Shown: piece after piece, positions 1 to 64,000 of the stretch | How positions within the stretch are numbered: position 1 is the first letter of the stretch | Layout: the number at the start of each line of letters is the position of its first letter | Assembly: GCF_006345805.1 (NCBI RefSeq) | Contig: NC_042998.1 | Span: 140,926,001 to 140,990,000 of the forward strand | DNA: 64,000 nucleotides | Reading direction: 5' to 3' | Origin: Octopus sinensis | Taxonomy: Eukaryota | Notes under the pieces: model-generated | The model's input: the letters and a program-made list of their open reading frames with translations, nothing else | Database searches by the model: none | Told to the model about the DNA's origin: nothing | Position numbers and translations under genes: made by a program

Positions 1-685
1 GATAAGTTATGGTTTATAATTTTATTCAAGACGACAGGAAAGAGACCATGAAGGGAGAGGTGAAGGCAGTTGTGAGAAAAGTAATTATAACTGGAATACC
101 TTGGACGATAAGCTTGATTTTTCACAAAAGTATGACGTAGAAGAAAAATTCAACCATATAATAAAAAAATATTAAAGCCTGTACAGTGAGAACGATACAT
201 AACAATAAAGATAGAATTAAACTAAGAGCACAATCAATCAACAATTGCGTTACATGTTCGAACATGGTTTTGTATTTTTGGTGTTGTGGTTGTTGTTTTC
301 GCAGATCTTAAATGATACGGCTGTGTGGGTCGACGACCAGACCGATGTAATGTGTCAATAAACGATGAGCCAAGCGAAAGCTAAAAGTTTGAGTGGCGAT
401 TTATAGAAAGTAGGATAAGCAAATTCTGATGCCAAACTCATTTTCGATTAATAAAGGCTAATTTGAAAGGTTTAAGAGATGTCTTAATTTGCACAACATT
501 AAGATGATCGATGAAGCTGCTAGTGTTGTTCGAGAGGCTGCAACTAATTATCCCGAGAGAATGAGGAAATTTATTGCTGAATGAGACTATACACCAGAAT
601 AAGAGGATGATGTTGATGTAGAACCAGTCATCACTCGCGAGCGAGTAAGGGTTTAATAATGCGTACCATATTTTGTTTTAGGTGC

Positions 686-922
686 CTATGTAGTTGAAAG
701 CAGACATAGACACCCTCTCGGCGCTCCCTGCTTTCGCTTCAGCATTACATCCAGGATACAATAACTGGAGGATAAGATAACTGCACCAGCACTCAGCTGG
801 TACTCATTTTCTGTTGAGTAGACTGGAACAACAGGGTTACAGTTACCACCCGGTTTTGGAATTGAACCCACGACCTTATGGTCATGAACCGAGTACTCCT
901 AATCTTTAAGCTACGCTCCACC
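686..922 (-). mobile_element. tRNA-headed SINE, family C
   Basis: Minus strand starts ggtggagcgtagctta...ggtcgtgggttcaattcc (A/B-box-like); body shared with other family C copies. Confidence 0.65.
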
Positions 923-1231
923 ATGACATTGTGGATGAAACTGGAATTTTCTGGATTTACCTATTAAGGCCCATGTTTCTGACGAGGAAATTCAGCATCA
1001 GTCATTAAAACTTCCAAAAATTACCTGCTTTTTTTGTAGGAGGAAACGTTGCAGATGAAATAAAATGAAAACCCTTAATTAAGTATTACTACTCCATGAA
1101 TCCAAGGCATTTCAGGATTCTACTAAGTTTAATCTGCCTGCAATTAAAAAGGCTTGGATGACTGTTTGTAAGACTGATTTACTAACTAATTTTTGTTCAG
1201 GTGTAGAAATGTACAGTCACATTTGTAATAT

Positions 1232-1432
1232 TGATTTCAAATTTTGACACAAAGCCAGCAAGTTTGAGGGAGGAGGCTAGTCAATTACACCGATCCCAGG
1301 GATCAACTGGTACTTACTTTATCGACTTCGAAAGGATGAAAAGCAAAGTCGACCTCGGCGGAATTTGAACTCAGAACGCAAAAGTCGTTAAGCATTCTGC
1401 CCGGCGCGCTAACGATTCTGCCAGCTCACCAC
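1232..1432 (-). mobile_element. tRNA-headed SINE, family A
   Basis: Sense head gtggtgagctggcagaatcgttagc, B-box gagttcaaattcc, body gaggtcgactttg...aagtaccagtt; about 20 homologous copies in the window. Confidence 0.85.
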
Positions 1433-2271
1433 TCTAGTATATTGCTTCTGCAATACATATACTAAAAATACTAAAATAATTCTAACAAAGTATTTCTACT
1501 TTTAGACAATGCATCACACCACCCTGTGAACTTCCTGATAATGAGGCTGGAATTTATCCCTAAGAAAATGCTACTTATCTGTTCCAACCAATGTATCCAA
1601 GTGAGATAGCTACCTTCAATGCATGTTGTCTGAGAAGAACTTTGAAACAATTTATGAACGCAATTGACAAGAAAGGGTAAACTGACATTTAGGAACCATT
1701 CTGGGAGAAGTTTATCACTTCGGCTGCAGTGGATAACATAGATGGAGAATAGAACGATGTGAAACGCTAAGTTTTGAATGGTGTTTAACAAAACATATGG
1801 TCAGACTGTATCCGTAACATTACAGGTGTCCACAAACAGTAACTCTATACCAAGTTCAGCCAGAGTTTCTGACTCTCGGAACTGATGCAGAGTTTATAGA
1901 AATTATAGATGTTGCTGTTGGGTTACCAAGGCTCCATAAAGCAAATGAGGAGCTGATGATGTTAGTACAAGAGCGAGCTGCAGAACAACAAACGGCTATA
2001 AAAGTTCTAGCCATTCTACTTTAGTTGTCTGCAAAGAATATGGTTAATGGATTGGCACTTATAGAAGAAAGTTTACAAGTCCTTGCTGATAACAATTTTC
2101 ATCGTGAATATAATATAAAAATTACAAAAGTTCGCAATAACCTCAATTCCTAGACTGAGCTCTGGAAAGAAAAGGCATGTCATTTAATGAAAGAATGGTT
2201 TTCACGTCAAGAAATTCCAAGTTGTACCACGAATTTCCACAAATACAAACTTCCATAAGCGGGAATGCCAC

Positions 2272-2315
2272 ACAAACACGCACGCACCCCCCACCACACA
2301 CGCACGCACGCACGC

Positions 2316-2394
<79 letters not shown>
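2272..2394. repeat. (CA)n microsatellite
   Basis: Directly visible. Confidence 0.95.
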
Positions 2395-2396
<2 letters not shown>

Positions 2397-2844
2397 TAAA
2401 TAAACAAATAAACAAGTCAGCTGAGAGAAATAACTCAGAGTGGTCTGTAGCAAGTATTTGAAAACCATGGACGAATGAATGTATTTTATATCCTGTTCAC
2501 CGCAAATTTCTGATAAATTGAAAATATTTCTGCTTTTAGAGAAAGTAAAATAATCGCTCAGTGGCGATTGAAACCAATCCGAAATAAGCGGAGATAATCT
2601 CCAGAAACACTAAATCTCCATGTTTGACAATGCTAATTGTATGTGTATGTCTCTCTCTCTTTCTCTTTCTCTCTCTCTCTCTCTATCTATCTATCTAGCT
2701 ACCTATACCTACCTACATACATACATACGTACAAAGACAGACTGACAGACAGATAGATAGATAGATATATATTCTTTTATTCTTTTATCGGTATCAGCTA
2801 AAATCTGGGGCCATGCTGGGGCACCGCCGTTAAAAGCGTGAGAC

Positions 2845-2956
2845 GCTTACAGCACCTAGGTTTGTTTCCCAAGCGGTCACCCATCTGAGTTCTCACTAGG
2901 CTCGACGTTGCTTAACTTCGATGATCGGACGAGAACCGGTGCATTCAACGAGGTAT
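2845..2956 (-). pseudogene. 5S rRNA-derived sequence (5' about 9 nt missing); pseudogene or SINE3 head
   Basis: Minus strand atacctcgttgaatgcaccggttctcgtccgatcatcgaagttaagcaacgtcgagcctagtgagaactcagatgggtgaccgcttgggaa...aggtgctgtaagc aligns with the metazoan 5S rRNA consensus, including box A and box C regions. Confidence 0.9.
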
Positions 2957-2963
2957 ATATACT

Positions 2964-2965
<2 letters not shown>

Positions 2966-2995
<30 letters not shown>

Positions 2996-3206
2996 TGTAT
3001 GTATGTATGTATGTATGTATGTATGTATGTATGTATGTATGTATGTATGTATGTATGTATGTATGTATGTATGTGTGTATGTATGTATGTATGTATGAAT
3101 GTATGTATGTATGCATGCATATATGTATTGATAGACAGACAGAGAGACAGGCAGGCAGGCAGACAGGCAGACTGACAGATAAATAGATAGATAGATAGAT
3201 AGATAG

Positions 3207-3247
<41 letters not shown>

Positions 3248-3290
3248 TAGATAGATAGAGAGATAGATAGATAGAGATAGATAGATAGAT

Positions 3291-3361
<71 letters not shown>

Positions 3362-3378
3362 TGTGTGTGTGTGTGTGT
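2966..3378. repeat. Compound microsatellite (ATGT)n/(GACA)n/(TA)n/(ATAG)n/(GT)n
   Basis: Directly visible. Confidence 0.95.
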
Positions 3379-3395
3379 TTTCAAGTGTGTATGTA

Positions 3396-5077
3396 TTGAA
3401 AAGTTCATAGGCTGACCAAGATACTGTTATGGAATGTGACCAGATGAGGTTTATTTTTCAACATAGTCCTCCGCTGTGGTCCACATACGTCTTCCATTGG
3501 CGTTGTAGAGCTTGGATCCCGTTGGTTTAGAAGCTTTCATCCTGTTGGTAAAAAAAAGTAATCAACAACAGATATGACATCATTATCATTGCGATACTTC
3601 TCTGTCAAGCACTTTCTCATGCTGGATAACAGATGATAGTCAGATGAAGCCAAATCAGGACACTAGGGTGTGTGAGCAAACAGTTCAAAGCCACAGTCAC
3701 GCACAACAGCCATTGTAACCAAGGTCTTGTGTGCTGGAGCATTGTCCTGACGAAGCAAGACACCTCTCGTCAGTTTTCGAAATTGACTCAATAAGATGGC
3801 ATAAAACTCTTCATTGATGGTGTGGTCCTTTTGACAACAGTCAATAAACAATGTCTTTTGCATTTCAAAAACTAAGGCTATCACCTCCCCTGCTGATGAA
3901 GCAACTTTGATCGTCTTTGGAGTAGGTGAGGAAAGGTGTTTCCACTGCATGAATTGTCTCTTTGTCTTTGGCACAAAGGGATGGAGCTAACACTCATCCT
4001 GGGTTGGGAAACGTTCAAGGAAACCAGCTGAATCTGTCTCAATTCTCGTGATGTGATCAGCCTGGTGCGCTTTTCATTAAGTGCTTGAAGCCGTCGCATT
4101 CTTATTTCTCTATTGCCCACAAGGGACTAAACATAGAGGAGACAAACAAGGACAGACAAAACGGATTAAGTCGATTACATTGACCTCAGTACGTAACTGG
4201 TACTTAATTTATCGACCCCGAAAGGATGAAAGGTAAAGTCGACCTCGGTGGAATTTGAACTCAGAACGTAACAGCAGACGAAATACCTATTTCTTTACTA
4301 CCCACAAGGGGCTAAACACAGAGAAGACAAACAAGGACAGACAAACGGATTAAGTCGATTACATCTACCCCAGTGCGTAACTCGTACTTATTTAATCGAC
4401 CCCGAAAGAATGAAAGACAAAGTCGACCTCGGCGGAATTTGAACTCAGAACGTAGCGACAGACGAAATACCGCTAAGCATTTCGCCCAGCGTGCTAACGT
4501 TTCTGCCGGCTCGCCGCCTTGAGGGTTTGAAGTCGTCGCATTCGCCGAACAGAAACCTTTGCCATACTAAGCTCATTGTGCAGAATATTCTCAGCTCTCT
4601 CACGGAATATGCTAATAGCATTGGCAGTTCGATTTATAGTTAATCGCCTGTCATCCATCCTCATGTGATGAACACGATCAATGTTTTCTTCAGTGGTGGC
4701 AGCTGCAGGACGTCCAGACTTTGGGCCATCTTCAAGACTTTCCCTTCCCTTCTTAAATTCAACTGCCCAATTGTGCACTGTTGATAAAGCTGGAGCATCA
4801 TCCCTAATGTAGCAACCATATCAGCATGAATGTCGTTGGTGGCTAACCCACTTTTCTGCAAGTACTTCATAACACGTCGCTGCTAAATTTTGTCGATTTT
4901 CAAGAGAAATCGTAATTGGTCACTTTTGGAGTCTTCTTTGAACAGTGGGATGTGAGTTTAGCTGGAAAGAAACAATGCAATTATTAATAAGAAGAGTTGA
5001 AATTAATGCATGCAAGATTTCACATCTCTAGTATTACTCCTTCATAGTCAGCGTATGAACTTTTCAACCCACCCTCG
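3396..5077 (-). mobile_element. Mariner (DD34D-type) element, decayed, with nested SINE dimer
   Basis: TIRs TTGAAAAGTTCATAGGCTGAC (3396-3416) and its reverse complement (5047-5067), 1 mismatch. Transposase remnants KYLQKSG, WAVEFKKGRESLEDGPKSGRP, QWKHLSSPTPK, VLLRQDNAPAH. Confidence 0.92.
4102..4526 (-). mobile_element. Dimeric family A SINE with 17-bp TSD
   Basis: TSD ttgaagccgtcgcattc (4085-4101) / ttgaagtcgtcgcattc (4527-4543); head-body-tail-body-tail layout. Confidence 0.88.
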
Positions 5078-5084
5078 TATATAA

Positions 5085-5320
5085 ACAGACATATACATAC
5101 ATGCATGTATACATACATACATACATACATACATACATACATACATACATACATACATACATACATACACACACACATACATACATGTATAGGTATATGT
5201 ATATAGGTATAAGTACACACAGAAACACATAGAGACATGCACACACACACACACACACATACACACGCACGTATGCACACACACATACACACGTACGCAC
5301 GCGCACACACACACGTTCAT
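5085..5320. repeat. (ATAC)n/(CA)n compound microsatellite
   Basis: Directly visible. Confidence 0.95.
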
Positions 5321-6239
5321 ACTTCAATATGTCTAACTCTCGTATCGTTTCATCTCTCTATATATTTCAATATATTTCAATAGACGAAGTGATAAAGCTG
5401 TTTGAAAATTGGATTAAAGTAAAACAAATCGCAAGACCGATTAAAAAGAGCAAAGATAAAACGAGTGAGAAGGTTGGTTGGCGAGTCGGTGGGAGGTTGA
5501 AACCAATCCCAGCACGTTAAAGCTAAAGTTAGAGGCAGCTCAGTTAGCGGGAAAAGCGAGTCACAAACTGATCGTCCATATTTTGTTGTTATCTTATTAA
5601 TTCTATTGAAATCTATAGAAATAAAATGCTGAAATCGTTTCAATACAGTTGCTTCTATCTTACTTTGAAAGATAGCGCTATTAGTGAGTCTATTTAAGAC
5701 AGACGGACGATGTTTCATTAAATTTCTTCATAGCCAGTGTCTTATAACTTGACTGCTTTACTATATTGCTTGTAAACTCAGTTCTCGAGGGTGTATTTTA
5801 TCTAATCTAATATGCTAAGTATCTATTTCAATTAGACATGTATTTTTTTAATGACTTTCATCCTCTCCTTTCTTTTTTTTTTCAATTTTGTAACGAAGCA
5901 TCTCGCATTCAGTTGGTATTAACACATCCACACGCAATGACACACACGTAATGACATTATGTATTACTATTCGGTTATTGGTAGAAGTCAACGAAAACGT
6001 ACTTCATCCAGCAAGAGGTAAACATCACGTAATAAACACACAATTTCAACGTGAGCGACTGTAAGTTTCATGCTCAGGTAGTATAGCAGTTGGACGAGCT
6101 TGTATAGGCTATCACTTACTTGTGTGCGCGCGCGGCGCGTGTGTGTGTGTGTGTGTGTGAGTGTGTGCGTGTGTGTGTGTGTTAGGAAGCTGGTAGCTAT
6201 ATCAGTAGAAACATTCAGATTACCTTTCTCTTTTTAAAT

Positions 6240-6520
6240 TTTCTCTGAGTTTGGAGGGAGTGAGTACCTCTATACACATTCACTTATCGGTAAAGCCATT
6301 CTTCTTAGTGCCTCGTTAAAATAGAGTGCAACCCTGTTGGTGATCTTTCTATCTGCAGATTGATTGGAGATTCTTCTGCTTATACTTGTGACTAAGTTTC
6401 TAATTACAGCTAGAAGGTGGTTGGAGTATCTATGAATATAAACAACGTCTTCGTTGGGCTTTTTGTAGAAGTATCCTTACATATCTAATGAGTCCTTCCG
6501 TCATTTTAAATACGGTCGGG
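6240..6520 (-). mobile_element. Penelope-like element RT thumb fragment (second PLE lineage)
   Basis: Minus translation YKKPNEDVVYIHRYSNHLLAVIRNLVTSISRRISNQSADRKITNRVALYFNEALRR resembles the PLE YxKPN...YIH..SNHP...I.RRIS motif. Confidence 0.7.
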
Positions 6521-9188
6521 TGTTATTTGAGGGATGTTTTGCGGCTATTTCTATCAGGCTGAGCGGCCACGTAAGTACTCTCTTATGGATACGTGCTATA
6601 CACCTGTTGTTGTTATTGTTACAGTATAGTACTGTAGCGCTGTTTTAGTAACCTATTCGGTTATTGGTAGAAATCAACAAAAACGTACTCCATCCAGCAA
6701 GAGATAAATATCACGTAATAAACACACAATTTCAATGTCATCTCCTGACCCCACTTAACCTGTGTCTCCTTCCGCAAGGCCAACATCAAGCACTATTACC
6801 ATTCTGCACTAGAATATCAACCCTCCAAAATTCCCTTACTACGTATCGTTTTATTTTTGCCATCGATTTGTAGCCGTTCAAGCTGAACACCAACAACATA
6901 AATCTGTTCCGTCTCGGACTTCCTGCGATGGTCTCTGGGACTGTCACTTCCCCTTGAATAATACCATAACATCATCACCCTGAAGGTTGAAATCTAGAGT
7001 TCAGCTTCAAGTCATTTCTTTTTGACACCAGGATTGGGGAGGGATGTTGATATCAGCACCTTTGTTAGTCTTTTACTAATTTTAATTGCTTTAAATCTCT
7101 AACAGTGTGGGTAACTCGTCCATTTCAAGTCCTGCAAGCTGTAATAAGGAGCGATGGATAAATTCATTCTTAGACTGTACTATTGATAGGTGTACGTAAT
7201 TCAAGCTGCATTAAATTGAAGTATACGTCTTTGCATCTAATTCAACGTGTAAATACTGTCGACAGGCAAGATGTTGCGCGGTGTGTAACGATAAGTATGA
7301 TACATAGACGGCTATTTGCATTATTACTAGTATTAAAGACTGTGTATTCTTGCTTGAGACCTAAATTTATTCGGTTGCCACTGATTACCGTATTTGATGG
7401 CATAAGAGACGCACGGATGTAATTGACGTGCCCCAATTTCCTCTGCGCAAATTCAGGCAAAAGCAGTTTTTGGTGCATTCAGCCAGATGCAGCTTTGGCA
7501 GTGACAAAGATTTGGTGTCAGTTTATATACAACATCTATTACTACGTTTTTTTTTACAAGGCTTCATGGAAATACAGACAGAATCAATCTTATATGAACA
7601 TCGTGTTTTTTCAGTTGCTGAAGCTCTTCAACAGATAACTGACAATTAATCTGATCTTTTACATCGCTGCAATATGCATGGCTGCGTTGATTTTTCATCC
7701 AACTCGGAGTTGGATATAGAACTGTGAAAACAACTAGTAGGGAATTCGTGTTGGTTTGAGTATCAAGCTGTGAAAACAGTTTTTAGCAAGAGGAATTCAC
7801 CTGGGACCGAATGCAACGAAATCCAAATTGACTCTGGTTTTTCGTGCTATAAGTCTGTTAATAAGGCTATCGTTGAAAGAAAATTCTAGAGCTTATCACG
7901 TGAACAATGAGTTCTGATTAGCTGAAAAGGAGTCTGCACGCATGATAAACTCAGGATTTACAAGCGATCGGAAATGGAGTTAGAAAAACGACTGCTATAC
8001 ATACAATATATCCCCAATTTTGCATAAAGGAGAAGTTTTTGAGACTTTTTTTGTGGGGGGAAAAAGTGAGTCTTTTATGGCATCAAATATCGTAGTTTCT
8101 TTCCTTCTGAACTCTTTGATGGACACTGGTTGGTCATTGCGTGCACCATAAATGTCTCCAGAGCTCTTCTGTAGTCATTAGGGTCGGCACAGATCCGAGT
8201 CCACCATTCATTCTAATTGTCTGGAGATTTTTTATTTTTCTAGAGTGTCCTACACACGCTGCAGAAGACTTTTACTGGATGTACGAGATCTGTGACGGTT
8301 ATTTTTTCGCCAATGGTTCTTGATTTTTCCTGGCCATTTTCATGGAACTAACCCTTGTTCTTATTTCCTGAGGGCCTAAGATAATCCACCTTCAAAAGTT
8401 TAAAGTGTCACTGACTTTATGATATCTCAAATTATTGTAAAAATGTCATCAAAGTAACAAGCTTTTTTAGTTTTTTTTTAAAGATTTGAACTGCAAACCT
8501 TCCTGAGATTCCAGCCTGATCTTACATTGAAAATGACGAAACCTTTTTTAACAGAAGGTTCCTTCCTCTAAGGTTGCGTGCGGGTAAGCCAAATGGTGTA
8601 GCGAGCATTACAGTAGATATCACTCTAGTGTACAGAATATAATTTAGGTCAAGCTAGTGCTTGGATATCTTAATCTATTAATTTATTACAGGAAAGCTTA
8701 TAGAGGTTTTAAAATATACTAATATGATTAAAACATATTTAGTTGAACATTTCAGCCTGAAAAGACTATTAATAAACCCTCGAAAATCGCGGTTGCTTTA
8801 TCAGTTACATAACTTGAGCATAACCCCAATTGTAGCGAACTAAATAGACCAAATATGTTTTAAGCAAAATAAGTCTTAATATTAAATAAGCCTTTACATA
8901 CCGAACTGCTCGTTTAACACTGTATAGCATTTCAAGTAACTTATAAGCAAAATGGTGCCATTTCTTTTTAATTAAAAGCGGAAATGCATCTAAGTAACTT
9001 TTAAAAAAATAATTTTATGATAAAAATTGGGAATGGTAAGCTCCATTTTTTAGATTGTTATTGTTAGTTTTGTTTTTGTTTTCTTCCCTATATTTTCCTA
9101 GTACATCTTCCAGGACCTTAGTCTTTTGCATTGAAATACCCAAAGATAACATTTGCCGAGGAATTGCATAAAAGTTTGCACGTAGGCG

Positions 9189-9350
9189 TAGGTACACCTG
9201 TGTGGTTAAGAAGTTCGCTTCACAACTACGTCGTTTCAAGTTCAGTCCCATAGCATGCCACCATAGATAAGTGTCTTCTACTATTGGCATTGGCCTATTA
9301 CTGCCTTGTGAATGAATTCAGTAAACTTAAAGTACATGGAACACCGTCGT
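9189..9350 (+). mobile_element. tRNA-headed SINE family B (5' module only), followed by (CA)n
   Basis: tgtgtggttaagaagttcgctt...ttcaagttcagtccc...agtgtcttctactat...gccttgtgaatgaatt; homologous to 13484-13642. Confidence 0.7.
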
Positions 9351-10020
9351 ACACACACACATACACACATACAAGCATACACATACACATACTCGGAATA
9401 CGCAACCGAGGTAGTATTAAATTAATATAGCAATCGATATATCATACTTAAAGTACGTACATCGTTACATCGTCGACATGCAAGTTATTTCCGCATTCGT
9501 AAAGCGATAGCATTCCTTATGGGCGTGCTGTGTTTAAACACACAGTATATATCGGAGGGAGGCGAAAGACGTTCCAGCAGCAGCTAGCGAGAACGCCAGA
9601 TGCATTTCACTATAGCTAGTCTCTTTCAGTGGCGTGTCCTCGCAGCTAGTCACATACCTTGACGACATTTGTCACCTCTGATGTATAGGAAACAGTAAAT
9701 ACAGCAGTCACTGGTATTGCGAATACCAGCCGGACTTAAAAATCTAGTATACTCAATTGAAGCTGTATCAGATTAAAATAGTCACCGATGGATCATACTG
9801 AATGTATACACATCGTTCACAGACAAATCTCCTCTGGGCATGTGGCTGGCTGTGAGTACACGCTATTGATAAGGAGCAATAGACCGAAATGCGACTGACT
9901 TACTCACTAGCCGCTGCTGGGATGATTTTCTTCCTCAGCTAAATATTTTTCTGAATAAAGCACGTCCATACATAATGTAATCTCTAGACTAATACCGCAG
10001 TAACTTGCCTTTCAACGATG

Positions 10021-10059
<39 letters not shown>

Positions 10060-10374
10060 TTCCTTCAAAAGAAAAAAAATATTGCCTAAGTTCCACCAGC
10101 TCTATATTAACCCTGAAGAAGTCCTACCACCATATAGTTTGAATGTGCTAACTTAGCATTAAACCAAATGCTTCGAAATTCCCATCAACTAGATGACGGG
10201 ACTGAAACATATATGTGGGTTCCCTTTATTTTATTTTGATTCAATTTATTTTTTGAGCTTTCAACTTGTAATCAATTTATTTGTACTGCTATGTTTTTAA
10301 GAAAATGTCATCTTTTTTTAACACATAAATTATCAATTACATCCATTTCTTCCCCATTTTCTTCTTGTTTCCAC

Positions 10375-10503
<129 letters not shown>

Positions 10504-10605
10504 AGTTAATCTAAACAAGAAAGCACAAAAAAAAAACACAACAACGCGAGGACATGGAACAAATATAGTATTATTGGACGCCCAGGAAAGAAGGAAAGAA
10601 GGAGG

Positions 10606-10640
10606 GTTTAACGTTTCGAGCGGAGCTCTTCGTCGGAAAC
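10606..10640 (-). ncRNA. Minimal type I hammerhead-ribozyme-like motif (U4C variant) in a PLE-terminus-like unit
   Basis: Minus RNA GUUU CCGACGA A GAGC UCC GCUC GAAA CG UU AAAC: stem I GUUU/AAAC, stem II GAGC/GCUC, palindromic ACGU at stem III. Confidence 0.6.
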
Positions 10641-11109
10641 ATAGGAGAAGGAAAGATCCAGAGACACTAAATCCTTTTGGCTGTTTAGTACTTCAGTTCT
10701 TAACCCTATCTTTTGCGTCACTACACCACCTCAAGCATTTGTGCTTGTTTCTCTTTGATTAAGCCCAAATAGGAAAACGTGACGTTTATGCCTCTCTCTC
10801 AAACCGTACTCGTAGTATTAAAGACTACCTAATTTGTTTTCTTTAAACCTTAAACGTGAAATGTCGCATTGGCTGCATATTTGATAACGCAGTTCCACAC
10901 GTAATCCATCGTCCTGGTTCTTGGGTACGTTTAGCGGAGTCATCTCTGTCGCAAGCATTCAGGTCAGGTATCTGGTCGGGTGATATCTTTCCTTACCGCT
11001 CTCGTTGGAGATGCTTCAAAAAATCACAGGTTCTAAGCCATTAGAAAAAAAAAGGAGAAAAAATAAAAGAAAATATTCTCGATGAGAAGACGTAGACTGA
11101 AACACGCTT

Positions 11110-11750
11110 GTTCCTCCGTTACTTGGTAACGCTTACGTGTGATTAGTTGAAGGGGATGGGCATGACAGAAGAGACACTAGGGAAGAGAGATGAGGAGGGA
11201 GGGGGGAGATGGGGAGGGAGAGAAAGGAGGTGAAGGTGAGGAAAGGAGGTGGAGGAGGGTTGAGTGAAATGTGTATTTTTTAAAAAGTTTTTTCCTCCGC
11301 TACTGAGCTCGTCTCTAACGCTTTGGCGTGTTTAGTTGAAGGGAAAGGCGAAGAGCGACAGAAAAAGAAGAGAGAAATAGAGGGGCAAAGAAAAAGGAGA
11401 GAGAAAAGAGGGAGAAAGAAAAAGGAGAGAGAAAATGAGGGAGAAAGAAAAAAAGAGAAAGACAAGGAGAGAGAAAAAGAGGGTAAGGCGAAGAGTGAGA
11501 GAGAAAGAGGGAGAGTACTGCGTATTATGTCTATAAAATCGTGCATAAAATATATAAAGTGTATATATGAAGTGCATTAACTAATCATCGCATCTCAATT
11601 GCCTTCACTTTTCAATGAGTAGCAGATGAGCGACTATCTTTTGATACAGACACAGCACAGGCTACGCTTTCAGGTTTTTTGGATAAAGTTTTCAGAAATA
11701 ACCCGATAAGTTTCCCATTAATTCCATGAAATATTCATGGGTCCCGCTAG
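11110..11750 (+). mobile_element. Non-autonomous Helitron, copy 1 (5' boundary uncertain)
   Basis: 3' hairpin CCATGAA-ATA-TTCATGG (11724-11740) then CTAG (11747-11750) followed by T; colinear with 13990-14527. Confidence 0.75.
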
Positions 11751-12479
11751 TAGTTATACATTTTTTGAATATCACTTCATTACTTTGCATACATCAACAG
11801 ATTTTTAAACAATATTTTTTCTTATTTCATTTTAATTATAAAACAAAACTTTTACTCTAACACTGTACATTTACTGTAAATAATCTTTCTTCCCAACTTT
11901 TTTCTTTCGCAGTAATATTTCTTTTTTAGTAATAAATTTTTTAACGTTTTTTTCTAATTATCTTAATCACTATGTTATAATTTCCAGACCTATCAATTCA
12001 CTTTACTTGGCTAAATTTTGACACATGTGTAAATCTTTTCAACGTTTTTCTTTACACCATTTTGTTTTGTCTCTTCACCCACACTTGTCCTTCAAACTTA
12101 ATGTAATATAGTGTTTGTTTTCAACCTATTTTCCTACAAAACACCACACTGTTCAACCTCATGATGTTTTATTTAGTTTCTTCCAGGTTTGTTGATATTT
12201 TGTCTATTAATTCTTTAAAGTGTTATGTTTGTGAAGACTTCGGTGATTCTCTTCTTTCCCTTCTGTTCGCCGAAGATTGAAGAAAGACAGAGGAAAAAAA
12301 ATTCGATGACATTCACAGTCACTACTTTTCCTTTAAAGTCTCAAAAGATCACCTCGGGTCCTATATGCGAAGCTGAGCACATATTACATGCTTTAATACA
12401 CAAAAGACGTATTTTTCCTGTATGAATGTGTCAAATACGTCATTTACAAATAAATGCATGAAATTTTGAAAGAATATAA

Positions 12480-12905
12480 AGGACATAATGGAAATTAATA
12501 TGCACAAGTCAATTCTTTCAACACCACTACATCACATGAAAAATGATATCGCTTAGATGGCAACCATTTTCGGCTTCGCACGCCCGTGCTCTTTCCAAAA
12601 CTTGCACCATAATACCCTCAAGAGTTTCAGACCCCACTTTTCTGATTTCTGTATTGATGTCCTCCTTCAATTGCACAAAGGTCTCCGGTTTGTTTACGTA
12701 TAACCTCTCTTCCAAGTATCCCCACAAGAAAAATACGGGCTAGTCAAGTCTGGAGAACGTGAAGGTCATTCGAAGTAGACCTCACACATGGTTCCAGCAA
12801 GATGAAGCAACTGCTCATACCACAAGAGAAACAATGCAGTTGCTACGGCAATGTCAACTGGCCTTCACGTTCCCCAGACTTGACTAACCCGGATATTTTC
12901 TTGTT
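12480..12905 (-). mobile_element. Tc1/mariner transposase C-terminal fragment with internal inversion
   Basis: Minus: PSRSPDL...FLWGYLEERLYVNKPETFVQLKEDI...GCHLSDIIFH. Plus strand 12775-12904: WFQQDEATAHTTRETM...NWPSRSPDL. Confidence 0.85.
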
Positions 12906-13483
12906 CAGTGCAGAGTTGGTTACTATTTGCAAATGCTTCGAAACTACACCATCTGTCATTTCGAGAAGAGGTTGGTTTATCAAAGCGCAGAGAGAGAGGG
13001 GGGAGGGGAGGGAGGGGGCGGGAAAGACAGACAAATTTGAAATGATCTAAATCAGTTACGTAATTCGCTTCAGTTATTTATAAACCCATGCAGCGGCGGG
13101 TGGTTGCTATTCGTAATTAGTTGTTAATTAGTAATTATGAATAAACCAGAAATCATTCACATGAGAAATATTTCAATTTATTATTATATCTTCAACTAAA
13201 GTGAATTTCCTTTCACAAACTTGAATAACGCGAAAGCTTTTGTATGGCCGCTCGATCTGTTAACAAGAACAGCCAAATTCTCCCGTAAACACTACCCCAC
13301 AATCTTAAAAAATGGAACGGTATATTGGATGATGTAGTCCTAGATAACCGTTGACTGATCAGGATGTGATTGATCACCATTTACCAGGAGATAAGACAAC
13401 AATAGTACAGACCGAATAAACATCTAAAATAACTAAATTGGAGTATTTCCTTCAGATCTACCGCTCTTGTATACACATAGGGT

Positions 13484-13641
13484 CAGGTGTGGCTGTGTGG
13501 TAAGAAGCTTGCTTCCCAGCCACATGATTCCGGGTTCAGTCCCACTGTATAGCACCTTCGGCAAGTACTCTCTACTATAGCCTCAGGCTAACCACAGACT
13601 TGTGGATGGATTTTGTAGACGGAAACTGAAAGAAGCCCGTC

Positions 13642-13706
<65 letters not shown>

Positions 13707-13935
13707 CGTGCGTGAATGCTAGCGTGTGTGTGTCTGTATTTTTCTCCCACTAGTATTTGACAAGTGTTAGTGTTTTTACCTTCTCGTAACTTAGCGGTTC
13801 GACAAAAGACACGCTAGAATAAGTAACACGCTTAGAAAATAATAAGTAATGGGGTCGATTCATTCAACTAAAAGGTCTTCATGGCGGCTGTGCCCCAGCA
13901 TAGCCGCAGTGTAATGATAAACGATAAAAAGATAA
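13484..13935 (+). mobile_element. Bipartite SINE: family B tRNA head module + internal (TA)n(TG)n + family D 3' module
   Basis: Head caggtgtggctgtgtggtaagaagcttgct...ccgggttcagtccc (to 13642), microsatellite, then cttagcggttcgac...aataagt...ggggtcgat...ggcggctgtgccccagcatagccgcag. Confidence 0.8.
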
Positions 13936-13989
13936 ACGATAAAAAATAAACACACATCCTGGACCGCATCCGAAAAAGAGCCACTCAAC

Positions 13990-14527
13990 CGATCTGATGA
14001 TAATTTTGCTTGCCACTCCGTTACTTAGCCCGTCCGTAACGCTTCCACATGATTGGTTGAAGGGGGATTGTGATGGGGAGAGATGCGAGCGAAGTAGAGG
14101 GGAAATAGGAAGGCATGGGAAGGGTAGAGAGATGGGGAGGGAGAGTTGATGGTGAGTGAAATGTCTAATTTTTTAACTAAGTTTTTTCTTCCGTTACTTA
14201 GCCCATCTATAACAGTTTCACGTGATTATTTGAAAGGAAAGGCAAAGAGCGAAAGAAAAAGGAGAGAGAAAAAGAGGCTAAGGATAAGAGTGAGAGAGAG
14301 TGCTTTGTATTAAGTCAATAAAACTGTGCATAAAGGTGTATATATAAAGTGCATTAAGTAATCATCGTATTCCAATTTCCTTCACTTTTCAATGATTAGC
14401 AGACGAGGAACTATTTTTAGATACAGATACAACACAGACTACGCTTTCAGGTATTTTCGATAAAGTTTTCAGAAATAGCCCAGTACGTTTACCATTAATT
14501 CCGTGAAATATTCACGGGTTCCGCTAG
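13990..14527 (+). mobile_element. Non-autonomous Helitron, copy 2 (5' boundary uncertain)
   Basis: 3' hairpin CCGTGAA-ATA-TTCACGG (14501-14517) and CTAG (14524-14527) followed by T. Confidence 0.75.
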
Positions 14528-14754
14528 TTAGCATGTTAGCATAAAATTAATCGCAGATACTCTTCAGCCTCTGATACATGAGCGCGCTGTCTCTTCTCTT
14601 TGTCTCTTCTATCGCTACTATAATGGCTTCTAGTCGTTGGAGCTGATTGCGCTCATGCCATCCCTACTCAAGTATTGCCGTCCCATCATACTTTTTTCTT
14701 GTCTCATCTCTCTTGTGGAATCCACCACCCTCAGGCCACTGATCCCGATGGATT

Positions 14755-14971
14755 TTATTCTTTTACTTGTTTCAGTCATTTGACTGCGGCTATGCTGGAG
14801 CACCCCCCATAAAGGGATTTTAGTCGAAGAAATCGACCCCAGGACTTATTCTTTGTAAGCCTACTACTTATTCTATCAGTCTCTTTTGCCAAACTGCTAG
14901 AATAACAGGGACGTAAACACACCAAAATCGGTTGTTAAGCGATGATGGGGCAAACAAAAACGCACACAGAT

Positions 14972-15021
<50 letters not shown>

Positions 15022-15504
15022 TCGAGTTTCTATGATTGTATAGAACAATATACTAATGAGTGAAATTCCAACTTAGTCTGATTTTCACGTTTCATTATTT
15101 GCAATTTTTACAATTTTACAATTTTACAGTTTCACAATATTGAAATAAACTAGTGTTTTCATGCGTTACGCATTCATCAGGTTTATGTAGGTGCAGTCGT
15201 GTTCCACAGTTGACAGTCAGCTGTGGAACACGACTGCTCCTACATAAACCTGATTAATGCGTTCATCAGGTAAGTACTAGTGTATTTCAATATTGTAAAA
15301 CTGTAAAATTGTAAAGATTGCAAAATAATAAAACGTGATATACAACAGGCTTCTTTCAGTTTCCGTCCACAAATTCACTCACAAGACTTTGGTCGGCCCG
15401 AGGCCGTAGTGAAAGACACTTGCCCAAGGTGCCGCTCAGTGGGACTGAACCTGGAACCATGTGGTTGGGAAGCAAGCTCCTTACCACATAGCCACGACTG
15501 CGCC
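14755..15504 (-). mobile_element. Bipartite B-D SINE with a palindromic insertion in its internal microsatellite
   Basis: D module about 14755-14960, (CA)n, insertion about 15025-15338, B module about 15340-15504. Confidence 0.8.
15145..15186 (-). ncRNA. Type I hammerhead-ribozyme-like motif with canonical CUGAUGA/GAAA core
   Basis: Minus RNA AUAAAC CUGAUGA AUGCG UAA CGCAU GAAA ACAC UA GUUUAU: 6-bp stem I, 5-bp stem II, minimal stem III. Confidence 0.7.
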
Positions 15505-15584
15505 TGGTGGATTCTCAGCAATCCTTCCAAAGACCTGTTAACAAACCCGAGCAAAACCACAGCAGCCTTGTTTTCCAGAGCGTC

Positions 15585-16850
15585 ATTGCAAGTGGTAAAC
15601 CTTCGGACAAGTTAAAGGAAGACGTAATATGCTCCATTTTTAGAGGCAAAAGTAGAGCAGATGCTAAAAATTATAGGCCTATCTCTCTGACCTCACCTAT
15701 CAGAAAAGTCGTGGAATGAATTATCAGAAGGTATCTAGTCACGTTCTTTGAAGATAATTACTAACTGATACCCAACATAGTTTTCGATCGGGAAGAAGCT
15801 GCCTGACACAGCTCCTACAACACTACGACTGGGTGTTAAAACAGGTGCTCAGTTACTCAAATATGGATGTGATCAATCACGACTTTGCGAAAGTCTTTCA
15901 TAAAAATCGATCATGAAATGAAATGTCGCAAATTGCATGATCTCGGAATGGCTGCATGTTGTTTTAAAAGACTGAAGTCAAGCATTAGAACCCAATGAAA
16001 CTGCCTCCCAGGGAACAATTTTAGCATATGGAGAGTGGAGTTCCACAAGAACCCTAGAGATGATACGCACTGCAATATGATTTAAATGCTAAATATAAAC
16101 TGCTCAAAGTTAAATGAAATGCAGACAAAAAACACTGGACTCGGAAGAATTGCAGTACCAGAGACTCAATCAGTGTGTGACCCAGGCACTGACATGAGTA
16201 ATGATGATTCTTTTCATGTGCATATTACTAAGATTGTATTAAAATTAGTGAGGTGACCGGATGGATTCTAAGAACTTTCAGAACAAGAGTGTAGGAAACC
16301 ACGGTGGTCTTGTGAAGGACAATTTTCCTCCGCCGCCTAGAATATTACTCCAAATTATGATCATCATTTAGTATAAAATTAACAGCCGAACGTGAAGAAC
16401 TTCAACGCTACTACACGAAGAAAATTGCCTCGTTACAAGATTTCGACAATTCGGAAAGGCTAAAAAAATTACGATTCTACTCCTTTGACTGAAGACAGGA
16501 AAAATATCTCTGAAAAACCTGGAAGGATTTGCATCAAACTTTGGCATAGAAAGCTATACTTATCTCCGAATAGGTAGCCACTGTGTAGTGTCAAAGATCT
16601 CATCTTTGTCATCTAGATTTTGGATCAGATACTGCAATAGCTTAAGGTCCAAAGGCCCGCAGATTTTCAATATCCTTTAGACACATGCATGGTGCAGATA
16701 TAGATATCTCTAAAACGTAGTTGAGCCTTCTGTTGTCTAGAATTCCAAATAAGTCTACTTAGCAACAAGAAAAACAACCGAAGGCAGCAACTTAGAACTC
16801 CCTCATTCACGAAACTCTAACTGAAGGCGGAAGATCACAAGATGTGTAGC
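15585..16850 (+). mobile_element. CR1-clade LINE relic (RT and 3' region)
   Basis: ADAKNYRPISLTSPIRKVVE; QHSFRSGRSCLTQLLQHYDWVL; GWILRTFRTR; RLKKLRFYSF; NSLRSKGPQIFNIL. Confidence 0.85.
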
Positions 16851-16914
16851 AACACCAAATGCTGTGGTACCCGAGCATGACCACTGCTTACGGACTGAAA
16901 CAAGTTAAACATAA

Positions 16915-17538
16915 AACGCGCGCACGCACACACACACAAGCACATACACACACATGTACACATGCACAAACATACACAAACACACACATACAAACACATA
17001 CACACATACACAAACTTACTCAAACACACACACAAGCTTACACATACACACACATAAGCTTATGCATACACACACACAAACACAAGCATACACACACAAA
17101 CACATGTACACACACATTCACACACACATTCACATGTGCGCACGCGTGTTTTATGTAACAAACAGGATTTAAAAATATACTAATCAAGCACACATTTTAC
17201 GTCTTACTACACGTACAAGTCTATACGCACAAACATCTGTGTACGGGTACATACATACATACGCACACCACACACACACACACACACACATACACAGACA
17301 TGCATACGTATATACATACATATAAGTATACGTAGATATATATACACATACAAGCACATGCATACATGCATATGGCGGTGCCCCAGCATGGCCACAGCTC
17401 ATAAGCTGAAACTAGAATCAATCATACATACGCACGCACACACAAACATAAATAAATATATATATACATGTATGTATGTATGTATGTATGTATGTATGTA
17501 TGTATATACACACATATACACAGAGATACACACGTATA

Positions 17539-17607
<69 letters not shown>

Positions 17608-17630
17608 GTGTGTGTGTGTGTGTGTGTAAA
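16915..17630. repeat. Degenerate (CA)n/(ATGT)n/(TA)n/(GT)n array containing a short SINE-tail fragment (17375-17420)
   Basis: Directly visible; ggcggtgccccagcatggccacagctc matches the tail at 2772-2828. Confidence 0.85.
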
Positions 17631-17874
17631 AAGGCGGATAGTCGCCTTGCACGTGCGTTATTTATTAATTTTTTTTCTTGGTCAGCCACCTGCTATCAGT
17701 TCACTTTAGCTATCAGAGAGTGAGTTCCTCCCTCATACGTGCTGAATCGAATGGTGAAGTACCATCTTTCAGACTACTCGCCAAAGTTGAAGCTATAAAA
17801 TTTGTGCAAGCTACGTATATGTGTATCAAGGAACGTGAAAACTAGCAAAAAAAAAAAGGACTTTTTAAAATTCA

Positions 17875-18483
17875 TTTATTCTTTTACTTGTTTCAGTTCT
17901 TAGACTGTGGCCATGCTGGTGCACAGCTTTGAAGAATTTTTAGTCGAATGACTCGACCCCAGTACTTTTATTAAAAAAAAAACTGGTACTTGTTCTACCG
18001 TTTTTTTTTTTGCCGAGCCGTTGAGTTACGAGGACGTAAGCTCACGAACGCCGGTTGTTAAGCGGTAGTGGGACACACACACACACACACACATGCACGC
18101 GCGCACACACACACACACACACGCACACGCACACACAGTTCAAATTTATAGGAAAACAATGACGAAGATAAGTGTTGGAACAACAAGCAAGTGTATTAGT
18201 TTGATTTGGGGAAAAATGGAAAAGTATTTTATGTTTCAAGCCTACGCTCTTCAACAGAAAGGAATAAGAGGAAATAAAGAGAGAGAGAATAATAAAAAAA
18301 AACATGTTGAGTTCAGTGGTCCTGGGCTTCTATCAGTTTCTGTCTACCAAATCCACTCACAAGGCTTTAGTTGGCGCGAGGCTATAGTAGAAGACACTTG
18401 CCAAAGCTGCCAGGCAGGGAGACTGAACCCGGAACAACGTGGTTGGGAAGCAAGCTTCTTACCGCATAGCTACTGCTGCGCCT
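17875..18483 (-). mobile_element. Bipartite B-D SINE with an HHR-like unit inserted at its internal microsatellite
   Basis: D module about 17875-18075, (CA)n, insertion about 18138-18300, B module about 18325-18483. Confidence 0.78.
18228..18261 (-). ncRNA. Hammerhead-like motif, A6U variant
   Basis: Minus RNA CCUUU CUGUUGA A GAGC GUAG GCUU GAAA CA UA AAA; same family as 41113-41148. Confidence 0.45.
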
Positions 18484-18624
18484 GTAGATGTCTACAACAT
18501 TTTGTTTTTAACTTTTGGTCAACCCCAGGCCTCATAAGGCCGGTTACCTGGTTTCCATGATCTATAAATGACCGAGATTGTAATTCCTTTAAACTGGACA
18601 CCGACCCGTTGCAGGGTTCAAGGT

Positions 18625-19579
18625 AAGCATTTTTTGAAGAGAAGGAACAAGTCGTTTACATCGACCTCCCTACTTGACGGGTACTTTATTTTATCGAACC
18701 CCGTATGGAGAAAGGCAAAGTTGACCCCTGGGATTTAAACTCAGAATGTAAAGAGCTTGAAGAAATGTCGCTAAGTATTTTGCCAGACGTATTAACGATT
18801 CTGCTAACTCCCCACCTTATACCTACAACTAGCCAAAGCTATCCCAGTTAATTTATTTAACAAGCTGTGAATCTTGTCATCGAGTCTAAATCCAAACAGA
18901 TAATAAAGCAAATTCTAAGAGATTCCGTGCAGTCTAGTAAATATAGGATTCAAATTTTGGCACAGGCCCAGCAACTTCAGGGGAGGAGCAATGCCGTTTA
19001 CATTGATCCCAGTGCTCAGCTGATACTTATTTCATCGACCACGAAACGATGAAATGCAAAAATCACTTCCAGCAGAATTTGAACCCAGAACGTAAAGATG
19101 GACGAAATATCGCTAAGCATTTCGTCTGGCGTGCTAACGATTCTGCCAGTTCGCCACCTTAGGTTTAGCAAATATACAACGTAAAATTCTAATTTCTGCA
19201 TTTTCCCGAAGCAAATGGAATATAGTTCGACGTTTATAGTATCTCTTAGTTACTTGGCGACTATACTGTAATGCCTTTGAAAGAAACTAAATCGTAACCC
19301 ACCACTTACGTGATATTTTGGAAATGTTTTGCCATCTTAAGATTAGGAGATGATGTTTGTTGACTAATGTTTCTCAAGGTGAGTTCACGACAAAAACAAA
19401 GACAGAGTTTATCACAGTTACAATTATTTCTGTATCAAATCTGTTTATAAGGCCAGTTAACGCAAAAATTCCGTGTGAAAAGTTACGTAATATTTGCGGG
19501 TTCAAACATTAGAGTGATGCTTCGTCACACAAGTATCAAAGGTGCGCTCTTACACTGTACGTCTACAATAGGACTTTAC

Positions 19580-19624
<45 letters not shown>

Positions 19625-20320
19625 TTTTCGTGCTACTCCCAACGCCGTTAGCATTCTTAGGGAAACAGCAACACTTAAGACTTATTCCCATTTCTTTTTT
19701 TTTTCTAATACATACTTAAATCTATATATGATTCGATCATGGGGAAAATGGAAGTTTAGGAAGCCTAAGCTGTTTGTCAAGTTATAGGCATCGTAAATGA
19801 TGTAGAATGATTTCAACCGAGAATTGAAACCACCAAATCACGAACTCCCGACTTTTCTATAGCGTTGGGTACTTTAGCGCAATTAAGAGTTTAAAAGACA
19901 GCTACTATATTACAAATTTTGAATAGATGAATAAATCGAATAAATCGATTACATTCCCATCTTCCCAATACTTATTTAATCGACTACCAGAAGGATAAAA
20001 AAAATTAAAGTCGGAATCAGTGGGATTTGAATTCCGAAAGTAAAGAAGTGTACTAAATAATTTTATTCAAATTTTTTTTTCCAGTTTCTGTTACCCATCT
20101 GTCCTTCGGGAAATAACTTTTTAATTTTGGTACAAAACAAGCAATTTTGAGGGTGCGGAAAAGCCGATTACATCAATCCCAGTGCTGAACTGATACTTAT
20201 TTTTATCGACCTTAAAAATGATGAAAGGCAAAGTCGAAACGGGGAGCATTTGAACTCAAAGCGTAAAGAGCCAGAAGAAAAAAGCTACTGGCGCGGTAAC
20301 GATACTACCAGCTCGCCACC
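18625..20320 (-). mobile_element. Cluster of four family A SINE copies (about 18625-18818, 18947-19160, 19925-20050 partial, 20120-20320)
   Basis: Each carries aaaggcaaagtcgac/gaatttgaactc and ctaacgattctgccagctcgcc homology. Confidence 0.8.
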
Positions 20321-21613
20321 GTTGTGCAATAAATAATATAAATGCATAAAGCTTCTTTTGATTAGATACAAGATGAATTTTTCGCAGAGTATTGATTCAC
20401 TGAATTGTATCAAACTCTGTTATTTTAGTGCTACGTATTTGATTGCTCCTGGAGGGATGAAAGACAAAGGTGATCCTAGCAGGGACGAACATACATCTGT
20501 ATAAATTTCTTCCCAAAACACACACATACCATCACCACCACCACCACTACCACCACCACCACAACCACCACCACCAATAACAACAACAACAATAGTAACA
20601 ACACACAACAAAACTGGTCGCCCGAGAAGAAAGCCGCTATGAACACAAGGATTTCCTTGGATTAAAGGAACGAGCACAGCTGTTTACTCCCTTTACAAAT
20701 GGCACGATAGAATGGTTTTTATCGTCAACCGAACCATTTCCATTATATGCTAGTACAATCCTGCAAATTGGTCGGAACACTTTCTAGTGTTCGACTATCA
20801 TCACATATAAACCTCAAAGGACGTGTTAATACTAAAGCATTTATCACATGTCGCATTCGACATAAACCGAAATAAAACATCATGGAACATTCAGCATCTA
20901 AAGATAACAGCAAAACCATTTTGCACTCAATCCAATTCTTTCCTTTATCGCACCACGTACGCACAAAAATACAATGTTACGGGGTTGCTGTTATCTTTTA
21001 TTTTTATTTTTATAAGATACATAACTCATTCGAAACATTTGCTTTTTTCTTTTCCACAAGAATTTTGTTTAACTTGCAATCCGAATGCTAAATTTATCGA
21101 TTGAAACGCAGGAGTTTCCCTGAGGCTAAACCTTTCAATGACAAAGGTTATTAATTCATTCCTTGTCGGATCCATTCACTCAAATACTTAACTTCAAATT
21201 TTGTCAACTGTGAACCTCCGAAACTCTCACTCATATGTTCAGCCTCATAGTCAGTTGAACTGAAGTCGCAATCAATCATTCAATCACTCAATCACTTAAT
21301 TATCCTCAAATTTTGCCGACTCAGGTCAACAACAACTTTCAATTTCTTAACAACCCTTGAAAGTACTTTTCCCCCTAATTCAGATCAACAGCCATCCACT
21401 CAAATATCTTAACATTCTCACTCACTCACTCACTCACTCACTCACTCACTATTTCACTCACCCTCAGAGTCTTCACCTTCAGAACCACAACTATCTAATC
21501 ACTCACTCAAATTATTCAACCACATTATCTACAACATTGAAGTCATAACCAGTCACTCAGTCACTTGCTCACCCTCAAAAATTGCAAACTCATGGTCACT
21601 ACTACCCCTCTGG

Positions 21614-21845
21614 GGAGGCGCGTGGCTTTGTGGTTAGGGTGTGTGACTTATGATCGTAAAATTGTGGTTTCGATTCCCAGACCGGTCAACACATTGTGTT
21701 CTTGAGCAAAACACTTCATTTCACGTTGCTCCAGTCCACTCAGCTGGCAAAAATGAGCAATCCTGCGGTGGATCTGCGTCCCGTCCAAGTCGGGAATATA
21801 CACGTCATGGAAACCGAGAGACTGGCCCTTATGATTTGGTATGAT
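21614..21845 (+). mobile_element. tRNA-headed SINE family C
   Basis: ggaggcgcgtggctttgtggttagg...ggtttcgattcc head; central ttgtgttcttgagcaaaacacttcatttcacgttgctccagtccactcagctggcaaaaatgag loosely resembles CORE/Meta-type central domains. Confidence 0.8.
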
Positions 21846-22659
21846 CCAGGAAGGAATAACAACTATTTCTCCATTCAATCACAAACTCCCAAAATTTACC
21901 AACACAGACCACAATTATTCACGACATTCTTATATATTCGTGTTGGGAAGGAGATATAGGAATACGTAAAAACAATTAAAATGAGTAAAGAACCGTCACA
22001 AGACTAAGGAATTGCTAGACCGGAGTTAATTCTGTTGTCCATGGTGTATACGTGAGAGAGAGAGAATGCTTGAGTCCCACCCTAAACCCTAAACGAGACG
22101 CCAGTCTGTCACCGGCTAAGTACCCATCTCCCACCCGCAATAGCTGCTAGAACTAATTTTCAGCTGAATGAAATGAAGCAATACGAATTAAAGTGCTTCA
22201 CCCAAGATCACGATGGGTCTTCTGGACAGGAAATCGAACCTGCAGTCTTATGATTATCGAGAGCACAGTTGGCTAACCACTGAGCTACGCGTTTTCCCAG
22301 AAGGAATTAAAAAAGAAGTTAAAACTTCGAAACGTAGGAGAATAGCGACAGATTAATGGGGGTGGGTGGGAACTCTGGGAAATTGAATCAGGGTTTGAAA
22401 TGAAAAGCAGTGTTGTTCTTGTTGTTGCTGTTTAGTAGCAGATCGATCTTTATCATGCCAACATATGACTAAAAGTGCTCCAGCTGAGACTTTGCTGTCT
22501 TTGGTGTCTCTAAAACGGCATAAAAACACCCGCGTACTCTTTGTGTTTTAAGACCCTGGGTTGTATGTGATATGACGTAGATCTGAGTACTCTTTCTAGT
22601 TGGCTTTCTTATTGGTTCGAGATGGATAGTTTATAACGATTTGTGTGGATCCTATGGAA

Positions 22660-22670
22660 TGTGTGTGTGT

Positions 22671-22714
<44 letters not shown>

Positions 22715-22829
22715 GGGAGAGAGAGAAAGAGTGTTTGATATGTACACGCGAGAGCGAGAGAAGCAGAGTGAGAGTGAGAAGGTTAGAAAGATAGACCAAT
22801 ACAAATAACTATGTGTGTGTGGAGTGTGT

Positions 22830-22867
<38 letters not shown>

Positions 22868-22879
22868 GTGCGTGGGTGC

Positions 22880-22946
<67 letters not shown>

Positions 22947-22965
22947 CGTTCGTGTCTGCCTGCGT
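22660..22965. repeat. (GA)n and (GT)n microsatellites
   Basis: Directly visible. Confidence 0.9.
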
Positions 22966-23844
22966 GCATGGGAACTAAGAAATTCCTGGTTTGATACCCA
23001 GATGTGCATTTCGCCTACCAGAGAGAGTTGGATACTAAACCGTGGCAAAGGAAACTAACCGAAGAGATGGCGAACTCCAATAGAAAAACTGAGTTTGCGA
23101 CAAACATAAGCATAAACTTTCAGCTATCAGCATTTTCAAAAAGTTTGGCTGGTCCAATACAAGCTTTCACCACTGAAAAAAAAAAATCTTCCGTGTAGGT
23201 AGTCTAACAGCTGGCTGTTGGACTGTCATACGTCGCAAACGATAGGTGAGTCCATTATTATGTACAAAAGAACGGAGTAACCTTGAAGTCTAGTCTTCAC
23301 TTTGCAAGCTTGTGTGTTTGCCTATTCACATGTATGAGTTTTTGTGTGTAAACATGTCCATCAAAGAATGTAATGCTCACACACAGTATGAAACCATCTT
23401 GAAATCTTCTTGTAGGTCTAGTTACGTAGAACATAACCGGATATGTCATTTCTGTCGCCCGTTTTTTTATTACCATTTAAAAAAGATGAAGCATCTTTGT
23501 TCATTCAAGGAGATAACATTTTGAAAATAATAAATACATAAATAAAATTTTTCTTTATACAGTTAAAGAAATCACTGTCTGGTAAGAATGTTTCTTTCGT
23601 CGATAACAAGGGTTATTTTCAGATTCTTTAAAAATATCTACCAATGTTGTGCTTGGTTGGATACATTTCTTCCGTTCCTTTAACAGGATTTTCTCAATAT
23701 AAGGAGCTAACTTATTTCTGTCTCTATAAAATAATCTTGAAATAATAATTCGTCAAATGAACAACGAGAAACAAAACGATGACTTGTATATTCATTCTTA
23801 ATACATTCCGGCAGATTTGAACGTGAATATGGCAATCGCTGCCC

Positions 23845-24025
23845 CTTACATGATCTGTGTAGCAGCCTCCTAAAGTACTTCCTCTCAAATACCTGGATTC
23901 TTCGCTCCATGTCAGCGGTAAGAGTCCAGCTCTCTCATCTACACAGAAGAATCGAAGTCACTGTAGACTTGTACACTCTAAGTCTCTTTGGAAAACTAAT
24001 GGAATTGCTTTTCCATATGGTGTTC
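23845..24025 (-). mobile_element. RTE-clade LINE fragment
   Basis: IWKSNSISFPKRLRVYKSTVTSILL...ESWTLTADMERRIQVFERKYFRRLL. Confidence 0.75.
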
Positions 24026-24114
24026 AGTTTCGTTATGGCAGCTCACCCTGCCCAATCATATGGTTTCTGCTGTAATTGCTCTTAGTCTTTTTAATTGTAT
24101 TATTTTTCTATTTA

Positions 24115-24500
24115 TTGGTTTCAAATTTTAGCACAAGGCCAACAATTCCGGGAATGAGGGTAAGTCAATTTCCTTGATCTCAGTACTCAAATGGTACTTA
24201 TTTTATCAACACCGAAACGATGAAAGGCAAAGTCGACCTCGGCAGAACTTGAACTCAGAATCTACAGACGGACGAAATGGCACTAAGCATTTTCAAGGCG
24301 TGCTAACGATTCTGCCAGCTCATCGCCTTACTATTTATATATATATTAGTTTTAAATTTTGGAACAAGACCAGCAATTCCGGGGAAGAGGGTAAACCATT
24401 CACATCGTCCCCAGTGCTCAAATGGTACTTGCTTTATTAAGACCGGAAGGATGAAAGGCAAAGTCGACCTCGGCGGAATTTGAAATCAGAACATAAAGCA
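24115..24500 (-). mobile_element. Two tandem family A SINE copies
   Basis: Homology to family A at about 24115-24328 and about 24345-24500. Confidence 0.8.
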
Positions 24501-25239
24501 AAGCGCCGTGACCCTCAAACACAAGTGATGGTGATGTTAACATGTTGCTTCCTACACGATAAGTTGGAAACGCATCACTGTCTCTTAAACATCTCCCTAA
24601 ATCTCTCATCTACTGACTCCAAGTGCCAGACCCTGATATATTGCTTCAGCTGATAAGTTAAAGCACATGAGTGAGTGGTGTTGACACTGGCTGTGGAGAA
24701 GCTGCAGCAATGGCCAATGATCACTAACCAGGACAGAGTAGTCTCAAGAAGACCAACGACAAGGTGTGCGTGACTGAAGATGACCCACTCTATATTTCAT
24801 GGACATCAGCTTGTAGTCGACAAAGACAGCTCCATTTACAGTCTCCGTCCAATATGCAAGTGGATAGGCTTTGGGTTAGTATCCTGTCCTCTCAAACTAC
24901 GAAAACAGTTTGTAGTGCAAAAGCATCACATCAACTGCGGCTGTTGAACGATCCTGCTGGAGTACTTTCACTCTTTTGTCTGTCGCTCAACATGTACACA
25001 CCTAAGTCTAAGTCAGTCAAAAATACTACACACTTTCCAGACCGGGAATTGAACCTACAATCTTATGATCGTGAGCACATTTGTCTAACCAGTAAGCTAC
25101 TCCCCTTCTCAGTAGAAATGAAAAAGAGAAGTTAACACGGAATTCGAAATGGTGGAGAGTGAAACGAATATTTATAATGACTTAATACATAATTAATACT
25201 TAATGCAGAGTTTCTTATATTAATACATAATTATATTCC

Positions 25240-25460
25240 TAACCACATGGTTCCGGGTTCAGTCCATGCATGACACCTTGGGTAAGTCACGGGCCAACTA
25301 AAGCCTTTTGAGTGGATTTGGTTGATGGAAACGTATGTATGTATATATGTATATATCAAAGTACAGGTGATGAGTTGAAACAATTGTAGGTCTGGTCTTG
25401 TCAAAGTATTAATGAACTTTTATTAATCTTATCTTCATCTTCTCTCTCTCTCTCTCTCTC

Positions 25461-25522
<62 letters not shown>

Positions 25523-25741
25523 TATTCGAGACAAAACCACTATTTTGCAAAACAAACAAGGAAAGACTTAATTAATACATAAATTTTAATTAAAATTTTA
25601 TGTATTAATTAAGTCTTTCCTTGTTTGTTTTGCAAAATAGTGGTTTGTCTCGAATAATATTTATAATATTTTACTATAAATCGATTTAATCCTAAATCTG
25701 ATTTTTTCCCTGTAAATTTGGATTTATTCCCTAATATTTAT

Positions 25742-25793
<52 letters not shown>

Positions 25794-26045
25794 GTCTGTG
25801 TGTGTGTGTGTGTGTGTGCGCGCATATGTCTTCCTGTCTATGTTTGTCCCTCACCACTGCTTGACAATTGGTGTTGGTGTGTTTACGTCCCCGTCACTTA
25901 GCGGTTCGCCGAAAGAGACCGATAGAATAAGTACCAGGCTTAAATAAAATATGTCCTAGGGTCGATTTGTTTGACTAAAAGCTCTTCAAGGCAGCACCCC
26001 AGTATGGCTGCAGTCATATGACTGAAACAAGTAAAAGATAAGAGA
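25240..26045 (+). mobile_element. Bipartite B-D SINE with a palindromic insertion in its (TA)n tract
   Basis: B remnant about 25240-25335, (TC)(TA)n, palindrome 25517-25662, (TA)n(TG)n, D module about 25830-26045. Confidence 0.7.
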
Positions 26046-27924
26046 CTAGTATCCAAGGAAACCAGCAATAAGTTTGATCGGGAAATATTGAAGGATCATA
26101 CAGAACGGAAGTGATTTGCCCCTTAAGATTAGAATAAAACTAAATTGAAAAGCATTAATCAAAGTAGAAAGGGTTAAAATAGCAGAGTACAACCAGCCGT
26201 TACTCACGAACGAGTACAGCTTGGTAACTTGTACCAAGTTTTTGCTCATATTTTAGGTCCCTATTTAGTTGTGAACAACATTAGATATCTTCTCAGTCTT
26301 CCTACCCTTGACCTAGTGGTACATCCTGATGTGACAGCTCGAAAAAGAGAGGGCCGCACCACTAGTACTCGGCTGTAAATTAGTAAAAGCTGAGTGGACT
26401 GGAGCAGCGAGATATGAAGTACCTTGCTCAAGTACACACCGCACCGCCCGGCCCGGGAACTGAATCCACACCCTTATGATTATTATCTAAAGACCCCAAT
26501 CATTAGATTACGTGCTTTTAATAATGTTAAAACAATAACAGAATATTTATTTGTAGTGTGAAACGGAACGCACAGATCACTGGAGAAAGAAATGGAAAAT
26601 GCCTCTCATAAAGAATCGGTGGAAACTAAAGAAGAAATCAGGTACCAGTATCCTATGTCTGCTATTACAGAAAGGAATATAAATATATTCCAGATCGACA
26701 GAGAGAACATATATACCTGCTCTGCACAACTTAAGTAGTGATTAAAAGATATAAATCAGCTGTTTATATTCTTCATCTCCTCCCTACCCTGCTGCATCTA
26801 GTTTAGTTCTTTATCTTTTTTTTATTCCTTTATTTTTGTTAGGATCTTTCTATATTTTTTCTTTCTCCGGGATTAATGTAATATACACAAGTTTTCGTTT
26901 CTCGAATTGCTGTTTAAGGATGCATATCGTTTTATATTATTTATCTTCCAAACCTTTGCAAATAATTTATTATTTATTCACATTTTGTGGGGATTAATTC
27001 TCGATACCTCGAATCAAAATGGTATTATCTTTCTAGGTATACATAAGTTAGAAAACACACGTTGCTAGAAGACTTATAGATGTTAAACCTGTGAGGTTTC
27101 TTCTTGCTCTAAATGTTTGATACTGTAAATAGATGTTTGAAACCGGAGGCCCCACATTTGTGTAAATGTTAAGAACGTTTACCTGCTATACAAAAGATGC
27201 GTAGTTCGATACCAGATGCTAGGCATTTTGCAGTTGTGACAAAGTCCAAGTATGTTATTTAGAGGACTCGTAACCTTGTAATGAACTAGAGCATCTAAGA
27301 GGCAATTATGCAGAGGCAACAGAGTTTTGACTTCGGAAGACTGAAATATACCTGCAGAGACGATACACAACGAGCAATGATCCTTACATGAACGGACTGA
27401 ACCCATGACTTAGCGATCGTGAGTACAATAGCCTAACCACTAGGCCACGCGCCTTTCAAATGACAACAACCTCGTTATATGTCTTGCCTTTCGTAGCCGA
27501 CGCTCAAATTTACTTCCTTCCAATAAGTTAAATGCTGTCATTAAGACGCTATTGTATGCTACTTAGTGTAAGAATTCCAAAGATACTGAACGGCTCAGAA
27601 TTCGCCAGATTATTTACTGCACCAAAGATAGAGGCAAGAACAGACGAGGGAAGCCTTAAGGATGTTGCGACCACTGGCACCATGCAGATCTACAAAACTC
27701 GAAACTATTTTGCAACTTCACAAGATACTTCAATGTTCCCTGGGACGAAGTAATTCAGTTCAGATATGAGAAATATGTACATTAGCGCCCCCAGCACCAA
27801 GATACCATCGAATCTAACCTCCAGCCACAGCTAATGAGCCAACACGCCTGTAGCTGTCTTCTCAGCGGCAGCTTTTAATTGTCATACCACATGCTTAGTT
27901 TCTATCTGCACTTACACGCACACA

Positions 27925-28012
<88 letters not shown>

Positions 28013-28407
28013 AATACGCAGACACACAGGCGCACGCAGAGACACACGCGCACGCAAACACACACGCACACACACTCACACACATATATACACATAACAG
28101 CTTAAATTATCTTACATAAGAAAATACAGATATATTAATGTGGAATGTACACGCTCATTTACGACATAAAATCAACAATGAAACGCAATTCATTTGGGAC
28201 AACTATTCCTATCTGTCACAAGCATGTGAGAAAAAGACAAGCTCAGGTCGTATCAAATGACAAATGTTAGTCTTTCAATCTTCTCTTATAACATAAACTA
28301 TATTTTGAAATACCCGAGTACTTTCTCCTTCCATTTTGATTTCATGAACTTGAAAATTCTCTCTCCTTTCGTACGACTTAAAAAAAAATCCCATGCATTT
28401 ATTCTAT

Positions 28408-28730
28408 GTGGAGGCACGTGGCTTAGTAGTTAGCATGTCACAATCATGAGGTAGTAAGTTCGATTCCCGGGCCGGGCTGTGCGTTGTGTTCTTGAGCAAG
28501 ACACTTTATTTCACGTTGCTCTAGTTCACTCAGCAGTAGAAATGAGCTGTGACACCACTGGTACTAAGCTGTATCGACCTTTGCCTTTCCCTTGGATAAT
28601 ACCGGTGGCGTGAGATATGCATGGGCGACTGCTGGTCTTCACAAATAACTTTGCCCGGGCTTGTGCTTCGGAGGGGAACTTTCTAGGTACAATCCTATGG
28701 TCATTAATGACTGAAGAGGGTTTACCCTAT
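28408..28730 (+). mobile_element. tRNA-headed SINE family C
   Basis: gtggaggcacgtggcttagtagttag...aagttcgattccc head and the same central domain as 21614. Further minus-strand copies near 22060-22292, 25020-25112, 26330-26518 and 27150-27453. Confidence 0.8.
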
Positions 28731-28799
28731 TCCGCTTTAAAATAGGTGTTATTGACCTCCACGCCGCATGTCTTTGATAGAGTTAAAGTATAAAGTATT

Positions 28800-29150
28800 C
28801 CCCAGACCCAGTCAGGTGAGGAGTATGGCTGAGATATTAAACTAATTTCATAGTGTCGTAAATATAGCGAAGCGGCCGAAATGGGGTTGCTCCGAAGAAA
28901 TCTCCGGAGTAATGTTACTCGACAGGACAGGTAACTCGGAAATCAGGGAGTCATTCCAGTTAGAGCCGCTACTTCTCTGAAAAGCGGTCATAGCTCTGGT
29001 CCTACGAGAATGTAAATTAGAAAGCCGTAGGAAAGGATCGCAAGATGGATTCCTCAAAGCAAGCCAATCGACAGGAGATCTAGGGCTAGACGAAAAACGA
29101 GATGGTTGGATATCATCCATAGATTTAGTTGTCTACGTTCGGAATCCATT
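28800..29150 (+). mobile_element. RTE-clade LINE 3' fragment
   Basis: AAEMGLLRR...GVMLLDRTGNSEIRESFQLEPLLL...RRSRARRKTRWLDII. Confidence 0.65.
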
Positions 29151-30059
29151 TGGAAAGTGAAATGTTTTTTTTTTCTGGTAGCACCATATGGAAGATGTGT
29201 CTGAGGACTTTATCACACGACCTTTACTGTTTGGTGAGTGGGTAAAATGGATAGATGGATGTGGCTAACTTACAATTTATCCAATTTGACGAATGTCGAG
29301 ACTTATTACAATAGCAATAGATGATATAACTGACCTAATGTCTGCTAGAAGATCCTTTACTTTCAAGAGAAAGAATGCTGAATAGATGAGGTTGAAGAGA
29401 AGTTCAATGTCATCACGACTCAATATTGACGAAATCCAAAATTGTGATTTAATAAGTTTATGACTAGATAATGAACTAAAATACATAATGAGCAATAAAA
29501 AATTAGAGGGACGACAAACTTATGATGTGAAAAAATTTGAATGGTTGTACAGACAACAGACTCCATCAAACAATCATCATATTAACATTGGTAAATAGAA
29601 AATATGATATCAGGGAACTTCTCAAACCTAACGTCAAGCCCAAAGGGAAGCATTAAAACTGTCAGAATCCAGAGCTGCTCTTCGTAGCTAAAAGAATTTG
29701 AAGGACCTAGACGCCATTTTCTTCAACCACCAGTCCTAAATAAACTACGCATCGTCTTCCAAACACATATGGGACATATAGAAAAAATGAAAGATATTAC
29801 TTCATGGCAAATCATTGCCGCAGCTATACACTTGGTGAATATAGTGAGGGGTGGGCGCTAATTCTGTTTATCCCCCCCCCCAAAACAGTAGGTCAAAGCT
29901 AATGCCAATTTGACGTCACGGTAGAAATGTTTACAAATGAATGTGTACGGCACTTTACAACATTAAAGCTGTTCATTAATAAATTGCAACCAATGAACAA
30001 AAATTGTGACCTGATCAAAGAACAAGACAATAGACAATCATCAAGTGTTTAATTTCAAA

Positions 30060-30437
30060 AAGGTAGAATATTTTTTCTTTGATACAACGGAAGGAACTGG
30101 AAAAACATTGTCAACTTGTAGTAAAAATTTTGTTAAAAGCAGCGAATTATACCTTCGGCTTCGTTTTCATGTGTTTGCTGCATATCTGCATAGAGGCGAT
30201 GCATTCTATGCTCTATTCATGATTTTCCTCAACATGGAGATAAACAAAAATTCTGCCTACAATTTCAGCGAGGGAACAGAAATAGTAGAGATCTAAGATG
30301 ATGCAGAATGATTGTTGAGAATGAGCGTATAATGTCTCGCAAAGAATCATTGGAAGTTCTGGACAAGACACAATAAGTTTTCCATGGAAACAGAAAGATA
30401 CTAAGAGGAGCTATTAATTTTGGTTGGAGATTTCATT
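30060..30437 (+). mobile_element. Helitron Pif1-like helicase fragment
   Basis: YFFFDTTEGTGKTL (Walker A; compare FLDAPGGTGKT) ... IMSRKESLEVLDKT ... LVGDF. Confidence 0.8.
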
Positions 30438-31938
30438 GCTCTGATGAAATATCTGGTCTACTACCCTCCGTCAAGACCTTTAAACGTCTTCCCAGACACA
30501 TCATTTCTCTGTTGAGCTTCCCGTTAATCTTAAATATGTTTATTCTAATAGCTTCTTTCCTCGAACTGCTGCTCTCTAGAACTCACTATCATCATTTTGT
30601 TTTCCTTTGGCCTTTGATATTCAATTCTTTAAGCTTTCTGTCAATCAACATTTTTTTAATTTGAAGGTCTCTCCTTTTCTGTCGTTGTAGTTCCTTATAC
30701 TACAGCGACCCCAAGCCTTGTATGAGAGAGAATCGTATAAAAAAAAAAAGAAACAAACATTATCCGTTATTCAATAAAGCACAGGAACAGATGAAATTAA
30801 GGCTTGTTAAAACTCATCGTGTCTTAAGAGAAATTCCACTTATTTATCAATATGAGAGTCCAATCTTTTGCATCAATTATCTGGGCAAAGAAGTTATCTG
30901 AACACCACGATGATAAAGTTAAAGTAGGTGTACAAGGAAGAATTGATATAGCGACAGCGACATAGCTAGAGTGTGAGACGCCCGGGGCGGCCCTTGAGTT
31001 TGCCGTTCCCCACAGCAATGCAACCTATATAGAGCTATATAGTAGGCTCTAAATTACCACTCTATAAAAGCATTGGTAGGTGCGAACAGCCTCTCGCCCT
31101 TTCACCCCCAATCCTGCTACGCATATAGACAGTATAATAGTATTATTTGTTGACGAAGTTAAAGAAATGGTCTTTTCGAACGTTTGAATGATAAATAGTT
31201 GTATGAAAGAATAATGATATTAGCGCCGAAGAACAGTGGTTTCGACGCCATTCACACAACTAGTTGCAGCTGTTATTTGGTACGGGTTACCTCCACAGTT
31301 AAAATGTGTTAATTAATAAAGCAGTGTTAATTGAATTAATTGACACGGTTTAATAGTAGAAGAGGTTTTTACCAGTTAGCTATTGTAAAATTGGCAATTA
31401 ACACAGCTTCTTGCGCTAGAAAAGAAAAAATAATAAAACCTAAGAGGTACAGACTCATCAAGCTTTATAGTGACAAATGTTCGTGCGACTATTTAAATCT
31501 TTGAAACTGTTAAACTGTCACAAGTTAAAAGACAGCTCTTATTCGTTTTTTAATGTGGATGTTTTTAAAAACTCTTTCTAAGCTTTTTTTTAAATATATT
31601 ATTATGCTTTAAAAAATCTCTTCAGATTTTTATACTTTGAAAGTCAAAAGTCTACAAAATATCCTTTTAAGTAAAAGAAATTAATTTAAAAACTTTTATC
31701 TGAAACGAATTATGATTAGGTGATTTACGGCTACAGCGCATTATCTTTATATACAAATATATTTTGCTTGTATTTGAAGTGAAAAAATATGTTTTCTTTG
31801 TATTTAAATACATTAGTTTGCTTTTTCTTACTGAAAGTTTAAAACGCAGTTGTTCAAATAATGGACTTATTCAGAATGACCATGGTTCTTTTTCAAGAAT
31901 TTGTTCACCACTCGAGCGTGAGTGACCTTTATCTTGCT

Positions 31939-32016
<78 letters not shown>

Positions 32017-32017
32017 A

Positions 32018-32175
32018 GGAGGCGTGGCTGTATGGTAAGAAGTTTGTTACCGAACCAAAGGCTACGGCTTCAATCACACTGTGTCGCACCTTGGGCATAT
32101 GTCATCAATTAATCTCTTTGGCCGACCAAAGCCTTGTGAGAGGATTTGGTAGACGGAAACGGAAAGAAGCTTGTC
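32018..32175 (+). mobile_element. SINE family B module whose (TA)n tail hosts the full PLE
   Basis: ggaggcgtggctgtatggtaagaag...gccgaccaaagccttgtgagaggatttggtagacggaaacggaaagaagc, then (TA)n 32176-32217. Confidence 0.85.
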
Positions 32176-32208
<33 letters not shown>

Positions 32209-32283
32209 ATATATATAAAGAAATGAAGAAAATGCTGACAAAATAATTTAAGTAAGGGAGAGTGTATTTAATTAGGTGAAAGC

Positions 32284-32323
32284 TCTTTTTACCGGTTGCG
32301 CATTTGTTATGCTTATCAAAAGA
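32284..32323 (-). ncRNA. Atypical type I hammerhead-like motif in the PLE 3' terminal repeat (U3-A8, C13)
   Basis: Minus RNA UCUU UUGAUAA GCAU AACAA AUGC GCAA CCGG UA AAAAGA: stem II GCAU/AUGC, palindromic CCGG at stem III, U/A-rich stem I. Confidence 0.55.
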
Positions 32324-33267
32324 TATTTTTTTAAGAGAGATAGAGTTCCTTCCTGATAGATTTTTTTCTCTTATCTGACTTTATGTTGGGTTTGCTGTCT
32401 CTTATATGTGAAAAAAGAGGCTCCAGAGTTGTTTAAGATTTGCTTGGTTTCGCGCCTAAAATTTCTTGTGGACAATGGTTAATACAATTTTGATTGGTCA
32501 TTATAAAGGGGTCACGTGAATGTTTGAATGGAAGTTGGTGTTGGGGTAGGAAAATAGGCTCCAGAGATGTTAAAATTTGGCTAGTGTCGCGCCTAAAATT
32601 TCTTATTGGTCATAATAAAGAGGTCACGTGGATGTGGTCATAATAGAGAGGTCACGTGAATGTTTAGAATGAATGTTGCTGTGGGTGGTGTATGGAGTTT
32701 TCGAAAATAGCGTTGTTGAAAATTCTTATTGTTCAGGCTGGTCAGTAGACGTCATGTGGATATTTTAAATAGCTTTTTAGCGCGTAGTTAAGGAGTGTAT
32801 TTTCCGCTTGACTGAATTTGAGCTGGATAAGTAAGTTCGTTTAGGACAGGAAGAGCTATATGTATGTATGTGCGCGCGCGCGCGCGCGTGTGTGTGTTTA
32901 TATGTATGTTGGGGCGCGCGCGCGTGTATATATGTGTGCGTGTGTGGGTACAATTTTCAATATTTATAGTTCTGCTGGCCTTGTGCCTGTATCGGGAAGC
33001 AACGTGTATGTGTGAAGTCAATATTTACAGTCATTTCCAAAAAATAGTGTTGGATGTTTTGCACCCGTATCAAATTATGTGTATGTGTGGAACCATATAT
33101 TTGCGTGTGTCATGGTGTTAATATCTGGGTAAAAGTGTGTGTAGGTGTGTGCAGGTGTAAGTGTGTTTGTTGTGGGTTCGTGTTAGGGGGATGTGTTTAG
33201 AAGTGGTCTGTATTTATTAATAAGGTGGGATTCCATGGTTATTCGCTGGGTATGAGTGGCATTGTCT

Positions 33268-36200
33268 TTAAATTTGTAGAGGGGGAAAGATTCTAAAATT
33301 GGGATGAAGTTGTGCGGCACAGGTATCAATATGTGCACTAAGTGCTATTTTTCTGTATTCCTGTATTTTTATTTGGGATCTGTGGACAGTCATGCGTTGG
33401 CGGAGGCTATTTTTAGTTTGGCCTATATAGTGTTCATTACAGCCCGAGCAAGTTAAGACATATACTAGGTTTTCTGATGTGCATGTGAAGTTGTGTTTTA
33501 CTGTGAAACGTTGTCCTTGTTTAAAAAGGAATTCCGGACCTTCTATTAGGTTGATGCATATACCACAGTTGGGTCTATTGCATTTGTTTACTGTGGGTTT
33601 AGTTGTTGTGGTTGGCAGTACTTTGGCATTTGTTAGGATGGTTTTCAATGATTTGGGTTGCCTTTTGCTCTTTATGATTTCGTGTGTTAGGAGAATTTGG
33701 TTCATTCTGTAGTCCTTTTTTAATACAGGAATGTTCTGGAGGATGGTGTCAAAAGCTTCATTGTTGAGGAGGTTGTGTGTAGAGATGTATGGTAGAGTAT
33801 GGAGTTTCGATGTAACAGGTTTAGGGCGTCTAAGTTCCTGTGTGCTGAGTTTTAGGGCGCGTTGGATCCCATTGTCAATTAGTGACGTGGGGTAATCCCT
33901 GCTTGTTAATGTGTCCTTAAGTTCTTGTAGACGTAAGAGACGGGTGTTTTTATTGGAGACTAAAGTGCAAATTCTCTTGGCTAAGTTGTAGGGAATGTTA
34001 ATTTTAACGTGTCTAGGGTGGCATGAATTGAAAGGGAGGTATTGCTTGGAGTCTGTGGGCTTGTAGTATATGTCTGTTTCTATTTTTTTGTTGTGAATTT
34101 TAATGAGGATGTCGAGGAAGGGAATTTGTTGAGGGCTGTATTCCATTGTGAAAATAATGTTTGTGTTGAGCCCATTTATAAGGGTGTGAAATTCTTTAAG
34201 CTTCTCGATGGTTTCGGGCCAAAGGATGAAGCAGTCATCAAGATATCTCTTCCAGTTCTTCTCTATGTGTGTGTGGAGAGTGGTGCCAAATTGGTTAAGA
34301 ACGTTATTATAGAGGGTGATTTCCAGGTATCCCATGACTAGGTTGGCCTAAGTGGGAGCTGTTTTCGTTCCCATTGCCGTCTCTGATTTCTGTCTGTAGA
34401 ATTTGTTGTTGAAGGTGAAGAAATTATTCTCTAAGATGAATTTGAGTCCTTCTAAAATAAATTCCTTTTTGATGCGGTGTGGGAGTTCGTTGGAGTAATT
34501 ATCCAGCCAGAATTGGATAGCTTCTATTCCTATATTGTGGGGGATGTTGGAGTAAAGATTAACTACATCGAATGTTACTAGCAGGGTTTGTTCAGCAAGA
34601 AGTGTATTGGGGAGGTGGTTGAGCATATCTAGATCGTCCCTTATGTAGCTTTTAATGTGTTTGAGGAAGGGCTTGAGAAGGGTATCAATGAAGTTGCTAA
34701 GGCGGTGGGTTTCGCAAGCGGGACCTGATATTATAGGTCTCAATTTGAGGTCATTTGGTGAGGGGACATTGATTACAGAGTTTGTGGCTTCCTTGCATGC
34801 CTTACTTATTAATTCGCTTTTATGAATTTTGGGAATACCGTAGAAGAGGCTGGTTTTACTAGTGAAATATGTGATGAAGTTGAATTCTTTGTTAGTGAGT
34901 TCTTCTTTGTGGGGGTTGATCAGGGTTTTTAAGTTTCTCATAATTTTCTGTTGATTGTAGTGTTCAGCCTTTTCGTAATATGTTCCATTTTCCAAGGTGG
35001 AGAGTGCTAAGTTGATATAGTATTCTGTCTCCATTAAGACTACTGCACTTCCTTTATCGGCCTCTTTAATGGTGATAGATCTTTCATTTTTTTTTTTTAG
35101 TTCTTCCCACTCTTTCTTGTTTGTGGTTTGGTTTGTGTTTTGGTTTGTGTAAGTGTTGGTAGGGGAAGTTTGTAATGTGCTCACAGAATTCGTCTAGGAT
35201 TTTATTTCTACCTTTTGGTGGGGTGTAGTTGCTTTTATTTCTAGCTAGTGACTCATCCTCATTGTGCTGGTCGAATAGTTCCTCACTAAATCGTAATTTT
35301 CTACAAAATTCTGTAATGTCTTCCTTCATTTCGTAGTAGTTTGGACGTGGGGGGTGGGGGTGAATTTAAGACCTTTGGAGAGTAAGTTGAGAAGGTTGGG
35401 GTTGGGTTCTGTATTGGTCAAATTGATGACTTTAATTAGTTTCTGTTTCTCTTCCCTGTCCTGTGTTATTTTGTTTGCCTGTATCTGTGTGCTGTGTCTA
35501 AAAAATGGTTGGGGTAGAGGGGTTGTCTGTTGGTGTTAAGAGGTCCTGTGTGTTTGTTATATTCCTTGTTGTGAAATATGGTTCGGGTTCGTGGTTGTGG
35601 ATAGAATGGGGTGTTCCTGTATTGCGGGTGTTGGTGTGTGTTTCTTTGTGTCGTGATGGATTGTGGTGATATGAGTGGCCTACGTGGGTGCTTGTATCGA
35701 GTGGTATGGGCTTGTTGTGTATTGTGAGAGTTGAGAAAGTGAAAATTACCTTGTTGTCCCCTCGTGGTGTGGATGTTGTTGTGTCTATCCTGGTAGTGGA
35801 ATCCTCTTTTATTTGTTAATAAGGTATTCGAGTAGTTGTTGAGTTGTTGTGTATAGTGTCTCCTTGAAGGGGGAAATTCGTTAATGTAATTCTGGTGGTG
35901 AGGGTTTCCAGGGTTCTTGTTCCTCCTTATGGACGTGGGGTAAGAAGGTACATCTTCAATATGCTGTTTCCTTCTTTTGTTCGAGGTTGGAGGGTTGGCG
36001 GAATAGTTGTGTATATCTCGGCCTTGTTGTTGTTTCTAATCATTTTCCAGAAGGAGAACTTTCTGTCTCTGAGGGATTTGTTCCATTCTGGGATTATATG
36101 ATTTTTCAGTTTGTATGAATCAATTTGACATGGTTCTTCTTTGTTTTTGGCTGGGTTGGTGGTGGTGAAAAAGGTGTGGATCGTATCACACAGAGTTTGT

Positions 36201-36360
36201 AGCTTATCGCCGATTTCGGAGGGTTTGTGTCCGGTAATGGTTTCCTCATTAGTGGAGTCCAATTTGTTGACTAGTACAGAGAGGTTGTGTTGATGTTTTT
36301 GAGTTCCTGTAGGATTTCTTCGTTTAAGTTGATTAGGGTGGTTTCAGTTTTTGTAGGCAT
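33268..36360 (-). pseudogene. PLE polyprotein (RT + Cys linker + GIY-YIG endonuclease), disrupted by several frameshifts and one in-frame TAG
   Basis: ATG at 36360; LKLRPIISGP, LVTFDVVNLYSNIP, TAMGTKTAPT*ANLVMG, WKRYLDDCFILW, YYKPTDSKQYL, CNRPNCGIC, LVYVLTCSGCNEHYIGQT. Confidence 0.93.
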
Positions 36361-36563
36361 TTTCTGTATCTCGTGCGGGGATATGATATAAAAAAGGAGA
36401 TGTGGAACACGAGTTGTGATATATAAAAAAAGGAAATGAAGAAAATGCTGACAAAAAAGAACTTTCACCTAATTAAATACACTCTCCCTTACTTAAATTA
36501 TTTTGTCAGCATTTTCTTCATTTCCTTTTTTATATATCACAACTCGTGTTCCACATCTCCTTT

Positions 36564-36611
<48 letters not shown>

Positions 36612-38062
36612 TTCTCTCTCTCTCTCTCTCTCGTTACTCACATGTAACAATCGTCCATCTGTCTTTTCCTTAAGTGATCATCTTACTTTTCCTTCAGGAC
36701 TGTCCTAAGGACTAGACGTATTCTATCTCTCTCTTCTATCTTTTCGCTTTTCAAAGAAAATATTTCTCCAGTGTTCGCTATTTTACCCTCGTTCTGGTCT
36801 AACAACTCTCCATGTTTGTTTTCGTTCTGTTTCTTTTTATGTTTCCACTGTCCTGTTTTTATTCCCAACTTTGACCCTCCATAAATCCAGAATTTTATTT
36901 TGGTATTTATGGGAGTAACTATCTTCGAAGACTCACATTGTCGTTGAATGCTCGAAAAGAGGAGTAGATAGACAGCCGACAACTGATGAAGGGTCGTTCT
37001 TTGTGTTACTTGTCCTGTTTTCCATTTGTTTCTCTCGTTGTTTGCGTATAGAAGTCATTAGTTTTCGTATTTCATGTTGTTATATACAGCGGCGTACGTA
37101 CACCCTTGTGCTCACCTTATAGTAGATATGTATCATTCATAAACACAAGAGTATTATTATAGTAGATTATCTCGGTAACCATGGGAGCTATGAAAAAATA
37201 CAAAGCCCAGCATCACCACCGGATCATTCTACACATCTGTAATTTTTCGCGCAATTCCGCCCAGCCGTTTGACCGTGAATCCCAAGACAAAAAAGAATCA
37301 CCCATGTCAAATTTATATGTATAGATAGCGGCGTGTGTACACCCTTGTGCTCACCTTATAGTAGGTATGTATCTAAATTTTGTACGACTCTTACTCTATT
37401 TTTTATTCCCCTCTTATTTTCTCCCTTTTTCTCGCTCCCCCTCTCTCACATTTCTTGACCCTCTCTTTCTTTAACTCTCACTATTTCCCACTTGCTTATC
37501 TCCCTGTACCTTTCTCTTTGACTCTGATTTTTTCTAATCCTTCAATCCCGCTGTCCCCTACCCATCTCTCTTCCTTCCACGTGACCGGTGTCCGGCCAGC
37601 CATGATTTTTCTTTCTTGGCCTGACTGCCGACCGCCAACACCTCTTGTGTCCATCTTCCATGTTCCTGCTTTTAGGCTTTCACTTCATACACGCCAGCAC
37701 AATTTGATTCGTTCTCAGTCGAAAGACGCCTCTTGTTATTTCTTGTTATTTGCATTCGTAATTGTGTACCATGTTCTCTGTTTCTGTTGTTTTTTTGTGT
37801 CTTCGTTGCCATACACATCCGCTGGCTTTCTTACAAAGGGGTCTAGACTTTCTTGGGGGCAACCAGATGGTCGTGACTTCCGGGACTTGACTAATGAAAG
37901 AAAGCCAAGAATGACCCGTCTTTTTTGCCTGTCCATCTAATTGTTGTTTCTCTTGTCCGCCTTTGTATCGTCTATCTATCCAAACGTTTTAATGCCCTCT
38001 ATTGTGTTTTTGTTCCATTTATATATATACCACATGTATATCTATGCTATCTAACAATATTC

Positions 38063-38129
<67 letters not shown>

Positions 38130-38162
38130 AAACTCAAGCTGATACACCTACAATAAATATCG

Positions 38163-38375
38163 GTTTCAAATTTTGACACGAGGCCAGCAACTTCGGTGTC
38201 GGGTGTAAGCCAATTAATCGACCGCCAGTCCTCAACTGGTACTTATTTTAATGATCTCAAAAGGATGAAAGGATGAAAGTCGACCCCAGCGGAATTCGAA
38301 CACAGAACGTAAAGGCGGACAAAATGCCGCTGAGCATTTTGCCCGGCGTGCTAACGATTCTGCCAGGCTCGCCGC
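38163..38375 (-). mobile_element. Family A SINE
   Basis: Full head-to-tail homology to family A. Confidence 0.85.
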
Positions 38376-38439
38376 CCAACACCTGCAATACATATTGCAT
38401 AAGGGAAAAACGCACGCGCCTAAACACACTTAATGACAT

Positions 38440-38690
38440 CACGTTCATTTCATCGTCGTTGTCGTCGTCATTGTTATATGATCGTTATCCTCATCGGAGC
38501 GTTGTCGTTGTAATACTTTTGACTGCTGGCGACATCGTCATCGTTTGTTGTCGCCGCTGTAATTGTTGCTCTACTTCGTTGTTCATCACATATCCACCAT
38601 CGTAGTTCTCGTCGTCGTCGTCGTCAACATCATCATCATCATCATCGTCATCAAGATCAAGATCATCATCACTACCACCACTACCACGAT

Positions 38691-38731
<41 letters not shown>

Positions 38732-38829
38732 ATAATAATGCCATCATCATTACCTAGAAATTATCACCATCATCATCATCATCATCATCATCTTTACCTA
38801 GAAATTATCATCGTCATCATCATCACCAT

Positions 38830-38860
<31 letters not shown>

Positions 38861-38888
38861 GTCATCATCATCATCATCATCATCATCG

Positions 38889-38935
<47 letters not shown>
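38440..38935. repeat. Mosaic trinucleotide array (CGT/CAT/ACT/AAT)
   Basis: Directly visible. Confidence 0.9.
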
Positions 38936-39329
38936 GTTTCCGTCTGTTCTGCTTTTGCACTGCACTCTTCTCTCGTCGGCCAGATTGTGTTACTTGTATT
39001 TGTCGAGAAAACACGACTCTGTGTTTAGTTCTCTTTGAACTTCTAAGATAATACAAACACACCACAAGTTTGAGCTGTAAGGAAGCTTACCGAGAGAGGG
39101 GAGAGAGAGAGAGAGGGAGAGAGTGAGAGAGAGGGAGAGAGAGAGAGATGGCGGGGGAGCAAAGGAATCGCAAGTAAATACGAAAAGTAGAAAATAGAAT
39201 ATAGGAAATATAAAGATAGAAATAAATAAATAAATAAATACAGCGAAAGACAGGAAAAAGAAGAAAAGAGGTAAAAAGCGGGAAACTAATGAAAACAAAA
39301 ATGAAGGCACCATTACATGTAAGGAATTA

Positions 39330-39366
39330 ATTACAATCATATACATGCATGCATACATACATACAT

Positions 39367-39397
<31 letters not shown>

Positions 39398-39404
39398 TAC
39401 ACAC

Positions 39405-39437
<33 letters not shown>

Positions 39438-39597
39438 TATATATACTTGCATACATATATATACATGCGTACATATACAGAGGCACGCACATATATATAC
39501 ACATACATATATATATTTACATATGTGCACACACATTCACATGTGTATATATATATATGTATATATATATCTATATATCTATATCTATCTGTCTATG

Positions 39598-39661
<64 letters not shown>

Positions 39662-39800
39662 GACAGAGAGACAGAGAGACAGAGGACAGAGAGAGAGACA
39701 GACAAACAGAGACAGAGACACAGGATGAGACAGACAGACAGAAACAGGGAGGGAAGCAGAAAGAGAGAGAGAGAGTCAGACAGACAGACAGACAGAGACA
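39330..39800. repeat. Compound (ATAC)/(CA)/(TA)/(GA)/(GACA) microsatellite
   Basis: Directly visible. Confidence 0.9.
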
Positions 39801-39804
39801 GAGG

Positions 39805-40005
39805 GAGATACTAGTTTCAGTCATTAGACAGCGGCCATGCTAGGGCCCCGCCTTGAAGAATTTTAGTCAAACGAATCAAACCCAGTACTTTTTCTTTACC
39901 TTAAGCCTGGCACTTATTCTATCGGTATTTATACCGAACCGCTACGTTACGGGGACGTAAACACACCAGCACCGGTTGTGATGGGAAACAAACACAGACT
40001 TAAAG
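39805..40005 (-). mobile_element. Family D SINE module
   Basis: gtttcagtcattagacagcggccatgc...acttattctatcgg...ggggacgtaaacacacc. Confidence 0.8.
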
Positions 40006-41112
40006 ACACATACACACATACGCGCGCGCGCACACACACGCATACACATACGCACATGATATAGCTGTGTGCATGCGTGTATATATGTGTGTGTGCGTGT
40101 GTGAGTGTGCGTATGTGTGCGGGCGCGCGTCTATGTGTGAGTGGTGTGTGTGTGTGTGTGTTATGTTTAACGGCGGTGTCCCAGCACGGTCGCAGCTTTG
40201 AACTGAAACCGATAAAAGAATATAAGAATATATATATATTTACAAAAAAGGGCTCTGACGAAGGTAGCATAACTTTTCTAGGTCGTTCAATTTCTCTCAA
40301 CCGATCAGTGGGCCTATTGAGTGAGCCTATTAATAACGAATCTATAATGGATACTGGAAACAGCTGTAAGTCAAATATACTACAATAAAGAAAAATATGT
40401 AATGACTATTATCATGCTTTATCTTGTGTGTGTGTGTGTATGTGCATGTCTGTGTGTGTGTGTGTGTGAGCGTGTGTGTATATATATATATGTATATATA
40501 TATATATACATATTTCTTTTCCCTCTTCTCTGTCACGTGACTGTTGGCCGAAATCTGCCTTTCAGCTCCTGACCCTCGTCGTGTTAACATCGTTGTTCTT
40601 CGTCCGCCGCTATAAAGGCTTTTTCCTATGCGCCAGAGAAAAAATTTGTTTGCTTGTTATCAGTCGTAAGACACTTGTTGTTTTCACCGTTAATGCTTCT
40701 GTATTTCATGTTTCTGTATTCCATTATTGTTTTTTGTTTTTTTTATATCTGTCCCTTTTGCTGTCCTGGTGTTCGTATGCATTCGATCCTTCTTCCAGGA
40801 AATCTACGCTTCCAGCTTAGTTTTTCTTGGAGGGCTGGCCGTGATCTAGTAATCTCAAGATTAATCAGCCGAAATTACTACGATGATCCGGTTCTTGACT
40901 GAAGACTGAGGGGTTCGAATGTCCTGTCCATGTTTATTGTATCGTCTTCTATGAGTTATACGTTCTTGTCCATGTTGTATTTTTCTACATACCTTAATAT
41001 ATATATATATGTATATATATATAGTCGAAATTTACAGAAAAACAAAAGACGAAGACAGGTGTATAAACAATAAGCAGGTGTATTAGTTTGACGCTCGAGA
41101 AAGTGAGAAAGT

Positions 41113-41148
41113 CTTTTACATTTCGAGCCTACGCTCTTCAACAGAAAG
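41113..41148 (-). ncRNA. Hammerhead-like motif (A6U) in an approximately 140-bp unit (41023-41160) flanked by (TA)n
   Basis: Minus RNA CUUU CUGUUGA A GAGC GUAG GCUC GAAA UG UA AAAG: stem I CUUU/AAAG, stem II GAGC/GCUC. Confidence 0.5.
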
Positions 41149-41158
41149 GAACACGATG

Positions 41159-41233
<75 letters not shown>

Positions 41234-41762
41234 CATACATACATACATACATACATATGCAAGAAATCAGCTGCAAGTATTGCGTGTATTTTCACATATC
41301 ATTTACGTCCAATAGTGTTTAAAACGCAGTGGTACCGAGACAATTGTAATTAGTGATAAAATTGTGCTATATCCATTCTTCGTTTTCTTATTTGTTTAAT
41401 ATATACATGTGTGTAAGTGTGTGTATTGTATGTGTGTGTGCATACGTGCGTGTGTATGTGTGCGCGCGTGCGTGCGTGCGTGCGTGTGTGTGTGTGTTTT
41501 CTTACGTCCTTCCTAGCATTAAGTTCGTCAACCCCGTGATACTTTCATCAGGATGTCCAATTTTTAAAATAACGAACGTTGGGATGTGCGCTTCGTTTTC
41601 ATATTATTTCTATAATCTTAGTTGTTGTTTTTTCTATCAAGGAGTGTTGTAGTAGGTAGAAATACCATTGTAGGAAATGATCTAATGCGTTTTCCGACTG
41701 TTATTTTTGCATATTACGTCGGGCATCTGTGACTCTGTTAATTATTATTATTATTATTATTA

Positions 41763-41856
<94 letters not shown>

Positions 41857-41882
41857 TATTGTTGTTGTTGTTGTTGTTGTTA

Positions 41883-42149
41883 CTTTTTATCACAGTTTTT
41901 GTTGGAACTCCTGGAGTTGCAACATGCTATCCGTTCTTGTCATGCTATCCCTTCTTTTCAGCTATCTAATACTTTCCTGGTTATTCTGGCCGTGCCAAGG
42001 AGATAAACCTTTTGTAACAGTTCTGCTGGGCTACTCTATTTCAATTTCCTTGATATCCCTCTTCATGCCTTCTGATACTGTTCTCAAGGACCCAACAATA
42101 ATTGGCACTATCTTCACCGTCTTCATTTTCCATAGCCGGGCTATTTCGT
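41883..42149 (-). mobile_element. R4/Dong-like RLE non-LTR element, 3' fragment (copy 3)
   Basis: YEIARLWKMKTVKIVPIIVGSLRTVSEG...LLGTARITRKVLDS; bounded by trinucleotide tracts. Confidence 0.7.
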
Positions 42150-42411
42150 AATTATTATTATTATTAAATATTTACTTCCCTTCTTTCTTATATTTTTTCA
42201 TCATTTCATTATATGTAAACCCCCACACTTTATGTCTGTCTTTGTATTGTCCCCCTCATCTTTCACCCTCGTGGCAAATAAATAATAATAATAATAATAG
42301 TAATAATAATAATAATAATAACAACAATTATTATTATTACTGTTGTTGTTGTTGTTGCTGTTGTTGTTGCTGTTGTTGTTGTTGTTGTTGTTGCTATTAT
42401 TATTATTAGTT

Positions 42412-43300
42412 ACTTTTAATTTGCATGTTTGTTACAATCACTCGCCGAGACACACCCAGCGTCCTAGGGCAAGTGAAGGTTAAGATGTTTTACACTATGA
42501 CTGAAAGTTTGAGGAGGCCAAGTGGCAGGGGCAGTAGCGATATATCTTCATGTAATACAACACATTCATTTAAATTGATAGGGTTTTTCTAAGGATGTGG
42601 GCAGTACTTGTCAGCACAATCTTTGGGATTTCTCTGAGACATGGTTCTCCTGGGATATTATCTAGATGTTTCTGACATCCCTTTCTTATCATACCTCGGG
42701 TATCCACAATAACAGGAACAGTTCTCGATTTAAGATGCCACATCTTTTGCATTTCAATTTCCACGTCCTTATATTAACTTAATTTGTCAAATCCTTTTAC
42801 TGATATATTTTGTTATCAATGGGAACCCTCACATCTATTAGTCTACAGGTATTTTCTTCCATGTCTTTAATGACTATGTTTGGTCGATTAGCCTGGATCG
42901 TTCAGCTGGTGTTGACTGGAAAATCCCAGAGGATAGCGACATCTTTACTTCCAACGACTAGCTCAGGATGATGTTCATACCTGTAAGCAGCAGTGCCAAT
43001 TTTGTAGTGTTTACATATTTTCCAATGTAAATACTGTCCAACCCTATCGCAGCGATTTTTGTATTCGTCTAGTATTATAGTACAGGACATCCCGAAACGA
43101 GATGGTCAATTGTTTCATCAAATTTATTACAGAATCTGCATTTAGGATCAGAACCGTTTCGAAGAAAGTTAGCGTGGTAGTTTTTTGGTAAGCAATCTTT
43201 GATCTTGTGCCTCCAATATGAAACCTTCAGTGTCTGCTTTCAGACCTGAGCTTTCTCAGCCACTGACGGTTTGTTGCTCGGGCTACATCAACATTTTGAC
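42412..43300 (-). mobile_element. R4/Dong-like RLE non-LTR element, 5'-truncated (copy 1)
   Basis: TEGFILEAQDQ; CRFCNKFDETIDHLVSGC (CCHC); YLHWKIC; ILWDF; NRPNIVI; LIDV; EIEMQKMWHL...TAHILRKTLSI; both ends abut (TAA)n. Confidence 0.88.
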
Positions 43301-43335
43301 TTATTATTATTATTATTATTATTATTATCCTCTTC

Positions 43336-43399
<64 letters not shown>

Positions 43400-43400
43400 A

Positions 43401-43435
<35 letters not shown>

Positions 43436-43436
<1 letters not shown>

Positions 43437-43812
43437 TTTTTTTTTCTTCTTTCAAATTTTCTTCCATTTCTTGCCGAGTGTCTTCCCGACTCCTAGGGCA
43501 AAGAAACTCATAGTGTATATTGGTAGGCCATTAAACCAAACTCAGTAGTTCGTTCATTTTTTTTTTTTTTTTTTTTTTTAAAGTTAAATTAAAATGCATG
43601 AGCAGCAACAGTTCTCACATCGACAATGCTCTTCTCAATACGTGTGATGTACCAGTTAAGACAATCTTTTGCACTTCTTGTAGGGATGGTAAGCCAGGGA
43701 TCATTCTCATATAATTTTCGGTTCCCTTCTTGATCATTCCTAGTGCTCCTACGATCACTGGTATTGTAACCGCCTTGAGATGCCACATTTTCTCAATTTC
43801 AATGAGTAGGTC
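43436..43812 (-). mobile_element. R4/Dong-like RLE non-LTR element, 3' fragment (copy 2)
   Basis: IEIEKMWHLKAVTIPVIVGALGMIKKG...QKIVLTGTSHVLRRALSM; both ends abut (TAA)n. Confidence 0.85.
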
Positions 43813-43849
<37 letters not shown>

Positions 43850-43925
43850 TATTATTATTATTATTATTATTATCTTTATCACTCTTCTTCTTCTAATTAT
43901 TTTTATTGCTGTTATTAGTTTATTT

Positions 43926-45720
43926 CCGGCCCATAACCCTGCTAAATGCAAAATTTAAAATCATGGCTAAAGTGTGAGCGAAGAGGTTGGCGATTGCAGC
44001 TGCTATTTTGGACATGGTAGCACAAACGCGTGTAATCCCCAACAAATACATCTGCAACAACCTCTAAGTTATGCAATGCATCATGAGTAGCAAATCTACC
44101 GTTGATGAAGCCCTGATCAATTTCGATCAGTCGAAAGCTTTCAATAAAGTCAACTATCGCTCCTTGGCACCAATCATAAAAACAGCCAGCTCCGAGCTCG
44201 TTTTCAGAGACTGGATCACAACAATGCACACTGACGCTTAATCGGTTGTCAAAATTAACGGCTACCTCACGGATCCGTTTCATATTGTGCTCTCGATCCA
44301 TCAGGGTTGTCCTCTCTCATCTTTTCTATACGTACTGGCTCTTGAACTATTGCTGCGGAAGTTAGAACTCTCAATGGGCGAACTAGTATCCAGGAGTGCT
44401 GTGTCGGCGTATGTGGATGACATCACCGTAATAGTTCAAGTAATTTAAAAGGAATCCGATGTGATGGCTGGAGCAAGATAAATTCGGACAAATCGGTGGG
44501 CTTTCAGCTCAGCATCTGGAGAGGCAAATCTAGCTCATCGAACAGCATAGGAGACCGATGGACAGGCGGACCAGTTAATTGCTCGGGGTCTGGTTTGGTC
44601 AGGATAACCAGGTGGAGAGGAATAGGGATGAGATTACGAGCAGGCTTGCCAGCCCCACCCAGAAATGAGCTGAGAAGGGACAATCCCTGAAATGTCGAGC
44701 AGAGGTGGCGACTACCTATATCATCTCCACAACTTACTTCCTGACCATTGCATATTCTTCCAGTTCGCCTTTGGCCAGACTGGAGCGTCTACTTTTCCGC
44801 TTCCGGTAGATGGGACGCGTTCTACCGGTCAGACGGTCCATCTATTACCAGAGTCCTCTGGAAGGCGGGTTTGTCATGCTATGACTGCTGATGTGCAGAC
44901 ATGCGGTGCGGCTATGCCACTTACAGATTTTCCAGACAGTGAGCAAGTGTGGTCTCCGTTTGTAAGACACACCTTCCCGCAGCTCATCTCTTTGACAGAA
45001 CGTTAGCCTTGTGTCAAGAAAAGACCAAGATTGGGTGGCTGAAACTTGAAATGTCGTCAGACATTCACCGCCATCAAACAGTTAGACTATGCGACCGGTG
45101 AAAGGTCTACATTAGCAATATATAGAGATCTAGTGGTTGGCAAGAGCGATGGCGTTCTCGAGGAAACTCTAGACGTCGTCGAGGACGATCTAGCCTGCTC
45201 TGTTTCAGTCGGGGTAACCATTTATAACTTCCAGAAATCCTGGTCTGGCATTGCTGCCGAGGAGCACAGCCGGTCCAAAGTAAAGTTTTCAGGCACAGAG
45301 TGTTCCCTGTCGGGATTGTCCGAGATGTGCGCAGAGTGAGAAAATGGAAAATGTATGAACTGTAAAACTCGAAACAAGCTTTGATTCGTTGTTGGTCGCT
45401 GTAAGGTCGAGAAGTGTAGAGGAAAACTGTCATTTCGGGACAGATAAGTAAGTTGCATAGCTGATGATAAGAAGCCGAATGGTAAAACACTTACTTCACT
45501 GGCAACATAAGTGACTATACACCGGTCTGCAGAGCAGCTAGAGTCATCGATGCAGCGGTCCTCGGAGAAGCGAAAGATCAAACTGGCTCTTCCATTTTAT
45601 AGCATTTTATCCAGAGAATAGTCCATTTCCTTGATCAGTCCATTTTTGGTATAATCTCGATTTAATAGAGGTAACGATCGCTGAAAAGGCATAGAGGCAC
45701 AATATTTCCATTGCTTTAAA
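43926..45720 (+). mobile_element. Tx1/L1-clade LINE relic, 5'-truncated
   Basis: RPITLLNAKFKIMAKV; ALINFDQSKAFNKV; VVKINGYLTDPF; HQGCPLSSFLYVLALELLLRKL; SAYVDDITV; C-terminal CPRC knuckle remnant. Confidence 0.87.
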
Positions 45721-46044
45721 AAAGTTGGAGGTAAGGTAGAGGTTTAGGTGACAATTCAGCAGAGTAAAAGAGTCTCTGTTGTGTTTCTGCATATTGAAAA
45801 GTAAAGAAACTAAATAAAAATTCGGTGTGAGGAGAGGGACTATTTCGGGAGTTCGAATATTTGGGGACGGGAGACTGGTTAAAGTTTTCGCTTTTCGTTA
45901 TCTGTTTGATTATATCGTAGTGGTGTTGGTGGTAGAGTGTTGAAGTTGTTGATAGTGGCGAGGTTGAAATATGGAGCTAAAAGAGAGAGACACCAAGAAG
46001 CGTTGTGTATGTAAAACGGAGTAAATCGGGTTAAAGCTTGTATA

Positions 46045-47300
46045 TCAGGTCATCCCATAAGTTCTGTCCGAATTTTGAATAAAGAAAACAAGTGATCAAA
46101 TGTTATATTTAATTGAAATTTAGTCATCAATGTACTTTTCCTGATTATCTATGACTTCCTTCCATCTATTTACAAGCTTTTTAATCCCATCAATTAAAAC
46201 TCTTTTGGTTTCAAAACAAAGAACTCTGAAATGTCAGTTTCAACCTCCTCCTGTCTTGCAAAAGTTATGTCCCCCAAATGATTCTGTAAACTACAAAACT
46301 AATGGTAGTCTGAAGGAGCAAGGTCGGGAGAATAAGGTAGATGAGGAATTTTTTCCCAACCAAGCTCTTCGATCTTGTGTGATGTGATCTTTGCAGTGTG
46401 GGGTCGCGCATTGTCCTGATGAAACATCACTCCTTTTCGATTCACTAAAGCGGGTCTTTGTTTTCTTCGAAGCGTGGTTCAAACGCTTTAATTGCTGACA
46501 GTAGACTTGAGCATTGATTGTTGCATTATGTGGTAACAATGCAAAGTGAATTACTCCTTTGCAATCCCATCAGATAGAGAGAAGAAACGTTTTCCCATGA
46601 AGTTCCCTTCTCGGTTGTGGTTGAGCTTTTTCCGTTTTACCAAGCCACTGTTTACGACGTTTAACATTTCAATAGAAGATCCATTTTTCGTCACCAGTCA
46701 CAAGTCTATCTAAAAAGGGTGAAATGTGTTCGCGAGAATGGAGAGAAGAGCAGACAATTCATGAGGCACCCATTCCCAAGTTTAGGAACCTTTCCAAGTT
46801 GTTGAAGATGACGAACAGTTGTATGGTTTGGACTAAGCTTTATTACCAATTCTTCAACTGATAATGCAGGATTTTCTTCAAGTAATGCCTCAAGGAGTTT
46901 ATCATCAAACTCTGCTGGACGTCTTGTTCGATCTTCATCTTCAGGGCTGAAATCTCCACTTCTGAATTTTGCAAACCATCTTCCGCAGGTTCTTTCATTC
47001 AAGCATTCTTTCCCATAAATTGAGTGTTATGTTTCAAGTCGCTTCGGCAGCAGAGTTTCCTTTTTTTGTACTCATAAAGCATTATGTACCCCAAATGCTC
47101 TTTGGATACTTCCATATTAGAAAGGGTTTTAATCAAAGAAATTTTAATTCTATTATTCTGTAAAATAATAATTAATTAGTTTAAATGTACACAAATGCAT
47201 AAAAATAATTTTAAATCCCATTAGACATTCTAAAATACTATTAAATTTCATTCAATTTTTAAAAAGGTAAAATCGGACAGAACTTATGGGATGATCGCAC
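46045..47300 (-). mobile_element. Mariner element, decayed
   Basis: 21-bp perfect TIR core tcatcccataagttctgtccg (46050-46070 / 47274-47294); RWFAKFRSGDFS, LVTGDEKWIFY, DCKGVIHF, YSPDLAPSDYHLF. Confidence 0.92.
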
Positions 47301-47332
47301 ATTTGTATTTACTATTGAATGTGCATATATGT

Positions 47333-47390
<58 letters not shown>

Positions 47391-47483
47391 GCGTGCGTGC
47401 GTGTGCGTATGTGTGTGTGTGTATGTGCGTGTATGTGCGTGTACGTGCGTGTGTATGTATGCGTGTATGTGTGTATGCGTGTA

Positions 47484-47516
<33 letters not shown>

Positions 47517-47798
47517 GTGCACTTGTGCGTAAGTGTTTATGTGTTTGAGTGCTGATGTAGGAAATTGCCTTTTAATCAGATAAACTGGTGTTTAAACAAA
47601 TACAGCACAAACAGACAGACTGACAGACAGACAGACATACAGACGTCATTGAGTGTTTGTCATCTTCTTTTGCTGTTTCATTCGTGAAAAATTACTAGAG
47701 TGAAAGAGTGTGTGTGTGTATGTGTGTACGAGAGAGAGTGTGTATGTATGTGAGCGAAAGAGTGTGTATATCTGTAAGCGAGAGGGAGGCAGAGAAGC

Positions 47799-47864
<66 letters not shown>

Positions 47865-48129
47865 AAGCTTATCCGTTCAAGTAGTGTTTGATAGTTTCTA
47901 ATGACTAAGGACGGTTTGATGTTGACTAAAGCTTTTGTTGAGGGCAGTAAAATTATCGGCTTTTTCTTTTTGTTTCATACATCTCCTCCTCTCCATCTCT
48001 CTTGCTCTTGCTCTCTTTCACCCCCTCTATCTCTTTCCTTACTTCCTATAATCTCTCTTTCTCCCTGTCTTCAATATTTCTCTTTCTTTTGGTCACTCAC
48101 GCAATAATCTTTTTTTTATCTGCACTCTA

Positions 48130-48170
48130 TCTTTTTATCTCTTACTCTCTTCTTTCTCTTTCTCTTTCTT

Positions 48171-48204
<34 letters not shown>

Positions 48205-48235
48205 ACACACACACGTTTACTTCTCACGTATCTCC

Positions 48236-48273
<38 letters not shown>

Positions 48274-48567
48274 TACACAAGCACACAATTACACATACTC
48301 TCCCTCTCTCACTCTTTCTGTCTCTCTCTTACTCTTTCTGTCTCTCTCTTACTCTTTGTGTCTCTCTCTTACTCTTTCTCTCTCTCTCTCACTCTTCTCT
48401 CTCATTCTACGCTACACATCGTTCTATCTCTTTTATTCTCCTACAAACTCTCTCATTCCCTTTCCAAAATCCTTCGTTATGGCACCATCACCCCAACCCA
48501 CCGATCTCTTTCCATCTCTTTTAAATTCAGTCTCTTTCTGTTCTCTTTCGTTTATTCAAAATTTTTC

Positions 48568-48639
<72 letters not shown>

Positions 48640-48851
48640 TCCTTCTTTCCTTCTTTCCTTCTATCTTTCTTTCTTTCCTTCTTTCCTTCTTTCTTCTTCT
48701 TTCTTTCTTTCTTCCTTCCTTTCTTTCTTTCTTTCTTCTTTCCTTCTTTCTTTCTGTTTTTCTTTCTTTCTTACTCTCTTTCTTTCCTTCTTTCTTTCTG
48801 TTTTTCTTTCTTTCTTACTCTCTTTCTTTCCTTCTTTCTTTCTTACTCTCT

Positions 48852-48890
<39 letters not shown>

Positions 48891-48895
48891 GTTTT

Positions 48896-48955
<60 letters not shown>

Positions 48956-48957
48956 TT
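48130..48957. repeat. (TC)n/(CA)n and long (TTTC)n polypyrimidine tract
   Basis: Directly visible; source of the 322-aa and 249-aa S/F/L ORFs. Confidence 0.95.
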
Positions 48958-50914
48958 AGTCCCCGCTTAATCTTGTTTTCTGTCATATTTCTGTCATTTT
49001 CCCTTAGTTCCCCCCCAACCTCTTTTCACTATTTTAATCTCATTTTCCCTCTCATTCAAACTCGCTTTGCTTTAGTTTGCAGCTCACACTTATTCCTTTG
49101 TACTTAAATTATTTATTTTATTTTTCGCTCCACCTTATTTTTTTTCCCCTTATTTTCTTTATGTTTCCAATCTCCTTTTCTTCCATTCGCTTTCTAATTT
49201 CCATCTTTCTCCCTCTGGTCCCTTTTCTTTCTTCGTTGTTCCTTTTTATTCTTTGGGCGGTGGATTAACAAAATCGTTAGAACGTCGAGGGGAAAAAAAA
49301 AAAACAGAAAATCTTTTCAGTATTTGTCCTAGCTCTTTACATTCTGAGTTCAAATCATACCAAGATCGATTTAGCTTTTATTGTTACGAGATCGATGAAA
49401 TATAAAACCAGTCAAATACTGGAGATCAGCTAACCCAACACCACAAAATTATTATGATATATATTACTTTGTACTCTGTCTCTCTGTCTCTCTGTCTCTC
49501 TCTCTCATATACACATGCATACTCATGCACACACACATTTACACACACACACACAACACACACACACACATGCACACACACATGCCACACACACACACTC
49601 TCTCTCTCTCTCTTTCTCACACACACACACACACCTCTTTCTCCTCATGTGCCATGTCTATAGGTTCCAGCAATCATAGACTTCCACACCAAAATCTGAA
49701 GACTCATGAGTTTTGTCGAGAATGGTACAACAGTGGTTTCCCGTTAGCTTCTACCATTATATTCACATTTTACTCCATTAGTTCATACTTCCTTGAACTT
49801 GCCCATGAGGCACTGGGCGTTTTGAATCCTTAGACAGAGGGAGTGGTTCACGTGACATCATGGTATATTCCCACACCGGATGGTCTGTGTGACACATGTC
49901 TAAAGGTTCAGCCCTTCTCTTAGTCCTGCATGCCTAACCCACAAGCAATTATGTGCTAACCCTCTTAGTTATGTGTTTGTGCACACGTACACTGCCTTAC
50001 AACAAGCATAGAAAAAAGTGTTCGCACAGAAGGTTTCCAAGATGAAAAAATTTGAGCGATGGTCACTTACATGAATGTGCGTATGCTTTGCAAAATAAGC
50101 ACAATACAGATTTCTGCCTACACCCACAGCAAATATATATATATTAGAGGGAACATTGGCCACAAAACCATCTTCTGCGATTTAACTCATGACGAGGACC
50201 CTTGATAAGTACTTCTGCTACTGATCAGATTATATCTGGGAGTAAGAGAAACAACACCATACTCCTGAAAACTTTTGAATTTCTTAGCTGTAGTTTCACC
50301 ACCGGAAGCAGTTCAGTATCTTGTCCAGGACCCACTATATCTGAAAAGCAAAACGACGAGACGGTCACGACTGGAACGCTTTGATCACCGGTGCCAACCT
50401 GCAACAAAACCGTAGCAAGTAATCCTGCTGTCATGAAATACATTGCTGACAGTCACATATCTCATGATAGCAGCCTTGTAAGTTACTGTTAACGAATAAC
50501 ATCACGTGATGGGGTTCTTGTAGGAAATTAGAAAATATTACTGCACTCAAAGCCATGACAGCACTAAGCTTGGGATCCAATGATTAGGTAGGTAAGATAA
50601 CAAGGTACTCTAAATCAGTGGTTCTCATTTTTTGTTGCTAAAAGTCGTCACAATAGTGTTTTTCCCCTCACCATAATTTACAAAAAGAACCTAGAAAAAC
50701 CGCAGATTAATTTAATCCACCAGTAGCTAATTTCGTGCAGTGCTTTTAGTATCCATATTTTCGTATCAAACCCCTACCACCACCACTAACACCACCACCA
50801 ACACCACCACCAACACCTCAGAATATACCTATATTTAGGTATTTACAAAATCTTGTACCGGTATGATAAATTATAAGAGAAATTCCTAAAGAAGATGAGG
50901 AGTAGCATAATTCT

Positions 50915-51122
50915 AATTATTGGCACAAGGCCAGCAAATTTAAGAGGAAGGGATCGATCGATCACTTTGAACCCAGTGCTCAACCGGTACTTATTTCATT
51001 GACCTCAAAATGATGAAACGTAAAGTTAACGTCAAAGTGATTTTAACTCAGAGTGTAAAGCCGAAAAAGTGTCGCTAAGCATTTTGTCCGGCGAGCTAAT
51101 CATTCTACTAGCTCGCCGCCTT
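50915..51122 (-). mobile_element. Family A SINE
   Basis: Family A homology. Another decayed plus-strand copy lies at about 49255-49420. Confidence 0.75.
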
Positions 51123-52889
51123 GATGACTCACATCATGGAACTATTTTGGACCTTGACTTTAATCCATACAGAGACTCTTTTTAAAATGTGTTTTAAAAA
51201 ATATTGCACTTGGTTTTGAATATTAAAAAAAACAAATCTTATTTCTAGAACAAAAATCACAGTCCTCTAAAAACCCAGCGCCAACATATGCTCCCTTCAC
51301 ATTTGCTACGTCTTTGTGAATGCGCATCACACTCATCTCTGCAACGGAGTATTATCACTCAGTCTAAGAACCATTGTCCTGTGCTGATGATATCAAAATC
51401 TATAGTGATTTACCAGTGTCTAATCCAAATAAGAACTTCTAACTATAGAAAAAAAAAATATATCATAGTGTAAGAGGCAGAGTTTGTTATCCTTATGAAA
51501 AGAAAGAGAAAGAGGAAAAGAAAACTTCAATTCTTTCTTATTCTTTCTTGTTTTCTTTTCTTTTATAACTTTACTGTTGTACTGGAAATATTCACTGTCA
51601 AATATACTTAACTTTTGCTGTGAAACAGGCTTACAGGGTTACAATGCAAAAACGTTTCCTGTCAAAAACAAGGGCTGAGGTAGCTTAGGCTTGGCAATTG
51701 TCAGGCAAAGGACCACGGAGACATAGAAATATTGTAGTTGATGAAGGAGCTCGCAGTAAGACCACTTCAAGAATGATGGCCATGTAGTCTTTGCCTGAAC
51801 ATCTGTCAAGGAAATCAGTTAACAAGGCTTCTCTCTCTCTTGGTTGGAATGAGCTACACGACCTGGCCTGCTATCCAGAATTTTATGTCAACATTAAATC
51901 AGAAAAATTTACGAAGTGCAAATATTTTGAGAAGCACCTGTTACGTATATGGGTTATACCACGGTTGCCTAACTGTGAACAAATGTACAACATATATATG
52001 TTGAGAAATACATATGCTTCTCCGATTTCTTCATTTCCCATTTCTTTTTAATGGAAAATTATCCTTTTCTTTTAATTACAAAATTAAATGGAAAAGTTTC
52101 GCAAGTTAACTGTAACATTTTATCGAAAGATGTAAACTCCACTAGAAGAAAGCAAAAGTGTGATTTCGTATAGCCGAGTAAAGAATATTCAAAAACCTAC
52201 ATAACGATGAACTTAATTTCAACACCAGATCAGAGAAGTTTGCAAAATGCAGACACTTTGAAAAGCACCTGATGCGCAATTAGGTAGCACCACATTTGCC
52301 TGACTAGCTATGCACAAACATACATATAGTGAGAAATACATGTGCTTCCACTTCATTTTATTTCATTTCTTTTTCATTGTTTTCTTCCCGTCTTTCCTTT
52401 TTCCACATTCTACTGTTTTTATGTTTGCTACTTCTGTTGGAACCCCGTATTTTTCTATGCTCAGTATTTTTATTTTTATTTCTTTGCTCATTTTTATTCT
52501 TTTAAGATTAACACTGGCTATACTTTAGGAGCAATATCTTTGCCACCGACAAGTTGTGCACTATAACACATGCGGACATATTTTAATGTTTTTAAAATAT
52601 TTTTCGAAACATGACTGAATAACCGAAGACTTGATCTGATCAAATACTTTTATAACAAAAGACTATTAGTAACCACAGTGGGCTGTATGTCCTTCATATT
52701 AAAGTATTTCTATGTGCTATATATTTGTATGTAGTGCAGTATATTTTTTGACACTCTTTATCAAACCTGATTCGATACGATTGTTTCTACATTTGTACGT
52801 CCATATATTTACAGGCATCCATACATATATGCACACACAAAAGCACATACACTCACATACATACATAAAAACATTTCGTGTGAACAAGA

Positions 52890-52937
<48 letters not shown>

Positions 52938-53815
52938 AGAGAGAGAAGAGAGAGAGAGAAGATAGCACTCAATATTAAAAGATGGGGATATATAATGTAT
53001 TTTATTGGAAGCTGAAAATTTACAAATGTTTACTCACTGTTTCTTCGAACGGTCAAGAATTATGGAACTAAAAATCTTCTTTAAAAGATGTTATAGAGAT
53101 GCTTGGATATTATGGCATACTTTGACATGATGGCATTGAAAAAAAAAGGAGTCTGGACTTGGTATTTGATTATGTAACAGATATTTTAATTATTAGTGAA
53201 ATGTGAGGTTACAGCAATAACGACTTGTGGAGCCGGTAAGTGGAAACTCACTGAGAGACGAGCAGACAGCAGGAGAAATCTTCAGAGACAGAACTCTTTT
53301 CAAGCAAGTGTTTCGGCCCTTAGGTTCCCAGCACTCTAAGGGGGCCGGACCTGCCCAGGTGATGACTTCTAGGTGTCCTCCTACTATTGTTGGATTGCCA
53401 CCTTTGATGGGATTTAACTCGGAACCTTCGAGTGATCTTACTTCTCTGAACTGTGGTGTGAATCACTCAGCCACGAATATCACCGCAAGAACTTGCGCTG
53501 TGGATATATTTCAAACTGGGTTTCCCTCCTAAAATGTGTATTTATTTCTTCTTTTACTAGGTCTATTCCATATTTCCTTTCTCGTATTACACCTTATTAT
53601 AATCTTACATTCATGAAATATGTGTTATCTTTCTCTCACTCTTTCTTTCTTTCTCTAACACCACTCTTACTATCTACTTTTTCCTCATTCCCTTTCCTAA
53701 CTATCATCTTCCATGTATCAGTACAGTCCCCTTATCAATTTCATATATGCCGTTATCTTCAGTGAGTTTAGTGGGTTTAAAAGGTTTAAAAGAAAGCTAA
53801 TCTGCCTGAAATGTC

Positions 53816-53855
<40 letters not shown>

Positions 53856-53896
53856 CACTTCAGACAGATTAGCTTTCTTTATGTGTGTGTGTGTGT

Positions 53897-53940
<44 letters not shown>

Positions 53941-55064
53941 TGTGTATCTATGTATCTGTGTATGTATTATATGAGCATACCTTTAGAAACATGTTGCGAT
54001 ATCTCCTGATTCTTGATCCCCTTTCCCTTTTCTAAATCAGAGATCTTCGATAACACCACATATTAACTAACAAACACCAATTAAATGATTCAGTGCAGTA
54101 TTTAACAGATAAGCCCTGTAAACCCTATTAACCTACCTATGACCTATATAACAAACATATCAGTATAATCCAATGGTTCTCAATATTTTTGACCCCGCGG
54201 TGCACTGGAGTTCAGTTTGTGGCGGGTATCAAAATGTAATACTGGTGTATTTCACGTGGCGAGTTAATGAAAATCTACTTTCATGTTAAAAGAGCGTAGA
54301 AAACTATTGCTTTGTAAAATTAAGTGTGTATGTATTAATATATTGAAGAAATAGATTTTCAATATTATATGCATGGTATTTGTAATGCACTGTTTGATTC
54401 AAACAATCTCGGAAATTGGGAAATGAAATTCTGACAACATATTTATGATGAAAAGGGGCAATATAAATAACTGGTATGTGTGTGTGTATGTGTGTGTGTG
54501 TGTGTGTGGTGTGTGTGTGTGTGTGTGTGTGTGTTGTGTGTGTGTATAGAATATAAGGAAAGTCAGGTGGAATGAAATGAATATATTTATTTAAAGCAGT
54601 TGATATCCATAGGATGACGATAGTTTCACACCCTTCTATACCTGCATCATATATTTTTCTGTATGGCTTCCATATGATTACATTTGTTTCGTAACCTTCT
54701 TCATGTAGTATTATTTTCAGTATGCAAATAATATTACCTGAAAAAGGCTAAGAAACTGTGGTATTGATATGGTAGTCATACAGAAAAAAATAAATCAATT
54801 TTCATCTCTCACACTTCATGTTTTACGCGCGCACGCCAGTACGTGTGTGTGTGTGTGTGTGTGTACAGTAAACTGTGATTCAATATTTTACGGATTCAAC
54901 AGAAAAATTTGTGGCAGTGACTGAGAGAGAGAGAGAGAGAGAGAGAGGGGAGCGAGAAAGACGAAAGGAGAGACAGACAGACAGACAGATAGAGAGAGTG
55001 GGAGAAGAGGACTACGCGGATAAAATTGTTTCGCCTCATAAACTCTACTTATTTTCACTTTGGA

Positions 55065-55577
55065 CTAAACTCTCGATTAAATAAGTACCAGTTACGCACT
55101 GGGGTCGATATAATCGACTTAATCCGTTTGTCCTTGTTTGTCCTCTCTGTGTTTAGCCCATTGTGGGTAGTAAAAAAATAGGCATTTCATCCATCTTTAC
55201 GTTCTGACTCCAAATTCCGCCGAGGTCGACTTTGCTTTTCATCTTTTCGGGGTCGACAAAACGAGCACTAGCTGGGTACTGGGTGGATGCAATCGACTAT
55301 CCCACTCCCCAAAATGTCGGGCCTTGTGCCAAAATTTGAAACCATTAATATAATTATTAAGGTAGTGAGCTGGCAAAATCGTTAGCGTGCCGGACAAATT
55401 GCTTAGCGGCATTTTAACCGTCTTTACATTCTGGGTTCAAATTCTGCCGAGGTCGACTTTGCTTTTCATCTTTTGTGGTCGATAAAAAGTAGCAATTGAG
55501 TACTAGGGTCGACTTATCCTCACACCGAAATTGCTGGCTTTGTGCCCAAATTATCATTATTATTATTATTATTATTA

Positions 55578-55616
<39 letters not shown>

Positions 55617-55930
55617 CGCCGAGGTCAACTTTACCTTTCATCCTATCGGGATCGATAAATTAAGTACCACAAAATTTCAGGATTTGTGCTTATAGTAGAA
55701 TGGATTATTATAATTAAGGCGGTGAGCCGGCAGAATCATTAGCACGCGGAGTAAAATGCTTAGCGCCATTTCGACTTTACGTTCTGAGGTCAAATTACGC
55801 CGTGATCGACTTCGCCTTTCATTGTTTTGGAGTCAATAAAAATAAGTACCAGTTGAGTACTAGGGTCAATGTAACTGAGTAGTCTCCTACCCCAAAATTT
55901 CAGGCTTTGTACTTTTAATAGAAAGGTTTA

Positions 55931-55966
<36 letters not shown>

Positions 55967-56214
55967 TATTATTATTATTATTATTGTTATTGCATCGAAA
56001 TAAAGCGGTGAGCTGGCAGAATCGTTAGTGCGCCGGGCAAAATGCTTAGCGGCATTTCGTTCCTCATTACATTTTGAGTTCAAATTCCACCGAGGTCGAC
56101 TTTGCTTTCCATCCTTTCGGGGTTGTTAAATTAAGTACCAGTTGAAGCCTGGGACCGATGCAATCGACTTATTCCCTCCCCCAGAATTGCTGGCTTGTAC
56201 CAAAATTTGAAACC
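55065..56214 (+). mobile_element. Head-to-tail cluster of five family A SINE copies separated by (TTA)n
   Basis: Copies at about 55065-55345 (dimer type), 55357-55552, 55615-55705 (partial), 55714-55925 and 56000-56214. Confidence 0.85.
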
Positions 56215-56341
56215 GTTCTTTATAGAAGTAAACGATGTACATGTACCGAACCAAGGCGGATCTATCGATACTCTATGAAAAGTCTACCTGTCAGAATGGT
56301 TAGTCTGTAGGCATCGCTGCCCTATAATGAGAAAGTTGAGT

Positions 56342-56376
<35 letters not shown>

Positions 56377-56573
56377 AGAGAGAGAGAGAGAGAGACGGCT
56401 AGGAGAGACAGAGAGAGAAAGAGAGAGATAGACAGACAGACAGAGGCTGACAGATATTGTGAAAATGAGCAAGAAAAAAATGAGAATGTACAGAGTGAGA
56501 AGAGAGCGTGGAGAAAAGAAAGAAGACGGGAGAGGAATGAAAAGGAGAGACAAGAAAAACGAAGCCAGAGATT

Positions 56574-56609
<36 letters not shown>

Positions 56610-56895
56610 TGGAATAAGAAGGAGAAAGGGGGAGATGGTCAGAGGATCGAGAAATAAAGGGGAAAAAAAAGATATTTATCCAAATAACATTCTGATACAT
56701 GTAAAGCGTTAAAGCAAGTATTAGATTGTCAGATAAATTTGTTCATTTCTTTCTATTGTTATTTGAATTAGCAAGAAAAATATCGTAGTGCTTTGTGGAG
56801 TTTTTGAAGCTCTATTCTTCTTCAAAAACTTTTGTTTTATCGTTTTTGAAATTTGAATAAATTGCACCTCTCTTTGGACATATGACTATGGAATA

Positions 56896-57401
56896 TCTAT
56901 ATATATAAAACTGTAGTTGTGTGAGTGTCTGTCCCCTTCGATTTAGATTCCTAACTACTCCCACATTTTGCGGTGCAGTTTAACCAAATTCGGGTATCTT
57001 ATAGTCGTGATTCATATCGAGCCCGTCTGAGTATTAGCGCGCGTCTACGATGAGTCTACGATTTTAAAATAATTAACATAATTTTTTATTCCATTTTAAT
57101 GCATAATTTTTCGTGTGTCGATGGCGGCGGAGTTGGCGTCCAACACCTGCACCTGTTTGCTTCTCCCCCTTCTTCCCTCCCTCGTGAAGCTGTGGGGAAG
57201 GGAGTGTAAGGAAATCAACGTCGTAAAGCGTTGTCAAGGAGACCAGCGTTCTTTTAGAACAACGACTTCATGGCTTGAAGACACCAAAACAGAAATGGCT
57301 AAGAAAGCCCGAATTGGCATCTATAAGGGAAGTAACTCTCTAAAAATGCTTATATAGTTATTTCCCTTACAAACCCGAGCAACGCCGGGCGATACTGCTA
57401 G
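56896..57401 (+). mobile_element. Complete non-autonomous Helitron (506 bp)
   Basis: A|TCTATATATATAAAA 5' end; 3' hairpin CCCG-AGCAACGC-CGGG and CTAG|T; inserted at an AT site with no TSD. Confidence 0.9.
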
Positions 57402-58117
57402 TCCAAATATAAAACAACGAGCATTTTCGACACCTGCATCTCTTCGTTTTCAATAACTGTTCCAAAGCTACCAAAACTGCTCGAGACATTTGAGTTGTGT
57501 AATAAGAAAGCGTTATTTCTGAAAGTGCTGCACAGAAATGATTTTCATTCTTCAAGGAAGGGAAATTCGACCTCACAGACTCTCCGCGTTCCAGTCGAGC
57601 TATTCAGTTAAATGCGGATCGAGTGAACAAGCTCATCCACGGGGATACGCGCGAGTCCCCTTGGGAATTAGCCCAATAGACAGGACACTCTCACGATACC
57701 ATCACTTGTCATCTTCACTAGCTGGATAAGGTCTCAAAATTCGATCTATGAGTGTCACACGTTCTGAACAAAAGAGACAATCTCTAGTGCTTCTCTGTCA
57801 CCGCCAGTTTTTTCGCTCGACACACAGCTACTCGTGGACACAAACACAAATTTCTTTACTACATTGTCATCGGCGATGGAAAATAGTGTCTTTACGTCGG
57901 TATGAAACAGAAAGAAATGGCTGAGCGTCAACAAGCAAGTCACATCTTGAGCCAAACAAGAGCTGCATCCACGCTAGACAATTATTTACGCTTAATGGGA
58001 TTGGAAAGAGCTAATGCATTAGGAAATGCTTGAAAACAGCTACATCGTCAATATAGAGCTTTACGTTCAATAAATGCACAGGATGAGCGAGGCAACCCAA
58101 TGACATACCTTGACTGT

Positions 58118-58395
58118 GTGGAGGCACATGGCCTAGTGATTAGAGCAGCGGACTCGCGGTCGAGGGATCGCCGGTTCGAATCTCAAACCGGGTGTTGTAC
58201 GAATCTCAAACCGGGTAATGGCGAACTTCTGCTGACTCGTTCGCCACAACTTTCTCTCACTCTTTCCTCCTGCATCTTGCAGCTCACCTGCGACGGACCG
58301 GCGTCCTGTCCAGGTGTGGAACCTATACGCCAAGGAAACCGGGAAACCGGCCCTTATGAGCCACGCATGGCTCGAGAAGTTACAAACAACAAAAC
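58118..58395 (+). mobile_element. Family C SINE inside the mariner, approximately 11-bp TSD
   Basis: accttgactgt (58107-58117) / accctgactgt (58396-58406); tRNA-like head gtggaggcacatggcctagtgattagagcagcggactcgcggtcg...ggttcgaatc. Confidence 0.8.
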
Positions 58396-58717
58396 ACCCT
58401 GACTGTCGACCAGGCGTACTCTTCCAAGACGAAAACGCTCACTCCTGTGTCGCTAATTTGACCAAAAATGCTATTCAAGAGCTCTGTTGGGAAGTTCTAT
58501 CGCACCGATCGTTTTCTCCTGATGCAGAGCCTTCAGATTATCACCTCTTACGGTCGTTCTCCAACAGTCTGTGAGTTGTTTCATTCAACAACTACGTGGA
58601 GCTAAAAACGTGACTCACTGAATTCTTCGAGTCAAAACTCAGTGGTTTCTCCGTCAACGCACTGACAAGCTAGTGGAATGTTGGCAAAAGGTCGTGAACA
58701 ACGAAGGAGAATATATT

Positions 58718-59069
58718 CTTTTCTACTCTAGGTACAAGGCCCGAAATTTTTGGGGAGGGGTCAGTGTATTAGATCGACCCCGGTATGCAACTTGTACTTA
58801 ATTCATCAACTCCGAAAGGCAAAGTCGACATCGGCGGAATTTGAACTCAGAATGTAAAGACAGACGAAATACCTATTTCTTTACTATCCACAAGGGACTA
58901 AACACGGAGAGGACAAACAAGGACAGACAAACGGATTAAGTCGATTTTATCGACACCAGTGCGTAACAGGTACTTAATTTATCGACCCCGAAAGGATGAA
59001 AGGCAGAGTCGACCACGGCGGAATTTGAACTCAGAACGTGCTGATGTTACTGCCAGCTCGCCGCCTTTT
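58718..59069 (-). mobile_element. Dimeric family A SINE inside the mariner, 18-bp TSD
   Basis: aacgaaggagaatatatt (58700-58717) / aacgaaagagaatatatt (59070-59087). Confidence 0.88.
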
Positions 59070-59400
59070 AACGAAAGAGAATATATTATCGACTGATTCG
59101 TTAAAATTTAAATTGTTGATGAAAAAAAAAAAGGAATTATTAAAATTAACAGGAAAAAACAACAACAACAACAAAAGAAAGCGAAATGAATTTATCTGGC
59201 AATCCAATATTTCCTTTTTCTTTTTTGTTGCCGTTCAGTCATCAAGAACAGAAGTGGTTGGATTGTCACTTAAGGCGTTCGCTCGGCATCCATATAAATG
59301 ACAATTTTCCTTTAATCTAGGGAGCTTCATATTTTTGTTTATATGCATAAACTCACTTTCACATTTGCGGTAAAGTTTCTCAGTTTACGTATACACATAG

Positions 59401-59441
<41 letters not shown>

Positions 59442-59569
59442 ATTCATATTATATATAAATGAGTGTGTATACATGTATAATTTATATTTTATATACATTT
59501 TTCTTCTACCAATTCTAGTTCTCGGATAGAGCTTTACGTATTTTCTCCGTATTTCGATATTTGAGGATT

Positions 59570-59616
59570 TTTTGTTGTTGTCGTTGTTGTTGTGGTTGTT
59601 TTGTTGTTGTTGCTGC

Positions 59617-59650
<34 letters not shown>

Positions 59651-59850
59651 CATCCACTTCAGTTATATTCCCAAGTGTTGCGATTTTGGACTTATGTTAA
59701 TATTGATTCATCTTTGATGTTTTCTTCTTCTTCTTCTTCTTCTTCTTCTTCTTCTTCTTCTTCTTCTTTTTCTTCTTCTTTTCTTCTTCTTCTTCTTCTT
59801 CTTCTTCTTCTTCTTCTTCTTCTTCTTCTTCTTCTTCTTCTTCTTCTTCT
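59570..59850. repeat. (TTG)n and (TTC)n trinucleotide tracts
   Basis: Directly visible. Confidence 0.95.
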
Positions 59851-60069
59851 TCAATGTGGTTGAACATTTTACCCCATTTTAAAAAAATTTTGTTTTATGT
59901 TGTTTTGTTTTTTTGTGTCCCTATTAAGTGTTTTCTTTTGAAGTCCTTCATGTTTAACATAAATTAGTTTACCGCAATAAGACTATGTATGGCTTACATG
60001 GGTTAAATACAATCTCTGTTTGCGTACGGCACATTCAGTTGCATTATTTTTTCGCTTATTTTATACACG

Positions 60070-60278
60070 AACACACACACACATACACACACGCATGCAT
60101 GCATACATACATACATACAAACATACAAACATACAAACATGCATATATACGCATACACATATTCACACACACACACACACATATTATATATATATATATA
60201 TACACGCATACATATGTTCACACATAGATGCGTACATATCGATATATCATATACATATGATATAATATATATATATAA

Positions 60279-60319
<41 letters not shown>

Positions 60320-60349
60320 CATATATATGCTTATATATATATATGCTTA

Positions 60350-60381
<32 letters not shown>

Positions 60382-60842
60382 CATATATGTTTATATATAC
60401 ACAGACTCACACACATACACACACATATTTATATACACGCGCGCACAAACATATTTATATGCGTGTATTTGTATATATATATAATATCATATATATTTAG
60501 TTATTCTCATTTATGAGTATGTATGTCTGTGTATGATTATACACACACACACACACACACATACGCACACGCGCGCGCGCACGCACGCACACACGCGCGC
60601 GCGCACAAGCACACACACACGCACACCCTTGAAGAGTTATTAATTTTATTTGTTCATTTTCTTCAATCGCTTCTATTAGATTTTAAGAAACCGTTTCTTG
60701 TGACGCTGTTATGATTTGTATTTTCACTCCATCAGATTTTCTTTTTAGCTGGCGGACGTTTCCCTCTCTTTTTGTGTCGCTGTACTCAATGTGTCCATTA
60801 TCCATTAAGCTAGTTGGGTTCCGAGTAAAATTTTTTTTCATC

Positions 60843-60893
<51 letters not shown>

Positions 60894-61197
60894 CATCATC
60901 ATTTTTTTTGTCTTATGCTCTTTCTTCCTGTTTGTCCTTTGTTATTAGGACCTTAATTGAGTTCCACCTAATTTCGTTAGTGTTTATATTGCTTGAGAAT
61001 ATTGGTTTATGGCTAATAGTTCTTCTTCTAAATGTATTTTTCTCCTTTCCAACGATAATCTGCAGAATATTAGCTAAATGTATTATTGTTTATCTATTGC
61101 CCAGACAACAACAAACTAATGTTACACGCCGTTTTAAAGGTTTATTTCTTTTGTGATTATTCTCACTTGTAAATTAATAATAATAATAATAATAATG

Positions 61198-61265
<68 letters not shown>

Positions 61266-61350
61266 TGAATTTTGTAAAATGCTTTTCTTGCCTTAGATTC
61301 TCTGCCTTCAGTACTTGTCATGTTCTTGTAAATGGCTTTTAATATTCCTG

Positions 61351-61422
<72 letters not shown>

Positions 61423-61524
61423 TCACACACACACATGCATATATATATACATACATACACACACATATACACATGTACATATACATGTATGTATCTACGT
61501 ATATGTTTATATATATACATATAT

Positions 61525-61558
<34 letters not shown>

Positions 61559-61579
61559 CTATATATCATATATATATAT

Positions 61580-61660
<81 letters not shown>
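60070..61660. repeat. Microsatellite-dense zone ((CA), (TA), (TAT), (AAT/AAC))
   Basis: Directly visible. Confidence 0.85.
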
Positions 61661-61877
61661 TAGGATCGCAGCAGTGTTCGATAAACTCCTCGACTTGTCC
61701 TTTCTAAATTGATTGCAAAGTTGTTGTATTTTGATATATTTCTGAAAGGTTATCAGAAGGTTTTTCTTAATTAATTAATTTAATGAGCTCGATTTATTAC
61801 TATATTTTTTCCGAAATCAAGGTTCTGACTGCTAAATTGTCTCCCTTTAATAGTCACTCTTTTATAAAAGACTCGTA

Positions 61878-62254
61878 GTACTCCGTCGGTTACGACAATA
61901 AGGCTTCTAGTTGATCCAACCAACGGAACAGCCTGCTCCTGAAATTAACGTGCAAATGGCTGAGCACTCCACAGACACGTGTACCCTTAACGTAGTTCTC
62001 GAAGTGATTCAGCGTGACACTAAGTGTGACAAGGCCTGCCCTTTGAAATACAGGTACAACAGAGGCAGGAAGAAAGAGTGAGAGAAAGTTGTGGTGAAGG
62101 AGTACAGCAGGGTTCACCACTACCCCCAGCCGGTGCCTCGTGGAGCTTAGGTGTTTTCGCTCAATGAACATTCACAATGCCCGGTCTGGGAATTGAAACC
62201 ACGATCCTACGACCGCGAGTCCGCTGCCCTTACCACTGGGCCATTGCGCCTCCA
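61878..62254 (-). mobile_element. tRNA-headed SINE (family C-related head, different body)
   Basis: Head gtggaggcgcaatggcccagtggtaagggcagcggactcgcggtcgtaggatcgtggtttcaattccc. Confidence 0.75.
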
Positions 62255-62469
62255 CTATAGAAGACTACAATGCTAACGAATAATGATATGAATACATTTC
62301 GTGTTTTTTTTTTCTTTTTTCGTTTGCGAGATTCTTGACGTGAAGTCGTGTTGAAATAGGGGTTGTTGTTTCCTGAAGAGGGGTGTGAGGGTCATTATGC
62401 CAATAATAATCACAGGTACTAGTTTTATTTCACATCTTATGTCATTATCACTCAACTAAAAGCAACTAG

Positions 62470-62850
62470 CTGGAAGAATGTTTAGCGCTGGAATAATGGT
62501 CAACACGCTTGACAAAATCGGTATATTTTTCGGTAGAGTTTAGACTTAGAACTTAAGTTCTGAGTCTAAACTCTACCGAGGTCGAGGTCGAATTTACCTG
62601 TCATCTTTTGGGATTAATAAAATACGTACCAGTTGAACACTGAGGTCGATGATTCGGCTTATTCCCCTTTCCAAAATTGCTGGCATTGTGCCAAAATTTG
62701 AAACCATTATTACTCAATTAAGAGCAGCGAACCTGAAGAATGGTTAACGCGCCGAACAATGCTTAGCGGCATCTTTTCCAGCTCTTTAAGTTCTGAATTC
62801 AAAGGCTACCGAGGTCGACTTTGTCTTTCAAATTTCGGGATCGATGAAAT
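62470..62850 (+). mobile_element. Two decayed family A SINE copies, the second truncated by a mariner
   Basis: Family A homology at about 62470-62706 and 62720-62850. Confidence 0.7.
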
Positions 62851-62855
62851 ATGTA

Positions 62856-64000
62856 CGCGACGTTCAATAAGTAATGCCCCTGACCCATTTGCAGTTGTTT
62901 GATCTAGCTGAAATTTTGCATGTGCAATCATTTATATCTCTATAGAGTAAGTGACAAATTACAGCTCTGAACTAATTGCGGTTTCTGATTTACAGGTGTT
63001 TGAACTGAGTCAAGTGTGAAATGGAGCCTGTTGAGTGTCGAGCAGTGATCCGGTTTTTGTATTTGAAAGGACGCACACCACGGGAGACTTTTGATGAAAT
63101 GAAAGTAACTTATGGTGATGATGCCCCATCATATGACCTTGTAAAACGCTGGCATCGTGAATTCAAACATGGTTGGAACTCTGTGGAAACAGCTCCCAGA
63201 TCTGGTCGCCCCGCTTCTGCCATTGATGAGGCATCTGTCTGTCAAGTTGAGGCTGCCATTTTGGAAGATCGACGCATAATTATTCGCCAAATAGCCCATG
63301 AGGTCAAGATTAGTACCGGGTCTGTACAAACTATCATTCATGCCCATTTGCATATGCAAAAGGTGTCTGCCAGATGGATTCCCAGGTTGCTCACACCTTT
63401 CCAGAAGCAAGAATGCGTCGAGTGCTCGAGGATGAATTTGGAGATGTGCCAAGAAGATGAGTCAAATTTTTCAAAAGACTGATTACAAAGATGAAACCTG
63501 GGCCCATCACGATGATCCAGAGACCAAAGCCCAGTCAATGCAGTGGAAGCACCGTGACTCACCCCTTCCAAAGAAGGCAAGGGTGCAGCCCTCCGCTGGC
63601 AAGGTCATGCTCACAGTCTTCTGAGACCAGGACGGAGTAGTGATGACAGATTTCCTGGCAAAGGGTACCACAATTACAGGAGCCTATTATGCTTCACTTT
63701 TGAGGAAATTAAGAGAAGTTATCAAAATCAAGAGGCGGGGCAAGATCAGCAAAGGCATCCTCCTCCTGCAGAACAACGCTCCGGTCCACAACTCGCTTGT
63801 CGCCAGATCAGAAGCACAGGCGTATGGCTATGAACTCCTCCCCCATCCCCCCTACTCTCCTGACCTTGCACCCTCTGATTTTCACCTCTTCCCAGTCATG
63901 AAGTTGTTTTTGAAAGGAAAGCGTTTTCCAGATGATGCAGCCTTGATTTCTGAAGGCACGTTGAGGTTGGAGGACCAAGCTGGGTTCTTCTACAAAAACG
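62856..64000 (+). mobile_element. Relatively young mariner (DD34D), running off the window end
   Basis: TA then cgcgacgttcaataagtaatgcccc; ORF from 63021 MEPVECRAVIRFLYLKG...WIPRLLT; DETW; frameshift near 63470; VF*D stop; LLQNNAP; HPPYSPDLAPSDFHLF. Confidence 0.93.

What the first reader, a model, noticed from the sequence alone, without database searches (positions are those of the whole stretch)
13484..36567. A bipartite SINE whose internal microsatellite acts as a landing pad for Penelope-type insertions
Seen: SINE B-D is tRNA head module + (TA)n/(TG)n + 3' module, and is uninterrupted at 13484-13935. In four other copies a PLE or PLE-terminus-like unit sits at that microsatellite: the HHR palindrome (15085-15338), the HHR unit (18138-18300), the 146-bp palindrome (25517-25662) and the full PLE (32218-36567, in the TA tail of a B module). 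Other HHR or palindromic units (10505, 41023, 53789) also sit in TA tracts. Inference: this PLE lineage targets TA-rich microsatellites, and the SINE disperses such targets genome-wide. That makes a SINE-PLE host/guest system I do not recognise as described.
Basis: partly seen in the sequence, partly recalled or inferred. Interest (0 to 1): 0.75.

Follow-up and report, generated by a model that had tools for sequence, protein, structure and literature searches.

The report
Penelope elements nested in SINE microsatellites
In this octopus-type genome a common SINE carries a built-in TA/TG microsatellite, and Penelope-like retroelements, which are already known to prefer TA repeats, have landed there several times; the pattern is real but is an expected by-product, not a new system.

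Summary
The SINE is one unit: a tRNA-like/CORE-like head (B), a (TA)n(TG)n seed at a fixed position, and a LINE-derived tail (D). It is intact at 13484-13935. Three other B-D copies are split exactly at the microsatellite, and a B-only copy has a 4.3-kb Penelope-like element (PLE) in its TA tract.

The guests:
- The PLE (RT plus C-terminal GIY-YIG, decayed) is certain.
- The 15021-15341 insert holds the window's only canonical hammerhead.
- The 18138 unit belongs with 10506 and 41025 to one family of 5'-truncated, hammerhead-like retroelement ends.
- The 146-bp palindrome is PLE-like by analogy only.

A (TA)n preference is a published property of Neptune-type and Naiad PLEs, and six of six related PLE insertions I fetched abut TA tracts. 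Nothing shows a specific SINE-PLE partnership:
- Only 5 of 59 TA tracts in about 140 kb of octopod DNA are SINE-adjacent.
- PLE-type units also sit in non-SINE TA tracts.
- An Octopus vulgaris SINE nest also holds a LINE fragment and palindromes of unknown class.
- Occupancy does not differ significantly in the window.

Verdict: a further example of known microsatellite targeting; modest interest.

The parts
13484..13935 (+). Intact B-(TA)16(TG)n-D SINE: B 13484-13643, microsatellite 13645-13714, D 13721-13935
   Evidence: B consensus ends ...GAAGCCCGTCGT followed by ATATAT in all 8 aligned copies
14759..15495 (-). SINE copy split at its microsatellite by a 320-bp insert (15021-15341)
   Evidence: D 14759-14925 and B 15342-15495 by blastn; sequence
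15021..15341 (.). Head-to-head (inverted) pair of PLE-type terminal fragments. The left arm is longer (about 190 nt) and the right arm ends at an 'atata' remnant next to B
   Evidence: arms 15106-15325, 86%; reading
15145..15186 (-). Canonical minimal type-I hammerhead: AUAAAC CUGAUGA AUGCG-UAA-CGCAU GAAA ACAC UA^GUUUAU; the partner arm's copy (+, about 15243-15290) is decayed
   Evidence: 0 such hits in 30 shuffles; not found by Rfam
17900..18473 (-). SINE copy split between (CA)n and the B end by unit u18
18138..18300 (-). u18: 5'-truncated retroelement 3' end with a hammerhead-like motif at 18261-18226 (CUGUUGA+A, A6 to U)
   Evidence: 79% identical to 41028-41160; alignment A1; motif table
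41025..41160 (-). u41: same family as u18, flanked by (TA)n on both sides, no SINE module adjacent; hammerhead-like motif 41148-41113
10506..10660 (-). u10: diverged member of the same family, 3' end abutting (TA)50; hammerhead-like motif 10640-10606 (CCGACGA+A, U4 to C). Its helix I covaries with u41 (GUUU/AAAC against CUUU/AAAG)
25236..26041 (+). 5'-truncated SINE copy (B fragment 25236-25332, D 25835-26041) with about 500 bp of inserted material at the microsatellite
25517..25662 (.). 146-bp near-perfect palindrome. It directly follows (TA)n 25465-25516, and a second TA tract (25745-25779) lies 80 bp downstream. Class unproven (PLE terminus dimer or TIR element)
   Evidence: 97% self-complementarity; no hammerhead; no match to PLE sequences
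32020..32217 (+). B-only SINE copy (32020-32170) plus its TA tract (32176-32217); no D module downstream
32218..36563 (-). Penelope-like element, about 4.35 kb, decayed. RT-EN ORF 35184-33268 with one in-frame TAG. CX4CxxC linker (KCNRPNCGIC) and Cys pair inside the GIY-YIG core
   Evidence: RVT_1 E=2e-7, GIY-YIG E=2.6e-4; tblastn and stops; homologues in Argonauta and Octopus at 57-62%
32285..32324 (-). Decayed PLE hammerhead-like motif with U3-A8 core (UUGAUAA), palindromic loop CCGG, and GCAA in place of GAAA. It is positionally equivalent to the intact motif in the O. vulgaris relative (L002 11723-11767)
36393..36563 (.). 5' terminal structure of the PLE insertion: an inverted copy of the 3' terminus followed by a short direct copy, so that both outer ends of the insertion are 3' termini
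   Evidence: 36454-36524 is the reverse complement of 32220-32290 (98.6%); 32220-32243 = 36433-36456 (100%); self-palindrome 81%; sequence
36564..36611 (.). Right-hand (TA)n flank of the PLE, followed by (TC)n and unrelated sequence
39821..40225 (.). D module (-) 39821-39972, compound CA/TG microsatellite, then an isolated LINE/D-type 3' tail (+) about 40160-40225
53789..53880 (.). 29-bp inverted arms around (TA)16, followed by (TG)n; unexplained, not shown to be PLE-related

Best explanation
The window comes from an octopod-type cephalopod genome that is very rich in simple repeats.

The SINE. An abundant SINE has three parts: a pol III-type tRNA-like head with a CORE-like body (B), a short (TA)n(TG)n seed, and a tail (D) that it shares with a partner LINE. 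It retroposes as one unit. In individual copies the seed grows by slippage into a real TA/TG microsatellite.

The PLEs. Penelope-like elements with a C-terminal GIY-YIG endonuclease and a CX2-5CxxC linker (Neptune/Nematis type), and 5'-truncated or non-autonomous copies made by the same machinery, nick (TA)n tracts and prime reverse transcription there. Priming from both nicked strands gives the inverted 5' copy, or in the short cases a head-to-head palindrome of two 3' ends.

The consequence. Any sufficiently long TA tract is a target, so SINE-borne tracts are hit along with the much more numerous TA tracts elsewhere. The SINE is a passive, minor supplier of targets, not a dedicated host.

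What is shown: the SINE anatomy, the position of every insertion, the PLE domains, the terminal inverted/direct structure, one canonical hammerhead, and TA at the ends of all related PLEs examined. What is inferred: cleavage of TA by the endonuclease, twin priming, the PLE origin of the hammerhead-less palindromes, and slippage expansion.
For: - B-D is one unit. Ten copies in three sources have a constant B end and a constant D start. Two O. vulgaris copies have nearly identical 34-36-bp TA/TG spacers.
- The D tail equals the 3' end of a truncated LINE.
- All four interruptions are at the microsatellite.
- PLE identity.
- Terminal structure.
- TA lies at the ends of 6 of 6 related PLE insertions. 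One is an O. vulgaris copy with no inverted 5' copy whose true 5' end still abuts (TA)19.
- One canonical hammerhead at 15186-15145, none in shuffles.
- The u-family has a constant 3' end at a microsatellite and variable 5' ends, as target-primed reverse transcription (TPRT) products do.
- Its motif shows features published for PLE minimal hammerheads: an unpaired base between positions 9 and 10.1, a G10.1-C11.1 pair, and compensatory change in helix I.
- (TA)n is listed as the preferred PLE target in PMC8557442.
- The PLE insertion is younger than the SINE copies: 98.6% identity between its 3' end and the inverted copy, against about 80-85% among SINE copies.
Against: - No Rfam hammerhead hit at any threshold.
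- The u-family cores each break one invariant position, and the window PLE's motif has GCAA for GAAA, so none of these can be called active ribozymes.
- The 146-bp palindrome, 53789 and the O. vulgaris palindromes have no demonstrable PLE ancestry.
- At 15021 and 18138 almost no TA remains at the junctions. The TA origin of those two sites rests only on their position in the SINE.
- The PLE-bearing SINE copy lacks D, which simple insertion does not explain.
- The sample is one window plus six short loci, five of them chosen because they contain a PLE.
Confidence: 0.75

Rival explanations
1. One reading: a specific SINE-PLE host/guest relationship, in which the SINE's microsatellite is a preferred or co-evolved landing pad and the SINE materially shapes where this PLE lineage lives in the genome.
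For: Counting the two copies whose TA tract is gone, 4 of 5 SINE microsatellites in the window carry a guest, against 2 of 11 non-SINE TA loci. An independent O. vulgaris SINE has a 2.25-kb nest in its TA tract.
Against: - Restricted to loci that still have a TA tract of 16 bp or more, the contrast is 2/3 against 2/11, which is not significant (about 0.18, hand arithmetic).
- Only 5 of 59 TA tracts are SINE-adjacent.
- None of the five fetched PLE relatives sits next to a SINE head.
- The O. vulgaris nest holds a LINE fragment and hammerhead-less palindromes.
- 6 of 10 B-D copies are intact.
Confidence: 0.1
2. The hammerhead-less palindromic units (25517-25662, 53789-53880, and the O. vulgaris palindromes L002 1148-2235 and 2530-2670) are TA-targeting DNA-transposon derivatives (Tc1/mariner-type MITEs or foldback elements), not PLE termini. 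On this reading the TA tract is a shared hot spot for several transposon classes.
For: They are near-perfect inverted repeats flanked by TA, the target dinucleotide of Tc1/mariner elements (established knowledge). They have no hammerhead and no similarity to any PLE sequence in hand.
Against: - The window's own PLE shows that TA-flanked palindromes of this size (171 bp) are made by PLE insertion.
- The units end in T-rich runs before TA, as the PLE 3' ends do.
- No transposase relative was found, though none was searched for genome-wide.
Confidence: 0.3
3. The TA tracts flanking PLE insertions are tails brought in or synthesised by the element, as with the microsatellite tails of some LINEs, and are not pre-existing targets. 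Because both outer ends of these insertions are 3' ends, TA would then appear on both sides.
For: In the window PLE, L004 and L005 both outer ends are 3' termini and both abut TA.
Against: - The SINE consensus already has TA at exactly the position where the insertions lie, and the intact copy has (TA)16 there.
- The O. vulgaris and Argonauta L001 copies have TA directly upstream of a true 5' end with no inverted copy.
- The target preference is published.
Confidence: 0.07
4. The split SINEs are artefacts of assembly or of recombination between microsatellites, not insertions.
For: The window is 7.7% perfect simple repeat. TA and CA tracts are classic sites of mis-assembly. The O. bimaculoides locus has N-gaps bordered by TA tracts.
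Against: B and D halves keep the correct order, orientation and spacing around compact, well-defined inserts in four independent copies and in a second species' assembly.
Confidence: 0.04

Closest known systems
Neptune/Nematis-type (canonical C-terminal EN+) Penelope-like elements with a (TA)n insertion bias (Arkhipova 2006, as cited in Craig et al. 2021, PMC8557442)
   Same: RT plus C-terminal GIY-YIG with a CX2-5CxxC linker and a Cys pair in the GIY-YIG core; inverted and direct terminal copies; a hammerhead-type motif near the 3' end; insertion in (TA)n.
   Different: Clade placement by phylogeny was not done. This copy is decayed and its hammerhead-like motif uses the U3-A8 core and carries a damaging change. 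One flank of its TA tract is supplied by a SINE.
PLE minimal hammerhead ribozymes (Cervera and De la Pena 2014, PMC4209133)
   Same: Type-I minimal motif with a 1-bp helix III and a short loop; an unpaired base between positions 9 and 10.1; a G10.1-C11.1 pair; the U3-A8 core covariant; dual motifs on opposite strands 100-700 bp apart; mostly solitary truncated copies.
   Different: Only one motif in the window has a fully canonical core. Activity is untested. The Rfam models do not score any of them.
Animal non-LTR retrozymes (non-autonomous hammerhead-bearing PLE derivatives; bioRxiv 10.64898/2026.07.22.740005)
   Same: Short non-coding hammerhead-bearing units related to PLE terminal repeats and presumably moved by PLE machinery.
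   Different: Retrozymes are defined by tandem arrays and circular RNAs. The units here are solitary or inverted, with variable 5' ends, and look more like 5'-truncated PLE 3' ends.
Octopus OR2 / CORE-SINE family (Ohshima and Okada 1994, as cited in PMC4758252), and SINEs with internal microsatellites such as the Haliotis MESC SINE with (CA)n (PMC4758252)
   Same: A tRNA-like head with A/B-box-like motifs; a CORE-like 'CCTTGGGCAAGT...AGCCTC' body (resemblance recalled from memory); a LINE-shared tail; an internal dinucleotide repeat that expands in some copies.
   Different: Identity with OR2 could not be checked because no reference sequence was available. The internal repeat here is a compound (TA)n(TG)n.
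Microsatellite-specific non-LTR retrotransposons, and nested-insertion hot spots in general
   Same: A retroelement uses a simple repeat as its target, so any repeat-bearing element becomes a nest.
   Different: The targeting enzyme here is a GIY-YIG nuclease of a PLE, not an AP-type or restriction-like LINE endonuclease.

Membership tests
Penelope-like element (canonical, C-terminal EN+) | Reverse transcriptase domain | tested here: met
   Pfam RVT_1 E=2e-7, 31.4 bits against a cut-off of 29.6; 174 homologues, many with PF00078
Penelope-like element (canonical, C-terminal EN+) | GIY-YIG endonuclease C-terminal to the RT, with the CCHH-type Cys pair inside the core | tested here: met
   Pfam GIY-YIG at residues 573-612: 22.6 bits on the 355-aa ORF (at the cut-off) and 21.7 bits on the full ORF. 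'LVYVLTCSGCNEHYIGQT' can be read in the translation. The domain's C-terminal part appears truncated.
Neptune/Nematis-type PLE | CX2-5CxxC Zn-finger-like linker between RT and EN | tested here: met
   'KCNRPNCGIC' lies about 40 residues upstream of GIY; definition from PMC8557442
Neptune/Nematis-type PLE | Placement inside the clade in an RT phylogeny with reference PLEs | not tested
   No reference PLE set was available in the tools
Penelope-like element (canonical, C-terminal EN+) | Pseudo-LTR or tandem/inverted terminal organisation | tested here: met
   Inverted plus short direct copy of the 3' terminus at the 5' end; large inverted copies in relatives L004 and L005
Penelope-like element (canonical, C-terminal EN+) | Hammerhead ribozyme motif in the terminal repeat | tested here: inconclusive
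   The window copy has a U3-A8-type motif with GCAA for GAAA and a weak helix I. The motif is intact at the equivalent place in the O. vulgaris relative, and a motif with a canonical CUGAUGA core can be read by eye near each 3' end of the Argonauta L005 insertion. Rfam is negative.
Penelope-like element (canonical, C-terminal EN+) | (TA)n microsatellite target preference | tested here: met
   TA at the ends of 6 of 6 insertions examined. This is not a genome-wide test.
PLE-type minimal hammerhead ribozyme | Conserved core CUGANGA...GAAA (or the U3-A8 covariant) with helices I and II and a NUH cleavage site | tested here: met
   Met in full for 15186-15145. u41/u18 (A6 to U), u10 (U4 to C) and the window PLE (A13 to C) each fail one invariant position.
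PLE-type minimal hammerhead ribozyme | Score above threshold with curated Rfam hammerhead models | tested here: not met
   No hammerhead family listed at the gathering threshold or at E<=10 on 15020-15345. None appears among the 150 best of 163 matches at E<=5 over the whole window; 13 lower-scoring matches were not shown.
PLE-type minimal hammerhead ribozyme | Self-cleavage (as a dimer) | not testable with these tools
   Needs in vitro transcription of dimeric constructs
Non-LTR retrozyme | Tandem head-to-tail arrays of hammerhead-bearing monomers | tested here: not met
   The units are solitary or inverted; no tandem copies in the self-comparison
tRNA-derived CORE-SINE (octopus OR2 type) | tRNA-derived head | tested here: inconclusive
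   ARAGORN finds no tRNA and the Rfam tRNA model gives no hit at E<=10 on 13470-13650. A-box-like TGGCTGTGTGG and B-box-like GGTTCAGTCCC are visible in the 8-copy consensus.
tRNA-derived CORE-SINE (octopus OR2 type) | CORE central domain, or identity to the OR2 reference | not tested
   Resemblance recalled from memory only. OR2 is listed as a CORE-SINE in PMC4758252.
tRNA-derived CORE-SINE (octopus OR2 type) | 3' tail shared with a partner LINE | tested here: met
   The D tail aligns with the 3' end of a 5'-truncated LINE fragment in O. vulgaris and with the isolated tail at 40160
TIR DNA transposon / MITE (for the hammerhead-less palindromes) | Terminal inverted repeats with a TA target-site duplication and a related autonomous transposase element | tested here: inconclusive
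   Inverted repeats are present. A TA duplication cannot be discerned inside a TA tract. No autonomous partner was searched for.

The most novel reading that the evidence does not exclude
After controlling for TA-tract length and purity, SINE-borne TA tracts in octopod genomes are hit by PLEs and their hammerhead-bearing derivatives significantly more often than other TA tracts. This could be because SINE pol III transcription or chromatin keeps them accessible. SINE amplification would then have driven where, and how much, PLEs accumulated: a real three-layer dependency of LINE to SINE to PLE.
Probability: 0.08. Interest if true: 0.55.

Novelty: new member of a known kind. Interest (0 to 1): 0.3.

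Why it matters
If the passive reading is right, this is a clear illustration of how one repeat family (a SINE with a slippage-prone seed) creates targets for another (TA-seeking PLEs). That helps explain nested repeat clusters and the difficulty of assembling and annotating cephalopod genomes.

It has two practical consequences for annotation:
- Octopod PLE hammerheads, many of them with the U3-A8 core, are invisible to the Rfam models.
- Split SINEs should be rejoined across their microsatellite before copies are counted.

It would matter more only if a genome-wide test showed enrichment beyond what TA length alone predicts.

Tried and rejected
- Rfam at the gathering threshold, at E<=5 on the whole window and at E<=10 on two small regions gave no hammerhead and no tRNA. 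Nearly all hits (apart from the 5S rRNA) were microsatellite or palindrome look-alikes of miRNA, snoRNA and similar families.
- ARAGORN found no tRNA.
- Unmasked self-BLAST was swamped by microsatellites. It was redone on a masked copy.
- MAFFT could not put the short hammerhead motifs in register. I replaced it with an explicit segment table checked against the sequences.
- The units (HHR palindrome, u-family, 146-bp palindrome) have no nucleotide matches in the four related loci then in hand, L001-L004. L005 and L006 were not searched with them.
- An exact-sequence look-up of the window's PLE ORF found nothing on record, so the source species is not identified beyond 'octopod-like'.
- Pfam gave nothing for the LINE fragment's C-terminal piece. 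Its LINE nature rests on my reading of the conserved motif.
- Retrozyme membership was considered and rejected because there are no tandem arrays.
- An attempt to translate L002 421-1128 directly failed on stop codons.

Full report
**Setting.** The window is AT-rich eukaryotic DNA (about 38% G+C), and 7.7% of its bases lie in perfect simple repeats. The one protein-coding retroelement in the finding has its best relatives, at 57-62% identity, in Argonauta hians, Octopus vulgaris and O. bimaculoides, followed by bivalves. The SINE modules recur at about 80-85% identity in O. vulgaris and O. bimaculoides loci. The source is therefore an octopod-type cephalopod. The exact species was not identified.

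**The SINE.**
- blastn with the two modules of the intact copy finds B and D in the right order and orientation at 13484-13935 (+), 14759-15495 (-), 17900-18473 (-) and 25236-26041 (+). It also finds B alone at 32020-32170 and, weakly, at 9198-9326, and D alone at 39821-39972.
- In O. vulgaris (L002) three copies are contiguous, with a 15-36-bp spacer. In two of them the spacer reads almost identically, 'cgtcgTATATATGTATATATATATGTATGTGTGTGT...'.
- An alignment of eight B modules from three sources ends uniformly in GAAGCCCGTCGT followed by ATATAT.
- B-(TA/TG seed)-D is therefore one retroposed unit, and the microsatellite is intrinsic. It is short in most copies and expanded to (TA)16(TG)n in the intact window copy.
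- The last 50 nt or so of D align with three other sequences: the 3' end of a 5'-truncated LINE fragment in O. vulgaris, an isolated tail at 40160-40225, and the tail behind a 5S-rRNA-like head at 2777-2962. D is therefore the LINE-derived tail.
- ARAGORN and Rfam do not recognise the head as tRNA. Only the A-box-like and B-box-like motifs are visible, and the link to octopus OR2 and the CORE-SINEs (PMC4758252) rests on my memory of the CORE motif.

**The insertions.** Ten B-D copies were seen: four in the window, four in L002 and two in L003. Six are intact and four are interrupted. Every interruption lies at the microsatellite, which is about 15% of the SINE length. By my arithmetic that is roughly 6e-4 under uniform insertion.

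**The full element.**
- The ORF has a CX4CxxC linker and a Cys pair inside the GIY-YIG core. This is the architecture of canonical EN+ Penelope-like elements (PLEs) of the Neptune/Nematis type as defined in PMC8557442.
- The copy is decayed: one in-frame TAG and an N-terminal region full of stops.
- Its 3' terminal 71 nt recur inverted at 36454-36524 (98.6%), followed by a short direct copy. This forms the 171-bp palindrome 36393-36563, so both outer ends of the insertion are 3' termini, the known PLE 'inverted 5' copy' structure.
- The insertion sits inside a TA tract. (AT)n 32176-32217 begins at the SINE's own TA position, directly after the B end, and (TA)n 36564-36611 lies on the other side.
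- No D module follows, and simple insertion does not explain that.

**Hammerheads.**
- Rfam reports none at any threshold.
- A descriptor of my own (helix I, CUGANGA, helix II, GAAA, minimal helix III, UH) finds exactly one perfect motif in 64 kb, on the minus strand at 15186-15145: AUAAAC CUGAUGA AUGCG-UAA-CGCAU GAAA ACAC UA^GUUUAU. None was found in 30 shuffles. It lies in the left arm of the inverted repeat that splits the SINE at 15021-15341. The right arm's copy is decayed.
- Allowing the U3-A8 core covariant finds intact motifs near the 3' end of the O. vulgaris PLE (L002 11723-11767) and as an inverted pair in O. bimaculoides (L003 2875-2921 and 3097-3143). A damaged one sits at the equivalent place in the window PLE (32324-32285, GCAA for GAAA).
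- The units at 18138-18300, 41025-41160 and 10506-10660 form one family. Each carries CNGNNGA plus an extra A, a GAGC/GCUC helix II, GAAA, a two-base loop and a four-base helix I that covaries between copies (CUUU/AAAG against GUUU/AAAC). Each also has one substitution at an invariant core position.
- These traits are all described for PLE minimal hammerheads in PMC4209133: the extra base after A9, the G10.1-C11.1 pair, palindromic loop 3, the U3-A8 variant, and dual motifs on opposite strands.
- The family has a constant 3' end that abuts a microsatellite ((TA)n for u10 and u41, the SINE's (CA)n for u18) and variable 5' ends. That is the signature of 5'-truncated target-primed retrocopies.

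**What remains unproven.**
- The 146-bp palindrome (25517-25662, 97% between arms) directly follows a TA tract inside a split SINE. It has no hammerhead and no similarity to any PLE in hand.
- By analogy with the PLE's own 171-bp terminal palindrome it could be two short 3' ends joined head to head. A TA-targeting TIR element is an equally simple reading.
- The structure at 53789 has its TA tract in the centre and is unexplained.

**Target preference.**
- I fetched five loci encoding relatives of the PLE protein: O. vulgaris L002, Argonauta hians L001 and L005, and two unnamed ENA assemblies, L004 and L006.
- In all five, every end that can be read abuts (TA)n: both ends in four loci, and the 3' end only in L006. 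The O. vulgaris and Argonauta L001 copies have TA directly upstream of a true 5' end with no inverted copy. This argues that the TA is target, not an element-borne tail.
- It matches the published '(TA)n, preferred targets' of PLEs and the hypothesis that the CX2-5CxxC linker mediates the preference (PMC8557442).

**Is there a SINE-PLE system?**
- In about 140 kb of octopod sequence, 59 TA tracts are 16 bp or longer and only 5 are SINE-adjacent.
- None of the five fetched PLE relatives lies next to a SINE head.
- Two of the three u-family units are in non-SINE TA tracts.
- The single O. vulgaris nest (B 209-367 ... D about 2730-2880) holds a truncated LINE 3' end, a 1.1-kb palindrome and a 140-bp palindrome, none with a hammerhead.
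- Within the window, TA loci of 16 bp or more are occupied in 2 of 3 SINE-borne cases and 2 of 11 others (one-sided Fisher about 0.18, hand arithmetic).
- The data fit a passive model. The SINE carries a TA seed, slippage lengthens it, and TA-seeking PLE machinery, probably along with other elements, hits it as it hits any TA tract.
- The enrichment test that could overturn this needs a whole genome and could not be run here.

**Comparison and novelty.** Each component is known:
- TA-targeting Neptune-type PLEs;
- PLE minimal hammerheads, including the U3-A8 variant;
- inverted terminal copies;
- SINEs with internal microsatellites, for example the Haliotis MESC SINE (PMC4758252).

I found no paper describing SINE microsatellites as PLE nests, but this follows directly from the known properties. 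I rate it a new example of a known kind, of modest interest.

Noticed in passing
window 2777-2962 (minus strand): A 5S rRNA-like sequence (Rfam 5S_rRNA, 61 bits, full model length) is followed after a 12-nt linker by the same LINE-type 3' tail as the D module. It lies between (ACAT)n and (CTAT)n repeats. It is either a 5S-headed SINE using the same LINE partner or a one-off 5S/LINE chimeric retrocopy.
   Followed up: partly
L002 11723-11767; L003 2875-2921 and 3097-3143; window 32285-32324: Octopod PLE hammerheads use the U3-A8 core covariant (UUGAYAA) with palindromic loop 3 (CAUG, CCGG, CAUCGAUG). The Rfam models miss them entirely. The variant was described before for Schistosoma Cercyon PLEs (PMC4209133).
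   Followed up: partly
L002 (O. vulgaris OX597819.1) 209-2880: A SINE whose TA tract holds a 2.25-kb nest: a 5'-truncated LINE 3' end (421-1130), a 1.1-kb palindrome (1148-2235) and a 140-bp palindrome (2530-2670), each bordered by TA runs.
   Followed up: partly
window 39821-40225: A minus-strand D module and a plus-strand isolated LINE/D-type tail face each other across a compound CA/TG microsatellite. The TG part of the SINE microsatellite may therefore also collect LINE-tail insertions.
   Followed up: no
window 53789-53880: 29-bp inverted arms (93% complementary) enclose (TA)16 and are followed by a long (TG)n. This is the reverse geometry of the other units and is unexplained.
   Followed up: no
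window 25357-25440: Between the B fragment and the (TC)n(TA)n tract lies 'GGUGAUGAGUUGAAACAAUUGUAGGUC', which looks like a hammerhead core that has lost helix II. It may be a further decayed PLE remnant in the same nest.
   Followed up: no
window 32413-32685: The PLE's roughly 1-kb 3' untranslated region contains a tandem duplication of about 135 bp (76% identity).
   Followed up: no
L003 18286-18520 (O. bimaculoides): A SINE copy in which B position 109 is joined directly to the middle of D, with the microsatellite deleted. It sits beside assembly gaps bordered by TA tracts.
   Followed up: no
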